Shown one piece after another: positions 1 to 64,000 of a stretch of DNA of 64,000 nt. How positions within the stretch are numbered: the stretch's first letter is position 1; the number at the start of each line of letters is the position of its first letter. Origin of the DNA: Flectonema sp. DT1601 (Eukaryota); the NCBI GenBank assembly GCA_964019425.1, contig OZ025795.1:1302001-1366000 (forward strand). Reading direction: 5' to 3'. The notes beneath the pieces were generated by a model, which was not told where the DNA came from, ran no database searches, and saw only the letters and a program-made list of their open reading frames with translations. Made by a program: the position numbers and the translations under genes.

Positions 1-309
1 GATGAACGACTCTGTCGTCAAATATATTTAAAACATTGCTACTCAAAACATTCAAAGAAATCACAATCTCTTAAAGTAAAGGAAGCTTTAGAACATCAAA
101 GTGCACAACTATTCGATCAACATGTTAAAGAACAGTCAAAGATGAATCAATCTTCAATTCAAATGATAACTGAACAATTAGGAAACTTAAAACATCTTCA
201 GGTGTGTTATTGGTCTAAGAAATGAAACACCTCTCTCCCATTATAGTATTCAATATAGTAGACGAAGACAAGAAAACTCTTTGTACAACACATTCGGGGT
301 TCATCTATA

Positions 310-340
<31 letters not shown>

Positions 341-990
341 AGATTGCTGAGCATCACAGACAGCGTGTACGTAAAAAACATGCTCAGAATATGGCTGAGT
401 GTAGCGCTCGTACTGAGTTGCTGAACCAAAGTCAGAGAATAAGACAACAGGAAAATCAAATGAGAAATTCCCAACACATTATAATTTCTTCTGAAGGATA
501 TCATCGAAGCAAATTCATTCAGAAAGAATCACTTGAGAGAATTCGTTACAAAAAGCTACTGAGAAATACATTCAGCAGCGTCTGGTGTGATATAAAACCA
601 TTAAGAACATCAGAAGAACAAAACACTAGAAACACACTCAAAGCACTACAAGGAGCTCTAATTTCGAATTACAGTCAGCAACAAAGTGATCATCGAATTC
701 AAGAAAAGTCGATTAAAAATAATCAACGACAGCTTTTAATAAAAAAAAAAACAGATTCTAACAAACAGCAACGAGAACTTTTAAAAAAAGCTCTTCTTCA
801 AGTGAGCGAAGAACAATCCCGACCGGTGTACAAATCACGGAGGATGCAGTACATCACATCACTTAAACAACAACAAAACAAAGAACAAACGAATCTTAAT
901 TGGGAAGAGATTCTAAACTGCAATAATGAAAATAATTCTATTGAGGAATATAATGAACTTCTTAGAATGGAATTACCTTCTCCGAAATAA
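1..990 (+). CDS. 5'-partial hypothetical coiled-coil-rich protein; exons <1..201 and 343..990
   Basis: Frame 1 is open from base 1 to CAG|GTGTGT at 201. Acceptor AAAACAG| at 342 joins in phase (IAEHHRQRVRKKHAQN) to the 391..990 ORF. Confidence 0.6.
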
Positions 991-1166
991 GTAAACCACT
1001 TCTGTGGTTTTGTTATTTACACTTTTTTTTTTTTGGTATTGCCTGCTTCTTTAGTATTTATTTATTTTGATGTTTTAGATGTTACATTCTCACTCTCATT
1101 TCAGATAGGAAGCCATAGCAGAGATCTGGTCCGAAGGTGTTTTGGCATTAATAAAAAAAAAAAAAA

Positions 1167-1976
1167 ATGTCGTTTGCTATGCATCTTGAGAACAGAGGTC
1201 TACATGGAGCTCTTTTTGCAGCGATCTTATCTCTGTATGCTTTGAGGAAGGGTTCCTTAACTGTAACGGGTAGCATGGCAGCATGGGTTGTCGGGTTTTG
1301 TACGTATTTAGCAAGTGGTTGGCATGTAGCTGTATTGCTGATGTTTTTCTTTGGAGGTACGAAATTGACTAAAGTTGGTCCGGAAATGAAGGCTTTGCGT
1401 GAGGAAAACTACGCTAGTCACGGAGGAAGAGATCACTACCAAGTTCTTGCTAACGGTGGTTTGGGAACTGTGTTGAGTTTACTTTGGATAAACGACAAGT
1501 CAAACTCATGTTTACTAACGGCATTCTTAATCCAATACGCGGTAGTCGCAGGAGATACCTTCGCATCTGAAATAGGAATTCTAAATACGAGTAAGCCCAG
1601 ATTGATATTTGGCTTCAAAGAAGTCCCTCACGGTACTAACGGTGGAGTAACACTTCTTGGTACTGCTGCGAGTATTGTTGGAGGGTTTTCAATTGGAGCG
1701 ATAAGTCTAACTATACTTCCACCTGGACAACTATCAGTTCACCCGATCGTGTTGGGAGCTGTTGGTGGGTTTATTGGTTCTATTGTTGATAGTCTTCTTG
1801 GTCAGTTTTTAGAGTACTCTGGTTCTACTCCATCAGGAGTCGTAACAAATAATCCAACTTCTAAAGGATCTGTTCGTATTCCTGGAACTTGGTTAACAAT
1901 TCTAAATGGCAATCATGTTAACTTCCTCGCTTCTGTAATCACCACATCGTGTCTTACTTACATAACATGTGTGTAG
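1167..1976 (+). CDS. TMEM19: TMEM19 / DUF92 family membrane protein
   Basis: Motifs GGRDHYQVLANGG, GDTFASEIG, VPHGTNGGVTLLG, GSIVDSLLG, LNGNHVNF; several hydrophobic segments. Confidence 0.9.
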   Translation: MSFAMHLENRGLHGALFAAILSLYALRKGSLTVTGSMAAWVVGFCTYLASGWHVAVLLMFFFGGTKLTKVGPEMKALREENYASHGGRDHYQVLANGGLGTVLSLLWINDKSNSCLLTAFLIQYAVVAGDTFASEIGILNTSKPRLIFGFKEVPHGTNGGVTLLGTAASIVGGFSIGAISLTILPPGQLSVHPIVLGAVGGFIGSIVDSLLGQFLEYSGSTPSGVVTNNPTSKGSVRIPGTWLTILNGNHVNFLASVITTSCLTYITCV

Positions 1977-2292
1977 CTCTTATTTGAGATGTTTTTTTAT
2001 TTTTGCATCGAAGTATCGTCTCTCTCCATAGGACGTTTGTGATTTTATCGATACAAATATTGTTGGGTCTTTTTATATTTGACCGAATTTTAATTTAATT
2101 TTAACCAGTTTTCAAGTTGCTTTTATGTTTAATTAAAGTACCAAAGTTAACCCCATAAAGGGATTGGTATCCTTTTACCTGGTGTAGGCTTCATTCTACA
2201 GAGCGTGATACAATTAATTTATTGTTTTTACAGAGGGATTCCGTTGCATTTTTTTTAAAAAAAAACAACAAAAAAAAAAAAATAAAGAAAAA

Positions 2293-3693
2293 ATGCATTC
2301 TCGATCCCCGATCAAGAGCCATTTATTTGCAAGCAGTGATCAACAAGAAGAAGAAGAAGTTGGAATTGTTGTGAACAGAGATGTCTTTAAAGTCAATGCT
2401 GGAAATTATTGTGGAGACAGGGCCGGAATGATAAATAAGATATTCGGGATAGAAAATAGAATTCTGTCACAACATGATGAGAGTACTTGTTCACTTGTTG
2501 ATGATGAAAATGTACCTTCAGCTACTACTCCCAGAACTCCGAGGGAACAAATTATTACCGATGACAACTCTCAATTATATGGTCTTACAGATAGTCCTCA
2601 AAGATATGCTCATTTTTATGAAAATTCACCGACTTTAACTACACCGCCACCGCCTCAACGGACTCCAGCAAAAGTTTTGTCAAGAAGGCCTTTAATTAAC
2701 CCTTCTAAGATTCTTGATGCTCCCTATATTCAACCCGGGTATAATCAATTGTTAGATTGGAATATAAAAGGTCTTTCCGTGGCGTTAGGGACGATTGTAT
2801 ACTTTTGGAATCCAGATGAAAAACGTGTTGAAGAAAGAACGATTGAAGTTTGTGACATGGAGTCTAACATCACTACGTTGAGGATGTTACCTCATAGTTG
2901 TGGTGTGTTATCAATTGGGTATAGTGAAACAATGAGTTTGGTTGATACAACGAGACCTGATGTCGTGAAACTTTTATTAAAAATGCCTTCTCAGGTAACA
3001 TGTCAATCTCACAGTGGTGGATCCATAGCAGTCGGATCATCTGAAGGGTCAATTAGTATTTATGATGTTAGGTCTGCTTCTCAATTCGACCTGTCGAATA
3101 CTACCTCATCAACTTCTATTAATTACCTTACTCATTCTCCTGATGGTTCAACTCTTGTAATCGGATCATCTGATGGTGATGTTAGTTTATATTGTATGAA
3201 ACAACAAAAAACACTTCAAAGTATTAAAACAGGAGGTCCTATAACTGGATTATCTTGGTGTAAACATCAACATACTACAGCTCTAGCAGTGTCAGGTGGT
3301 CAGCAAGGTAATTCTATTATGTTAGTAAATTTATTATGTGGACGAATTGCTACAAAACAACTATTAAGTTGTCCAGTGACTGGTATTATGTGGAATGGTG
3401 ATGAATTAATTAGTATTCATGGATCTGATTTGGAATTAGAAACTCCGTGTTTGGAAGTATCGCCAAATTCTGCAACGATGTGGAAACCAGCTTCTGGAGA
3501 ACTCAAACACGTATCATCCCTTGTTGGTCATCATAGCCCTATTAATCACATTGCTGCTTCACCTGATTTGTCTCATCCGCAATTAGTTACTGCTGGTCTT
3601 GATGAGCGACTCCGATTCTGGGAGTTAGATCCCCCAAATCTTCGAACAGCCAACACCCAAATCTCAATAGAATCGCTCTTACAGATTAGGTAA
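2293..3693 (+). CDS. CDC20/Fizzy-family WD40 APC/C activator (divergent)
   Basis: KILDAP followed by LLDW, WD40 repeats, TAGLDERLRFW and a C-terminal IR tail. Confidence 0.8.
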   Translation: MHSRSPIKSHLFASSDQQEEEEVGIVVNRDVFKVNAGNYCGDRAGMINKIFGIENRILSQHDESTCSLVDDENVPSATTPRTPREQIITDDNSQLYGLTDSPQRYAHFYENSPTLTTPPPPQRTPAKVLSRRPLINPSKILDAPYIQPGYNQLLDWNIKGLSVALGTIVYFWNPDEKRVEERTIEVCDMESNITTLRMLPHSCGVLSIGYSETMSLVDTTRPDVVKLLLKMPSQVTCQSHSGGSIAVGSSEGSISIYDVRSASQFDLSNTTSSTSINYLTHSPDGSTLVIGSSDGDVSLYCMKQQKTLQSIKTGGPITGLSWCKHQHTTALAVSGGQQGNSIMLVNLLCGRIATKQLLSCPVTGIMWNGDELISIHGSDLELETPCLEVSPNSATMWKPASGELKHVSSLVGHHSPINHIAASPDLSHPQLVTAGLDERLRFWELDPPNLRTANTQISIESLLQIR

Positions 3694-4443
3694 CTGTCAA
3701 CAGGGACTCGGGTCCCTTTTTTTATTTTTTTAATTACACGGAATAACCCAATCGGTTATTGAACTTTAAAGACAGCAAGTTGATTACTTGTGATGTTAAC
3801 TGTGCTTTTTACTGGAGTTTTTTCTTTTTTAGCTAAAACAAAAACAAAAAAAAGGGCATTAGGTCTCAGAAGAGCAACTGGGCATAGACGGGGTTTTTAG
3901 CCATGACCTTGGGGGGAAAAGCCCCATGATCTTGGGCGATGTTTTGGGCCCAAAATACTAACAGTGTCATTACAGTGTCATAACAGTGTCGTTTATTTCC
4001 GAAACCTTAGATTGAAATCTGACATTTCACAAATTTTTTGATGTGGAATTATAGTTTTTTCCCAAAAAAAAAAAAAAAAAAAGAAGAAATACAGGAGGAG
4101 ATTTTTTTTGCTCGGAAAAAAGTGAACTTTCCTTCCGAGGTACATGGGACCTCGTGGCCTAAAACTCTTCGCTATGCTCTGGGTTTTAGGTCGCCCTGTT
4201 CTAAGAAATGTACCTCAAGGGTGGTCAAAAGTTCACATTCTATATAAATAAAACGTGGTTTCTTTTTATCATCTTCACGAAATAGGTAAGCGTCAGTACC
4301 TTGTCGTTCTGAATTAAAACTCTTTGTTGTGCTATTTTTTTAAAAAAAGTTTTTTTTTTAATGTTTGTACTGTATTCTATCAAGTTTCTTTACTATGCTG
4401 TAATACTGTACTGTTAGCTGTTTTTGTTTTGTTATTCAGGGGT

Positions 4444-5296
4444 GTTGTTTTTTAGCGACATGTTCCCTTCCCTAGAAGTGTTACTGTTTGGGGGGGGTGA
4501 TCGCATTTCTGAAAACTTTTTTTTGCGTAGTGCGTAGCAGCTCCAGTTGTTTTTTAACGACATATTTAAAGTAAGTTTGCCGCATTGCTAATTACTAGAT
4601 AGCTGTTTTTGTATTTGTTGGGTGTCATTGTCTCGATTTCAAAGGATATGTCACTCTTGTTTCACCGGATTCCTTACTTCCTTTAACACTTTCTGAAACC
4701 TATTTTTATAAATAGGAGAAGGAATGTTTGTTGCTCTGTTTAGTTCGTAGTAACTCCTGTTGTTTTTTAACGACGTATTCGAAGGGGTTGCCTAGATAGT
4801 TAGTCTTAGGTTCTTTTCAGTTTCCCCCCCCTCTTTTCCTCTTTTTTTTTTTTTTCCTTCTTTTTTCCATTCCGATAGATTTCTGCTCATCTAAAATTGA
4901 CTGGAGCGGTAATGCGCTCTTACTTTCTTTGAGTTGTTTGGATGGGGGAAAAGGAAAAAAAAAAAAAAACATTGTTCAAAAGAGTGTTCGTACAGTTGTT
5001 TTTGAACGACTGTTTTTTTCGACAAAACAATAGTAAAACAAAGTGTTGAGCAAGAGTCCTTACACGTTCTCATCTCTTGGGACGTGTTTGTAGGTTGTTT
5101 TACATGCAGTTCTTATGTTGTTTAGAAAAGACTACGAAAACAGGATTCAGAGAGCCACTGTTGCTTCTCAAAGGAAATTCAAAAAAAAAAAAAGAAAAAA
5201 AAGTCGCTCAGCGGTTGTTTTTGAACGACTGCTCACCTACTGTTTTAATCGATATATAGCCCAAAAAGGTGGGAGTTTTTGTTGTTTTTGAACGAC
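4444..5296. repeat. six dispersed copies of the 16-bp quasi-palindrome GTTGTTTTTKARCGAC
   Basis: Copies start at 4444, 4546, 4759, 4995, 5214 and 5281. Confidence 0.7.
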
Positions 5297-7515
5297 TTTC
5301 CCACATCTGACATTCACATAAGGAGAGAGGGGCGTAAATGTGATTATTGCGTGCATTATTTATTTTTTCCTTTTTCTAAATGCACTTTTACGTATTGGGT
5401 GTACCACCTTTGAGTAGCTACAAGTGTTGTCAAAACTCAAATTACGTTCCGAAGAAAATTCTGGTTGTTTGTTAACAATCGTTTTTTATTAGTTTTTTCC
5501 ATTTAACGTTCCAAAGAGATGAGAACGTGTCATGTTTTTACTGCCTGTATCAAAGCATAATAAGGTACTGCTGCTCCCCGCGCATGCCTTCCATACTCAA
5601 TGTGAAACACTAAGCAGATGCATCTGTTTTTGTGGATATTGATTTGAATCTTTCTGGTGCCTTCCTTTTGTATTAAAGAATTCTGCGTACATCGTTTATC
5701 CGATTGGTTATTGTATTCTATTAGAATCCGCCAGTGTAGTAAAACTGTCTGAAAGTATATTTGGATGTTAATCAACGCTGGTGTTCATTTTTTATTGCGG
5801 AGTTTCTTCAACCGAATAAACTGTGTACTCGGTATTGACTTTTCATTTTGAATTTTTCTTTTCTATTCCCCCTTCTGCCTTCCCTCCTTTGCATAGTTCT
5901 GTTCCGTACATACGCGAACGAAATCGAAAAAAAAAAAAGAAAAAAAAAGCATGGATTTAGCAAAGAAAAGCAAAGCTGTTCCGTATTTTACACTACCTAG
6001 GGCGCTGTCTTTAGTGTTAGCCTCTGACTGTTTGAGTGCTTGTTAAGCAGGCATTTTATATTGTTATTGTTGGGGGTTTTAGTGAACGCATCTCTGTCTC
6101 TCTTTTTTAATTTTATTTTCCATTCTTCGTTTCCCTTTCGCGAAAAGGTACTTTAGATTTTTATTTTTATTTTTTGTTTCACATTAGTTATAAAAATAAC
6201 AAAGGAAAGAGGTGAAAGAAAAAGAAAAAAAAGAAAAAAAACCTCTGCTTCTTTGTGATTTCTTCCTCTCAAATCCTGCACACTCCTTAGAGTCACCAAC
6301 CCCATGCATTTCTCAATTTTTAGTTTTTTTATCTCATCGTCCTATGTTGCACCAGATTGGTGATGGCATTTCTTTTTTTTTTTTTTTTTGAAAATCTTTT
6401 TAAATATATTCCGTAATGATGGATACCTGTTTACATAGCATAACATAGTTCGCAGGGTTTTTTCAGTTAGATTTTTTTTTTTCTTTTTTCTTTTTATTGA
6501 TTCTTTTTTTCTTCTCTCCCTGTGCCTGGTTTATGGCATAATAAACTTAATATTAATAAAACATAATAAAAAAATACTCACCCCAAACTATAGAGCCTTT
6601 AAAACGCAATTTGTTGCTGCTGCGATTATTCCGATTCGCAAAGAGCTCTGTTGGAGGAAAATAATAAGGGGGGGGGTAAAAAAAAAAGAAGAATGGACAC
6701 TTCGTTAATACTTGTAATTTGGTTCGTGCACAAACGGGAACAAACCTGTGGTGTTAACGCTGAACGTTGCTCTCTCTTTCGCTCGTGACTGTGATCGGCC
6801 GAAGCTTGAGTAGCAGTTCGTTTTTTATTTATTTTTTTTTTTCTAAAATCTGTTGTGATGACCTGTACCTAGCTGGTATTGTGTTGTTGTGTTTCTGAGT
6901 TGTGGCGTCGACAACTATCGATGTCTTTTCCTTTTTTTTCTCTTTTTTTTTTTTCTCTTTTCCCTTTAAAAAAGAAGGGAAGAAAAAAAAAATAACAGAA
7001 ATTCTCACTTCTGCTTTCATAACACCCTCGTGTGGGTTTGAGTGGATCGTAAACAAGGTTTGAGTTTCTTATTTGTGAGAATATAACAGCTGCATGTAGT
7101 CTACTAGTACAAGCAACTCTCTTTTTATCAACTGACTACAACTAAGTAAGTGTGATAAAAACGACAAAATACAGGAAATAAATATAGGAAAAACCTGTAG
7201 GGAAAAAAATTACAAACATCTCCCACGGAGACAACATAAAATAAAAATAAAAATAAAAATAAAAATCCTTAGCGTTCATCCGCAAGTGCCTTTCAGTTAG
7301 AAACCACCGAGGAGTTTGTTACTTATTTCTGAAGCAATACTGTAAACTTATTTTTTATTTTTTTATTTTCCCCCTCCAATCAGTTCACAAGATGTGTTAA
7401 AAACGTGTTGAATGGATTCCAGTTGTACCTTACCACTCTGAATCAGAATTATGTCATGTTTCTTTTTTATTAGATATAGCCAAAAAAAAAGAAAAGAAAA
7501 ACAACAACAACAACA

Positions 7516-9000
7516 ATGTCGTGTACTCTGGCACTAACGTTGCTGACTGCCACATCAGGCAGTCAACGAATGTCTTCAAGAGGGAGATGGATTACTGATG
7601 AATACGACAGAGTTAGATTGTTTCATGGATTTAACGACATTCAACATGCAAAGGGAGGTGAATTCTTACCTGGAGCAATGAGAGTTAAATCAAATCTTGA
7701 AAAGATGCAAAGCGGAGGATTTAACGGGTTCAGAATGCCAATGATGTGGGCGGGTATCAATCTGGCTGAGAATGTATACAATCAGACTTACTTGACGACT
7801 ATGGAGGAAATATTAAACACGATGGGTGAGTATGATTTATACAGTTTCTTAGACATGCATCAAGACGTTCTATCATCGAGATGGCATTCATATGATGGGG
7901 CTCCTCTTTATGTTGTAAACAAGACAGTACCACGTCATCCCTACCCTTGGCCTTTAAAGGAACTTAAACACTGGGCTGCTGGATACCTAACTGAAGCTGT
8001 AGGACAATCATTTCAGGACATTTATAGGAATAAACACGGTGGTCTTGATGATTGGGGAAACACTTGGGTTGAAGTTGCAAAAAAATTCAACGGAAACAAA
8101 AACATCCTCGCGTATGAGTTGATGAATGAACCTTGGGCTGGGGATGTGTATGCTGATCCGCTATTGTTACTTCCTGGTGAGGCAGGAAAGAAAAATTTAC
8201 TACCTGCGTATGACAACATCGTATCTAAAATAAAACAACACGACATCGATACCATTATTATGTTTGAACCAGTTACTTGGGGAATGGTCATTCCATCTGA
8301 TAAAAAGGAAAACATCACAAAAATTATTTCGTCAGGGTTTGACAGAGTTCCAGGTGGTGAGCGATACGCTAATAAATCAATCTTTTCGTGGCATTACTAC
8401 TGTTGGATGTTATCATCTGATTATGCTAATACATCACAGCCATATCCTCCAATTGTTAAAGCAGAGTGCCATGACGGTTTAGAGCCTCTTGTCTTCTCAT
8501 CAGTCGTTAAGGATATTTCTAAAATCGGAGCATCGTCATTTTTAACAGAGTTTGGTGCACTTACTCCCTCAGCATCTAATCCAGATTCTGAGGGTTCAAA
8601 AGAAATTGCTGCGATTCTAGAAGCTGCTGATCAACATTTACAGTCATGGACGTATTGGGACATTGAGGGAATCGTTGGAAGGAGTGATTTGTTACTTATC
8701 GATGATCGTTTCACTCCTTTTATCAGGCCCTTCGCTTCAGCAACTGCCGGAACACCTATAAAAATGCACTACGATTTGTTAAAAAAAGTCTTTACTTTTT
8801 CATACAAAATTGATACGAATATAACTCAACCAACTGTCATTGTTGCTCCTTCTTTTTGCTTCCCTTCTGGTGTTGAAGTGGATGTATCACACACTGGTAT
8901 CACGTGGCAGACATGTGAAGCAACAAGCATCTGTTTGTCTGCTGACTCTACCGTGGCTCCTGGTACCACGATTGGTGTTTCCGTGCAGGGCAAACAATAA
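7516..9000 (+). CDS. endoglycoceramidase, glycoside hydrolase family 5, probably secreted
   Basis: Hydrophobic N-terminus; DEYDRVRLFHGFN, FLDMHQD, YELMNEP (acid/base Glu), FLTEFG (nucleophile Glu), QSWTYW; C-terminal RPFASATAGTP beta-sandwich. Confidence 0.88.
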   Translation: MSCTLALTLLTATSGSQRMSSRGRWITDEYDRVRLFHGFNDIQHAKGGEFLPGAMRVKSNLEKMQSGGFNGFRMPMMWAGINLAENVYNQTYLTTMEEILNTMGEYDLYSFLDMHQDVLSSRWHSYDGAPLYVVNKTVPRHPYPWPLKELKHWAAGYLTEAVGQSFQDIYRNKHGGLDDWGNTWVEVAKKFNGNKNILAYELMNEPWAGDVYADPLLLLPGEAGKKNLLPAYDNIVSKIKQHDIDTIIMFEPVTWGMVIPSDKKENITKIISSGFDRVPGGERYANKSIFSWHYYCWMLSSDYANTSQPYPPIVKAECHDGLEPLVFSSVVKDISKIGASSFLTEFGALTPSASNPDSEGSKEIAAILEAADQHLQSWTYWDIEGIVGRSDLLLIDDRFTPFIRPFASATAGTPIKMHYDLLKKVFTFSYKIDTNITQPTVIVAPSFCFPSGVEVDVSHTGITWQTCEATSICLSADSTVAPGTTIGVSVQGKQ

Positions 9001-9540
9001 GGGGGAAAAAAAAAATTGATCTTGTTGTTACGTTATGTAGGTAATAATTAGTCATGAAAACGTTGGGTGCTTTGTTGAAGTTATTCCCCATTTTTAGTTA
9101 TTTATTTATTTATTTTTGTTTTTTTTATTTTTTTCTCCCTCTACAATCTGATAAAATACATACAACTCGTAACAGGGACGTGGATATGATTTTGTTTGTA
9201 ATTCGAAACTTTCAATTTCTGTAAATTCCAACCGGCTCCTGTTTACAGTTTTCTCTCCATATCTCCGACTATCAAGAATGCGGTTCGCAGCCTCATTTTG
9301 ACGATAAATGATAATAATGTTGTTTTAAATTGCATTTTAGTCATTTAGTGAAAGTCATGATCCCCACGTTCTTCCACCCTACCTCTTTCTATTCTGTTTT
9401 TTTTTTTTTTTGAGACGGATGGCTTTTTCCCCTTGCGTGTGTCAATAATTTAGGGAAGTAGAGACGAAATTCATCTTTTCCAGCAGGGATGTGTGAGCAA
9501 ACAATAATCTTATGATTTTATTTTAATCTATCGGCTTCTA

Positions 9541-9940
9541 AGGGAAAATTTACACTTCGCAGTCCTGGCTGAGCGTGAAGTTTTTTCTTTACCGAATTTA
9601 ATTGCATGCGTTTGGATTAGGAACGTTGCGAGCGTGAAATAATGATAACATTATTTCACGCCTGGGCATGTTTTTACTTAGCACATGCGTCTCAGGCTAC
9701 TACCTCACAGTGTGATATGTATTAGTATGAGCGTGTCATCCCGATTCAAAGTTAATACCTCACCAGTGGTCGTCATCCCTAGTCGATACAGATACCCTTT
9801 TTACCCAAGATCTCGCATGGGCTCATTATAGGGACAAGAAAGCAGAGCTTCCCTGCGGCAGCAGAGTGCACCGAAGCTGCCAAGGATGCAGGAGGTACTC
9901 CTGGAGTGCCCCGTGGACCACCGGAGTGTAAATTTTCTCT
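9541..9940. mobile_element. candidate MITE bounded by inverted repeats
   Basis: AGGGAAAATTTACACTTCG (9541) versus the reverse complement of 9922-9940, AGAGAAAATTTACACTCCG (17/19 match). GC-richer interior, with internal palindrome GCGTGAAATAATG..CATTATTTCACGC. Confidence 0.45.
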
Positions 9941-10466
9941 TCGAATCCTATCTTAAAATAAAACGACGGTTTTAGATGCAAATCAGATAGCCTGATTTTC
10001 ATTAAATCAATAGTTATGAACAAGTCAACGAGTCTCTATTTCAGACTTGCACTGAATTCATGATGCAGTACCTCTCTCTTCGTTTGCTTGTCCTTTATTC
10101 TTACCCAAAAAAGAAAAGTTATCAGCAAGGGTTGTGTTTTTTATTCTCGTTCTCTGTGTCTGTAAGTTGAAACCGAAATATAATTATTTAGTGAACAATA
10201 AGCTGTTTGTTGATAGTAATTAAATTCGTACTGCAGGTTATCATAAATTATGTTTGGTAAAAAGCGATTGTTGCAGACAACTATCGTGGAACACGATTGC
10301 AAGATATGTATTGTCTTTTCCAAAACCTTCAAAAAGAAGAAATCCCATTGCAAGGTTCTTCATTTCTTGGGGATCTTAAAATAGATCATTGTACAGTAGT
10401 ATTGTTATCTCTTTGTGAGAATCTAATAACACCTTCTTCTCCTTCAGGAAACTACTCAAAACAACA

Positions 10467-12072
10467 ATGCAGGTTTTTGTGACGTGTCCGGATTTGGGAT
10501 TCCCCGCAGTGTCAGTCGCGACTGGTGTTGATTCCCTTGTGAGCGAAGTGTTGACGGCGGCAGCTGGGGAGTGGGATGTGGATCCGGAGGAAGTTGAACT
10601 GTCGTTCGCTGGTGACACGCTTTGCGAAAGTGAGCGACTAGCAGATCGTGGAGTGGTTGGAGAGAGCGAGTTGGAGATGTGGAAGAAGCGGTTTCGTATA
10701 TTTAGTAAATGCTGGTTTGTTGATGATTCAAAACGGGAGAAGCTGCTTCGTTGGCTAAGTGAACACAATGAGGAATACTTATGCCTTGACACCACAACAT
10801 TCACAGAGGATGGTTGCCTCAGTATTAAGGGTGATTTGCTTCCTTCTGATGCCGAACGGATTTCTTTCCGCAATTCAAATCCCGACATCTCAGCCATCTC
10901 ACAAGTTGTCACCATTGGAGATTTTTTCTTGTGTCACTGTTCACAAATCACTTCTGTTGATTTTTCAGGTCTTAGTAGTGTCACCACTATTGGAAATGCT
11001 TTCTTGTGTCACTGTTCACAAATCACTTCTCTTGATTTTTCAGGTCTTAGTAGTGTCACCACTATTGAAGGTTTTTTCTTGTATTCCTGCTCACAAATCA
11101 CTTCTCTTGATCTTTCAGGTCTTAGTAGTGTCACCACTATTGGAAATAGTTTCTTGTCTCATTGTTCACAAATCACTTCTCTTGACCTTTTACGTCTTAG
11201 TAGTGTCACCACTATTGGAGATTATTTCTTGTCTTCCTGCTCACAAATCACTTCTCTTGATCTTTCAGGTCTTAGTAGTGTCACCACTATTGGAAATAGT
11301 TTCTTGTCTCATTGTTCACAAATCACTTCTCTTGACCTTTTACGTCTTAGTAGTGTCACCACTATTGGAGATTATTTCTTGTCTTCCTGCTCACAAATCA
11401 CTTCTCTTGATCTTTCAGGTCTTAGTAGTGTCACCACTATTGGAAATAGTTTCTTGTCTCATTGTTCACAAATCACTTCTCTTGACCTTTTACGTCTTAG
11501 TAGTGTCACCACTATTGGAGATTATTTCTTGTCTTCCTGCTCACAAATCACTTCTCTTGATCTTTCAAGTCTTGGTAGTGTCACCACTATTGGACATAGT
11601 TTCTTATATCACTGTTCACAAATCACTTCTGTTGACCTCTCAGATCTTAGTAGTGTCACCACTATTGGAGATTATTTCTTGTCTTCCTGCTCGCAAATCA
11701 CTTCTCTTGATCTTTCAGGTTCTAAGTAGTGTCACCACTATTGGATTTCGTTTCTTATATCACTGTTCACAAATCACTTCTCTTGATCTTTCAGATCTTA
11801 GTAGTGTCACCACTATTGGACATAGTTTCTTGTCTCATTGTTCGCAAATCACTTCTGTTGACCTCTCAGGTCTAAGTAGCGTCACCACTATAGGAGATTA
11901 TTTCTTGTCTAAATGTACACAAATCACTTCTCTTGTTCTTTCTGGTCTTAGTAGTGTGATTAAAATAGGCGATAGGTTCCTTGCTAATAGCAATGCACTT
12001 GAATCTGTTCAGCTGCCTGTAAATAATGGCGCTCTCTTTGAGAAGTCAGTGGAAGCAGCGATTAATCATTAA
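10467..12072 (+). pseudogene. UBL-LRR gene copy 1: ubiquitin-like domain + 14 BspA/TpLRR-type 23-aa repeats + C-cap; one +1 frameshift near 11720
   Basis: MQVFV...LSFAGDTL...LADRGV ubiquitin-fold pattern; repeat ITSLDLSGLSSVTTIGxxFLxxCSQ. GGTTCTA at 11718-11724 versus GGTCTA/GGTCTT in other units (true mutation or assembly error). Confidence 0.8.
10898..11960 (+). repeat. 69-bp coding tandem array with a 138-bp higher-order unit repeated three times
   Basis: Units alternate AAT AGT..TCT CAT and GAT TAT..TCT TCC from about 11130 to 11560. Confidence 0.95.
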
Positions 12073-12884
12073 GTTTTGTTTTGTTAATTTTTTATTTAGC
12101 TTTCTTTCAATTTACGAGTTTTCTTATTATTTTTCATTCTTTCTAAAGTGTGTTGTATTTTTGTTTTGTTTGTGCTCTCGCTGCTGTGAAAGCTTCAATC
12201 CAATTTATTCTATGAACCTCTTCACGGAGTAGAATTAATTTAAATATAAAATTTCTGTTCAAATATTGTTCGAATTGTAGTTCCAGGTGTTGCTTTGTAA
12301 TGAACTTATTGAGTACTGGCTTTGTGGGAATCTAATAACACCTTCTTGTCCTTCAGCGAATTACTGAAAACAACAATGCAAAATTTTTTGTTTTAATGAT
12401 GACGTTTTCCATTCGTCCTGATGATTTTGCAATGAGATAATTCTTTTTTTAGTAAAAGCAGGACTTCCTTTTTTGAGTTACAAAAAATAATTTATCGTTT
12501 TGGTTTCTCGGGGCTCACTACTTTCATTTATTTTATTTTATTTATTCATTTGTTTTGTTTTCTTTTCTCTATAGTTATCCTCATATCATTTTCTGACAAC
12601 AATCGGACAAGGTGGAAAGCTGACAATAGGCATACTGTGTTCATTATGCCCCGTCAGCCGAAGCTATAATAAAACAATCCTAATAAGATTGCAGACAACT
12701 ATCGTGGAACACGATTGCAAGATATGTATTGTCTTTTCCAAAACCTTCAAAAAGAAGAAATCCCATTGCAAGGTTCTTCATTTCTTGGGGATCTTAAAAT
12801 AGATCATTGTACAGTAGTATTGTTATCTCTTTGTGAGAATCTAATAACACCTTCTTCTCCTTCAGGAAACTACTCAAAACAGCA

Positions 12885-13594
12885 ATGCAAGTTTTTGTGA
12901 CGTGTCCGGATTTGGGATTCCCCGCAGTGTCAGTCACGACTGGTGTTGATTCCCTTGTGAGCGAAGTGTTGACGGCGGCAGCTGGGGAGTGGGATGTGGA
13001 TCCGGAGGAAGTTGAACTGTCGTTCGCTGGTGACACGCTTTGCGAAAGTGAGCGACTAGCAGATCGTGGAGTGGTTGGAGAGAGCGAGTTGGAGATGTGG
13101 AAGAAGCGGTTTCGTATATTTAGTAAATGCTGGTTTGTTGATGATTCAAAACGGGAGAAGCTGCTTCGTTGGCTAAGTGAACACAATGAGGAATACTTAT
13201 GCCTTGACACCACAACATTCACAGAGGATGGTTGCCTCAGTATTAAGGATGATTTGCTTCCTTCTGATGCCGAATGGATTTCTTTCCGCAATTCAAATCC
13301 CGACATCTCAGCCATCTCACAAGCTGTCACTATTGGAAATCGTTTCTTGTATCTTTGTTCACAAATCACTTCTCTTGATCTTTCACGTCTTAGTAGTGTC
13401 ACCACTATCGGAGATGTTTTCTTGTGTGGCTGTTCACAAATCACTTCTCTTGATCTTTCAGGTCTTAGTAGTGTCGCCACTAGGAGATTATTTCTTGTCT
13501 GAGTGTACACAAATCACTTCTCTTATTCTTTCAGGTCTTAGTAGTGTCACCACTATTGGAGATGTTTTCTTGTGTGACTGTTCACAGATCGCTT
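12885..13594 (+). pseudogene. UBL-LRR gene copy 2: 2-nt deletion near 13481, interrupted by a retrotransposon in repeat 4
   Basis: Near-identical to copy 1 at a 2418-bp offset, including ~200 bp of upstream DNA. LRR sequence stops at ...TGTTCACAGATCGCTT (13594). Confidence 0.85.
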
Positions 13595-13662
13595 GGGATC
13601 ACGACACCTGCCTCCTCGCGGCGGTCCCGGACGACTTCGATAGGGGTCGACAAAACAGTGTC
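13595..13662 (+). ncRNA. HDV-like self-cleaving ribozyme at the element 5' end
   Basis: P1 GGGAUC/GGUCCC; P2 GACAC/GUGUC; P3 GCC/GGC; L3 UCCUCGC; P1.1 CC/GG; P4 CGACUUC/GGGGUCG; candidate catalytic C at 13651 followed by AAAA. Confidence 0.8.
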
Positions 13663-16620
13663 AAACACAAGAGATGCCAACAACATCAAAACCATCAAAA
13701 CCAGCTACAACATCCAGAGCATACAAACCCTGGATGCTTCTTGTCAAATAAAGAACGGAATAAACTAGCCCATGCCTTGAATGGCAATGGTGGACCAGGA
13801 AAGGACAGCAGAGACCGACGCCCGCGAGACGATACTCGCGACAGGGACGAAAACCGTCCAAACAAGGAGGAACGCCGCATAGCGAAGCTCGAGAAAGAGA
13901 AACTCGACTCGCTAGACGAGATAGAGGAAGAGAAGCAACGACTGGGGCAGCAGAGAATGGCCATGGAACAGCACCACCACCAGAAGGAAACCAACCTTCA
14001 AGGACAAGAAAAACAGTTGGAACAGCAACGCCAACACCAACAACAAGAACTGCAAAGTCAGTACCACCAACAACAGCAGCAACTGCAGAGCCATCATCAG
14101 CTGAAGGAAGCGGAAAACCTCCAGAAGGAGCAAAACCTACAGGCTCAACTCAAGGAGCGACACCAGCACCAACAGAAGGAATTGCAGAAGCAATACCGCC
14201 AACAACAACAGCAACTGGAAAGCCAACAGCAGAAGAAGGACGCCGAGTCTGAACAGCAAACACATCTGACTCGGTCACAACTACAGAAGGAGAAGGAATC
14301 CTTCCAGACAGAGAAGGAACGGCTCCACCTCCAGCTGGATCAGCAGTTGAAGAACGAGAAGGAGCACCTCCACCAACAACTCCAACAGAAGGAAGACGAG
14401 GTTCGTAAAGAAAAGTTAGCAGAGAGAATAGAACTCCAACAACTGCGAGATGAACTAACTCAACAAGAACAGAACATCCAACGACGTGAGGAAGAGGTGA
14501 ACCGAGGACAGCACCAACTACACCAACAACAACAACAACTAGAGCAGCAGCAACAGCAATCGCAACATCAGCAACTGGAACTACAACAACAACGGCAACA
14601 ACAGCAACAGCAACAACAGCATCAACAACTGGAACTACAACAACAACAACAACAGCACCAACAACAGCATCAACAACTGGAACTGGAACAACAACAACTA
14701 CAACAGCAACAGCAACTGCAACAACATCGACAACCGCAACAACAACCGCAACAGCAACCCGTACACTACATGCAACATCAACCGTATGCAACGTACGACA
14801 CCTACGCCCAGCAGCAGCAGTCTTCCCACTACGAAGGGCTACAACAGGAACTGAAGCGCGAAAGAGAGGAGAAGAGCGAACTACGCGAGATGCTCCGAAC
14901 TCTCCAACAACAACTGGACGGATTGAGAGAAGAACTCAAGGCCCAACATGCTGAGGCGAAGAGGCAGCAGGAAACGGCGGGACGAGAAGCGAGAGAGATG
15001 CAAGAACGTTTCTTGCTAGAACTGGAAGCGGAACGGGTCCAGATCAGAGGGCTCAACTCGCTGAGAGAAGAGGAAGAGGAACATCAGATGGACACCACCC
15101 CTGATCAGGAAGCAAATACGGAAGTGAAGCAAACGCCACCGGTGAAGCTGCCCCAAGACGGCATGAGGGAGCTGGACGCCTCACGCAAGAAGCTGATGAA
15201 AGAAATCAATGAAGGGCAGGTAGCCGGACGATCGGCCATCCAAGAGCAGATGGTCCGAGAGGCCGGGAGACTGGCGCAGACTCAGAAGAGCTGGGAGAAC
15301 GCAGCACGCAAGGAGCGATCCAGAGTGGATAACCTCTCGCTGGCACCGGAATACTGGCCAGAGGGAATGGCGATCACGAAGGAGCAGTACGACGCCGGTA
15401 CAAAGGGAGTACACCTCACCACCAGAGAGGAGGCAAGGAAGAGGATGTCGGGAACACCTCCGGGAGCCTGGGAAACGTTATCCCTGGTAACCCTGGAACC
15501 ACCATCAAGCACGGCCCAAAAAGTACAAGTGGTACTGAAGGAGACGACGAGCGACGGCGAGAAGAGAATTCTCAAGCAGCTCTGGATGACAACACTGGGA
15601 AGAGTGGTTGTACCATCCGGAACAGACGTCGTGCGGACGGAAAGCACGAGGGAGATGGTTGTCCGGGTGGACAAAAAATGATCCGGAGAGAAGAGATTGT
15701 CGGAAGTGAAGCGCTCCCCGTTCAGAGCAACGGAGGAATTGAAGAAGATGCCGGGGTACGTCGATACGTACAACCCGCGGATCGGAGACCAGAGCGTCAC
15801 GGTGATGCTCAGGGTGAAGGTAGCCGAAGTGAAGAACTTCCTCCGAGAATCGGGGAAGGACGGCGTCTTCACCAAGGAAAAGGATCCGAGAGAGGAACGA
15901 GCAGTGAAGGCGGCGGTCATTTGGCTACCGAAGGACGAGACGCTCGGAATCGCTCGGGACAAGGCTGTAGAAGTCGATGGGGGGCTGGGACTCGTGGTAA
16001 ACGAACACGGACTCGGGCTTCGAGTGACCAGCTGGCAGGAAACGGCGGCGAGGGAGAAACTGCACCTGCCGGCTAAGCTACCGGAAACAAAGATCACGGG
16101 TATCCCGATCGGCACAACCACCGACGAAGCGATCAAGTGGCTGATCACGAAGGAAGGCTGGGAAGTGAGGAAGACGAAGGAAGGCGTACGGAACGGCATG
16201 CGATGGATGGTCGTCCGCGGTCCGGTGAGAACGCAGGAAACCATCACGGTGGATGGCGTCCTGTGCATGGTGGAGGCTGGGAAACAGAAGGAGGAAGTCG
16301 ACCCGAAACGGAAGGAGACCAAACGCCCGAATGCGACACCGACGAAACCAGAGAAAAGGCGTGACCCGACGGAGGGAACGGGAGGAAAGTGGTACACTCG
16401 ATTGGAGTTCATCGAGTTTCATGGGAAGAAGAAGGGACAACGCCTATGGTTAGAAGCCAGCAACCCAACACCAACTACGACGGCACCTACGAAGGCAGCG
16501 ACCGCAACGACGACAACGGAAAAGGAACCCAAGTCGACAAAAAAGAAGGAGAACAGCTCAGTGGACGAGAGATTGGACCGACTGGAACGTCTACTGATGG
16601 CGTTCATGGAACGGAATTGA
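13597..16620 (+). CDS. retrotransposon ORF1 (Gln-rich coiled coil + unknown domains); internal in-frame TGA at 15679-15681; start codon uncertain
   Basis: ORFs 13177..15681 and 15697..16620 share one frame. Poly-Q/E heptads at 13950-15080; C-terminal coiled coil VDERLDRLERLL. Confidence 0.75.
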
Positions 16621-19600
16621 CCGGCGGAGGACGGAAGGAACTGGGCGGAGACACGGAGACGTCTCCTGCTACAAGCTGGCGACGTTGAGAGGAACCCCGG
16701 ACCGAGACCACGAATCGATGGGCTCACCGTGGGAACAATCAATGTCACCACACTAGAAGGAAAAATAGATGCCATCACAGATCTGAACCTAGATCTGATA
16801 GCTCTACAGGAAACTTCTCTGACGGGCCCACAGCAACGCCAGATGAAAAAACAGCTCGGTGAGAGAGGATGGGAAGCGACGTTCGGGTTAGAGTGCAAAT
16901 TACTAACCGATGGGCAAAAGACGTGGACGGCGGCGGGAGGCGTGGCCATCTTGACGCGCACTGGTACACCGGTGAGAAGGATAAAACACGATCGGCTCGA
17001 CAACACAGGACGATTCGTACACGCGGGAGTGTCGTACGGAAATGGCAAGGTACTGCACGTTTTCTCGTTCTACGGAGACGTACGTTCGGCGGTCTACACG
17101 GAAGAGTTGATTGCGGAGATGCTCGTGGAAGCAGCAGCTCTGGGTGATGTTCCCGTATTGATAGCGGGGGACTTCAACGTCGAAACAACGGAATCGCCGG
17201 CGCTTCTGTCGGCTTTCGCACACGGACTCTGGATAGATGCCGCCGTCTCGATGGGAAACATGACACCGACAAGCGAAGCGGGAAAAGGACTTCGTAGAAT
17301 CGATGCTATTCTGATGAACCGCGGGGCGGCGACAGCAATCTCGAATGACACAACGATCCATGTGCATAAGAGTGAGCTGATCCCGACACACAAGCCGGTC
17401 ATCATTAGAAAGCTCAACATCTCACGTTACAACGAGAAGGCTCCTAGGCTGATAGTACCGAAACAGTTGGATACCTCCGAGACAACGGCCCCGAGTGAGG
17501 GGAAGGCCGAAAGGCAACTCCACTGGACGCGAGCTGTAGCGACGGAAGATCCTGACAAGATGCTGGAGGCGCTTGGAGAGATCATCGAAAGATACCTTCT
17601 GACGGGAAATCTGGAGATAAGTAACCCAGCCAAGTACAAGGGACGCGGGAAGAAGCGTGAGCCTGTGATGTGGACGAACGCGGCGAAACAAGACGGGAGA
17701 GGAGCGACGTGCAGGGAAACGCGAAGAAGACTGCAGAAGATACGTGTTCTGGAGGAAGTGATGAAAATCACAAAGCAACGCGATGGTCCGACGGTGCCGT
17801 CCCACGAAGTAATGAAACTCTGGAAAAAATTACGAAAACTCGATCCGACGACGGGATCCGAAATACCACAGACGGAGGAGCTTCGGATACTACTACAACA
17901 AGCGAGACAGGAGCAAGCGATAGAAAGCAAGAAGCTCCGAACTGAACGCATCCGCATGTGGAAACGGAATGTTGTCGACAATTGGAATGACGACCGCACG
18001 AAAGTTTTCCAGTGGATCAGGAACGTCGAGCAATCGAAGACTGTTCTGATGGAAAAGGCAGATGGAAGCTGGACGGCCAACTGCTCCGAGATGGATGAGG
18101 CCATGCACGCGGCATGGGACCCCATACTCAAAAAGTACTTATCAGACCCGGAACCAGACTGGATGAAGTTCGAAGAACGGTACAGCATCCTAACTACATC
18201 GAGGAACACCCGATGCGATGCGAAGATATCACCGGGGAGGACGTTGCAAAAGCCCTCAGAAGGACTAGCTCGCGCAAAGCAGCTGGGGTAGACGGCTTCA
18301 GGATATCGGAGCTCAAGTCGCTACCGGAGGACATGATTCAGATGATAGCGGAATTCTACAACATAGTGGAGAGAACACACTGGCCGGAAGCACTTCTCAC
18401 GGCACTGGTGTCGGCCATACCCAAAGGGGCAGGGACGAAACTACTGGAGCAGAGACCCATTACGGTGACATCCGCACTTTACAGACTATGGGGCTGTATA
18501 CGTATGGAAAAGGATGTAATGGAGTGGCAAGAGAAGTGGGCTCACGACGGGCAGTACGGCTACCGGAAGGGGAGATCTACGCTCGACCTCAGCTGGAAGA
18601 TAGCACTAGACGTGGAACACGCAACTCTCTACGGAGAAGAGATTGCTGGAGTGACCACGGACTTCAGGAAGTGTTTCGACCTGATCCCGCACGACATCCT
18701 CCTGAAATTGGTGAAGGAATTGGGCCTCGGTGATAAGATCCTGAGAACTGTGACGGATGTCTACCGGCGACTCAGAAGGAGATTCAAGTTCCCGAGCGGC
18801 GTCGGAGAAGAATTTGCCACCACCAACGGAATACTGCAAGGATGTCCGCTCAGCGTGGTGCTCTTCAATGCGCTGAGCTCGATACTCAGCAAAGCAATCG
18901 AGAGGGAAGCCGATGTGACGCCCGGATCGTATGCGGACGACCTGACGTTGTTTGGATCACGAACGAAGCTACAAGAAGGCGTAGAAGTCGTTGCGGAGTT
19001 CTGCACCCTGACCGGACAAGAACTCGCACCTCAGAAGTGCAAGTGGTTCTCGAACAGAGACCAGGGCCAGACCAACATCACAATGGGGGACACAACACTG
19101 GACTTCGATGACAGTGTCGATATCGTGGGATGCCACCTCAGTATGAAAGGAACCACCAAGCAGATGGGGAGGATCACGGAAGAAGTGCTCGATAGAGCGA
19201 GGCGAATCCGGTTACTTCCGCTCAGATATCAAGCGAAGGAACAGATAGCTGCAGCTAGTGTCATGCCCAAGGCGCTCTTCGGAACGGCACTGTACGATCC
19301 CGATGCGACGCGACTCGGACTGCTGAGAAGAGCAATGGCAACGGGGATTTTCCGGAAACTTGGAGGGAAAAGAACTAAGATGTCGCACACCATGGGCCTA
19401 ACGCTACTCTGCAAGGGACATTGTGTGGATCCCGCGACGTACATTAGGTACAATAGACTCCTTGCACTCACCAGAATGCTACCGAAGCTAACTGAGAGGA
19501 TACGCAGGGTATGGGAACACCTGCAAGAGCACACTGAAGCGACGAGAGGACCAGTCGGCCTCGCCCTGAGTACTCTGAAGGAACTTGGATGGGAATGGTC

Positions 19601-19919
19601 AACTTTCTCGGTCTTCGAAGGTCCGGGAGGGACGACCGAACACGGAAGGCTGGATGCGGGGCGCTGGCGGCACGATGTCAGAGAGGCGTGCAGGCGTTTC
19701 ACCTGGAACAAAACAATTGCGGAAACGAGACGGGTAAACCTGAGAGGTATTGAAGCGGGCATCGACCGGAAAGAGACCCTGAAGGTCCTGAAGGAAGGAA
19801 AGGGCGACCCCTACCTGCGCGGAGTAGTGAAGCACTGCCTCCTGGACAACGTGTACACTGGCTCGATGAAGGCGGGAAACAAGAACTGCGCGCACTGCGA
19901 GGAGGTTGACGACGTAGAG
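16621..19919 (+). CDS. retrotransposon ORF2: 2A-like peptide, AP endonuclease, reverse transcriptase, partial zinc knuckle; one frameshift near 18190
   Basis: Frame is open from 16621: PAEDGRNWAETRRRLLLQAGDVERNPGP, then APE. RT continues in the 18114..19940 frame. Confidence 0.88.
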
Positions 19920-19939
19920 AGTACATCTGTTGACTTGTG

Positions 19940-20200
19940 AAACTTTGAATGAGGAAACTAAAGAACCTGACAATGTAGTGACACATACTCAACAGGAGCT
20001 GATTGAATTATTAAATTAATAAAAAGGATCGTTTAGAATATGTAAAGACTGGAGTTAGGAAATATTTATTATAGACTCAGTAGATGAGGTAATACGAAAG
20101 GACAAAATCCAACTACTCTGAATTCTTGAAAAATGAGGAACCCAAAACCTTTGACTTCACTGCTATGTATAGCAACCCAAAGCAGAGAAGCGTTGGTGGA
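19940..20200 (+). pseudogene. degenerate Penelope-like reverse transcriptase fragment
   Basis: With frameshifts it reads KTGVRKY-IIDSVDEVI...PKTFDFTAMYSN, resembling the Penelope-type RT motif TFDFxxLYTxI. Confidence 0.5.
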
Positions 20201-20630
20201 ATCATTTTTAAATTTTCGGGTAAGAAACATATTGCAGAGCACGTGGAAAAATCCAAGACTTTTTTTTTACAGATGGAGGGGCTTTTAACCCAATTATACT
20301 TCACCCCCCTCTCAGGAATTACCGAACAAGATTAAAGGCTCAATTGTATTTTTTTAATATTCTGATTTAGTACAACTATCTTATAATAATCTCATATTGT
20401 TACCCCAACCAGAGACTAATCTTGTACATTTAGCAGATAGTATGTTCCGACACTTATGTTGTTGTGTAAGGTTTGTTTTCTTTTACTCTTTTTCTTATTG
20501 TGTTATTATCTCATAACGTTTTTTATATAATGTATTCTGTCCGATCACTATGTGTAATTTCTTTCCTACAAACCAAACTACCACCAACAGAGGGATCTCT
20601 GGGGGTGCAAAGGTGGATCCGCCTACTGCA

Positions 20631-21752
20631 ATGGCACGTAAAACTTATGATGAACAGGAATTAGTGCTCAGCAGAGAGCCACCATTGTCATTGATTGTTT
20701 TTAGACATCAGGTTCAGGGAGTAGAATGTCGTTCATTTGTGACATCTGGACTTATGAAGTTCTCTCATCGTGAAATTGTTTTCACATTTAAATTGACGGA
20801 TAAACAGATTAAACAATCTAAGATAACTGAAGAGTTTGAAGTTAATAAGGATGTACCAAATGGATTAGTAGATCTTGTTCATATTATAGTCGTGTATGCT
20901 TCTCAGGGGAAATTGGCAACTGGGGGTCGCATGACGAGATTACATCCAACTAATGGTCAGGGACTCTTTGGAAATAATTTTAGAGGAATTCTTTATTATC
21001 CATGTCAAGGTGAGCGATTTCCAGCAGGTGGTCTCCAAGCCTTTGCACTAACACATGCCGAGATAGAAATAGTAGATCGTGTTGGGCCAGTTAGGTTTAT
21101 GTCTTCGTTGGGGCAAGCACATCGTCAATTCCCAACTGTTCCATGGATTGATACTGAACGATCAGCAATGTTAGGAACCAAAAAATGGCTTGAATCGTCG
21201 TTAATCAGAGAATTAGGTTTGTCCTCATCGATTGCATCAACATTTATATGTCTCCAAACCCAATTACCTGGTGCACCAGTGGTATCTTCAAATACAACAA
21301 ATGGTTGTCATGATTACACTTGGGATCGTAGCAATTCTAGTCAAAGAGCAGTGTTAATTTATAGCAAAGATCTGTGCTCTTACTTGGAAGAAAATAGAAT
21401 GGAATCTCCACGAAAGACATCTTTTGGTTTGTTTTCATTTCCCACCAGAGATGTCAGTCACATTCTGACTTATCCTATCACATCTGCTGATCGCTCTAAC
21501 AATAATATAGATGCAATTATGGGTGGGAACTATAGAGACACTGGGGTAACGAGTATGTTGGGAAATTTTTTCTTGTTTACAGAAAGTAATAATACTCCTC
21601 AGGGTGCTGTGAAAGTCGAAGATGGTTTTTGCATTTTTGTTCCCTCTGTCGAACGTATCATTGACGCAATTATCAACAAAGAGAACGTGAAAATTGAGGC
21701 ATCCGATGAGGCAATGCCACTACACCTGGTGTATCTAAAAGACAACCAATAA
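20631..21752 (+). CDS. stand-alone DUF3480 / SARA-endofin C-terminal-like protein (upstream in-frame ATG at 20550 also possible)
   Basis: FVTSGL..FSHREIVF, RFMSSLGQAHRQFPTVPW, KVEDGFCIFV resemble ZFYVE9/16 C-terminal motifs; no FYVE domain. Confidence 0.6.
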   Translation: MARKTYDEQELVLSREPPLSLIVFRHQVQGVECRSFVTSGLMKFSHREIVFTFKLTDKQIKQSKITEEFEVNKDVPNGLVDLVHIIVVYASQGKLATGGRMTRLHPTNGQGLFGNNFRGILYYPCQGERFPAGGLQAFALTHAEIEIVDRVGPVRFMSSLGQAHRQFPTVPWIDTERSAMLGTKKWLESSLIRELGLSSSIASTFICLQTQLPGAPVVSSNTTNGCHDYTWDRSNSSQRAVLIYSKDLCSYLEENRMESPRKTSFGLFSFPTRDVSHILTYPITSADRSNNNIDAIMGGNYRDTGVTSMLGNFFLFTESNNTPQGAVKVEDGFCIFVPSVERIIDAIINKENVKIEASDEAMPLHLVYLKDNQ

Positions 21753-21762
21753 GCTTTAGAAC

Positions 21763-22107
21763 AGACTCTCATCTTATTATGCGGCTTTTCTTTCCAGCCG
21801 ACGCTAAGAAGCAGAGAAGAGATGTTCGAGAAAAAAAGGAAAAAAAGAAAGAACAAGATCTCCGTTTAATCAGTAGATTGGTTATAAATCTGAAGATCAC
21901 TACATCTTCAGTAATAAATTGATATGCAAATAGTTGTTCATTCTTTGAACGTATTTAAGAATGAAAACCACTTCAACTTTTATCATTTTATAAAAGACTC
22001 TTATCTCGTTGTGCGGCTTTTGTTTTTTTCCAGCCGACGTTGAGAAACTGAGAAGAGATTTCCGAGAAGGAAAAAAGAAAAGAAAAAGATCTCCGTTTAA
22101 TCGGTAG
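21763..22107 (+). repeat. diverged ~115-bp direct duplication (21763-21876 and ~21995-22107)
   Basis: Shared TGCGGCTTTT..TTCCAGCCGACG..GAGAAGAGAT..AAGATCTCCGTTTAATC.GTAG. Confidence 0.8.
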
Positions 22108-22389
22108 CTTGAGCGAACCTTCCAAAGAACTTTCATAAAAAGTCGATTGATGCCATATTTTGTTATCTCGTCTCGTACAAGGTTGCAATTCTTGGCTTCC
22201 TCACAGGTTATAGAGTTTTACTCGGTTTAGTAGGGATTAATTCTCTATCCAAACATATAGTTGGTCCGGCGCGGTTATGACCATAAACTGACTGTCATTT
22301 TACCTGATCCTTTTGTTTTCATTTCTTGCTAAGTGATATGGCTATGTATTGCCCAATTTTTGTCGCAGTACAATCATAATGCTTTAGAC

Positions 22390-22432
22390 AACTGAGGGGT
22401 GAACGATCCTCGGTATCGTTCACCCCTCAGTT
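22390..22432. repeat. perfect 18-bp inverted repeat with a 7-nt loop
   Basis: AACTGAGGGGTGAACGAT-CCTCGGT-ATCGTTCACCCCTCAGTT. Confidence 0.95.
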
Positions 22433-22539
22433 CAGTAGGTGGGCATATGGCACATCAGGTCGTATTATAAAGTAAGATGCTGAATAAGGAATAAGAAGGG
22501 TTTTTTTAATTTTCTTGACCTTCTCCTCCACTCCCAGAT

Positions 22540-23620
22540 CATTTCTCTTTTATTTTCTTTAGTTGTTTTCAAGCTGTTAGCCTCTGGGCAAGGTGGAAGC
22601 TGGGGGTTGATCACTACCAGCCGAACCTATAAAACTACAATCTTCGCGATTGGGTCCCTGCTGATGCGGGCTACCCAACGTGTTTATTGTCCTACGAATT
22701 TTTGCATTTAATTGAATTTATTCGGATCGATCCAGTGTGGTTCGATCCGAGTCGATTCAAAAAAAAAAAAAAAAAAAAAGGGCTGCTGCCAAATCTATCT
22801 TCAATATTTAATGCTCTACGAGTGGTTTTAGTATATTATCAGTGAATTTATTTATATCCTATTTTAATTTTTTATTTATTTATTTATTTATTAGTTCGAA
22901 GTAGTTTAATAAGCAAGGCGAAGTGGAATGTTAGATTTCAGTAATCTTTCTGTCGAAGCTATTTCAACTATCCATGCTGAGTCTTCGGATATGGCTACGG
23001 ATTGGGTCCTCTGTTGCTGTGAGTTGCTCTCTTAGTAGAGTACTCATAGTATAGAGCAACGTTGGATTATATAAGTAGCTAATTAATTAATTTATTCAAA
23101 CGAGTAGTATAAGATTAAGGGTCCTGAAAACTACGTATTCCACAAGTGTTTTATGGAACAGCAGAACAATGTGTTATTTTTTTTATATAATATTATTTTT
23201 TGATTTAGTGCACCTTTTTAATAATGAACTCATATTCTAAGCTCGAAACCAACCATTATTAGTTTGTTGTCCTGCCAATTTTTGAATTTGGTTTTTTTGT
23301 TTGACAAGTAACTATTAATACTAACCAACTTAGCACTTCTAAAGTTGTGTTTTTATAAATCTTCTTTTTCTTATAGTAATTTAGCGCACTGTTTTTATAA
23401 TAAACTCATATTCTAACTAATTTAGCTCTCGATGAGTAGGACAGGCCTGACATCGCAGTGTCCCCGTTGCTTTCTTCGCTGAAGAGGGCTGGGAAAGGCG
23501 AATGGTCTGAAGAACGATTTCTTTAATTTTATTCCAAAATCCAAACGTTATTTATTTGTTGTCCTACGAATTTTTGCATTTGATTTTCTTAGTTGACTGA
23601 TAACCATTAATACTAACTTA
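22540..23620 (+). repeat. mosaic dispersed repeat family with structured modules; related blocks at ~12600-12690, 32640-33240, 33760-35750, 39130-39420, 41250-41620
   Basis: Shared strings GGGCAAGGTGGAA, GGATTGGGTCCTCTGTTGCTGTGAGTTGC, GTATAAGATTAAG..CCTGAAAACTAC, TTGTCCTACGA. Confidence 0.8.
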
Positions 23621-23736
23621 GCACCTCTATTCATCGTCTTCGCGGTACCAGCCACGACCTCCGTGCGTCTCAACTTTTATTACATAATTTTTATTCTCAG
23701 GTACTATACGGCCATGGAAAACTAATTGTGTATTGT

Positions 23737-25884
23737 ATGCGTCGGGTATGCAGTGATAGAATAGTAGAATGTCTTCTTGTTTCTTCTGGAAATAAATCTA
23801 GTGGAGTGAGGGTAACTACTGGTCAATTAATATCACACATCGAAGCAGGTGGAAGGGCTGACGTCGGAGGACTTGCTGTTGGGATGCGTGTTGTGGAAAT
23901 TGAAGGACATCCAGTTGAGTGTGAAAATATTGAATGGAAGATAAATAAAACAACAACACCATTCTATGTTCAGGTTGTCACAATTATTCCTCATCAGCTT
24001 CGTATAATTATAAACAACAACAAGCAAGTACTACTGAGATCTGCGTCATCATCTAAATTAAAATATTGCAATGATTCCTTTACAATATCTCAATCAGACG
24101 ACAGGCATTGGTTTCTTTATGATATCACATCAAAAGAACACCTCAGCTCATCTGAAACTGTTCGATGCATTCCACATCAATGTCATAGTTGGACTCCTCA
24201 ACGATTACTATTTTCTGACAAGTACTCTTCACTCTGTGCAATATCTAGTGTCCTCTGTGTGATTGCAGCTGTTAGTAAAACTCATGAAGGGCACCTAAAT
24301 TCTTCAAATCCTATGTTGGCGAACCTGTATTCAGGAAATTATTTATTATACGAAGTCTTGATTGAATCCAACAGATGGAACAAGTTGTGTGACAGTAAGC
24401 TGAAAAAGATTTTAGATTATGCGTTGCACATTCCTCGTAGAAAATGTATAAGGCCGAGATTGCCTTTGTCAACGTTGAGATTTTCAGAATGTGATGTCTT
24501 ACGTCCTCATGAACTTCCTTGCAATTACTTAAACAGTCTCACAGATTCTGATTTGAAATTCTTAACGACGAAAGTTTCAAAGAGAAAAACTCATCCTACA
24601 CGGAGCTGTTTGAGTGAATCAAAAGAAAAAAGACAGTTAGGTGGATTGTGTCAAAATAAAATAGAATCACGAAAACGAACTCTGCCTGAAGAAGACATTT
24701 GCAATTGTTCTTTTTGTGATTGTTTAAATGTTAATGAAATTAGTCAAACAAAAAAGTTGAAACCTCATCCACCAATTTCTTCAAAAATATCGAAAATTAA
24801 GCGAACGAGACCAATCAAATCAGAATTCAAATGGATACCATGGAACATAATGGAAACCGCGGGAGTAATGTCCCGCATGAGAAGTTTATTTTGGAATGCC
24901 AGGGTGGAAAGAAACATAAAAAGCAATCGTCTGGCAGATTCACTGCAACGCATTAAAAATGAAAGTGAAAAATCACTCTTAAAGTACTACTACAATCCAT
25001 TTTATTGTAAAGTACAGAGTGAGATAATTACTGCACGTCGCAGAAGGGAATCAATTGAACTGTTGTCGTCTTGTAGTAAAATATATCTGATGAAGAGATA
25101 CTTTAGAAGATTGAATGTAATAAGAATCACAAGAGTCTTTGTGAGATCTACTGCCATTGGGTTGTTACAATCATCATATCAAAAATGGATTCGTTGGGTA
25201 CCTGTCCATCGAAAACAAAGATTACTATTGTGGAGGGATCACCGACTATCACATCTTGAATCGTCACTACTTAAACAATTAGCAAGAAAATCATATTCTA
25301 GGCTACGAATCAATGCTGTTGACAGTAAGGAACGCTCTCAAAGACAAATTATTTTGTTAGAAGAAAGCAGTAGTGTTACTCTTTGTTTAGTTGAGTGTAA
25401 TCTAGAACACAAATCGTATGGTCTAAAAATGCTATTTATTTCTGCGGGTGAATCCTTCTCCTCTGATACACCAGCACTGACAGATTTAGAACTTGTGTTG
25501 CACTCGTTGAGAAGAAAGAGAGCTTCTATTCAAGTAAGAAATTATCTTCATATCCTTGGAGAGAGTAATGTTATAATTATGAAGAGGGGTTTCCGTACTT
25601 GGATGTGTTTTCATTCAATTAACAAGCAAAAAAGGATATTTTCATCGAATTTAAAAGCGAAGCCTTGCACTAATAAAAACCTTCTCACTAAAGCTCTAAC
25701 CAACTTGAGTGGTAAGGTTATTTCTAGTTTGATGAAATCTCATTTTATGAAATTGAGTACCTACAAAGACCGTCAACAACAACTTCAGTCCAACTGTAAG
25801 TCACTAAGCAGCTATTGCCGTTGCCACGGTGTTCACAAAATGATGTGCCCCAAGTATATTAAAACACGTCCCATCCTTTCCTGA
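23737..25884 (+). CDS. hypothetical basic protein with a possible N-terminal PDZ-like domain
   Basis: Long ORF; ISHIEAGGRADVGGLAVGMRVVEIEGHPV resembles a PDZ core. Confidence 0.6.
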   Translation: MRRVCSDRIVECLLVSSGNKSSGVRVTTGQLISHIEAGGRADVGGLAVGMRVVEIEGHPVECENIEWKINKTTTPFYVQVVTIIPHQLRIIINNNKQVLLRSASSSKLKYCNDSFTISQSDDRHWFLYDITSKEHLSSSETVRCIPHQCHSWTPQRLLFSDKYSSLCAISSVLCVIAAVSKTHEGHLNSSNPMLANLYSGNYLLYEVLIESNRWNKLCDSKLKKILDYALHIPRRKCIRPRLPLSTLRFSECDVLRPHELPCNYLNSLTDSDLKFLTTKVSKRKTHPTRSCLSESKEKRQLGGLCQNKIESRKRTLPEEDICNCSFCDCLNVNEISQTKKLKPHPPISSKISKIKRTRPIKSEFKWIPWNIMETAGVMSRMRSLFWNARVERNIKSNRLADSLQRIKNESEKSLLKYYYNPFYCKVQSEIITARRRRESIELLSSCSKIYLMKRYFRRLNVIRITRVFVRSTAIGLLQSSYQKWIRWVPVHRKQRLLLWRDHRLSHLESSLLKQLARKSYSRLRINAVDSKERSQRQIILLEESSSVTLCLVECNLEHKSYGLKMLFISAGESFSSDTPALTDLELVLHSLRRKRASIQVRNYLHILGESNVIIMKRGFRTWMCFHSINKQKRIFSSNLKAKPCTNKNLLTKALTNLSGKVISSLMKSHFMKLSTYKDRQQQLQSNCKSLSSYCRCHGVHKMMCPKYIKTRPILS

Positions 25885-25995
25885 TTTACACACCATTTCT
25901 ACAAAAAAACAATAAAAGTTAAATGAATTTATTTTGCTTTAATGATTTCATATTTCACCCCCCGTTCCCAATCAGTTATATCAAAAAAAGCAATC

Positions 25996-28134
25996 ATGCA
26001 GAATATCAAAGTAACGGGTGACTCTTGGGATAAGGTTGAAATCATCCCTCTTGGTAGTGGTAACGAAGTAGGAAGATCATGCGTGGTTTGTAAGTTTAAA
26101 GGAAAACAAGTTATGTTTGATTGCGGAGTTCATCCAGCCAATAGCGGTGTCGACAGTTTACCGTTTTTTGACACTATTAATGCTGAAGAGATTGACTTGG
26201 TGTTAATTACGCATTTTCATTTGGATCACTGCGGAGCGGTTCCATACTTTTTACAAGAAACTGGTTTTAAAGGAAAGATAGTAATGACTCATCCAACTAA
26301 AAAGATCTTTAGAATGGTAATGCAAGACTTTATTAGAGTCACTTCAGGTGTACACGACGTCTGTACTGAAGCTTGGTTAGAAAAAGCTTTGGAAAAAATT
26401 GAAACTTTTGACTATCACCAAGAAGCATCACACAATGGTATTAAATTCCATTCATACAACGCTGGTCACGTACTGGGTGCTGCTATGTGGATGATTGAGA
26501 TTTGTGGTGTTCGAATCTTATACACAGGAGACTTTTCAAGACAACCGGACAGACATTTAATGGGAGCGGAAACACCCGTTGTCGTCCCTGACGTACTTAT
26601 TGTTGAATCTACATACGGCATTCAGGTTCATGAACCGAGGGAAGATCGTGAAAAAAAATTCACAAAATGGATTTCTGATGTTGTGATGAGAGGTGGTAGA
26701 TGCCTACTACCAGTGTTCGCCTTAGGAAGATCACAAGAACTACTTCTTATTTTAGACGAGTATTGGTCAGAACATAAAGAATTACAATCAATTCCTATTT
26801 ATTATGCTTCATCACTCGCTAAGAGATGTAATACTGTTTTCGAGAGTTACATCGCATTGATGAATGACAGAATACAGAAACAATACGATGTACTAAAACA
26901 CAAAAACAATCCATTCGTATTTAAACATATCAGTTTATTAAAAGATATTAAAACATTTGATGATTCTGGTCCGTGTGTTGTATTAGCAAGTCCTGGAATG
27001 TTACAATCAGGAGTAAGCAGACAATTATTTGAACGATGGTGCACTGATGAGAAAAACGGTGTTGTTATTGCTGGATATTGCGTAGCAGGTACTTTAGCCA
27101 GACAGATTCAAAGCAATCCAAGTGAAGTCCAACGTGAAGACGGAAAAGTTCTCCCTCTTCGATGCAGTGTTCACACTGTCTCATTTAGTGCTCATTCTGA
27201 TTTTCAACAAACTCGTGAGTTCGTTGAAACCATCGGAACAAAACATGTCGTTCTTGTCCATGGAGATTCAATGAATATGTCTAGATTGAGAAATAGACTA
27301 GTGAAAGACTTCCCATACTTGTCTTGTCACACTCCTGCAAACACTCAAGTTATAAAAATACCATTTCATCCTCAAAGGATTTGTAAAGTTATTGGAAGCA
27401 ACACTAACACTACTTCAGGAAATCACTTGAAAGGATTAATGGTAATTAGTAAAGACTTTCAACATACTTTACTTGAACCTGGTGATCTTCCAACATACAC
27501 AGAGTTGACTGTCGCTGATATATCGCAAGCGGTTTACGTTCCGTTGTTAAAGTACTTCTCAGCACACGATATCGAAGAGCACTTGAGTAAGTACTTTTCT
27601 GGAGTAACAATGTTGGGAGAGGACCCTCAAATAACACTTGCTGTTGGAGCTGAAGATAATGAAATAGTATTGGTGATCTCTGGATGTGTTCATATTATTC
27701 TTCATCAATCTGACACCACAACTGTTTGTATAAAGTGGAGATCAAGCAGATTCACTGACATAGTAGCAGACTCTACATGTGTTAGTCTTTTATGTTTATT
27801 AAAACCTTCTACTCAAGAGATGCCTCAGGATGCTGGTGATGATGTATTCCGTCTTAGATGCATGCATAAAATGTTATCTCAACACTTTTTAGGTGTCCAT
27901 TTGCATCTTGGAGAAAGACGATTCACATTCACAGTTGACGGTGAGTCAGTTACGGTAATTGCACCTTTTACTATTGACTGTGATAGTCCAGCAGTAGTAG
28001 CAAAGGTTAGAGCAGTCACTCATAGAATCTTCTTATCGGTCTGGCCGATTCCTGAAGACTTTGGTTGGTGTGGATGTGGTGAAGATCACCAACCGACAAA
28101 AATAAGAGCTGTTTCGAGTAGCAGTGTTTTATAG
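25996..28134 (+). CDS. CPSF3: cleavage and polyadenylation specificity factor 73 kDa endonuclease
   Basis: PLGSGNEVGRSC, THFHLDHCG metallo-beta-lactamase motif, AGHVLGAAM, YTGDFS, beta-CASP region, FSAHSD. Upstream in-frame ATG at 25942 also possible. Confidence 0.96.
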   Translation: MQNIKVTGDSWDKVEIIPLGSGNEVGRSCVVCKFKGKQVMFDCGVHPANSGVDSLPFFDTINAEEIDLVLITHFHLDHCGAVPYFLQETGFKGKIVMTHPTKKIFRMVMQDFIRVTSGVHDVCTEAWLEKALEKIETFDYHQEASHNGIKFHSYNAGHVLGAAMWMIEICGVRILYTGDFSRQPDRHLMGAETPVVVPDVLIVESTYGIQVHEPREDREKKFTKWISDVVMRGGRCLLPVFALGRSQELLLILDEYWSEHKELQSIPIYYASSLAKRCNTVFESYIALMNDRIQKQYDVLKHKNNPFVFKHISLLKDIKTFDDSGPCVVLASPGMLQSGVSRQLFERWCTDEKNGVVIAGYCVAGTLARQIQSNPSEVQREDGKVLPLRCSVHTVSFSAHSDFQQTREFVETIGTKHVVLVHGDSMNMSRLRNRLVKDFPYLSCHTPANTQVIKIPFHPQRICKVIGSNTNTTSGNHLKGLMVISKDFQHTLLEPGDLPTYTELTVADISQAVYVPLLKYFSAHDIEEHLSKYFSGVTMLGEDPQITLAVGAEDNEIVLVISGCVHIILHQSDTTTVCIKWRSSRFTDIVADSTCVSLLCLLKPSTQEMPQDAGDDVFRLRCMHKMLSQHFLGVHLHLGERRFTFTVDGESVTVIAPFTIDCDSPAVVAKVRAVTHRIFLSVWPIPEDFGWCGCGEDHQPTKIRAVSSSSVL

Positions 28135-29084
28135 TAACGTCCTGTCTGATAAATTCTTCGTGCGAGTAACATTTGTTATGGCAGCGGGTTGTTGAAGACC
28201 TTCCCAGTAGATCATATCTGTGGAACCAAAAAAAAGTAATAAATAGATGCTGTGAAAAAGTTATTACAGTTATCTATTCAAAGCTTTGAGTGTAGATAAA
28301 AAAGAGGAGAGTAGTTACCACTCGAGGTACAAGTCTTTGAAAAAGAAAAAAAAAAAAAAGAACCCAACCCATCCCTTCCCAACCTGTTGCTAACAAGAAG
28401 AAGTGTTTTGATACGAGTGTTGCGACCGAAGAAAAGAACTATTTCCCTCCAGTTTGTCAGATATTCGTGTCGTGATAAGTGTGGCTAAGAGCTCTGTTTT
28501 TTTTTTTTTGGTTTTTTTTTTTTAGTTTTCTATTGGATCGGAAACAGCAATAATCTTCTCATCCTCTCGCAGATTTCGTTATGGAAGAACTGTCTGGCCT
28601 GAATTTCAAGTGTTTCTTCCTATTTGTCTGACTGATACCGCAACGAGGCTTCTTTACTCTTCGTTCCGCCAGGTTAAATATATATTTACTCATCCTCCCA
28701 CAGATTTTTGCAGATAAATTAATTTACCAACTTAAAGTGGTCAGGCTCGATATTGTTTTGTTCTATTTGCAGGTTTGAAAAATTTCTCGTCTTTTTTAAA
28801 ATTTTTATTTTTTTTTTAGTTTCATTTTGTTTTTTGTTTTTCTTTTTTAAAAATGCGTAACTATTTCTTCAGTGTAAACACGAACAGAACAGACGACTGC
28901 TATTTGGCAGTCCAGAATTGGGGTACTTAGGTTATTGGTATTATTATTGCTATTTCTTTTTAAAACAGCAATACACACAAACATTCTTAAGGAAGCTTGT
29001 GTATGCCTTCGGCATAGGAGTTTAATTTAATTATATTTCATTGATTTAAGATATCATTTCAACAATCACAGTAATTCACCTTCG

Positions 29085-29798
29085 ATGACTGCTCAAAGAA
29101 CGAGAACTACAGCAGGGAGGATTTGTCGAATTTGTAACGGACCGGGAACCACCGTAATTATAAAACTACCTGGAGTTAGGGAGAGTTTTGTACACGAAAA
29201 GTGTCGTAAACGATTCGAAGAAGGTTACACGAGAAGATGTAACACTTGTGGTGAATTATGTAAGAGTAGTGATGATTGTCAAACTGATGAGATTGGCCAC
29301 CTGATGCACATAACGTGTCACGAAAAGTCAAATTCAAAACCGACTAAGATGATGATTGTTAAATCCGTTCGTATTGAAGACAGCAGAACAACGATATCTG
29401 ATGATTTAGATAAGTTTTCTGTTGGACGAATTGGAACTTTTCGTAATTGGAGATCAAGACGATTTGTTGCTGATCGATTTGGAATTGAATATTTCAAAGG
29501 TTCTTCTCAGCGTGGAAGAGTCTCCTTCACACCTTCAACTCGACTTCGACTTGCCTGCACTAGCAAACATCATCCTCGTGCTGTTGGTTCGACTGCTTTT
29601 TATTTACTAATTTCATTTCGTGAGATTGATGAAAATAGAACCATGTTGATTAGAACAACATCAAGTTCTACATACGATAAGTGGGCTTCATTTCTGTCTC
29701 AGCATATCATAGCTGTTGGAGATTCCGATTCGGAAGGGGCTTCGGAGTGCTCTCTCTCTGACACATACAGATCTGTTTCTTACAGTGATGTTTTGTAG
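29085..29798 (+). CDS. protein with two Cys/His zinc-binding (LIM-like) motifs and a PH-like domain
   Basis: CxxC..HxxC twice; FRNWRSRRFV..IEYFK..RGRV..YDKWASFL PH pattern. Confidence 0.6.
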   Translation: MTAQRTRTTAGRICRICNGPGTTVIIKLPGVRESFVHEKCRKRFEEGYTRRCNTCGELCKSSDDCQTDEIGHLMHITCHEKSNSKPTKMMIVKSVRIEDSRTTISDDLDKFSVGRIGTFRNWRSRRFVADRFGIEYFKGSSQRGRVSFTPSTRLRLACTSKHHPRAVGSTAFYLLISFREIDENRTMLIRTTSSSTYDKWASFLSQHIIAVGDSDSEGASECSLSDTYRSVSYSDVL

Positions 29799-30767
29799 TG
29801 AATTGATAAAAGTCATCATCCTCAAAAAGTAGTGATTGATTTTTGTTCCCTTTCAAAAAAAAAAAAAAACTGTGTTGATACTTTCAATGATGAGTTATTT
29901 TCGCTCAAATCTGTTTTATTGTCCTTCTTTTTTTTCTTCTCTTCTTTTATAATAATGTTCACTTTTGAGCATAGCCATACATACGAAACGCCCCAAAACT
30001 AGATAGGCTGACTTTGCTCAGTTTATTTGCATCTATCTTCTTATCCCCATTTTTTATTTTTAATCTAAACGAATTTTTTTTTTTTTTTTTAAACCTACAA
30101 AACCCTATTGTTTCGGTAGAATGAGAATCGTGGCAGCGTAACTTATTCCTTTATTAGGATTTTGTGTTGCGCACAAAAAAATAAACAAAAGTGTTGAGCA
30201 AAAAAAAGTAATAAAAAAAGAAATTGAAGTTGGTTCTTTTTTATATCATCTTTTTACGTGAAAACACTTGGCACACATGCTGTTTTTCTTAACTCCGGAG
30301 TAATGTTGTTGTAATCGAAAAAAAAAAAAAGAAAAAAAAAAAGAAAAAAGCTCCTAAGGACCAAAAATATTTCTTTCCACAATACCAGAATGTGTCCGCC
30401 AGCTATCCACTCCAAACTGCGTTTTATTTTCTTGCGCAAACTAAAGGGGAAAATCTGTTTAATTTCCCCCCTTTTTTTTATTTTTTTAAATTTTTGTTTT
30501 TTGTTTACTCATATTGGATTGTTTCTTTTACTATTCCAACTTATTATTTTTTAATCTTTTCTCTCGTTTTGTGTAAAGGATCGACATAGTAAACGTAAAG
30601 TACGTTTGGGCAATATATTTTACGAGGATTTACGAAGTTCTTGCAGCCTTATCGAAATATTATTTTGTTCATATTGTTGTCCATTTGTGATGACATTATT
30701 TAAACTGCAGATGGTCCATCTTTCTGCGTCTTATTTGATTTCCCCCTTTTATTTTTTTTTCATTTAA

Positions 30768-31314
30768 TCCTTACACCACCGCAAGAAGGTCAGTTTCTTT
30801 TTTTTTTTTTTTTTTTTTTGAATTTTTACAATTTTGATTTTGGCAAAGGGTCCCCACAGAATGATATCTTGAGCATCCTGTCACTTCCCCCCGTCAAAAA
30901 TCACACATCCGCAACACTACTCACTAAATCCTTGTCATTGATGTTAAGGAGGGAGGTTTCAGGGTCCCTCTATATAAAATGTACGGGGATGAGATTTCGG
31001 GACACGCAAGCACGAGAATGCCAAATGGCATCCCTCGTTGATCACAAAAACCGCAAAAATTGGTGTAAAAAAACAACCCTTTAATACACGAATTGCACAA
31101 GGTACTTACAGTTAGATATGTTCTGTTGTAAAGCTGGCGGCATATTATCGTCACCGACACCAGAGACTTCCTCAGATGAGCATAGTGCTCTAGAACCATG
31201 GATGCCTTATTCCTGTGGGGAGTGTTGTGAAATCGTTGTACTGGGAAGTAAAAAAAAGATTTAGACGAAAATAATTTTTTTTTCAAGCTGATTTATCAGC
31301 TGGTGGTGTAAGGG
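30768..31314. mobile_element. non-autonomous piggyBac-like element
   Basis: TTAA on both sides (30764-67 and 31315-18); TIR TCCTTACACCACC / GGTGGTGTAAGGG (12/13). Confidence 0.8.
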
Positions 31315-34300
31315 TTAACAAGTATTGTAAGAACGAGAAAGGAATGTAGGGTAGCACACGTAAACCTCCTTTAGCTTTATCAGTTCAAGTCGGTTCACGG
31401 TTACGTGCACAAAGAATGTCGAAACTGGACATCACAATTCTTTTGTCGTTCGCTATGTTTTTTTTTTTTTTTTTTTTTTTTTTCTTGCCTTCAGAACTGT
31501 TGTGTCAGAAACAATCTCCTTTCGTCTTCTCGCTTGTGCGAGTCTCGGGGTGATTGTCCAACCTTTGGAACACAAGTTATTTCTTTTTTTTCTTTTTTCT
31601 TTTTGAATTTTTTTTCTTCAAAAAGAAAAAGTATTTGCCTAACAAAAGATTGCAAAGTCGATGGCGTTTTATAATATTTTCGCATTCAGCTACTCAGACG
31701 GTCACAAGAAAATATTTTTGACTGACGTGTGTTTTTGTGGGATTTCTCCATTGATATTAGATTGTCTTTCTGAATGAGCTGCGGTCTCACAGTAATTTCT
31801 TAGATTGCTGACAGAGACCAGCATCCTTGTTGATCAGCTTCTCCCAATTCTTTTGAAAAAAAAAAAAAAAAAGAAATAAAATAAAAGGTCAACAGTATGC
31901 ATAATCCAGCTAATTTTGAAGGGTCAATTGGGGGGGAACCTCAACGAATTTTCGTTTTTTTTTTTTTTTTTTTTTTATTGTTGTTTTTTTTCATGCTTCC
32001 ACATACCTAATTATAATTTTACAGATTTTTTTGATAACAATTTGTCTCATCCTCTTCTACATCAAAAAAAAAAAAAAAGAAACTACCCTTCACTTTAATT
32101 TTATTGTTCTCTTTTTTTTTTCTTCCCTAAAAAAGTGAATTCTTCATGTCATCACCATGCATCTCTCGACTATATGTGAGAGTCAAAAAAAAAAAAAATT
32201 AAAAAAAAGAAAAATTGATTTTTCCTGTTGAAATAAAAGTAGTGATCGATGAGCAAAACAAAACTGTTTTTTTTTCTTCTTTTTTTTTTTAAAAAAAGAA
32301 ATTCTTATTCTTAAAGCAAGCAAAGAAACTTTTGATGTTTAAGTAAGCAATATTTTTGATTCTGTTCCTCACAGAATTCCTTACAGATTGGTATATTTAT
32401 TCGTAGTATCGCATTGTTGCAGTTCTTCTTTTTAAAGCCCTTTGCAATATTAATTGTTTCGGGTCTTTTAATTCTTTTAAGTGGTATAGAGGGGGAGGGA
32501 GGTTACTAGGAATATGAAGAAAGGTTTTATTATATAAATGGATTTGAAAAAGATGCTTTTTGTATTTACTCCTTATCTCCATTCCCGCCCCTGATTAATC
32601 CTTTCGTATCGTATTATATCCCTCTCTGGTTTTTTTTTTTTTTTCAACCTGTTAGTCTGGGCAAGGTGGACAACTGGAATTGAACCTTTCAGCCGAAGCT
32701 ATAAAAATGCAATTTTCGTGGCTGAGCCATCTCCTGGTGTGGGTTACCCAGACTACCCGGACTTGCAATTATAATAAACTCGTTTATTTATTTGTGATTA
32801 CCCCTCTATTACTATCCAAGTATGAGATTAAAGCCTTTTGAAAACTACATATTTCACAGCGTTAAATGGAACAGCAGAAACAATGTTGTTTGTTTTTAAT
32901 ATATTTCTTTCTTTCATTTTTGATTCAATGTTGTTACTTTATAACAAAACTCGTATTCTAGCATACTTCTCTGACGTCATGGTCGGTGATCAAAAAAAGG
33001 AACGTGTTTGGTTAATATAAACCTTTTTTTTTTTTTTTTGTAGTCTCTTCTCTAGGGAATTCTAAATTTCTCTTTTATTTTCTTTAGTTGTTTACAACCT
33101 GTTAGCCTCTGGGCAAGGTGGAAACTGGAAGTCGATCACTTCCAGTCGATATCATAAAGTACAATCTTCGCGATTGGGCCCTTACTGATGTGGGCTACCC
33201 AGACTGATGACCCTTCGTAGTCATCAGTTTGTATTTGCTGACTAATTAAATAAAATCTTTTCCAACAACGGGATTCCGACTGAGTATTGATTTACTATCT
33301 GATTCACAACATTAATCTTTGTGTAACTTCATGATTATTTTGATGCTCTGAAGTCGCGTGAGCGATACGTAACAAAAAGCTTTAAAGAAATTGAACTGCA
33401 AGGTCTCTCCTTCTTTTTTTGTTTTTGTTTTTTGTTTTTGTATTCTTCATTTTGTCTTTCATGAATTTCCGACGGCATATAACTGGCCACTTTGAACGGA
33501 AAGCTTTGTATCTTTCTTGTTTTAATGTTCAAATTAAATCTATCACCTTTTTTCTTCTCTTGTTTTATCGCAGAACTCATCGGCCGTGCTACCAACTATT
33601 CAGATTAAGAGCCTTCTATTTATTGATCGCAGCTGTGATCAACTTAATATGAGGCTTACCTGAATGGTTTTTTTTTTTAACGAAAAAATCCAGAGACAAA
33701 ACCAGTCACTACCAGCTCCCTGCAGTCATTAATCTTTTCCCCTTGCTCTTTTCTTTCTAAAGGTACCTTTTCTTTGATTAACAACTACAAATATTTTTGT
33801 CAGTCAAGTACTTGATATTAATTTTGTTTTTAATACCTAAAGTTGTTACTGTTTTTTAATTGTCAAAGTTTCACCCCCTTGTTCTTTTCTTTCTTTCCAA
33901 CAATGTGTTGTAGTAAATGTTGCAGTCCCCACATGCACTCGCAAGTTCGTTTTTTGCGTCCTTGAGAGTGGCGAGCAGTCGGCTCTTAACAATAGTGCGT
34001 GAACGGGAGCGAGGTTAGAGCTACGCATGTATTTTTTATATAGTGACTCGCTCGTTGGTATTATTATTTTTTTGTTAGCAACTTGTTATTATTATTAGTA
34101 AATAAACCCGTTAGGGAATTCAACTATCCACACCGTCTTCGGAAACGGTTACGGATTGGGTCCTCTGTTGCTGTGAGTTGCTCTCCTAGAGCACTCATAA
34201 TATAGAGCAACGTTGGGTTATATAACTAAAATTATCTGCCAAAAACTTCATATGCTTAACCTTTGTTGCTTTTATCTTGTATGTGCTGGTACCCTGCTAA

Positions 34301-34584
34301 TCAGTAACAAAAGTGAGGAATCTATTTCTGGTTTTTTTTTTTTTTTTTTTTTTTTTAAAATTCCAATCCTAACAGAACTACAGTTTTATTATCAATTCAC
34401 TTTTAGCTTTATTAAGCCAGGCAAGGTGGAAAGCTGAAGATTTTGATGTCATCTAACTTTTCCGTTAACTTAATTTATATTTCTTTGGCTAATTAACTTA
34501 TCAAGCAATCCAAATCTGAGTCTTGAAACGGCTACGGATTAGTTCCTCCGCCTTGGATGGAACAGTAGAAACGATTGTGTTAAA

Positions 34585-34621
<37 letters not shown>

Positions 34622-36316
34622 GTTGTTTGGTTTAGTAACAAAAAAAAACTCAAATTACTAACTACGGGTTGTTATCTTTTTTTTTTTTTTAAAAAAACCC
34701 AAAAAGAAAAAAAAAAAACAAGGAAAAAAAAACATCACACCAAATGCTTCAGTTCCATGAGTGTCGTGGATGTTTGGTAAATTTTTATTCCCACTTTCTG
34801 TTTTTTTAAAAATCTTTTAGACTATCTATTGCGACAAACAAAAAAAAGCAAAAAACACACACATCAGTCTCTCCAATGAGACAAACGAATTATATTTCCC
34901 TTATGTTTATTATTATATTTTTTCTCGACAAAACCTTTCTTTTGATTTAACAACTGCAAATATCATTTTCAGTTAACTACTGACACTGTTTGCTCGCGCG
35001 GGCGGTGGGTTTAGGTAGTCATTTGTTTCAGGTTATTCTACGTCTCTCATATGTCTGTGAGAGTCTCACGGTTGGCTGGTAGCGATCTAACTGTTATCCT
35101 GTTGAGCTCGTTCCTGTATTATGGCTTCCTGAACTTCAAAAAAAAAAAAAAACACCTAAAGTTTGTTACTGTTTTTACATTCAAAGTTTCACCCCATCTT
35201 CACAGGAAGTCTGAGAACCTATTCAGCTGAATCTCGTGACGTTGAAGTCGAAGTTGCAAAGCAAACTGATTATAAGCTCGATGGATCTTCCTTGTTGCTG
35301 TGTGTCGAGAGGTCGACCACATACTGAGTGAAAAAAAATATTGTATACTCAAAGGACGAAGAGCATTTTTCGGTTTTTATTTATTTTTTTTTTTTTGTGT
35401 TATTTTTACTACGAATATCCGTAGCAATTCAAAAAAAAAAAAAAAAAAAACATTCTCCCATCATTCATCAGAGGTTTGTTTTTCTTTCTCAAAAACCCAA
35501 AAATTACTAAATTCAACAATGATTTCTGAATACTAATACTAACATTCTTATTGTTATATAACTATAAGTCTTCTGTGAGTCTTCGGAAACGGTTATGGAT
35601 TGGGTCCTCTGTTGCTGTGAGTTGCCCTCCTAGAGCACTCATAACATACAGCAACGTTGGATTAAAATAACTAGCTATTTTAAAATTGAAGGTTCCAACT
35701 ATCCAAAAACTGCATAACCTTGTTGCTTTTATCTTGTGTGTTTAAACGAAACATCGCCCTCTGTGCTTCGGTTAGTCGAATTTTGTTATTTTTCTTCTGT
35801 TCCTTCACTTGGTGTTTTTTGCTTTAGTGAAAAAGAAAAAAAAAACTAGTTGTTTCTTCTTGTCAAAAAAAAAAAAAAAAAAAAAAAAGGCAAAACCTGC
35901 CGTAGTTGGTAGGTTTGCGTTGTTATTTTCCTTCTCTGTGCTTTCAAAAAAAAAAAAATAAATAAATAAAAAGAGTATCTTATGGGTATTATTGTTCATT
36001 AATTATTTAATGAAATCTTTGCAGGTTACTCATTCTTTTCTTATTCCCTTTTTCCTGTTCAATGTGGTTGTCTAACAGCAACTTGTTGATTGTTTTTTTT
36101 TTTTTTTTTTTTTTTTTTTGTTCTGTTTGAAAGAAAGAAAAGAAGGAATTCAAAAAAAAAAAAAAGAAAAAAAAAAAAAACACTGTAGTACATGTTTCTC
36201 CAATGGAATAACAGAGAGGAGATTTTTAACAAACTGTACTGTGCAGGTAATACCTTTTCCCAAAAAAAATGAATAAATAAATTTACATGTTCATTATACT
36301 CATCAGCAATCACGAT

Positions 36317-37684
36317 ATGAAGCTACCAGTCTACGCCAGGCTGCCAGAAGGAACACTTCTTTTCTTAGAAGTTGATCAGACTGGTACTATTGGGTTCCTT
36401 ATAAAGGAAATTGAATCTCAAACTGGAGTGAAGGGGATTAAATTAATGTTAAACGGCGTATCACTCGGAGGGGAAGCAACAGAACTATCTGACTGTGGAG
36501 TGTACTCTGAATGTGTTATCGACGTTGATTTCCATAGAATAATAATCGGAGATAAAGGCAGCGAGACTGTTGATGGATTCATTGCTTCACCACAAGGACT
36601 TTTATTATACTCAAAGTTGGGTAATGCTACTGCTGTGAATACGTTACTGCAATGTGGAATAGATCCTAATTGTAAGAACAGCTCAGGAGAATCACCTCTT
36701 CATCTCTCTGCTATGAGAGCTCATTATAATGTTGTTGAGTTGCTGTTGCAGTATAATTGTGATGCGAAGGCACATGATGCTTTTGGAAATAGTCCTTTGT
36801 ATTTAGCATGTGAACATTCCCATCCAGATATTATCTCTCTGCTATTAAATACTGGTATTCCTTGTCAACTTAGTTATCTTGTTGTTGGTATGTCTCAAAA
36901 GAATACAGATGTTATTAGTGTATTGCTACGATACACTAATCACTTAGAAGAAACTGATGCGGAAGGTCATACAGCTTTACATCATGCGGTTGATACTCGA
37001 GATGTTTCAGTTGTGAAGTCAATTACTGAAGCAGGTTGTCCTGTTGATACATCTTCAAGAACAGGAGTGACACCATTATTAGCATCGTGTGAAAGAGGTT
37101 GTGCTGACATAGCGAGTTATCTCTTACAGAAGGGAGCTAACCCACATCATAAGAATGGGAATAAATCAAATGCGATAACATCATCGATTGGGACAGTTGA
37201 TTCTGAAAAGTTAGTAACAATGTTATTAAAGTTTGGAGTCGATCCAAATGTAGCAGACGCGAGAGCTGACGCATCACCACTAATGTTGTCATGTCAGTTA
37301 GATGATAAAGCAGTTACTCGTTGTCTTGTTATGATGAGTCATGATTTGGATATAAATTATCAAAACTCATCTGGGAACACATCGCTGATGGAAGTTGCTG
37401 CATCTGGTTGCGAAGCAACTGCTAACATTCTTCTTTCATCATCATCTCTTAACCTCAACATTAGAAATAATACAGGTAAGACTGCTCTTCATATTGCTGC
37501 AGAACGTGGTCATGTTTCTGTGATTGAATTACTGTTATCGAAGGGTGCTGATGCGGAAATCAGAACCCTTCGAGGTGTGAATCCTCTACTTCTCGCAGTC
37601 AGAAATAATCAAGTCACTGCAGCAGAAGTAATGCAACGCCACCTTGAGAAACGATCGGGTGACAGTTGCTGCATTATATCGTAG
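36317..37684 (+). CDS. ubiquitin-like domain + ankyrin-repeat protein with C-terminal CaaX (CCIIS)
   Basis: N-terminal VYARLPEG..LMLNGVSL..LSDCGVYSECVIDV; repeated GxSPLH/GxTALH ankyrin motifs. Confidence 0.85.
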   Translation: MKLPVYARLPEGTLLFLEVDQTGTIGFLIKEIESQTGVKGIKLMLNGVSLGGEATELSDCGVYSECVIDVDFHRIIIGDKGSETVDGFIASPQGLLLYSKLGNATAVNTLLQCGIDPNCKNSSGESPLHLSAMRAHYNVVELLLQYNCDAKAHDAFGNSPLYLACEHSHPDIISLLLNTGIPCQLSYLVVGMSQKNTDVISVLLRYTNHLEETDAEGHTALHHAVDTRDVSVVKSITEAGCPVDTSSRTGVTPLLASCERGCADIASYLLQKGANPHHKNGNKSNAITSSIGTVDSEKLVTMLLKFGVDPNVADARADASPLMLSCQLDDKAVTRCLVMMSHDLDINYQNSSGNTSLMEVAASGCEATANILLSSSSLNLNIRNNTGKTALHIAAERGHVSVIELLLSKGADAEIRTLRGVNPLLLAVRNNQVTAAEVMQRHLEKRSGDSCCIIS

Positions 37685-38174
37685 TCGTAATAGAAAAGGT
37701 AGACCGTCTTTTTAATATAATTTTCTGTTTTTTTTTCCTCTTTTTTTTTTTTTTTTTGTATCGTTACTGACTTATTTCCTCACTATTCAGACTGGTGTAC
37801 AGCCTGCTATTCCACTGATTAATATTTAACACTCACACGGAGTCTTGTTCTTGCTTGGCTGTGGAAAAGTTCAACAGTAACCACAATAGGTCATTATGTT
37901 GTCTGTCAAGGCAGCCCATTGTGCGAAACTCGTTTATATTTACCAGAAATCTTGCGAACCCTTTTGGTTGAGGGAACAGACGTCGATCTCTTATTCTTTA
38001 AAAGAGTTAATGTTGAAATATGATACAAAAGAGTTTTTCAACGCGGCATCATTTAGGCGATTCATTTCTGCTTGAAATAAAAATCTTCCTCTCTTCCCCT
38101 TCGTTGTACTCGATATCCTTAATTAGATAATCGTAAGTCGGTACAATAGAGATAAGCTGTAAACTAGGTTTTTC

Positions 38175-38225
38175 AGTTGCCTTTTCTCTTTTTTTTCTCT
38201 TTCTCTTTCTCTTTCTCTTTCTCTT
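38175..38225. repeat. (CTTTCT)n microsatellite / polypyrimidine tract
   Basis: Direct reading of the sequence. Confidence 0.85.
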
Positions 38226-38591
38226 TTTTTTTTTTTTTTTTTTAAATTTTTTGCAGCGGTGTTTTTTCACTGTGCTCCTCCGTTATAGTATAAGTTTTTT
38301 TTTAAATTTTTTTTTTATAGTAGTATTTTTCAATGTGTAGGCTAAAAGAAATTGTTGGGAGCAAAGAGGCATGCGATTTTATGTGGACGGAATCCAGTTA
38401 TGATGATTCATGTCTAATGTGTTGCTTGTTAACCTTGATTTATTTATCTAAGTTCCCTTGTGAGATTTTTTTTTTTTTTTTTGGAAAAAAAAAAAAAGGA
38501 AAAAAAAAAGAGAAGAGAAGCATCCAATTTACAATCGAGTGACTACTTCCCTGACCTGAGTTGCTGTTAGGGGGGATTTAATTCGATACGA

Positions 38592-38628
<37 letters not shown>

Positions 38629-39795
38629 CTTTGTAGCTGATATGTTGTTGAACAAGATATCTTTAATCGTTCCCCTGCTCCCAATTTTCTTTAAATCGGT
38701 CGATTGTTCTTTTTTTTATTTACCGATCTGAACAACAAACAACTGTTGGATTATACAAATATATAAACTAACTAACAACATAAACATCAATAACACCAAC
38801 AACAGAAAGCAGCTGGTAATGTCTGCTTTTTTCGGTGATTTCTTTTGTTCCCGTGTTCTCTCCCTTTGAGAGCATGACTTCTAATACGACACCGTTACCT
38901 TCCTCGTACGGTATTTCGATTGCTCTTCTCTCGTCAGTAAGATCTCAATAAATTTTATTAATTAGCTGAACTTGCTAACCAGCTGAGCGACAATTCCTTA
39001 GATGGAAACGACACAAAATAGAAACTCAAACCTGGTAGTTAAACGCGCAGACGTCGAAGACATAAGTTTAAATTAAACGACAAAGAACATAAACTAACCT
39101 GACTAGCTCCGATGAATTTTTTACCTTAAAATGATAACAACTTCAATATAGAACGAAGTCCCTAGAACTTAGTGAGAGAGGACTAAAGGGGATGCCGGAC
39201 ATGTTCTATTTCCGCAGATGAATGGTCTTTTGTTTTATTTTTGTCTTTTCTTTATTTTGAGTTATAATCTTTTCTATAATAAAATAATACCAACTGGAGG
39301 GCAACCCCAGCGGTGAGTAGACACCGCAGTGTCCCCCTTTACTTCCCTCGCCGAAGAGGGCTGTTAATTTTTAGCCCGAAAAACAACCATTATTTGTTTG
39401 TTGTCATTTGATTTCTTTTTTTAATTATTATTTGTGTTTTTTTTCTTTTTTCTTTTATATGAATCAGAGGGAATCAGAGGGAAGTGGTTTATTGTATCGA
39501 CGACGGTTGGTTAAGTCTTCAAGAGTATGAATAAAAATATTTTACTTTTTTACTTTTGAATTGTTGAATAGATCAGAATTCTTTTTTTTTCCTTTTTTTT
39601 TTTCTTTTCGAGTAGTTGCGTTAGTGAGAAACTAGTTGTAATGTTTACTAAATTAAACTGTCAGTAAAGAATGAATGGCTCAAAACAAACTGAGCTCAAA
39701 TAACACCAATCTGTGTCCTAGATGGACAAGCACATACCAGCAGTGTTAACTGATTACCGTGAGCTTTGCCTGCCTGAAAAAAGATAATAGTTAGT

Positions 39796-40578
39796 CCCTG
39801 TAACGGGCTACAGGACATGGGGCGCTCAACCTGTAGTACGTGGCCTCGAATCCCCATATTCGACAGAACATATGGGGTTTTTTATCGATACCAATTGTTG
39901 ATTTTCTTATATTGCAACCAGGTTTTGCCGAACCCTATTCTCGTTTTAGCCGGTTTCAAGTTGCTTTCTATTTGATATTAGTATCAAGTTACCCCCCAAT
40001 AAGTAACTACACTCTAGTCCTGCTAACTGGAGTGATTCAGTCACAATAGTAGACTGACTACTTCTACACCATAACTGATGATGAGAGAATAGAGTAAAGA
40101 GGTATATGGATTACTCTTGAAACCTGATAGTTACTTTAAAAGGCTAAGTTAAGCACTGTATCCTTAACAGATGTTGTATTTTACAAATTCAAACATTCAA
40201 CCCCCCTACAACACTTTTAAACTACTATTCCCAAGTTATCTCCCAAAGTCTTGCGACGTGTGCACCACAGTAATGCGCTACGAATCAATATATTTTTTGG
40301 TTTTCTTTTACATTGTTTTTTTCCCCTTTTTATTTGTGAGGTTTGCTTTTGAAATCCATTTTATTGGTTTTCAAATTGATATTTATATTTAAAAACTGTA
40401 ACGGGTTACACGCTCAACCTGTAGTACGTGTCCCCCGAATCCCCATATTCGACAGCATGTATGGGATTTTATCGATAGCAACTGTTGGTCTCTTTTTCAT
40501 GGCAATCCGGGTTTAGCCGAATCCTAATTTAGTTTTAACCAGTTTTCAACTTGCTTATATTTCATTATAGCGTCAAGT
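39796..40578 (+). repeat. two copies of a ~190-bp dispersed repeat; further copies at ~43850-43990 and 62263-62390; probable piggyBac-like left end
   Basis: Shared TGTAACGG..GTACGTG..CGAATCCCCATATTCGACAG..TATGGG. The copy at 62259 begins TTAA|CCCTT. Confidence 0.65.
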
Positions 40579-42343
40579 TTATCATCCTAGGCGGTCATCC
40601 AACCTGTGTCAGTTAATTTCGCCCTCTAAATTTGGAGGGCGGTTCTAACTCCGACAATTTTAAAATGTTGCTTTTATTATTATTATATCGATTCACCTTA
40701 ATATTTTTAACAATTAATTGCTCAGTAGGCATGAGATGAGGCAGAAATTCTTTCTTTGAATGAAAAACTCACAAAATAATACTACGAACCTGAAGATCGT
40801 ATTTTCTCTTTGACATTGATTACATTTCGTAGTCGGTTATCGTCCGTCTCTTACACTGCCTGCCTCGTCAATAACTTCTAGTTAAAGTACGTCTCTCCTC
40901 GCTGTGAGAGTCTCTCTTAAATACTGTTTCCTGAATTCGAATGTTTTTTCTTTTTTTTGATAAAATTATTTATCTTTTCATAACTGAGACAAGTCTTCAC
41001 TCAAAAAGGGTAATTAATATTTGTGTGAATTATTATTTACTCTTCCTTTGATGTATTGTTTGTATTCTTTCTTGTTTTTTTTTTTTTTTTTCTTCTTTGA
41101 ATTATTTGGTTTTAAATTTGTAGTTTTCAGCAGTCTGGTCCCCACTGTCCGTCGCAGATCTTTCCATTTTTTTTTTTTTTTTTAAAATCCCTCTTAAGTG
41201 TGCGTATACTTGTTTCTGTTTTAAAACTAACTGATTCATGTTAATATTAGTCTGTGAGAGTCTCACGGTTGCTGGTAGCGATGTAACTGTTACCCTGTTG
41301 AGCTTTTCCTGGTTTAGTTTACAACGATGGCAACTTCAATATAGAATGAAGTCTCTTAGAACTTACTGATGAAGGCCTAAAAAGGGACAAATAGTATAAG
41401 ATTAAGTCTCCTGAAAACTACATATTCTATTACCCTTTTGATGTTAGGAAACTGCAGAAATGAATACTTTTCTTTTGCTAATTTTTACTTTTTATTCTCA
41501 CTTTTCTATACTAAATTTAATGATAACTAACTGATAACCGTTGATACTAACTAATCATCTTTATGAGTAGGACAGTCACTTACTTTCTTTGTTGTCCTAC
41601 GAGTTTTTGTATTTCATTAACCTATTTAATGTTACACAAAATAAATAATCTTTTCCGTCTGTTCTAAACACCTACCTGCCTCCTCAGTTCTGGTAACTTT
41701 TGGTGGTTAATTCTCCAAGGTACTTTAGTTATAATTTAAAAGGTATATAACTCTTTAAAAGACTGCTACAGTAACATTAGCAATCTGGCGCTCAACTGTG
41801 TTCATATGACTTGCTGTGATATTGTTTTATTTGCAGCTATTTACAATGCTGCCGCTGACAGTCAAGATTGTCTGAAGTGGTGTTGTTTTTTTTGAGCCTG
41901 ATTACGTATCTTATAATCTCTCCCCTACAAGATCGCTTCGAGTCTCTTTCTTCTTCTTCTTGTTTTCTTTTTTGGTAATTTATATAAATAAATAATAAAT
42001 AACTTTCACTTTGGTTTTGTTATTTTGTCAGTTCTTTGCCTTTGTCATATTGTACAAAGATTTCTATTTATAGTTTTAAAAAGTAACACAAGTAGAGAAT
42101 CACATAAATCAACTTCCTTTCATGTACTCTCACAGTATCCATACCTATGATGATAGAATAGAGTTAAAGAGATAATCTAAGTTCACTTTCAAAGCTTCAA
42201 TACAATTAATTCTATAACCCCCTCCACAGAGTAGAATCAGTATCGATGTCTCTGTTAGCCTTGGCAAGCAGCAGTTAGCATTTCCACTTTTTTGGAACCA
42301 CTTCAACACCCGTCTTGATTTTCAAGAATTACTCAAAGCAACA

Positions 42344-43425
42344 ATGCAGGTTTTTGTGACGTGTCCGGATTTGGGATTCCCCGCAGTGTCAGTCACGACT
42401 GGTGTTGATTCCCTTGTGAGCGAAGTGTTGACGGCGGCGGCTGGGGAGTGGGATGTGGATCCGGAAGAAGTTGAACTGTCGTTCGCTGGTGACACGCTTT
42501 GCGAAAGTGAGCGACTAGCAGATCGTGGAGTGGTTGGAGAGAGCGAGTTGGAGATGTGGAAGAAGCGGTTTCGTATATTCAGTAAATGCTGGTTTGTTGA
42601 TGATTCAAAACGGGAGAAGCTGCTTCGCTGGCTAAGAGAACACAATGAGGAATACTTATGCCTTGACACCACAACATTCACAGAGGATGGTTGCCTCAGT
42701 ATTAAGGGTGATTTGCTTCCTTCTGATGCCGAACGGATTTCTTTCCGCAATTCAAATCCCGACATCTCAGCCATCTCACAAATTGTCACTATTGGAAATT
42801 GTTTCTTGTATCTTTGTTCACAAATCACTTCTCTTGATCTTTCAGGTCTAAGTAGTGTCACCACCATTGGAGATTATTTCTTGTCTATCTGTTCACAAAT
42901 CACTTAGTGCCTCGTCATCTCACCGTGCTAGCAAGCCTGAATGACAGCACTCAAAATGGTACATATATCTGTTCACAAATCACTTCTCTTGACCTCTCAC
43001 GTCTTAGTAGTGTCACCACCATTGGACATCGTTTCTTATATCACTGTTCACAAATCACTTCTCTTGATCTTTCAGGTCTTAGTAGTGTCACCACTATTGG
43101 AGATGATTTCTTGTCTCATTGTTCACAAATCACTTCTCTTGACCTTTCAGATCTTAGTAGTGTCACCACCATTGGAGATTATTTCTTGTCTATCTGTTCA
43201 CAAATCACTTCTCTTGACCTCTCAGATCTTAGTAGTGTCACCACTATTGGAGATTATTTCTTGTCTTCCTGTTCACAAATCACTTCTCTTGATCTTTCAA
43301 GTCTTAATAGTGTGATTAATTTTGGAGATAACTTCCTTGTTGATTGCAATGCACTTGAATCTGTTCAGCTGCCTGTAAATAATGGCGCTCTCTTTGAGGA
43401 GTCAGTGGAAGCAGCTATTAATTAA
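42344..43425 (+). pseudogene. UBL-LRR gene copy 3 (6 repeats + C-cap), disrupted by a 60-bp insert plus 20-bp duplication
   Basis: Same UBL and linker as copies 1 and 2. Removing 80 bp restores a single ORF. Confidence 0.85.
42906..42965. mobile_element. 60-bp hairpin-forming insertion with a 20-bp target-site duplication
   Basis: TATCTGTTCACAAATCACTT at 42886-42905 and 42966-42985; internal stems AGTGC/GCACT and GTCAT/ATGAC. Confidence 0.85.
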
Positions 43426-44451
43426 TATGTTTTGTTTTGTTAATTTTGATTTTCTTTTAATTTGTAAATTTTCTTATTATTTTTTTATTCTTCTAAAGTG
43501 TGTAATCTATAAAGTTGATTATCAAAATTCCATTTTGGTAATTTGTCACCAACACCGCACCGAGAGATAAGAATAACAATCGCTGTTGGCGATAATTTTT
43601 AATATACCATAGCCTTCCCCCGCCGGTGTCCCGCCGAACCGAATTGGGCCTGGCACAACCCCTACGCAGAAGTAATCTGCACCCTTTCATGGTGGAGTTA
43701 GTTCTTTGTTGGATACAATTCTGGTGTTTGTCTTTACCTTCAATCTTAACATATACTTATTTCTCAGGTGCATAAAGTGATGGAAAGCGAATTACTAAAA
43801 TAGGAATCTATTTTCGTATCAACGACTTTCATCTACCATCAATATACAGGAACCTGTAGTACATGGTCCCGAATACTTTGATTTGGGCAGCAAGAGTAGG
43901 AGCAACTGCTTCTCTCTTTACATGGCAATCAGCTTTGGCCGAACCTTAGCCGATTCTCAAATTGCTTTATATTTAATTTCAGTATCAAGATTCCTTCCCT
44001 TGCAGAGAGAGTTTGCTTTTAGTAACATTTCCTTTAATGAAGTATATTGTTAATTAATAAAATATATTTACGTTTCAAAGCTAAACTAGGTTTGTCTGGA
44101 ATTGCAGTAACGGTAGCAAGAACAGGCATACCTGTCAATTCCCGTTTCAGCATGCTGAATAGCAAAGCTAATTGAAGCTTATTTTAAGTCTTGTAAGCCT
44201 CTCCTGCTGATTCGGTTCTCAGCTTGGCTGATTACGTCGATTGCCCCATCTAGCCGTCTGAAAACCCAGCCTGGCACATGATTGGGTTCTCAGGACTGGT
44301 TGCTTTGCTACCGTGACGTTCGTATTCACCTGTACTTTGAGTATAATGCATGCATGGGAATTAATAAATAAGACGGAAATAAAAAGAGTACGGGTTTGCT
44401 GTATTATTAATTAATAAATATATTTATGTCCCAGAGCTAATTAAATATGAA

Positions 44452-47400
44452 ATGGGATGCGGGGGGTCAGCTGTTAAGAATAGATATGAGTGCACTGATA
44501 AGGATTTTGAATTCGCAGAGTTTGAGAGCTCGATGAAGGCAGTTCTGGAAATGGCGAAGAGAAAGAAATTTTCTAGAAGTGTTTTTTCAAAAATAGACAT
44601 CGAAACTGTAAAAGAATTGTACGACATTATAATTGAAGAACAGCTAGCGGAATTCAGCATTGCGACCTCATTGGAAAAGAATGATAGAGAAATAGACAAC
44701 CTGGACAATTCAAACAACAAAAGCACTTCATCAAAAGGCAGTATTGAACAAGAAAGTAAAAATCAACAATCAAATATGAAGGTAATCAGAGTAGAGTTCG
44801 GTCTTCGCAGTACGTTCACTGCAGAATCGAAAAACGATCTCAATTTGTATGCAAAAGAGAATGCTGAAGAAGAAGTATTAAAGTCTCTTGAGCTCGCATC
44901 CAGTAGCTCAACGCTATCGACTCTTGCTAAGGGAACTCACGTTTTAAAACCTGCTGCTGCTCAGCAACCTTTAAAAAATCGAAAAACTCACAAATTATGG
45001 AAGGACGTTGCAAAAAATGCCCAAGTTTTCAGTGTTGCCTGCGATATAAGTAGCCAAATTGATATTTTGCTTACCATGAATATGAATATAGAACGAAGTA
45101 TATTATCGGGTATGGATGCGTGGGTAACTCTGTTGGTATTTACGACACGTTATTTGAACGGAAAATCAGCTGAAATCTGGTTCTACGATAAAGACATGAT
45201 TGTCACAAGTAACAATGAGAGAAAATCGCCAATTTCGAAACCAACTGGTACATTAAAGGAAACTATTGATAATGCATTCAAGAGCGGGTCACCGTGTACG
45301 TCAGGTATTGACTCTTCCTCAGAAGAGAGTGATAACGACGGGATTGCAGTTACTGTGATACCCATATCAGTTTCTTCACAGTTTGACGTCGCTTTTAATA
45401 TGTTCGAAAACAGACATCTTGGAACTGAAGAAGAATACCTCGCCGTGATTGTAATTTATACGAAATCATCACCTCCACCATCTCCTAGTCAAAGTTATCG
45501 TAAAAAAGGGAACTCCCTGTTCTACTCTGCAATTAGATCACAATTCTTAATGATTATGAGATTTCAAACACTATTTGAAAAAGCTGTAGCTCAACAGCGA
45601 AAATCTGATGCATTAAATAAACTTGCAAGTCATTTGTGTGTCACAGACGTTGAAAAATGTACTCCTTTTGAGATTGTTTCACTTGCTGGTGAGTTGGTGG
45701 GAGCAGAGGCAGTATCGCTGTTACTCTCTTCAGATGACGGATCGGTATTTTTAGTTATTTTTCAAAATAAAAAAACTGACAAAGTAAAATCGTTTTCAAC
45801 TGAAATATCGAACTTCAGTCAAACATCGATCGTGAGAAGAGTGTTTAAATCAGGACTCGGAATTGAAGTCGCAAAAAGTTCCAAAGACAGAGAAGGAATT
45901 CGCTTTTTAGATAGCTTAACAGGAAACACCACTACTAATCTTTTATGTGTCCCAGTCAAAGTCGAAGAAAATATAACGGCTGTCGCGATTGTGTCAAATA
46001 AATCAGCGGAGTTTACGGAAGAAGACGTCGAACTAATTTCTTCTTTCACGCTTTTTGCTGCCGTCTCCATCAGAAACAGAAGTTATTATAAAGAAATGAA
46101 ACGACAAAAAGCGACTGCCGACATGATTCTCTCAACCGTCAAGAAAGTATCAGAGTCTGACATCAGAGACATCACAGATGTGAACCAATCTGTTATTGAA
46201 GGAGCACAAGCACTGTGTAGTGCTGATAGATGTGCGTTGTTTATGGTAGACGAGGAGTACAATCAACTTGTGGCTGAGTTGTCAAACGGTTCGACTATAA
46301 AAATTCCAATCGGTTCTGGAATTGCAGGAACGGTAGCAAGAACAGGCATACCAGTCAATATCGAAGACGCATACGGTGATCCAAGATTTAATGCTACTGT
46401 TGACAAAGCAACGGGATATAAAACAAATTCTATCCTGTGCTATCCTATTCATTGTAATAATGAAGTTGTTGCTGTTGCTCAACTTATTAACAAACTTGAT
46501 GACACAATGAGATGTATTACTTTTAATCAAAGCGATGAGCAATTATTAAAATCATTCTCAGCTGTTGCTGGTATTGCCATAGGAAATGCAAGGCTCTATG
46601 AAGTTGTTGTGGCAGCGGGAAACGATGCGATGAAATTATGTTATTTCGATCAATCTCAATCTCTCACCACAAAACCAACAAATTACTTAACAATAGTTAA
46701 ACCTGAAATCGTATCAACGTATCACAGTATGTACAAATCACTGGACATGTCGATAGCAAAGCAGTTAAAAAACACATCATTTCCAATACATACTTTTGAC
46801 AACCGACAGAGCGACTTAATTCCGTTGATTTATTTTATGTTCCATGACTTGGGGTTGATAAAAATATTTAATATCGATAGCAATGTCATGTTTACGTTTC
46901 TTGGAACTGTGGTGTTGATGTACAGACCGATACCTTATCATAGTATGTTGCATGCTTTTGATGTTGTTCAGACTTTGTATATTCTTTTAAAATATGATTG
47001 TATTAGTAGCGTTTTATCAGACTTAGAAAAGTTAGCGTTGCTGATTACTGGATTAGTACATGACATTGATCACATGGGATTAAATAACAGTTTTCATTTA
47101 AAAGCAGAGACCCCTCTGGGGATTATTGTCTCAGCATCAGGAAGCAGCAGCGTCTTAGAACTGCACCATGCGACTGTTGCTGTTGAATTATTGCAATGTT
47201 CTCAGACAGCTATTCTTAGTAAATTATCACAACCTGAGTGGACGTCTTTTATAAAAATTTTAACTCATGTTATCCTCTCTACTGACTTAACCAGACATAA
47301 TGGTGTTGTTACAGAATTTGAAGCAATACCTAACTTCAACAACAACGATAAAGATCACAAGCTTCGATTAATTACAATATTGGTAGTCACTGCTGACGTT

Positions 47401-47796
47401 TCAAACGCATGGAAACCGTTTGATACTTTTAAAAAATGGGGTGAAAAACTTATGAAGGAATTCAACGGTCAAGGAAAACAAGAACTAGCATGTTCCCTGC
47501 CGCAGACCTACTCCAGTCCAGAAAGACTCTTTGATCGACTAATAAGTTTTTATCAGTCTCAAGTCTCTTTTATGAATCACATTGTGTCTCCTCTCACTGT
47601 TGCTGTGGTTTCAAGGTTTTCAGACTTGTCTTTTATTGACAAAGCTTTGAATGGAAACATCGCTGTTTGGTCGAGAAAGTTGCAGATTTGCATTGTTGCT
47701 CACGTTCTTGGTCATGACTTGCCAAGTGGCATTCGTTATCGTTACTTTCATGCGTGGAGAGCTTTCGCTGAGGGAAATCCAGTTTCTGGATTTTGA
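44452..47796 (+). CDS. class I cyclic-nucleotide phosphodiesterase with tandem GAF domains (kinetoplastid PDEB-like), N-acylation motif MGCGGS
   Basis: GAF motifs NIEDAYGDPRFN..D..TGYKT, NK..F...DE; catalytic YHSMLHAFDV, HDIDH, ELHH, TD, ADVSN and the invariant Gln. Confidence 0.93.
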   Translation: MGCGGSAVKNRYECTDKDFEFAEFESSMKAVLEMAKRKKFSRSVFSKIDIETVKELYDIIIEEQLAEFSIATSLEKNDREIDNLDNSNNKSTSSKGSIEQESKNQQSNMKVIRVEFGLRSTFTAESKNDLNLYAKENAEEEVLKSLELASSSSTLSTLAKGTHVLKPAAAQQPLKNRKTHKLWKDVAKNAQVFSVACDISSQIDILLTMNMNIERSILSGMDAWVTLLVFTTRYLNGKSAEIWFYDKDMIVTSNNERKSPISKPTGTLKETIDNAFKSGSPCTSGIDSSSEESDNDGIAVTVIPISVSSQFDVAFNMFENRHLGTEEEYLAVIVIYTKSSPPPSPSQSYRKKGNSLFYSAIRSQFLMIMRFQTLFEKAVAQQRKSDALNKLASHLCVTDVEKCTPFEIVSLAGELVGAEAVSLLLSSDDGSVFLVIFQNKKTDKVKSFSTEISNFSQTSIVRRVFKSGLGIEVAKSSKDREGIRFLDSLTGNTTTNLLCVPVKVEENITAVAIVSNKSAEFTEEDVELISSFTLFAAVSIRNRSYYKEMKRQKATADMILSTVKKVSESDIRDITDVNQSVIEGAQALCSADRCALFMVDEEYNQLVAELSNGSTIKIPIGSGIAGTVARTGIPVNIEDAYGDPRFNATVDKATGYKTNSILCYPIHCNNEVVAVAQLINKLDDTMRCITFNQSDEQLLKSFSAVAGIAIGNARLYEVVVAAGNDAMKLCYFDQSQSLTTKPTNYLTIVKPEIVSTYHSMYKSLDMSIAKQLKNTSFPIHTFDNRQSDLIPLIYFMFHDLGLIKIFNIDSNVMFTFLGTVVLMYRPIPYHSMLHAFDVVQTLYILLKYDCISSVLSDLEKLALLITGLVHDIDHMGLNNSFHLKAETPLGIIVSASGSSSVLELHHATVAVELLQCSQTAILSKLSQPEWTSFIKILTHVILSTDLTRHNGVVTEFEAIPNFNNNDKDHKLRLITILVVTADVSNAWKPFDTFKKWGEKLMKEFNGQGKQELACSLPQTYSSPERLFDRLISFYQSQVSFMNHIVSPLTVAVVSRFSDLSFIDKALNGNIAVWSRKLQICIVAHVLGHDLPSGIRYRYFHAWRAFAEGNPVSGF

Positions 47797-47991
47797 AATT
47801 TTTTTTTTTTTTTTTTTTAGAATTCATTTCTTGCATATTCAATTACCATATCGGCAGCGTGGTTTCGTTGACATTTACATTATTGCGAACCCGGATTTAC
47901 ATCAGTTCGTTAGCGATTGTTTTATTATTCATCGAAGTGTTATTATTTATTTTCTTCTGCACACACAAATACAGTAATCCTACACAAATCA

Positions 47992-49164
47992 ATGTTTCCA
48001 GACAATGTGAGTATTCATGTTGCTCCCATGATTGATGTCTCAAATAGATATTTCCGATCATTTTGTAGATTGTTGTCTAAGAAAGTTGTCGTCTGGACGG
48101 AAATGATAAAGGACGATGCGATCTTGTATAATTTAAAAGATACTCAAAAGTTGGAATGGTTGTTGGGGAAATGTAAATCTGAATCGAGAGTTGTTTTTCA
48201 ACTGGGTGGATCTGATCCAGAACGATTAGCAAAAGCAGCAAAAGTAGTAGAAGAATGGGGATACGATGAGATTAACTTAAATGTTGGATGTCCCTCTGAA
48301 AGAGTAGCACAAAAAGGTGAAATCTCATTCGGTGCTGCCCTAATGCTAAAACCTGACCTAGTACGTGATTGTGTCCATGCAATGCAGTCAGCTGTAACTA
48401 TTCCTGTTACTGTAAAGTGTCGACTGGGTGTTGACGATCACGACAGTAAAGAGTTCACTCACAACTTTATAGAAACAGTGTCTCAGTCTGGTTGTTCACA
48501 TTTCTACATTCATGCTCGTAAGGCTTGGCTGAATGGTCTTAGTCCAGCACAGAATAGAACAGTTCCTCCTTTAGATTATGAAAGAGTGTTTTGGTTATGT
48601 AATCAATTCCCAGAGTTATCATTTACTTTAAATGGAGGATTGAAAACTATTGAAGAAGCAGATGAAATATTAAATAATAAAGCTCCGTGTAATTTGATCG
48701 GTTTCATGTACGGAAGAGCAGCACTGCACACTCCGGCAATATTTTCAGAACTTGATAATTGGTTTAATGATGACACTCGCAGTGTTATCGATAGACGTGA
48801 TCTTTTACTACAATACGCAACATATCTTGACGAGGTCCTACAACCTGGACACGGCCCGTGCAGTCACGTTTCTGTCATTCCCCCAGGAATGTGTAATTCA
48901 TCTTTGAAGCCTTGTATCAACGTTTTTAATGGTTTCCCTGGCTCAAAACTAATGGCAAAAGAGATGGAAATCTTAATAAGAGATCCAACAAATAGATCCC
49001 GAGGTCCAGGTTATATTCTGAGACAGGCTATCGAATTATTAAGCAACAGATATCCAAGAGTAATGGTGTCACCTTTTGGGGAAGTTATTCACAATTATCA
49101 ACTACTTAGAATGAAATTAGAAGTCACAGAAGATGTCGATCCTGAAGAGGTATCTTGTAGTTGA
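47992..49164 (+). CDS. dusA: tRNA-dihydrouridine synthase, DusA-type
   Basis: VAPM, QLGGSDP, EINLNVGCPS, TVKCRLG, HARKAWLNGLSPAQNRTVPPLDY. Confidence 0.92.
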   Translation: MFPDNVSIHVAPMIDVSNRYFRSFCRLLSKKVVVWTEMIKDDAILYNLKDTQKLEWLLGKCKSESRVVFQLGGSDPERLAKAAKVVEEWGYDEINLNVGCPSERVAQKGEISFGAALMLKPDLVRDCVHAMQSAVTIPVTVKCRLGVDDHDSKEFTHNFIETVSQSGCSHFYIHARKAWLNGLSPAQNRTVPPLDYERVFWLCNQFPELSFTLNGGLKTIEEADEILNNKAPCNLIGFMYGRAALHTPAIFSELDNWFNDDTRSVIDRRDLLLQYATYLDEVLQPGHGPCSHVSVIPPGMCNSSLKPCINVFNGFPGSKLMAKEMEILIRDPTNRSRGPGYILRQAIELLSNRYPRVMVSPFGEVIHNYQLLRMKLEVTEDVDPEEVSCS

Positions 49165-49421
49165 GTAGAAGTTATTTAATTATCAACGTAACTAACCTAT
49201 GTGTGTGCGCTCACAGTGGAGATTCTATCCACACTGCACTGTTTGATAGCAGGTTCACCCTTATTAGTCCGCCCGTCAGGTATTTTAAGAATCAAAGTAC
49301 GTGGTTTTTTTATTTTTTTTGATTTATCTTTTTTTATTATTATTAAGAAAGGATTCTTTGGACAGGTTATGAAAAGGAAAATGGCATAGCGATTGCGATC
49401 CATATTTGTGTTTGAAGAACT

Positions 49422-49452
<31 letters not shown>

Positions 49453-49598
49453 GCATGTTTTTACGGAGTCGAATTTCCCTAAAAAATTCTTTTCTTCCTC
49501 ACAGGATCCACAGTAGAATAATAAATAAATAAAAAACGAAGGGGAAAAAAAATTGTTATTAAAAAGGGACTCACCCTTCCTTCTCAAATAAAAGAACA

Positions 49599-50918
49599 AT
49601 GCATAAGTATAAATTGCTGGGAAGAAAGGGAGAAGGGACTTTCAGTGCAGTGTTGAAAGCACAGTGTACGACCACTGATAAAAATGTTGCGATAAAATGT
49701 ATGAAGAATCAATTTGAGAGTGTAGAGCAAGTCAATAGACTTCGTGAAATTCAAGCTTTGCGAAAACTAAGTCCTCACTCGAATATAATAAAACTATTTG
49801 AGGTTCTCTACGACAGAAGTACAGGAAGACTCGCACTCGTATTTGAGCTAATGGACATGGATCTGTACGAGTTAATCAAAGGACGAAAACAATACCTTCC
49901 GGAAGATAAAGTTCTACACATCACATATCAACTCATGAGGGCAATTCAACATATGCATCGAAATGCAATTTTTCATCGAGACATCAAACCTGAAAACGTT
50001 TTAATTAGCGGCGATACTTTAAAGTTAGCAGATTTTGGATCATGCAGAGGAATCTACAGCCGACAACCATTCACAGAATACATTGCAACCCGTTGGTACC
50101 GTGCTCCAGAGTGTCTTCTGACTGATGGATATTATGCTGCAAAAATGGACATGTGGAGTGCTGGTTGTGTGTTGTTCGAAATGATCGCATTGTATCCACT
50201 ATTCCCTGGGTCTAACGAACTTGATCAACTACACAGAATTCATAAAATAATGGGAACTCCTTCTCAACATATTTTAAATAAGATGAAACAGAACAGCAGT
50301 AATCGCGATATAAACTTCCCTGAAGAAACAGGAGTAAGTCTGTCATCTCTTATTCCACATTCTAATAATGATGCGATTAGGATGTTAGAACAACTGTTAG
50401 AATACGATCCAGAAATAAGGATTTCAAGTAAGAAGATTGTCAGGCATCCATACTTCAAGGAACTAAGAGACTTGGAGAGAATGTTAAGAAAATCAAATGG
50501 TCAGTCAGCAGATAGAGAGAAGGAAGCAGCTCCAACAGAGATTCCTTCAGTACATTCTCACAGTAGTACTCATACAAGGCGTTCAGATCTTCATCATTCA
50601 GGTGCTGGTGATTCAGCTGTCAAAGAATCAGAACCCTCATCATTGCCATCGCTTGGTCCGGTTCGACACCGAAAACAACTTCACAAAGAGCTGCACAAAG
50701 ATAAACATCATGATCGGGAACGTGATCGCGAAAGAGAGCGTGAAAAAGAAAATCACCTCGCTGCTCATCACCAAACTCTTGTTCCAACTTCAGGATCTCG
50801 ACTTCCAGAAATATCTGAAGGACTGAAATTAGGAACCGTAAAATCAGAGTTACCAACTTTACGAAGGCAGCTGAGTGTCGACTGTCTAACAAATCTTGGA
50901 GGAAAACGCGAAAAATAA
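49599..50918 (+). CDS. MOK: MOK/RAGE-like CMGC (RCK family) Ser/Thr kinase
   Basis: KGEGTFS, HRDIKPEN, DFGSC, TEY activation loop, TRWYRAPECLLTDGYY. Confidence 0.9.
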   Translation: MHKYKLLGRKGEGTFSAVLKAQCTTTDKNVAIKCMKNQFESVEQVNRLREIQALRKLSPHSNIIKLFEVLYDRSTGRLALVFELMDMDLYELIKGRKQYLPEDKVLHITYQLMRAIQHMHRNAIFHRDIKPENVLISGDTLKLADFGSCRGIYSRQPFTEYIATRWYRAPECLLTDGYYAAKMDMWSAGCVLFEMIALYPLFPGSNELDQLHRIHKIMGTPSQHILNKMKQNSSNRDINFPEETGVSLSSLIPHSNNDAIRMLEQLLEYDPEIRISSKKIVRHPYFKELRDLERMLRKSNGQSADREKEAAPTEIPSVHSHSSTHTRRSDLHHSGAGDSAVKESEPSSLPSLGPVRHRKQLHKELHKDKHHDRERDREREREKENHLAAHHQTLVPTSGSRLPEISEGLKLGTVKSELPTLRRQLSVDCLTNLGGKREK

Positions 50919-53492
50919 AAAAATACTTTTGAATCTACTCGTCGACTGTTTTTCCCTTTTTTTCTTGTCCATGGAGCCCCAGGTTCTAGTCGTCTGAATC
51001 TTTTTAAACGATAGTTGTGTTCCTATTTTCCCTTTGGACTTATTTCTATGCTCTGCAAGCACTCTGAAAGCTATCTCACTTGTAGTTTCCCTGCATAAGT
51101 TATCGTCTTGGCTTTTTTTGTTGGAACAAAAATTTCATTTTCTAAATAAAATATATAAAAGCATGTGTAGATGTAGATTCGATTGATTTTTCCGCTTGCG
51201 ACTGATGTGTGTTTTTTTTCTTTTCCTTTCACCTTTCTTATCCTGTCTGTTTATGTAGTATTTTATTCCTCTATTCACGTATTTCCCAAAGGAGACAAGG
51301 GTCTGTCGCAAGTTGACTTTTTGGTACTTTTTCTTTAGGATCAGTCATTCCCAGCTGGCTGTCCCGTTCGGTTTTAAGTCCCTATGTCACCACAGAATCT
51401 TCGCATCCTTTCTTAAATAAAACGAAATAATCAAAACTTTCCTGTTATGCTCTAAGCCTTTTTTTTTTTTTTTTTTTTCCCCCTTCATTTTATTTTTCTG
51501 GTTTTTGCGTACATTTTCTGTTGCTGTGGTAACAAATAAAAAAAAAAAGAAAGAGAAAATAATCGAATCTCAGGTACATATGGTAAGTAGTTTTTTTAGT
51601 CAACTCCCTCGGTCTTTGTTAGTTGTAGGATGAAGCGATATAGCTTCATCCGAAAGGGGAAAAAAAAAAAAAAAAAAATCGATTTTTTTTCCTTGTTATT
51701 ATTTTTTTTTTTCCCCCCATCCTTTTCTTCCCCTATGAAATACTATTTATTTATTTTTGTTGTAAAACATTCTTATAAATATTGAGTGATTTTTTTAAAA
51801 AAAAAAAAAAAAGTGATCCCAGCCGAGGTGACACCACAGTAGGGAAAATATATTTGGTGAAAGGATTTTTTTTATTTTTTTTTTTGTGTTAAACAAGTAT
51901 TAAGGAGTTTTAAAAAAGTTAGCAGCTTGCACATCAGTTCACGATTTGGCGCGCGAACAAAAGCATCAGCGGTAGTGATAATGCTACCATTTTCAGTATA
52001 GTTTAAGTTAAAGCCAATTCCTTTTTTGTATTGTCTGGGACTGGTTGTTTACTGTTTACTGTTTTTTATTTTATTTTTTTTTTTTTCCCCCAATATAGAG
52101 TATAGTACAGTTCATTGTTGGGTTGGTGGAACTGTTTTGTTTTTCTCTCTCAGAAATAATCGAAACTAACGTGAAGCAAGTCTATTTCCCATCAGAGTTG
52201 CGAGGAGTGATAAAATAAAAAAGAACTACGCAAAGTGTAAAAGCTTTCTATTTTAGGGAAAGTTGTTCTACGAAGTCATTCTCTTGCTAATAAAGTTGAT
52301 TGCTATTATGTACAGGATGGTAGTCTGACGATGACTTGTCTTAAACATGTCAGGAAAAAAAAAAAAAATAATAATAATAATAATAACATAACATAACATA
52401 AAAGAAAATAGTTCCCACTCCCTCCTCGGCCTCAACAACCCCTCCACATTAGTTCTTGCGGAAGCAAGATTTTTTTTTTTTTTTGTGTTTTGTTTTGGTT
52501 TTTCTTTTTTTTTCTTTTTGTAAGTTCAGGATTGTCCTTTTACTTCCCCACCATCCACCACCACTAAGTATTTTGGTTTTGCACGGTTCACGTTGTTCTT
52601 TCGGTCACTATTCCTTCTATAATAAATTTACCTCAGTGACTGAGTTGTTGTTTTCATTTTTTTTTTTTTTTTTGCTGTGTACGAGAAAGAAAACCCGATT
52701 CGGATTGCTTTCGTTTGTTTCAGTCGCCAGTCCAGGCGAAGAGAAAAAAATATGTTTAAAAAAACTCTGCAACAACACCCACCTCTTGAAGTAATTTTAT
52801 TGGTTAAGGTGAGCGAGTGGCAGGTTTTCTTTTGATGGGAACATCATTTGTGTTAAAAATTAGTTGAATTTTAGTCGCCCGTACCGTAAAAGAAGAAAAA
52901 AAAGAGACATTTCTTTGGCTGTGGGGCCCTAGTTAGTTGATTTCTCGACTTTTTTCGGTGAAAAATTATTGATTGACTCGTCCTCTTCCCCAGGTCGCCA
53001 GAAATAGAAGAAAGAAAGCATTCCCACATAGTGAGGAAACCAGCGAAATGAAAGAAATGGGGGAAAAAAAAAAAAAGAAATTCTGTTTTTTCTTGATTAG
53101 TCGTCCCTTTGATGGGGCAGAGTTGTGAACTTTCATTCCATGAAGTCACTTGACATTAGTAGGTAATGGAGAGGTAGGCTTTACTTCTCAATAGCTCAGT
53201 AGTTGGTAGTGACAAGCAGAAGAGAGGAGACCAAGAATAAAGGACGAGAGAAAAAGAAAAAAAAACGAGAGGAAAATCCCTCCATCCACTTGCTTCACTG
53301 CACTTTGACTTATCTTTTTGATAAAATATTAAGAAATAGGAAAAGTAATTGGAGATAAAAACTTTTATTTCTCAAACAGGTAACAGTAATCAACTGTAAG
53401 ACTACACCCATTGAGGTGAAAACAATTCGTGTTCGTTCGTTATATTTCTCTTATCTCCTTTAATCAACCACGTGTACAGTGCATTACATAAT

Positions 53493-55988
53493 ATGGGGCC
53501 AAAAAAAGCTGCAGCTAAGAAGGAAAATGAGGAAATGAAACGAATTGAAGAAGAGCGCCTGAGAGCCGAAACAGAAGCCATGCAGGCAAAGCAAGCAGAA
53601 GAAGAGGAAAAAGCTAGGCAAGCTGAAGAGGCTAAGAAAAAGGAAGCTGAAGACAAAGCTCGGGCAGAAGAAGAAAAGCGTCGAAAGGAAGAAGAAGAAC
53701 GGCAGAAGGTTAGAGAAGACAGAGAACGGAAAGACCGGGAAATGGAACTAAAATTACAACAATTGCAATGCCTTGAAGAAAAGGACAAACAAATACACGT
53801 ACTCGAAGAGAAGGTAACTGCTTTGAATCAAACATGTGCTGGAATGCAATCTGACCTCGAAGGACAAACCCGTCGCAGTGCTAATCTACAGGACGAGTTA
53901 GAAAGGACTCAGGTTGCATATGCTGAAAAGGAACTTGAAGGTGAAAGACTTCTCAAATCTCGTGAAAACCAACTTTTAGAAGTCGGCGGCACATTAGATT
54001 CAACACAAAGAAAACTCGACGTCGTAGCTGATGAAAATCAACAAAAGGAAAGTGAAATCTTCACCATCAAAGAGAAAATGGGAGAAGAACTCAGCACTTT
54101 GAAAACTGAAATTTATCAAATGCGTTCTGACAAAGATAAAGAAGACACTGAAAATACCATTCTTATGAAGTTACTACACACGGAACTCGATAAGTTTAAG
54201 CAACAGGCATCCACTCTACAAGCAGAATTAGAACGAAAAGAGCGAGAAGACGTCAAGAATACAATAATGCTTGGATTATTAAATAGTCAATTAGATACAG
54301 GAAAGGAAGACAACAGAAGACTGACTGAAATGTCTGAGGATTATCGAAAGAAGTCAGAAACTATATCTGAGAAACTTGAGGAAACCCAAAGTCAAATATC
54401 AAAACTCGAGGAGATAACATCCGACATTTCAAAACGTAATAAAGAAAAAGAAGAAGCCATGCAGCGTGACATAGATCTTCATAAAGCCAAAGCTGATCAA
54501 CTGGCGGCAACTATCGCACGTCTCTCAGAACAACTTGACACTACCAAAACCCAATACTTGTCGTTCCAATCCGAGGCTGAGAAGAAAGACAAAAACTCTT
54601 TTGAGAAAAACGTAATTCTGAAAAGTCAGTTGGAAAATTACAAAACTCAACACTCTCAGCTGACTGATGAAAAAACTCGAGTCGAGAGGGAGACTTTTGA
54701 AAAACAAATGTTGCAAAACAGTGAAATTGAAACACTTCGGGAAAAGTTAAAATTAGAACAAGAGAGGGCAGAGAAAAAGGAAAAAGACTGCTTTGAGAAA
54801 TTGACTCTGCAAAAGAGTGAAAATGAAACACTGAAAGCTAAACTTGAACAGGAACAAGAAACCCTCCGTCACAAGGAGAAAGTATACTTCGAATCGATTT
54901 CAGATTCTCAAACTGAACTCGAAATTGAAAAATCTTCTGCAACTCAAAACAAAGCAGTATCTGAACGCAAAGACAAAGAATACAGCGACCACATTACTAA
55001 AATGACAGCACAGCAGGAAGCTCTACACACTCGACTTATTCACTTACAGACGGTTGCTGAAAAACGTGACCGCGAGTACGTTGAGAATCAAATTCAACTG
55101 AATGCTGAAAAAGAAAATTATAAAAACAAAGCTGGTCTTCTACAGGAAGAACTCTCCAGAGCTCAGAAAGTTTACAGCGACAAGGAAGTCGCATTACAAA
55201 CTGAAATCGAACAATTGAAGAGAAAGCAATCAGAGATTGAAGCAACTCATGAAAAGTTGATTACAAAAGAAGCGCAAAAGGTCACTGAAGTCACCGACGA
55301 ACTGGAAGCTGTCAACAGCAGAGTTAAAGTTCTTGAAGAAGACTCTGCGAAGAAAGAAAAAGATCACTGGGATAGATCAAATGCTTACAAAGCAGAGATA
55401 GAAGCTTTAAAAAGAGAAGTTGAAGGATACAAACAAACAATAGAAAAGCTTGAGGGAAGCATAGCCGAGAACTACAACTTCAAGATTCTAGCTGAGCAAA
55501 ACGAACAACTGAAAGCTGACATCACTTCCTACAGAAACCAAATTGGCAACTTAAACAACACAATAAGTACGATGAAGATTGAAGCCGATATTCTCGATAA
55601 TTATAAAACAAAAGTACTTCAAGAACAAAACGAACAGTACCTCCGTCGCATTCAGGAACTTGAAAAGGAACACAAAATGATTGCACCGCTCATGGCAGAG
55701 CTCATTAGCACTCTACAAAAACACGGCCTCACTACTTCACTTCAGGCCGACATTGAAATATATAAGAGTCAGTTCCTCAAAACTTCGTGTATGAATTTCT
55801 TTCTTTCGTTCTTTTTTTTTTTTTTTTTGCGCCAACAAAATTTCATAGAAAAAAAAAACTATATTCATGTCATCCTCGTTGCTGCGTTTTAGAAAAAAAA
55901 TTAAAAAACAACAGCAATACCAGATCAAGAATCTCGCATCTCTGCCAGTGCGATGGGCAGGCATGAGTTAGCGCCACTGGTCCATTAG
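53493..55988 (+). CDS. long coiled-coil protein, possibly flagellar/cytoskeletal; exons 53493..55788 and 55915..55988
   Basis: MGPKK start, continuous E/K heptads. A GTATGA..AACAACAG intron replaces the poly-F tail with SIPDQESRISASAMGRHELAPLVH*. Confidence 0.8.
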
Positions 55989-56627
55989 TCGTTTATTTAT
56001 TTTTTTTTCCCGTTTTGTTTTCCTCTATTTTTAGATAACAAACACCTGAGTGCTATCATTTTAAGAAACCCTTTAATATAAATATTCACACACAACACAC
56101 TCACACACAACACACTCTCATACGCACTTTTTTTTTGTGTGCAGCAAGTGAAAATTATTTAGAAGCAAAAACTAAGTTTCTGACAGAAACAATTTTCACT
56201 TCACCTTTCCCGTAACTTCTGTGTGTGTTTCTTTACAGATTCACTTTTTTTCTATTAAGAAGAACAAAAAAAAAAAACATCGTGTCGTTCGGCTTCATAT
56301 TTCCTTTTTATGGGTTCGGTCTGAAACACGACCTCGACTCTCGTTGTGTTGTACTGCAACGATATTGGAAAGGAAAACACACACGCAAAAAAAAAAAAAA
56401 AATAAAAAAAAAAAAACCTTAATATCTCTCTCTATTTACACTCCTCACCTTTTGCAGTTCCGGCCCTTGTTTTTATACCGCACGCATGTCACTGTTGGGA
56501 TGGTTTTACTTGGGCATATTTGATATTGTTTTTTTTTATTTGAATGAATGTAGTTGGGAATTTTCTTTTTATTACTACCATTATCAAACTATCACCTTTC
56601 TATCAAGATCTCTACATCACAGCCACA

Positions 56628-57267
56628 ATGATAGAGACGGTTGGAATCGTGAAGGCTGTTTTTACGATTGCCACTGTTGGTATCTTTTCAGTTGGAGTAT
56701 CACATGCCGTATCAAAAGGAAAAGCAATTACACTCACTGACGGAGAAGGGAAGATGCCAATAATTCCACCAAAACCGTCCATTAACGATGAAGATTTCAT
56801 TGAGAAAACGATGACAGTCACTCTTGATGAGTATGAATATCAGGACCAATACGAGTTTCAAGATGTTACTTTAACCTTATCGGAACGTTATACAAATAGA
56901 GATTGTAAATGTGCTCCTATCTGGTATCATAATAAAATAGTTTGTGATTCATTTTGTTGCAATCCTGACAATGATCCAAAGGGTGAATGGTGTGCCGTTG
57001 AGGACCCAGAACGTTGCAAACGACTTCACGGAGCTAAAGAGGTATTTCTTTTTTTCCCTTTTTTTTCCACCGACGATCAACAAAAATGAATATATCTGAA
57101 TAGTGTTTTATAACCGTCACAATAGACCATACCTGCCTCTCACCTCCCCTCAATAATAATAATAAATATAACAGAATTGGGGATATTGTCGTACCTTAGA
57201 AGGAGAAGAAACGGAATACACATCAAAGTCACAACCAAACAAGAAAATAACGATAAATAAAAAGTAG
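56628..57267 (+). CDS. signal-anchor protein with a kringle-like Cys-rich module; exons 56628..57041 and 57175..57267
   Basis: CKC..W..CCNPDNDPKGEWCAV..C spliced in phase to NWGYC. Confidence 0.72.
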
Positions 57268-57787
57268 TATTTTTAATTTTTTTTTCTTCTTCTTAACCTT
57301 GGGAGGGTTACACAACACAGTTGGCGTGTCGCAATTACACCCCCGCGGTATGAATTGGTAAAGACCAGTCACAGTCACATTAGTATTCATGTTTAGTATT
57401 GTTGTGACTGAAAATAGCGATAAATAGGCAGACCCGATAGTGATCTTTATTGACTATGAGTACTACGAGACACCTACGAATATAAACTTTTTTGAAGTGG
57501 AGAAACATTTTAGAAAAAAAAAAAGAAAACTTGTCGCATAGCTATTTTTATCTTTCTTTTTTTTTATTTTTATTTTAAAATTAATAACTTAAAAGCCTTC
57601 TTTTGTCTTATTTTGGAGTATTTAGAAAAAAATGATTTTTTTTGTTGTGTGAAGACTCCAGAAAATATTAATTTCGTGTGAAGTATTTTTCATTTCTTTT
57701 TCAGTGCTGTTCCCTACTCTGTGATTGCAATCAACCACACACTGATCAAATAAATGTTTCTTTGTACGCGTTAGTTTGGTTAAAAGA

Positions 57788-60700
57788 ATGGTTGAGCTTT
57801 CTGATTGCAGAGAACAGAGAGAAGTAGTCATCGATAAAGACGTGAGTCCAATTGATAGTTCTGTTCCGATCGTTGAAACAAAGCGTCCTGGTGGGGTTGT
57901 TGGTTTCAATGCTTCCTGTCTACCAACAGAATTAAATCCAAGTGATTACACGTCAGAGAAGATCAACTTAGCGATCAACACCTGCAGTAATACTTTATCA
58001 AAATATGATTATCACATGTACGGTGCTACTTTTAATGTCGATAAAAAACGTCCCATTCAGAAATTATTTTCAACTGCTGATCAGATTCTTAAAGAAGGAA
58101 TCAGAATCCAATGTGTTGAAGCTTGTTTTGTGGCTTTATTATTAACAGATAAGTTATTACCTGTTATCAGGTTTGCCATCAGTTTTGAAAGCAAAAATGA
58201 AGAAAAAACATACAGGCATCTAGTACTGGGGTTAAAGTACGGTGATATGTTTGGGTCTTTGGGAATATCAAGAAATTGTGGACTGATGACGAAGTCGTTA
58301 TCATTTTGTTGTCTTCAAGAACTTCTTGATGACTTTATTAAACATTATAAGAAGGATGGACATGTTGTGTCGGGGATTACTTTTTCGAAACCAATTCCAC
58401 ACGGATCACCCAATACTGTTGTTCACTGGAATTTCTTCTCTCTTCAACTCCAATTTGGTGAACCCGACTCACACAAACTCGAAGTACAAAAGTTTGCTTC
58501 GAGAGGATTGGAAGGACAGATTCCATTCTCGGGTAACTTTACTAAAACTAAATCTCTTACTCAAAGTTTTGATAAGCCAACTCCTCCAAGAGGGAGAAAG
58601 TCATCACAAAGCCCATCAGTAGCAGGCAGGTGCTTATCCGCCACACGGTTTCGAACTGGGGGATCACCATCTCCCGCTCGGAAATCTGTCTCACAGAAGA
58701 CTCCACGAACTGATCCAACTGGAAAGGTAACGAGTAGAGCCTTGTCACCAATTAAGAAAGTAAATACCTCTCAAACATCTGATAATGTACAAAAAGTTTT
58801 ATTTCAAGAAGATAATAAACAACCGACTGAGTGTCCTCCAACACCTTCACAGAAGCAACCGAAGAATGCAGCGTCACCAAGTACTCCACCTGCACAGCCG
58901 ACTACGAAGGAGGAAACCACTTCGAGTAAATCAGAGAAGAAGAAATCAACAACACCAACGCTTACTGTTGGGGAGGAAAGTGTTCAAAAGAAAACCATTG
59001 CGGTACCTCTCAAGTCTCCATGCGGAGGTCAGAAACCACCACCTTCCAACAAATGTACGGAGGTAGTCGATCCAAAAAAGAATCGAATCGGAATTGCACC
59101 TAAATCTCAATCAGGAGATACGAAGCCGAGAGTTTCCCCAACAAAGAAACGAAAGAAGGGATCTGAAGCTGAAATACCGAACCCGATTTCAAGTGCTGGT
59201 AATCTGGATGATGAAATCGAGTTACCGCCACCTCAGAAGATGACGAATGTTTCAACTACTCCATCTGAGAATGAATCCACGACAGGTTCAAACTCTGAAT
59301 CTCAACAAACAAAAAAACCGGTCGCAGTGAAAACAGTAACTGGGAGCCACACGTCACCTTCTAGTAAACAGAAGAAAGAAATAACCCCACCACTTGTGTT
59401 AATATCCTCCTCTGATAGTCTTCAGTCAACTACTCTCACTGATGATCTGTCAGTACTTAATAAGACACGAGATGAGGAACCGGCAACACCACCTTCCTGC
59501 AAACAGAAGAAAGAAACAAAAGTATCGACCGCAGTGAAAACAACAGCCGGTAGTGACGTCAAACTACTCAGTAGGGTGACAGCTGGTACTCAGTCACCAC
59601 CTCCACTTGTGTTAATATCCTCCTCTGATAACCAACAGTCAACTACTCTTAGTAATAATGTGTCACCACGTCCTTCTGGCAAACGGAAGGAAATAGAAGT
59701 GCCGAACGCGCTGAAGTCACCCCCTGGTAACAAAAAGGTAACTGGTCTAACCAACGTAACGGAGAACAAACAGATCCCTTCTTCTATAGACACCAAGAAT
59801 GAAATCAAATCAACTGTAACACTGAAGGCATCTGATGACCAAATAGAAGCTCTGCAGTCATCGTCATCCGAAAAGCAGAATGAAGTCGAAGTAATTCCCA
59901 TTTCTGAGGGATCAGAGAATGAGATAAAAATAGCAATCCCACTGAAGTTAGCCTCTCAGGATACTAACTTACCGTCAGTACTAAGTGAGCAACAAGACAC
60001 TAATAGGATTTCATCAGCTACAACACCAGCTGTAGTATCCCTTTCTGGGAAGCAGATCAAAGAAGTCGACTCGCCTTCGGTTTCAACAGATTCGCGAAAC
60101 GAAAGTAACCAGCTGGTCAACAATCGAACTGTTGCTGTGCAGAAGAGATCGTTGTCATCAAACAGACGAGAAGATGACAACAACAAACCTGACGTCTTAA
60201 ATCAGCTAACCACAATTGATGTCCCTTCTGAAAACTTGTCGGCGACAATAAAAAAACCTAAACCCAGATCACCAAGCAGACGACAACAACAACAAAAAGA
60301 GGACACACACTTACATTCTCAGGTGTCCAATAAAACTGAAGAACAGGAGAAAACCAGTAGCTCACCTCGAGTGTGGAATAGCTGTACGAGAGTCGTATCT
60401 GATTTAAAGGGAGTCGATAGATCTCAGAAACAAACAAAGAAGAGGGGACACAACAACTTAATTGGACCATTTGCGACTCCAAGAAAGATGAAAACAACAG
60501 ACTCAGGTAGAGAATCAAATCCAAATGCGCCAGATTTTGAGTCCGACGATGATTGTCAAAAGGTTTCATTTTCATCCCCAAAGCCGCAATGCCAGCCTCA
60601 AGTAAAAACAATAAGCATCCCACTTCATATGGATCCCTCATCCATTTCAGATATGAATACTGACTGTGTTCAATCTCAAGCCGTTAATTTGAATTCTTCT

Positions 60701-62086
60701 GTAAAAGAAACAACCCAAAACAACTCAGACGTTCCCGCCATCGATCCGTCTCTCGTGAATAGCTTTAAAACAGCTCAATTAAATGGTTTTAAGAACCAAA
60801 AAAATACTACGAACCGGGATAGAACTGCAGGGAAAAAAGACAAACCAGTAGAAGATGTTACTGATGAAGACAAGCCAGTGATTGATCCGTCGCTGGTGGC
60901 GAGTTTTAAGGCAGCGCAGTTGCAATCATCGGAATTACCTAACGACGTCTTCAAAAGAGAGGAAGCTATCTCGGTTGCAGAAACCATCGGAGGATTTAAT
61001 AAACATAAATTTAAACGTCAACTACAAAGTCCTCTTGACGGATATTCTCCGTTACACCTCCCGCCACCATCAGTCACGCTGTACGAAACGGGTAACGGTA
61101 ACAGTGTTCCTCCGACAAGTAAAAAAATCAATTCGACACAGTTAATTGGAGCGTTGAGTAGTATAAAAAAAACAACAAAAATTGAAAATTCAACATCACC
61201 CGAAACAGAACGACGACTGAAGCAGTACATCGCTGAAGAAGAAATCGCCAGAAGAACTATTTCAGATCTCGAGGACAGCGCTCGGCAGTTCAAATCATCA
61301 GTCATGAGGGCGGAACGTGAATCTCGTCAGCTACTTGGAAATGACGGTCGCAACGATGTTGAAAGTGCGGCAGTTTTGTTGTGGAAGAACGTGAAAACCA
61401 AAAGAGAATTTAAAAAGGAGGCTGACTTTACGAAAGACCAAATCTCAGCTTTTCTCTCTTCAGAAAGAATGATCTACGACAGTAAAACTCTACGAAACGA
61501 TCCCCTTCTGGAGTACCTTTCAACTGTGGAGACACCACTACTAACACTTGAGGCTGCTCTACCTGACTTGATCACAACTCTCGCTAATCCGAATGTGGTC
61601 AAGTGTCGATCCTCATGGGGGAATGAGGACAGAAACAACCTTCAAAAATCTACTTTCCTACATCACAAGGCCCCTCGGTCAGCACACAGCATAGGATGGT
61701 ATTGTACGTCACTTGCGAAGAGATGGCTGAGAACTCCGCAGGCGGTAAATCTGAAACCAGTTTCTGGATCACAATACTGCGAGCATGAGATAACACTGTG
61801 TCGACCTACTCGAATTAAATCTATTTCTGTTATCTCCAGTGCTGTTGCTGTACAGGTTTCTGCAGATTCTGGAAATGGATACCTCGTCAACCGCAGCAGC
61901 AACATTTGTGAAACCTGCGTGGATAACGGAAATTATAATGAAGTACAACTTTCCCTTCTTCATGTCGACTTGTCGAACCAACCGTTGCTTTCTCGAGTTA
62001 AACTGCTGCTACTTCCTCAGAGGATATCTGCTGAAGCATTCTTCCCCTTAACATATCAAAGTACTCATGTATTTATTGAAGGTTAA
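57788..62086 (+). CDS. vasohibin-family tubulin tyrosine carboxypeptidase with a >1100-aa low-complexity C-terminal extension
   Basis: IQCVEACFVA (catalytic Cys), RFAISFES, YRHLVLG (His), FGSLGISR..LMTK. Confidence 0.82.
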   Translation: MVELSDCREQREVVIDKDVSPIDSSVPIVETKRPGGVVGFNASCLPTELNPSDYTSEKINLAINTCSNTLSKYDYHMYGATFNVDKKRPIQKLFSTADQILKEGIRIQCVEACFVALLLTDKLLPVIRFAISFESKNEEKTYRHLVLGLKYGDMFGSLGISRNCGLMTKSLSFCCLQELLDDFIKHYKKDGHVVSGITFSKPIPHGSPNTVVHWNFFSLQLQFGEPDSHKLEVQKFASRGLEGQIPFSGNFTKTKSLTQSFDKPTPPRGRKSSQSPSVAGRCLSATRFRTGGSPSPARKSVSQKTPRTDPTGKVTSRALSPIKKVNTSQTSDNVQKVLFQEDNKQPTECPPTPSQKQPKNAASPSTPPAQPTTKEETTSSKSEKKKSTTPTLTVGEESVQKKTIAVPLKSPCGGQKPPPSNKCTEVVDPKKNRIGIAPKSQSGDTKPRVSPTKKRKKGSEAEIPNPISSAGNLDDEIELPPPQKMTNVSTTPSENESTTGSNSESQQTKKPVAVKTVTGSHTSPSSKQKKEITPPLVLISSSDSLQSTTLTDDLSVLNKTRDEEPATPPSCKQKKETKVSTAVKTTAGSDVKLLSRVTAGTQSPPPLVLISSSDNQQSTTLSNNVSPRPSGKRKEIEVPNALKSPPGNKKVTGLTNVTENKQIPSSIDTKNEIKSTVTLKASDDQIEALQSSSSEKQNEVEVIPISEGSENEIKIAIPLKLASQDTNLPSVLSEQQDTNRISSATTPAVVSLSGKQIKEVDSPSVSTDSRNESNQLVNNRTVAVQKRSLSSNRREDDNNKPDVLNQLTTIDVPSENLSATIKKPKPRSPSRRQQQQKEDTHLHSQVSNKTEEQEKTSSSPRVWNSCTRVVSDLKGVDRSQKQTKKRGHNNLIGPFATPRKMKTTDSGRESNPNAPDFESDDDCQKVSFSSPKPQCQPQVKTISIPLHMDPSSISDMNTDCVQSQAVNLNSSVKETTQNNSDVPAIDPSLVNSFKTAQLNGFKNQKNTTNRDRTAGKKDKPVEDVTDEDKPVIDPSLVASFKAAQLQSSELPNDVFKREEAISVAETIGGFNKHKFKRQLQSPLDGYSPLHLPPPSVTLYETGNGNSVPPTSKKINSTQLIGALSSIKKTTKIENSTSPETERRLKQYIAEEEIARRTISDLEDSARQFKSSVMRAERESRQLLGNDGRNDVESAAVLLWKNVKTKREFKKEADFTKDQISAFLSSERMIYDSKTLRNDPLLEYLSTVETPLLTLEAALPDLITTLANPNVVKCRSSWGNEDRNNLQKSTFLHHKAPRSAHSIGWYCTSLAKRWLRTPQAVNLKPVSGSQYCEHEITLCRPTRIKSISVISSAVAVQVSADSGNGYLVNRSSNICETCVDNGNYNEVQLSLLHVDLSNQPLLSRVKLLLLPQRISAEAFFPLTYQSTHVFIEG

Positions 62087-63317
62087 GCTTATAATTAGTT
62101 TAGTAGTTTCATAACTTTAAAGAAACTACTTTTTTTGTTTTATTTTTAAAGTTGTTATGTATTTGATTCAACAGCTGATATCTTATTTTTTTTGTATAGA
62201 TGTTGTAGAGTATATAACTTTCGATAGTGTTAATTTTCTAACCCCCTCCTCCCTGCAGTTAACCCTTGTAACGGCCTACAGGGTACGTGTCCCCGAATCC
62301 CCATATTCGACAGCACGTATGGGGTTTTGTCGATTGTTACTGCCGAACTGTTTTTTTTTTTTAGTTTTTAGCAAGTTGCTTTATATTTTTAATAACAGTT
62401 ATGTAGTTTACCTGTTGAAAACTATAAAAAGAAAATTATGTGTCTTTTAGGCTTTTCTTGTTTTGTTAATGGCGTCTTCTTTTTTTTCTGTATTTTATCC
62501 TCCTCTTTCAACCACTCCCTTCATTAGTTTGTTTGTTTATTAGTCTGTTTAAAATATTTTTATTTCTTCGAACGAAAATTTTCAATTTTTTTTTAAAAAA
62601 AAATTAAAAAAAAAATCCGATTTTACCTAAATAAAAATATCGAAAATGGTAACCAATTATTACTGTGACACAGCACATAGAACTGATTTTCTTTGAGCAA
62701 CAATTCTTGATTACAATTATCGAGAATTTTTGACATTTTTTGGTATTCCATTTTCGTTAATCTTTTATCAAGAGATCTTTTGAATATCGTTTTTTTTTTT
62801 CTTCTGAATTGATTTTTCATATTCTTGGAGGGTTCAAAAACAAGCGAATGAATTTGTACTATTTATTTTTTTTCCATTCGTTCCGATGAGTGTTTTATTA
62901 TTTTGAACTTATTAATATCTCTTACAGGTTACAATATGAAGAAATGGTTCTATGAAATTGTTTGTGAAAAGTGAAATGCGGATATTTCGGTGTTTTTATT
63001 TTACCGAACACCCTATCGATGATCTCGTTGTAGCCCTCTCATATATTTTCAATATCCCTAAAGTAGGGTGAGTCACAGTTGGCTGATTTTTAGCTTCCTG
63101 GGGATTCGTGAATAAAATAAATTTCAATTTTGTAATTTAACTTTTTACTTAATAATTACATTTCTTTTTATCAGGTGAAACAGTCATCAAAATTGAAGTA
63201 ATATAATGGTAAGCTGATCTGATCTGAACTACCAGATTCTACGATGTATCTGAGGTATTAAATTTAAAAAACCTTTTCCAACCCCATCCAAGTCCAGTAA
63301 CTCATGCTATATGAACA

Positions 63318-64000
63318 ATGACAGATCACAGTTCCGATGTCTGTGATCTATTCTTCGTTGATGACGAACATGATAGCCATCCTTGTGTTAAGGTAAATGG
63401 AATGAGTATGCACAGAGTAAAGAAGGGTAAGAAGTGGCCTTATGATATGTACCAAATATTAAATTGGATCGCGGCAGTAGTTTCGATTGTGATCCATTCA
63501 GCTGTACATATGCCGATGGCTGGAGAGACTTCAGATATAGTTTTCGGATTTTTAATACCACTCGGAATCACAATGTCTATTTGTTTAGGGTTCGGAGCGT
63601 CGTTAACACAACCAGCAGCACCAGCTGTGTTTGGATCAAAAAGATGGACAAGAGAACAGTTTGAAGAGTCCAGTAAATACAGACATCCCGGCATTGACAC
63701 AACACAACTAGTGTTTTGTGTTAATTGTCACGTTTGGGTTGGTCGAGAAGCAAAACACTGCCACTCCTGCAACAAATGCATCGAAGGATTTGACCACCAT
63801 TGTAAATTTGTTAATGCCTGCGTCGGTAGCACTAACTACACGGAATTTGCGTTCTTTTCAATCGTAACTATGATTACTGCATTGATTCAAGCAGTTTTTA
63901 ATGTGATTCTTTTCGTTGGATCATTCAGCACCGAAGACGGCTACAAGGCTCGATTCGAATACGCATATGACACATACTCTGATGCCCGCTTTGGAGTGTG
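63318..64000 (+). CDS. DHHC palmitoyl acyltransferase, 3'-partial (absent from the ORF track)
   Basis: FCVNCHVWVGREAKHCHSCNKCIEGFDHHCKFVNACVGSTNY flanked by transmembrane segments. Confidence 0.92.
   Translation, partial: MTDHSSDVCDLFFVDDEHDSHPCVKVNGMSMHRVKKGKKWPYDMYQILNWIAAVVSIVIHSAVHMPMAGETSDIVFGFLIPLGITMSICLGFGASLTQPAAPAVFGSKRWTREQFEESSKYRHPGIDTTQLVFCVNCHVWVGREAKHCHSCNKCIEGFDHHCKFVNACVGSTNYTEFAFFSIVTMITALIQAVFNVILFVGSFSTEDGYKARFEYAYDTYSDARFGV

Follow-up and report, generated by a model that had tools for sequence, protein, structure and literature searches.

An APE-type LINE of Flectonema sp. DT1601 found repeatedly at one base of a protein-coding LRR repeat

Results

LRR genes of the window

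The window analysed here, a stretch of 64,000 nucleotides from contig OZ025795.1 of Flectonema sp. DT1601, contains three paralogous genes, each with an N-terminal domain and LRRs of the BspA type (PF13306). Like these genes, all long open reading frames with family matches lie on the + strand.

10467..12072, + strand: LRR gene copy 1, N-terminal domain and about 14 BspA-type 75-bp units (PF13306, E 7e-34)
12885..13594, + strand: LRR gene copy 2, 5' half, cut by the LINE in its fourth unit
42344..43425, + strand: LRR gene copy 3, disrupted by the 60-bp insert within its second unit

The coding unit of the repeat measures 75 bp, or 25 aa, and the figure of 69 bp given in a preliminary description of this DNA is corrected accordingly. 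A profile of the unit was derived from the alignment of 17 of the 25 units, the other eight being excluded because they are interrupted, carry a frameshift or lie at the end of an array; in it two codon pairs vary.

Copy 1 is uninterrupted by any insertion and has a 1-nt frameshift near 11722 as assembled. Copy 2 has a 2-nt deletion near 13483, and its downstream half is absent. In copy 3, the insert introduces an immediate TAG and a net gain of 80 bp. With copies 1 and 2 frameshifted (at 11722 and 13483) independently of the insertions, all three LRR genes of the window are broken as assembled and represent either pseudogenes or assembly errors. A stretch of 62 bp between copies 1 and 2 (12320–12381), with 89% identity, is what remains of the start of an LRR gene.

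Two insertions at one base of the repeat unit

The LINE enters copy 2 in its fourth unit, at 13594/13595, where TGTTCACAGATCGCTT is followed by GGGATC. The 60-bp insert enters copy 3 in its second unit, at 42905/42906, where TGTTCACAAATCACTT is followed by AGTGCC. Index 40 of the aligned unit is the last LRR base before either junction, which bears out the coordinates on which the preliminary description had placed the two sequences at one base. The further claim that this base belongs to the conserved framework of the repeat is upheld by the profile, in which the stretch around the junction is near-invariant across the 17 aligned units. Given that both events lie in LRR sequence, the probability of a shared register for the two is 1/75. 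Each insertion disrupts its own LRR gene.

Anatomy of the LINE

The window was compared with runs X1 and X2 over positions 13200–20400 and 42896–43040. In X1 the element is about 99% identical and the LRR pieces are mostly 80–95% alike, a pattern that may reflect another strain or species, or other paralogs at low cover.

13595..19921, + strand: non-LTR retrotransposon of APE-RT type, complete at its 5' end and truncated at its 3' end
13597..16620, + strand: ORF1 frame, Q-rich region and a C-terminal part without Pfam match
16681..16704, + strand: predicted 2A-like motif DVERNPGP, 20 codons past the ORF1 stop in the same frame
16735..17391, + strand: APE endonuclease domain (PF03372, E 4.5e-7; TINV, LQET, SFYG, GDFN, RIDA and PTH motifs)
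18187..18191, + strand: five extra bases relative to the X1 copy, a frameshift in ORF2 of the window copy
18447..19067, + strand: reverse transcriptase (RT) domain (PF00078, E 6.5e-24; YADD at 18930)

An APE domain upstream of a non-LTR reverse transcriptase, both with their catalytic motifs (PF03372, PF00078), confirms the element as APE-type. Of the 6.3-kb LINE proposed earlier, the start at 13595 stands, but the element is not complete: its 3' end is missing from about 19921, where it breaks off within a CxxC motif with neither LRR sequence nor a target-site duplication after the break. In a relative, ORF2 extends about 490 aa (about 1,460 nt) beyond this point. Unrelated sequence (19921–20500) replaces the 3' part of the LINE and the rest of LRR copy 2, which were lost through deletion or rearrangement after the insertion. 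Positions 19948–20400 had no coverage in three sequencing runs, and no further fragments of the LINE family were found within the window.

The ORF1 frame is open from the junction in the frame of the host LRR, with its first ATG only at 13957. It contains a premature TGA at 15679–15681, ahead of the terminal TGA at 16618–16620. The position of the premature stop is occupied by W in the database proteins P0021, P0023, P0026 and P0027, and X1 has the change A15681G, so that the stop is a lesion of the window copy. The end of ORF1 (MERN) is common to the window and the same four proteins; its C-terminal part gave no Pfam match and a best Atlas value of 0.76. The first 120 codons of the element contain neither a stop nor an ATG in the host LRR frame, an opening that arose by chance in 111 of 5,000 simulations and for which the database copies were selected. 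The start region is also less conserved (81–82% identity) than the ORF1 core, and because of this lower conservation and that selection the open 5' region may be no more than a 5' UTR.

ORF2 follows in the same frame, and no ATG occurs between the UGA of ORF1 (16618) and the APE domain. Since the first ATG of ORF2, at codon 75, lies inside APE, we infer read-through or AUG-independent re-initiation. The UGA and the 2A-like motif together (16618–16704), the latter defined as in the available text of PMC3708506, would make read-through plus ribosome skipping possible.

A predicted ribozyme at the 5' end

13595..13662, + strand: predicted HDV-like ribozyme, double pseudoknot fold with all helices paired

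The predicted fold comprises P1 of 6 bp, P2 of 5 bp, P3 of 3 bp, P1.1 of 2 bp and P4 of 7 bp, with L3 reading TCCTCGC and a candidate catalytic C at 13651. The Rfam model RF00094 scores it at 20.6 bits (E 1.1), below the gathering value of 50, and this is the sole Rfam match in 501 bases; as modelled, the fold is HDV-like but lies outside the RF00094 family model. A descriptor of the ribozyme, drawn up after the sequence had been seen, matched once over both strands of the window and not once in 300 shuffles of the element. The first base of the predicted ribozyme, its predicted cleavage base, is the LRR/LINE junction itself (13595), as the first base of the ribozyme likewise lies at the element start in L1Tc and R2, according to the available text of PMC3383444 and PMC5814959. 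On account of this coincidence, the junction at 13595 is likely to be the true 5' end of the LINE. Twelve bases past the predicted ribozyme is the ATG of a 25-codon out-of-frame ORF (13674–13751).

The 60-bp insert

42886..42905, + strand: target-site duplication, left copy, 20 bp, exact direct repeat
42906..42965, no strand assigned: 60-bp insert without poly(A)
42966..42985, + strand: target-site duplication, right copy, 20 bp, exact direct repeat

The left end of the duplication lies within a variable codon pair of the LRR unit, and its four variable-codon bases (TATC) occur at no more than three of the 25 unit anchors, the duplication pair accounting for two. Such a 20-bp duplication was observed around the insert alone, the LINE's own 3' end being lost in the window.

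The origin of the insert was sought in several ways. It has no match in the 6.3 kb of the LINE or in the rest of the window, from which the last 1.5 kb or more of the LINE are missing, and none at a useful score among 200 collected proteins. As a known RNA it was rejected, there being no Rfam match over the insert; as a structured RNA likewise, its hairpin being no better than those of shuffles (z −0.77); and as a canonical intron, the duplication containing no AG/GT. A resemblance between the break in the LINE (19921) and the 3' junction of the insert was set aside, 3.8% of 12,371 window positions scoring equally well. Exact searches returned no match to a 23-mer of the insert in metagenome and viral contigs, or to the first 25 bases of the element in metagenome contigs. 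None of 55 X1/X2 contigs covers the 60-mer; the X1 element contig stops 1,045 nt past 19921 and may miss the 3' end. Candidate proteins of 103–331 aa have no words in common with the insert-LRR peptide.

We somewhat favour the view that the insert is a 5'-truncated product of the same machinery, that is, a retroposed 3' tip of the LINE. The appreciably less probable alternative is that it derives from a different RNA or element, moved in trans, or that repair left a patch where the site had been nicked. The lack of a match to the 6.3-kb LINE, to Rfam or, at a useful score, to the 200 collected proteins speaks for this alternative, as do the absent poly(A) and the hairpin value (z −0.77 against shuffles). 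Nevertheless, a match to the LINE is not to be expected when its last 1.5 kb or more are missing here, and the same endonuclease is indicated by the shared base together with the clean duplication of 20 bp. Mobilisation in trans, if true, would support targeting all the same.

Relatives of the LINE

The best matches of the reverse transcriptase are to diplonemid proteins, with P0028 of Flectonema neradi at 67% and others at about 36–41%. In a FastTree phylogeny of 69 RT segments, from which partial and redundant rows had been dropped and which included no ingi, L1Tc, R1 or Tx1 reference, the window RT pairs with P0028 with a support of 1.0. The host, too, is likely a diplonemid, a marine protist. 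No RNase H was found at E 0.05 in P0028, a full-length relative; the corresponding part is missing in the window. The diplonemid APE-RT LINEs (P0028 and those of D. papillatum, D. japonicum, D. ambulator and Rhynchopus) belong to the same protein clade, and several of them carry a 2A-like motif, as the window LINE does. An LRR fusion, in contrast, occurs in P0021, P0022 and P0027 of the window LINE family and in none of the 197 other collected proteins, and the N-terminus of P0028 differs from that of the window LINE. For the D. papillatum elements, a rigorous classification is described as still lacking in the available text of PMC10161547.

Residues 1–190 of P0028, in the position of the 2A motif, form a Josephin deubiquitinase-like region (Atlas 0.85, a lead only) followed by LRGGG/IRGGG motifs, and an OTU protease is present at this position in the relatives P0016 and P0038. 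These regions may be alternative means of freeing APE-RT from the upstream part. The ORF2 C-termini of P0028, P0033, P0039 and P0002 have repeated Cys/His motifs (C..H....C..C...CC..HH) without a Pfam match, a candidate DNA-binding region for target choice.

Further junctions

Other copies were sought with the first codons of the element, a search that sees only ORFs of 458–1460 aa including those codons and that favours in-frame LRR fusions. It gave two matches among 152 candidates, P0021 and P0022; the window's own ORF1 is missing from the result, though the window's contig was in the collection searched. The cluster of P0021 has six members, of which P0021 and P0027 hold the first codons and four are internal pieces. 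All three database proteins with the element's first residues (P0021, P0022 and P0027) are LRR fusions at the same base. Their junctions read YTCERIT/WDHDTC, SSCSQIT/WDHDTC and YRCSRIT/WDHDTC, with CDCSQIA/WDHDTC in the window, and the base must be identical because the W requires T from the host and GG from the element.

The fusion proteins are encoded on contigs of 608, 515 and 411 kb, and the window on one of 825 kb. The LRR paralogs differ, as does the unit hit, which is the first in P0022, the ninth in P0027 and the fourth in the window. Pairwise, the last 12 host residues match at 6–8 positions and the first 20 element residues at all 20. The ORF1 core is identical at 419–427 of 431 residues among the copies; the host N-terminal domains of the window copies are identical to those of P0022 and P0027 at 106–134 of 158. 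As the flanks diverge far more than the elements, these are separate insertions.

A further junction is contained in a 1,070-nt contig, record 7 of X1, which has an LRR flank on one side and which was retrieved via the element body, not via the flank. By its depth columns, the flank differs at 4 of its last 19 bases, compared with about 1–2% for the element (binomial 3e-4 or less). This is probably a fifth insertion event; the copy (99% identical) might otherwise be the window insertion as carried by a different strain, its flank altered by conversion.

All five visible 5' junctions are thus at the same base and on the same strand, with none outside LRR sequence. The joint chance of this register, if the events are independent and random within LRR units, is 9e-7 without X1 and 1e-8 with it. 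The proposal that an APE-type LINE inserts at one constant base within an LRR array that codes for protein is therefore strengthened by three further fusion proteins and the X1 contig junction. Family proteins are found on eight contigs, four with a junction and four without (290, 381, 78 and 515.557 kb); two contigs near in size (515,421 and 515,557) may be one locus.

Discussion

Targeting, hot spot or recombination

Overall, we conclude that the repeated insertion site in the LRR unit is probably the result of target-specific retrotransposition by a young APE-RT LINE family. The fixed base would likely be set by an endonuclease recognising the conserved framework of the 75-bp unit. On a TPRT mechanism, the element would be transcribed in sense as part of the cluster of host genes. 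The predicted 5' HDV-like ribozyme would free its RNA from the host LRR transcript and set the 5' end at 13595. Small amounts of ORF2 product would arise via read-through of the in-frame UGA, or re-initiation after it, with the 2A motif releasing APE-RT. Reverse transcription would be primed at a nick made by APE in the bottom strand, some 20 bp upstream and within the variable codon pair; with the top strand nicked by APE following CACTT, the 20-bp duplication would result. Being large and redundant, and with numerous units in each gene, the LRR family would tolerate the losses and keep offering empty sites.

The main rival is that the LRR unit is a hot spot rather than a specialist's target: the family would have a loose target consensus as in ingi/L1Tc, which the LRR unit happens to fit well, and many or most copies would lie elsewhere. 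The bias of the protein search towards LRR fusions leaves room for this, as do the four of eight contigs on which no junction is visible. The target pattern of L1Tc/NARTc, moreover, is degenerate and its specificity relative (available text of PMC5814959 and PMC7563717). Other diplonemid LINE families are abundant, with LRR sequence in 0 of the 197 other collected proteins and P0004 annotated as fused to a non-LRR gene. Against these points, none of the five visible 5' junctions lies outside LRR, and the X1 junction came to light by way of the element body. No cluster member is a complete ORF1 from the first ATG, such as a copy outside LRR sequence might yield, though the clustering is evidently incomplete. 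We regard the loose hot spot as unlikely.

It is far less probable again that a single ancestral insertion reached other LRR paralogs through gene conversion or unequal crossing-over between near-identical units, or through segmental duplication, with no need of targeting. Recombination is to be expected among LRR units that are highly alike and tandemly duplicated, and the element copies are 94–99% alike. However, the host residues within two to four codons of the junction vary (CSQIA, CERIT, CSQIT, CSRIT), which makes such spread unlikely because it would take repeated crossovers within about 10 bp. Divergence is far greater in the flanks than in the elements, and the same base is occupied by another sequence, the 60-bp insert, which has a 20-bp duplication to itself.

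Beyond target-specific retrotransposition itself, the family might be a strict specialist of a protein-coding repeat that borrows the host gene and, through its nicks, diversifies the LRR binding surface, an extension that we consider doubtful. If it holds, uncleaved transcripts would be translated from the start codon of the host gene into ORF1 fused to LRR sequence; such fusions are possible because the first 120 element codons continue the host LRR frame with neither a stop nor an ATG. The priming nick would also fall in the variable codon pair, and failed or repaired insertions would diversify the binding surface. For the module shuffling by the LINE suggested earlier we found no evidence: both insertions break genes, and upstream LRR units would not be carried over because a ribozyme cutting at +1, as predicted, would prevent it.

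Comparison with known systems

The preliminary view that a target of this kind had not been described was overstated, precedents being ingi/RIME at the RHS genes and Tetrahymena REP in the introns of LRR genes. Like the present element, ingi/RIME of T. brucei and L1Tc/NARTc of T. cruzi are APE-RT LINEs of a euglenozoan host (available text of PMC7563717, PMC5814959 and PMC3383444). The ingi/RIME hot-spot site lies inside the protein-coding RHS family of trypanosomes (PMC7563717). The 5' HDV-like ribozyme cutting at +1, here predicted, and the 2A-like motif before APE are shared with ingi/L1Tc, and L1Tc combines the same two features with a degenerate target pattern (PMC5814959); for L1Tc/NARTc the sources describe a relative site specificity only (PMC5814959, PMC7563717). 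As with these trypanosome elements, the insertions here occupy a defined site of a multigene family that codes for protein, leave split pseudogenes behind, and include long and short inserts at one site.

Several features nevertheless set the window LINE apart. It has a separate ORF1 of about 1,000 codons and an in-frame stop before the 2A motif where ingi/L1Tc have one ORF, and RNase H, a feature of the ingi clade, was not found in its 67% relative. Its target is repeated many times within each gene, whereas RHS genes offer one site each, and the 20-bp length of the duplication is unlike that of ingi/L1Tc. The LINE works like ingi at RHS, yet it differs in lacking the single ORF and, judged by the 67% relative, the RNase H, and we have not placed it in the ingi clade. 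By analogy, the protein-coding LRR repeat is likely to serve as a landing site much as the RHS genes do for trypanosome LINEs.

Tetrahymena REP is likewise a protist non-LTR element in a fast-evolving LRR family, of which short 3' tails remain. In 76% of cases REP is found together with LRR units, within introns, and a role in shuffling has been put forward, not demonstrated (PMC6564038). According to the available text of that source, REP is intronic and removed from the somatic nucleus, with no fixed base reported, whereas the insertions here are coding, base-precise and gene-breaking. Base precision in a multicopy target, a survival strategy, is otherwise known from APE elements of the R1/Tx1 clades and from R2, CRE/SLACS and Utopia; R2, moreover, is released from its host transcript by a ribozyme, as predicted for the window LINE. 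The strict targets of non-LTR elements described in the available text of PMC4640811 are RNA genes, transposons and simple repeats. In the literature within reach of our search, which included few subscription journals, we found neither a base-precise element inserted into the coding units of LRRs nor any work on what diplonemid LINEs target.

Implications

Nearly all base-precise non-LTR elements listed in the papers available to us target RNA genes or simple repeats. The present LINE would be a base-precise APE element directed at a repeat module that encodes protein, from a group of protists in which mobile elements have hardly been classified. Together with RHS/ingi and Tetrahymena REP, this suggests large, fast-evolving protein families as safe havens. 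The 75-bp unit offers a defined substrate for learning how an APE domain gains specificity, and the LRR genes a clean system for asking whether such elements shape LRR repertoires or merely erode them.

What the first reader, a model, noticed from the sequence alone, without database searches (positions are those of the whole stretch)
13595..13662. HDV-like ribozyme whose predicted cut site is the host-element junction
Seen: a complete nested double pseudoknot with L3 UCCUCGC (as in the HDV antigenomic ribozyme), GG for P1.1, a 7-bp P4 and C-AAAA in J4/2. P1 is 6 bp (7 if host U13594 pairs with G13629). Established: R2 and L1Tc/ingi elements use such ribozymes to release their 5' ends from co-transcripts. 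Inference: the element is 5'-complete and cuts itself out of the LRR gene's transcript, so it needs no promoter.
Basis: partly seen in the sequence, partly recalled or inferred. Interest (0 to 1): 0.8.

Follow-up and report, generated by a model that had tools for sequence, protein, structure and literature searches.

The report
Ribozyme-headed LINE targeting host genes in-frame
The flagged 68 bases are a predicted self-cutting RNA that forms the exact front end of a jumping gene which, in every copy whose front could be seen, sits at the same spot of a host repeat-protein gene and in that gene's reading frame, so it likely borrows the host gene's transcript and start codon and then likely frees both its RNA and its proteins by built-in cutting signals.

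Summary
The HDV-like fold is real. It is the only descriptor hit in the window (chance 0.046 per window), starts exactly where LRR-gene homology stops (13594|13595), and a divergent relative implies compensatory P2 changes. It heads an APE+RT LINE of a probable diplonemid. This copy is dead (nonsense, frameshift, 3' end lost), but intact sisters exist.

The larger result: the family is target-specific for one register of the host's 75-bp LRR coding repeat. The window copy, a copy in run X1, 3 of 3 junction-spanning sister proteins and a 60-nt insert with a 20-bp duplication all share that register. ORF1 stays in frame with the host gene through the ribozyme, with no own AUG for 121 codons. Divergent relatives are fused the same way to an LRR gene and to a cathepsin gene. 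A conserved NKLAHALNGN motif, like a totivirus polyprotein cleavage signal, lies before the first AUG; a 2A motif heads ORF2.

Best reading: uncut host-element RNA is the mRNA, cut RNA the template. Cleavage, translation and 'no promoter' are untested.

The parts
12885..13594 (+). 5' part of host BspA-type LRR gene (target); frame breaks before the junction in this copy (ORF stops at 13502)
   Evidence: Pfam LRR_5; 95% identical to paralogue 10271-11178; ORF 12885-13502
13585..13594 (+). Host side of target site; the ten bases before and two after this register are invariant in 22 of 22 uninterrupted repeat units; this copy differs at 13587 and 13591
13595..13662 (+). HDV-like ribozyme, first bases of the LINE, also read as codons in the host/ORF1 frame; predicted cut 13594|13595; predicted catalytic C13651
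   Evidence: identical in the X1 copy
13594..16620 (+). ORF1 frame, continuous with the host LRR frame; first in-frame AUG at 13957; copy-specific TGA at 15679-81; shared stop at 16618-20
13759..13788 (+). NKLAHALNGN motif, upstream of the first in-frame AUG; matches 6 of 7 specified residues of the totivirus-like cleavage motif NKxMHxxNGN
16663..16704 (+). Class A 2A-like peptide (..GDVERNPGP), in frame behind the ORF1 stop and directly before the APE domain
   Evidence: signature motif as quoted in PMC3708506
16705..19921 (+). ORF2 (APE 16768-17337, RT 18447-19067), no AUG before the APE domain, frameshift at 18187, cut off at residue 1064 of 1542
42906..42965 (+). 60-nt insert at the same register of another LRR gene; possibly the element's 3' end (inferred, not shown)
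42886..42985 (+). 20-bp target-site duplication around that insert (42886-42905 = 42966-42985)

Best explanation
The motif is a predicted HDV-like self-cleaving ribozyme that forms the first 68 bases of an APE/RT LINE family which inserts, sense and in frame, at one fixed register of a multicopy host LRR coding repeat, and which likely uses the host gene's transcript in two ways. Shown from sequence: the fold, the junction, the fixed register, the open frame from host through ribozyme into ORF1, the lack of an early AUG, the NGN and 2A motifs. Inferred step 1: polycistronic host transcription runs into the element. Inferred step 2: a fraction of the RNA self-cleaves at 13594|13595 and gives an uncapped RNA with an exact 5' end, the template for target-primed reverse transcription, which would regenerate the same junction in a new LRR unit (staggered cuts about 20 bp apart, from one duplication). 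Inferred step 3: the uncut fraction matures as the capped LRR mRNA and is translated from the host AUG through the ribozyme codons; the NKLAHALNGN motif would cut the host part off ORF1p. Inferred step 4: readthrough of, or reinitiation after, the UGA at 16618 followed by 2A skipping would release ORF2p. The copy in this window is a dead member. My odds by step: ribozyme active in the family 0.85; LRR site specificity 0.9; host-AUG route used 0.55; NGN cleavage 0.6.
For: Register: window junction. One X1 contig across the junction with an identical ribozyme and about 99% identical element but 10 differences in 49 flank bases, i.e. another LRR unit. 3 of 3 ORF1 proteins that reach the junction (of 8 cluster members) are LRR fusions at the same residue, in genes whose host parts are 52-72% identical while element parts are 91-99%. 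60-nt insert with 20-bp duplication at the same register. P0067, a divergent family (41% over the ORF1 query), is fused at the same LRR residue. Ribozyme constraint: P0067 forces A13604-U13661 to U-A and allows U13609-A13655 to C-G, both sides changed. Peptides at the junctions of P0067 and P0069 and near the start of P0131 admit the same fold in the same phase; 13 of 75,733 peptide windows pass, 6 of them these sites. Frame: 121 codons without stop or AUG, 211 of 20,000 shuffles; indels among copies in this stretch are in frame (6 nt in X1, 3 residues in three proteins). The NGN motif is invariant at K,N,A,H,N,G,N,G in 5 of 5 divergent ORF1s and lies before the first Met in 6 of 7 sequences checked. 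PMC7968656 (passages) reports cleavage after NKxMHxxNGN in OmRV and IMNV. PMC3185411 (passages) reports that a -1 base able to extend P1 lowers cleavage, which host U13594 could do.
Against: No cleavage, transcript or protein was observed. Protein databases show a junction only when the insertion is in frame, so the in-frame counts are biased; only the window, X1 and the 60-nt insert are DNA-level. 5 of 8 ORF1 cluster members and most of the 22 ORF2 cluster members (15 listed, 10 contig lengths) have unknown flanks, so off-target copies are not excluded. P0066 (60%) begins inside the ribozyme in another frame with no host part, and P0131 has only 6 residues before it. The cathepsin fusion is one sequence. 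The looser three-phase back-translation test is permissive (32 hits in 79,953 control offsets). The motif has Ala for Met and Gly after NGN, where OmRV has Pro or Ile. Efficient co-transcriptional cleavage would destroy the fusion mRNA. HDV-like ribozymes of R2 and L1Tc are reported to support cap-independent initiation, which would make the host AUG unnecessary. In this copy the host frame is broken before the junction, and G13654 implied in three sisters departs from the usual A at that J4/2 position (recalled).
Confidence: 0.55

Rival explanations
1. R2/L1Tc-type use only: the ribozyme cuts efficiently, then acts as an IRES-like start for AUG-less ORF1; the in-frame fusion to the host gene is a by-product of a fixed target and a 1-in-3 phase match.
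For: IRES-like initiation is reported for R2 and L1Tc ribozymes (PMC6765202 passages; PMC3185411 passages). P0066 has the ribozyme in another frame. In-frame fusions are over-represented in protein databases.
Against: The same phase is kept through the ribozyme in 4 divergent families (window family, P0067, P0069, P0131) with 49-67 codons to the motif, and with two unrelated host genes; a processing-type motif sits where a variable N-terminal part would need removing.
Confidence: 0.3
2. Pr77-type dual element: the 5' end is also an internal promoter, transcription starts near +1, and the ribozyme mainly trims the end and insulates against read-through.
For: Shown for L1Tc in a related host group.
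Against: Sense insertion into a transcribed gene array makes a promoter unnecessary; does not explain the missing AUG or the frame. Not testable here.
Confidence: 0.1
3. One old insertion was spread among LRR genes by duplication and repeat recombination; there is no site specificity, and the ribozyme may be decayed.
For: LRR arrays recombine easily; the window holds a 95% duplicated LRR gene; P2 is imperfect and Rfam scores the motif below threshold.
Against: Host parts are far more diverged (52-72%) than element parts (91-99%) up to the junction; X1 differs 10 bases from the junction; a separate short insert with its own 20-bp duplication and a divergent family (P0067) use the same register.
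Confidence: 0.05

Closest known systems
L1Tc/ingi (INGI clade) of trypanosomes, with L1TcRz/Pr77 and the RHS gene hot spot
   Same: Euglenozoan-type polycistronic host; HDV-like ribozyme as first bases; 2A before APE; insertion hot spot inside a protein-coding multigene family (PMC4035085 abstract and part 1; PMC5814959, PMC7563717 passages).
   Different: Here two ORFs with a large ORF1, no RNase H by Pfam in the full 1542-aa ORF2; RHS insertions are described as giving nonsense or frameshift pseudogenes, here ORF1 is in frame; L1Tc is dispersed and has its own promoter. Bringaud 2002 was not held and may describe RHS-ingi chimeras.
R2 elements (28S rDNA)
   Same: Site-specific insertion in a multicopy transcribed gene, release by a 5' HDV-like ribozyme, cut at the junction as in Drosophila R2 (PMC3774820 part 1 and passages).
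   Different: R2 has one ORF with a restriction-like endonuclease and a non-coding target; here APE, two ORFs, and a protein-coding target read in frame.
Target-specific APE LINEs (Tx1 and R1 clades)
   Same: APE endonuclease with sequence-specific insertion in repeats (PMC4640811 passages).
   Different: [quoted passage not shown]
Tetrahymena REP element in LRR genes
   Same: Non-LTR element strongly associated with an LRR multigene family, co-transcribed with LRR repeats (PMC6564038 passages).
   Different: REP sits in introns and is removed from the somatic genome; no ribozyme or fusion seen in the passages read.
NKxMHxxNGN cleavage motif of OmRV and IMNV
   Same: 6 of 7 specified residues; occurs together with 2A motifs in one coding region (PMC7968656 passages).
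   Different: Ala for Met, Gly after the site; in a LINE ORF1; cleavage untested here.

Membership tests
HDV-like ribozymes | Nested double pseudoknot P1, P1.1, P2, P3, P4 | tested here: met
   P2 has a bulge and one mismatch in this copy
HDV-like ribozymes | P1 of 6 or 7 bp with the cut before its first base | tested here: met
   6 bp; PMC4908430 passages give 6- or 7-bp P1
HDV-like ribozymes | Conserved L3 and catalytic C in J4/2 | tested here: met
   L3 aligns to the RF00094 consensus; C13651 allowed in all peptides tested; HDV numbering recalled
HDV-like ribozymes | Covariation of helices | tested here: inconclusive
HDV-like ribozymes | Rfam RF00094 gathering score | tested here: not met
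   20.6 bits against 50
HDV-like ribozymes | Mg-dependent self-cleavage giving a 5'-OH end | not testable with these tools
   needs an assay
L1Tc/ingi (INGI) clade | APE and RT domains | tested here: met
L1Tc/ingi (INGI) clade | RNase H domain after RT | tested here: not met
   Pfam at E<=1 finds none in full-length P0052 or its C-terminal part P0057
L1Tc/ingi (INGI) clade | Single ORF, no ORF1 | tested here: not met
   about 1000-codon ORF1 with a shared stop; criterion
L1Tc/ingi (INGI) clade | Pr77 hallmark and poly(A) tail | not tested
   no Pr77 sequence fetched; 3' end missing in this copy
Target-specific non-LTR elements | Independent copies at one position of a multicopy target | tested here: met
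Target-specific non-LTR elements | Uniform 3' junction and duplication on full-length copies | not testable with these tools
   no genome held; only the 60-nt insert shows a duplication
Tx1 or R1 clade | RT phylogeny | not tested
   no named reference set was fetched; best named hits are D. papillatum proteins at 36-41%
Class A 2A peptides | GD(V/I)ExNPGP with upstream leucines, at the N-terminus of ORF2 | tested here: met
   also in relative L006; activity untested
NKxMHxxNGN cleavage motif | Seven specified residues | tested here: inconclusive
   6 of 7; distant relative P0137 has the Met

The most novel reading that the evidence does not exclude
A lineage of LINEs lives as in-frame parasites of multicopy protein-coding genes (LRR, cathepsin): one RNA is either cut by a ribozyme that doubles as coding sequence, to serve as template, or left whole and translated from the host's cap and AUG, after which a virus-type NGN signal and a 2A signal free ORF1p and ORF2p. 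Cleavage rate would set the template-to-mRNA ratio, and each insertion would also shed a truncated host protein.
Probability: 0.45. Interest if true: 0.9.

Novelty: new variant of a known kind. Interest (0 to 1): 0.8.

Why it matters
How ribozyme-released, uncapped LINE RNAs are translated is an open question, usually answered by an IRES-like role. This family offers a testable alternative: the uncut RNA is the mRNA. It also extends sequence-specific LINE targeting from RNA genes and simple repeats to a protein-coding repeat at codon precision, puts a viral polyprotein-cleavage motif in a cellular mobile element, and gives a mechanism for truncating and reshuffling LRR gene families in an abundant marine protist group. 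An APE LINE with a defined coding-sequence target and about 20-bp stagger is also of interest for gene-insertion tools. Searches that found no such description in the held library; two key papers (Bringaud 2002, Ruminski 2011) were not held.

Tried and rejected
No genome held for the window, so copies could not be counted at DNA level. Rfam gathering scan: 0 hits. Metagenome scan with the 22-nt core: 4 loci, none with the P1 arm, P4 or element sequence, taken as chance. Viral contigs with the ORF2 alignment: 37 stretches, 0 relatives. Genome contigs: 6 loci with ORF2 relatives, none showing a ribozyme-type L3 or the 60-nt insert among the 5 scanned for L3 and 6 compared by BLAST. No RNA holder listed among sequencing runs; X2 and X3 do not cover the ribozyme. 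The X2 'joint' with 134 letters equals one repeat plus 59 bases, i.e. plain LRR repeat, rejected. Linking the 60-nt insert to the element's 3' end failed: no protein hit, no match in ORF2, exact look-ups empty, hairpin z -0.77. A designed attenuator helix between LRR flank and 13650-13685 is not supported: 23 of 172 control stretches pair as well. PDB search of the APE part: 0 hits. Atlas search of the ORF2 C-terminus: best score 0.77, lead only. Earlier scan notes: nothing for this genome or sequence; the 8 notes shown for 'HDV ribozyme retrotransposon' concern Vingi elements and were not used. No structure or complex prediction was run.

Full report
Observation. My descriptor, built from generic HDV features (recalled), finds one site in the window, 13595 with C13651; shuffled windows give 35 hits in 766 and local shuffles 0 in 158,492. 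Rfam ranks RF00094 first but far below threshold (20.6 bits, E 1.1). P1 has 6 bp, within the 6-7 bp stated in PMC4908430 (passages). A 7th pair with host U13594 would compete with P1.1; PMC3185411 (passages) reports that such -1 extension lowers cleavage in L1Tc and R2. P2 is imperfect here.

The element. 13595 to 19921 is a G+C-rich island with ORF1, then APE and RT. Best named ORF2 hits are Diplonema papillatum proteins at 36-41%, and 17 of 17 other ORFs of 200+ codons are on one strand, so the host is probably a diplonemid with polycistronic transcription and trans-splicing (inferred; PMC10161547 passages). Run X1 holds a copy about 99% identical that reads TGG at 15679-81, lacks 5 bases at 18187 and continues past 19921. 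The ORF2 cluster has 22 members, 15 listed, 4 of them full length at 1542 aa; the window copy stops at residue 1064. No LRR sequence follows 19921, so this copy lost its 3' end and the rest of the host gene. It is dead; the family is not. X1 may be the assembly's source sample and is used only as evidence of a second copy.

Target specificity. Alignments to LRR paralogues stop at 13594. Of 24 repeat units in the window, 22 are uninterrupted and invariant from -10 to +2 around this register. The second interrupted unit, at 42905, carries a 60-nt insert with an exact 20-bp duplication. The single X1 contig across the junction has the same ribozyme but 10 differences in 49 flank bases. Of 8 ORF1 cluster members, 3 reach the junction and all 3 are LRR fusions at the same residue, after 0, 3 or more, and 8 counted repeat motifs, in genes 52-72% identical to each other and to the window's genes, against 91-99% for the element part. 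The other 5 do not reach the junction. A search of 1.84 billion representatives gave 74 hits; of 28 scanned with Pfam, P0067 carries an LRR part fused at the same residue and P0069 the N-terminal half of a papain-family protease ending at the conserved GGL. Whether the 60-nt insert is the element's 3' end is not shown; full ORF2 ends in Thr-stop in 8 of 15 listed members and the insert junction also reads Thr-stop, which would fit joining at a microhomology, a post hoc observation.

The ribozyme is also coding. The host frame runs through the ribozyme into ORF1 for 121 codons without stop or AUG (211 of 20,000 shuffles; the other two frames have 5 and 3 stops). The first 20 ribozyme codons give the same residues in 4 of 4 family copies except the host-dependent first one, while the next 30 codons vary with in-frame indels. 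Back-translation of P0067 forces A-U to U-A at 13604/13661 and allows U-A to C-G at 13609/13655; sisters force G13657, pairing C13608. P0069 and P0131 admit the same fold in the same phase; 13 of 75,733 windows pass that test, while a looser test is permissive, so the weight comes from the hits lying at independently defined junctions. P0066 starts inside the ribozyme in another frame and is an exception.

Release motifs. NKLAHALNGNG (13759-13791) is conserved in 5 of 5 divergent ORF1s and precedes the first Met in 6 of 7 sequences, so translation must begin upstream of it without an element AUG. It resembles NKxMHxxNGN, after which OmRV and IMNV polyproteins are cut (PMC7968656 passages). ORF2 follows the ORF1 stop in frame, has GDVERNPGP and no AUG before the APE domain; 2A at this place is known in APE LINEs (PMC3708506 passages) and recurs in relative L006.

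Mechanism. I commit to a two-use model: host transcription supplies the RNA; the cut fraction is the template with an exact 5' end; the uncut, capped fraction is translated from the host AUG, and NGN and 2A signals free the two proteins. All four steps are inferred. The main rival is full cleavage with IRES-like initiation as reported for R2 and L1Tc (PMC6765202 passages); an internal promoter as in Pr77 (PMC5814959, PMC1874656 passages) cannot be excluded.

Comparison. It works like R2 and like ingi/L1Tc in RHS genes, but is not an INGI member: it has an ORF1 and no RNase H hit (criteria). RHS insertions are described as making pseudogenes (PMC7563717 passages). Known targets of specific LINEs are RNA genes, transposons and simple repeats (PMC4640811 passages). 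Tetrahymena REP favours LRR introns (PMC6564038 passages). Of PMC4035085 and PMC3774820 I read part 1 of 7 and passages; of PMC12278014 and PMC12338488 passages. Bringaud 2002 and Ruminski 2011 were not held and could contain precedents; no supplements were read.

Verdict. The ribozyme alone is a new member of a known kind. The in-frame, site-specific targeting of coding repeats is well supported and makes this a new variant; the borrowed-start mechanism is plausible and untested. Interest 0.8.

Noticed in passing
P0069 residues 1-176: A related LINE ORF1 is fused in frame to a cathepsin-L-like gene (signal, I29, mature part to GGL); a second possible coding target.
   Followed up: partly
ORF2 of intact copies, P0052 about residues 1390-1495: Three Cys/His-rich repeats at the ORF2 C-terminus, similar repeats in D. 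papillatum P0004; no Pfam hit; candidate target- or RNA-binding module.
   Followed up: partly
window 13587 and 13591: Two A-to-G changes unique to this copy's flank (22 of 22 other units have A); G13587 lets host RNA pair with the P1 5' arm in a predicted hairpin.
   Followed up: partly
window 16618-16623: ORF1 stop is UGA followed by C, in frame with ORF2; leaky-stop context is recalled, not tested.
   Followed up: no
L006 453-848 and 685-2247: A distant relative shows two 2A-like motifs in different frames before its APE domain.
   Followed up: no
window 10759-12072: The +1 frame of the LRR repeats is open for 437 codons; the LRR gene 10467-12072 has a frameshift near 11720 that may be an assembly error.
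   Followed up: no
window 10271-11178 and 12689-13594: Tandem duplication of the LRR gene's 5' region at 95% identity; third family member at 42344-43425.
   Followed up: partly
window 21.7-41.4 kb: Several short dispersed repeats of 40-170 bases between genes, for example 22541-22677 with 32622-32750 and 33066-33201; not examined.
   Followed up: no
P0131, P0088, P0137 N-termini: Very distant ORF1 relatives (28%) keep NGN-type motifs near the N-terminus, so the motif may be widespread in this LINE lineage.
   Followed up: partly

What the first reader, a model, noticed from the sequence alone, without database searches (positions are those of the whole stretch)
42886..42985. 60-bp stem-loop insert with an exact 20-bp TSD and no poly(A)
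Seen: the duplication includes the unit-specific TATC variant, so it is a true local duplication rather than generic repeat identity. The insert folds as AGUGC-GUCAU...AUGAC-GCACU followed by a 14-nt tail. Established: long TSDs and extreme 5' truncation mark target-primed reverse transcription, and 3' stem-loops act as RT recognition signals. Alternative: precise removal of 80 nt as a non-canonical, direct-repeat-flanked intron (a type known in euglenozoans) would restore the gene; no GT-AG placement fits.
Basis: partly seen in the sequence, partly recalled or inferred. Interest (0 to 1): 0.7.

Follow-up and report, generated by a model that had tools for sequence, protein, structure and literature searches.

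The report
LINE footprint in targeted LRR gene
A 60-base insert flanked by a 20-base duplication breaks a leucine-rich-repeat gene at the same base where whole retrotransposon copies sit in sister genes, so it is likely the tail stub of a jumping gene that homes to one spot in a protein-coding repeat.

Summary
The insert (42906-42965) and its exact 20-bp duplication are real. The insert puts a stop into a ubiquitin-like + LRR gene. The stem-loop folds no better than shuffles (z -0.77), and the TATC variant recurs in another unit. No GT-AG or GC-AG register removes the insert precisely.

The key evidence lies outside the finding. A LINE at 13595 (HDV-like 5' end, ORF1, 2A-like motif, APE-RT) joins a paralogous LRR gene at the same base of the 75-nt repeat. 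Three more copies on other contigs do the same in diverged paralogs (4 of 4 visible junctions). A second, ribozyme-compatible sequence sits at that base in two further paralogs.

The insert is therefore very likely a product of a LINE with sequence preference for a coding LRR repeat, probably its 3' terminal 60 nt. The family's ORF2 ends 'GLT-stop' and the junction reads 'IT-stop'. That identity is not shown: the window's LINE lacks its 3' end, and no DNA of other copies or reads was available.

Precedents are ingi/RIME in RHS genes and Tetrahymena REP in LRR introns. Verdict: new variant of a known kind.

The parts
42886..42905 (+). left copy of the 20-bp target-site duplication
   Evidence: exact match to 42966-42985, no extension
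42906..42965 (+). 60-bp foreign insert, likely the 3' terminal tip of an LRR-targeting LINE
   Evidence: unique in window; same left junction base as LINE copies; origin inferred
42966..42985 (+). right copy of the target-site duplication
42905..42907 (+). premature TAG made by the last host base and the first two insert bases; truncates the protein at 187 aa
   Evidence: sequence; P0096 ends SQIT
42344..43425 (+). host gene: ubiquitin-like N-terminus, linker, 25-aa BspA-type LRR array (75-nt units), broken by the insert
   Evidence: Pfam LRR_5 E 0.0037 and Rad60-SLD E 0.043 on the truncated part, LRR_5 E 6e-34 on the paralog
12885..13594 (+). paralogous UBL-LRR gene, cut in its fourth repeat by the LINE at the same base of the unit; 2-nt frameshift near 13480
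13595..19925 (+). 5'-intact, 3'-cut LINE copy: ORF1 to 16620 (nonsense codon at 15679-15681), ORF2 APE-RT (frameshift near 18200); covers residues 1-1064 of the 1542-aa family protein
13595..13665 (+). predicted HDV-like ribozyme at the first base of the LINE
   Evidence: Rfam HDV_ribozyme 20.6 bits, E 0.36, below the gathering score of 50; the only two hits were HDV families; pairing read from the sequence
16681..16704 (+). 2A-like motif (DVERNPGP) ahead of the endonuclease
   Evidence: translation; motif identity recalled
10467..12072 (+). third UBL-LRR paralog, 14 repeats, no insertion; 1-nt frameshift near 11720

Best explanation
The 60-bp insert with its 20-bp duplication sits at the same base of an LRR-coding repeat as whole copies of a young LINE, and is likely the 3' terminal stub of that LINE (or a sister element) left by prematurely ended target-primed reverse transcription. 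Shown: the duplication, the stop it creates, and the shared junction base. Inferred mechanism: (1) The LINE's endonuclease recognises the conserved part of the 75-nt unit and makes two nicks 20 nt apart. (2) cDNA synthesis starts on a non-poly(A) 3' end. (3) Here it would have ended after 60 nt, possibly because the LINE's ORF2 end (…L-T-stop) resembles the target's overhang (…I-T), giving a short microhomology; the insert would then be the stop codon plus a 58-nt 3' UTR. (4) Whole copies insert in the sense direction, fuse in frame to the host gene, and would be released from the host transcript by the HDV-like ribozyme at their first base.
For: Exact local TSD. The window LINE's 5' junction lies at the same base of the unit; chance of sharing the base is about 1 in 75. 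P0098, P0099 and P0104, on three other contigs, read LRR '…IT' then LINE 'WDHDTC…'. Their hosts are diverged (P0099, P0104 and the window host share 102-129 of the first 150 residues) and the junction falls in repeat 1, 3 or later, 4 and 9, so these are separate insertions. P0107 and P0193 (hosts 34 of 72 identical) carry a second foreign tail at the same register; it fits an HDV descriptor that 67 of 20000 shuffles and 116 of 20000 random peptides fit. The family is young: 99% identity, cluster of 22, and 8 of 15 listed members keep the ORF2 C-terminus. Four related families end (K/R)GLT-stop after a variable region and form a clade with support 100; the insert junction reads Q-I-T-stop.
Against: No nucleotide match between the insert and any LINE was obtained. 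The window copy lacks its last 478 codons and 3' UTR. No stored protein holds a translation of the insert. The stem-loop is not significant. The 'T-stop' coincidence was noticed after the fact (roughly 1 in 100 by my estimate). The junction count is biased: only copies fused in frame to a reading frame show their 5' junction in a protein database. Three of the six members of the ORF1 cluster start internally and a fourth lies on the P0099 contig, so these say nothing. TSD length was seen for this one insertion only. The ribozyme hit is below Rfam's gathering score. The source genome of P0107 and P0193 is unknown.
Confidence: 0.75

Rival explanations
1. Same endonuclease and site, different RNA: the insert is the 3' end of a non-autonomous SINE-like element or a cellular RNA copied in trans by the LINE machinery.
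For: A second, different element uses the same base. No direct match to the LINE's 3' end was obtained.
Against: The junction reads T-stop like the family's ORF2 end. No Rfam match over the insert.
Confidence: 0.13
2. Remnant of a whole insertion: a full-length copy was later deleted between the left TSD end and a similar short word near its own 3' end, leaving the last 60 nt.
For: It predicts the same sequence as the best explanation. The window's other LINE copy has suffered a large deletion.
Against: It needs two events. 5' truncation is the usual outcome of TPRT (established knowledge).
Confidence: 0.05
3. Templated insertion during double-strand-break repair, unrelated to the LINE.
For: Short, non-poly(A), no donor found.
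Against: It would share the LINE junction base by chance only about 1 time in 75. A clean 20-bp TSD is typical of staggered nicks (established knowledge).
Confidence: 0.04
4. A non-canonical intron: the 80 nt are spliced out and the gene is intact.
For: Removal of 80 nt restores the frame. Non-canonical, end-paired introns dominate in two hemistasiid diplonemids (PMC12621601).
Against: 0 of 21 registers are GT-AG or GC-AG. The predicted folds of the 80-mers do not pair the two ends. The closest named LINE relatives are from Flectonema and Diplonema, and the four non-hemistasiid species examined have 97-98% canonical introns. The site is a LINE target. 41 imprecise GT-AG options would restore a frame, none with the GTATG donor.
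Confidence: 0.02
5. Assembly artefact.
For: The window shows several single frameshifts. No reads could be laid.
Against: A foreign 60-mer with a TSD at the exact LINE target base is not an expected assembly error. No plasmid match.
Confidence: 0.01

Closest known systems
ingi/RIME (Trypanosoma brucei) and L1Tc/NARTc (T. cruzi) in RHS genes
   Same: Euglenozoan APE-RT LINEs that insert at one hot spot in the coding region of a multigene family and make pseudogenes (PMC7563717, passages). L1Tc has an HDV-like ribozyme at +1 and a 2A sequence (PMC5814959, passages).
   Different: L1Tc has one ORF, RNase H and a poly(A) tail and shows only 'relative' site specificity. This family has a separate ORF1, no RNase H hit, no poly(A) on the stub, and its target recurs in every 75-nt unit of an LRR array.
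Tetrahymena REP
   Same: Two-ORF endonuclease-RT LINE; 76% of copies lie next to LRR repeat units; 169 copies of a conserved 54-bp 3' tail are retained (PMC6564038, passages). This is the closest analogue of a short 3' stub in an LRR gene.
   Different: REP favours LRR introns and the tails are left by programmed DNA elimination. Here the insertions hit coding sequence at one base. No kinship was tested.
R2 (28S rDNA) and other target-specific non-LTR elements (R1, Tx1, CRE, NeSL, Utopia)
   Same: Fixed-base insertion into a multicopy target; R2 RNA is cut out of a host co-transcript by an HDV-like ribozyme (PMC3774820, start of abstract).
   Different: [quoted passage not shown] Here the target is a protein-coding repeat.
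TcTREZO (T. cruzi)
   Same: Site-specific element mostly inserted in MASP pseudogenes (PMC5814959, passage).
   Different: A composite repeat built from other genomic regions; not described there as an autonomous APE-RT LINE.

Membership tests
5'-truncated non-LTR retrotransposon insertion | target-site duplication | tested here: met
   20 bp exact, local
5'-truncated non-LTR retrotransposon insertion | insertion at the site used by an autonomous LINE | tested here: met
   same base as 4 of 4 visible 5' junctions
5'-truncated non-LTR retrotransposon insertion | identity with the 3' end of a LINE | tested here: inconclusive
   window copy lacks its 3' end; no DNA of other copies; only the T-stop coincidence
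5'-truncated non-LTR retrotransposon insertion | poly(A) or simple-repeat tail | tested here: not met
   sequence; many non-L1 LINEs lack poly(A) (recalled)
Ingi clade (ingi, L1Tc), for the parent LINE | APE and RT domains | tested here: met
   Exo_endo_phos and RVT_1
Ingi clade (ingi, L1Tc), for the parent LINE | RNase H domain and a single ORF | tested here: not met
   no RNase H hit on P0001-P0004; ORF1 ends at 16620 and at the same residue in P0098 and P0104
Ingi clade (ingi, L1Tc), for the parent LINE | HDV-like ribozyme at +1 | tested here: inconclusive
   best Rfam hits are HDV families but below gathering score; cleavage not assayed
Ingi, R1 or Tx1 clade, for the parent LINE | RT phylogeny with named clade members | not testable with these tools
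   tree of 64 of 70 hits has no named clade references; quick method only
target-specific LINE | most copies at one base of one target | tested here: inconclusive
   4 of 4 visible junctions plus 2 of 2 for a second element, but most of the family's copies were not seen and detection favours fusions
canonical spliceosomal intron | GT-AG or GC-AG ends for precise removal | tested here: not met
   0 of 21 registers
euglenozoan non-canonical intron | base-pairing that joins the two ends | tested here: not met
   predicted folds of the two extreme 80-nt registers (2 of 21) leave the ends apart
euglenozoan non-canonical intron | removal from mRNA | not testable with these tools
   no sequencing run was listed
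SINE or MITE | dispersed copies of the same short unit | not testable with these tools
   no genome held; one copy in the window
known structured RNA (snoRNA etc.) | Rfam match | tested here: not met
   no match over the insert at E up to 10

The most novel reading that the evidence does not exclude
A diplonemid clade of ribozyme-headed APE-type LINEs is strictly sequence-specific for one base of a protein-coding LRR repeat: a further origin of target specificity outside R1 and Tx1, using an expanding UBL-LRR gene family as its safe harbour, truncating the LRR arrays and making in-frame UBL-LRR-ORF1 fusions. The 60-bp insert is its minimal 3' recognition element.
Probability: 0.45. Interest if true: 0.8.

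Novelty: new variant of a known kind. Interest (0 to 1): 0.62.

Why it matters
Target-specific LINEs are known almost only from RNA genes, telomeres and microsatellites. One that homes to a single base of a coding LRR unit, tolerating changes at neighbouring codons, would widen the safe-harbour idea to protein families. It would tie retrotransposition directly to turnover of a fast-evolving LRR family, in parallel with RHS genes in trypanosomes and LRR genes in Tetrahymena. It would also supply a new APE-type site-specific endonuclease. The stub itself is ordinary, but it gives the TSD length (20 bp) and probably the 3' end of the element.

Tried and rejected
No sequencing run was listed, so reads and expression were not examined; this is no evidence either way.

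Searches for the insert: exact patterns found nothing in metagenome, viral or GTDB contigs, and blastn found nothing in plasmids. Rfam gave nothing over the insert and nothing at gathering score in the window. A protein search with the insert's open frame plus downstream LRR (lengths 94-301 only) returned only the window's own truncated protein. No six-frame match of the insert was found in the 254 stored proteins.

Searches for LINE DNA: none confirmed in viral, metagenome or genome contigs. The Atlas look-up of ORF1 was uninformative (one hit at 0.76). Earlier findings: nothing in five look-ups.

Papers: Bringaud 2002 and Fillingham 2004 are not held. No supplements were read; those of PMC10161547 on repeats may bear on novelty.

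Rejected: stem-loop significance; 'unit-specific' TATC; MITE (no terminal inverted repeat by inspection); one ancestral insertion later duplicated (different repeat numbers and diverged hosts).

Full report
Observation. The 20 bases 42886-42905 recur exactly at 42966-42985, with 60 foreign bases between them; the match cannot be extended and the insert is unique in the window. It lies in the second unit of a 75-nt tandem array that encodes 25-residue BspA-type LRRs behind a weakly ubiquitin-like N-terminus. The last host base and the first two insert bases form TAG, so the predicted protein ends at 187 residues. The two halves of the broken unit differ from the unit at 43195 by 0 of 49 and 2 of 26 bases, fewer than from any of the other 21 units on the left side. 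The duplication is therefore local, although the TATC variant is shared with that unit rather than unique. None of the 21 registers has GT-AG or GC-AG ends; 41 imprecise GT-AG choices would restore a frame, none with a GTATG donor.

The same site in the window. Two paralogs of the host gene lie at 10467 and 12885. The second is cut at 13594 by a GC-rich element with ORF1, a 2A-like motif (recalled), an AP-type endonuclease and a reverse transcriptase. In register, its 5' junction is the same base of the 75-nt unit as the insert's left junction. The element's first 70 bases read as an HDV-like ribozyme; the only two Rfam hits are HDV families, the best at 20.6 bits, E 0.36, below the gathering score. 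So this copy appears 5'-complete. It is cut after residue 1064 of 1542, which is why it cannot be compared with the insert.

The family. ORF2 is 99% identical to P0001, a cluster of 22 records; 8 of the 15 listed keep the C-terminus, on contigs of seven different lengths. The nearest named relatives are from Flectonema neradi (63-66%) and Diplonema papillatum (35-42%), so the host is probably a diplonemid (inference). P0001-P0004 form a clade with support 100 in a quick RT tree of 64 of 70 hits; six short alignments were dropped and no named clade references were present. All four end (K/R)GLT-stop after a length-variable region. No RNase H was found.

Site preference. A search with the first 131 codons of the LINE returned 2 proteins among 113 candidates. 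Both are LRR proteins fused in frame to the LINE at '…IT' then 'WDHDTC'. A third, P0104, came from the cluster list. With the window copy that makes 4 of 4 visible junctions at one base. The hosts are diverged, and the junction falls in repeat 1, 3 or later, 4 and 9, so they are separate insertions. Of the six members of that cluster, three start internally and one lies on the P0099 contig; these are uninformative. Detection favours copies fused to a reading frame, so the share of all copies at this site is unknown. Among the best 150 of 1478 hits to the host protein, I inspected 67 family-like proteins. Two, P0107 and P0193, leave the LRR at the same register into a second shared tail; their hosts share 34 of 72 aligned residues. 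The tail's codons fit an HDV descriptor written from recall, as do 67 of 20000 shuffles and 116 of 20000 random peptides; the first family passes as a control. This points to a second ribozyme-headed element at the same base; its genome of origin is unknown.

Mechanism. Shown: the TSD, the stop, and the shared junction base. Inferred: a sequence-preferring APE nicks the two strands 20 nt apart in the conserved part of the unit and TPRT starts on a non-poly(A) end. Whole copies insert in sense and in frame, and would be cut from the host transcript by the ribozyme, as for R2 and L1Tc. For the stub, the junction reads I-T-stop while the family's ORF2 ends L-T-stop. If the LINE's codons there resemble the target end, synthesis could have been captured by microhomology after 60 nt, making the insert the stop codon plus 3' UTR. 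This is a prediction noticed after the fact. No protein holds a translation of the insert and no DNA of other copies was reachable.

Comparison with the literature. Reported targets of target-specific non-LTR elements are RNA genes, spliced-leader exons, transposons, microsatellites and telomeres, with Tx1 and R1 as the APE-type examples (PMC4640811, passages). Coding-region precedents exist: ingi and RIME at the RHS hot spot (PMC7563717, passages), and L1Tc with relative specificity and TcTREZO in MASP pseudogenes (PMC5814959, passages). Tetrahymena REP favours LRR gene introns and leaves 54-bp tails (PMC6564038, passages). The D. papillatum genome paper notes about 2500 retroelement gene models and defers rigorous identification (PMC10161547, passages). 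Non-canonical introns dominate only in the two hemistasiids examined (PMC12621601, two sections). Eight searches of the held library listed no paper on a LINE specific for an LRR-coding repeat or on target-specific diplonemid LINEs. Subscription journals, Repbase and supplements were not seen.

Verdict. The feature is real and most likely a retrotransposon stub (0.75), not an intron (0.02). The stub alone is ordinary. Its value is as a footprint of a LINE group that homes to one base of a coding LRR repeat: a new variant of a known kind, interest 0.62.

Noticed in passing
window 13177-15681; P0098, P0099, P0104: Whole LINE insertions fuse in frame with the host gene, giving predicted UBL-LRR-ORF1 chimeras of up to 1354 aa.
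   Followed up: partly
P0107, P0193: A second, unidentified element with an HDV-compatible 5' end at the same base of the LRR unit.
   Followed up: partly
P0002, P0003 N-termini: The Flectonema sister LINEs carry a Josephin-like protease segment before the 2A motif and endonuclease (Pfam E 0.012 for P0003, below cut-off); the window family lacks it.
   Followed up: no
window 19925-20500: The LINE is cut in its zinc-knuckle region and neither its 3' end nor the rest of the LRR gene follows: a later deletion or rearrangement.
   Followed up: partly
window 10467-12072 and 13480: All three UBL-LRR genes in the window are frameshifted or interrupted.
   Followed up: no
window 21755-23630, 32600-35750, 39100-41430, 62283-62355: Several short dispersed repeats (40-170 bp, 74-95% identical) between genes, unrelated to the insert; possibly other small elements.
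   Followed up: no
one search hits P0110-P0112, P0119, P0121: The LRR unit also matches long proteins with N-termini such as 'YKKYLKYKYKYL', reminiscent of giant-virus proteins (recalled), suggesting shared ancestry or transfer of this repeat.
   Followed up: no
window 36281-37684: Another ubiquitin-like N-terminus, here fused to ankyrin-like repeats (read from the translation).
   Followed up: no
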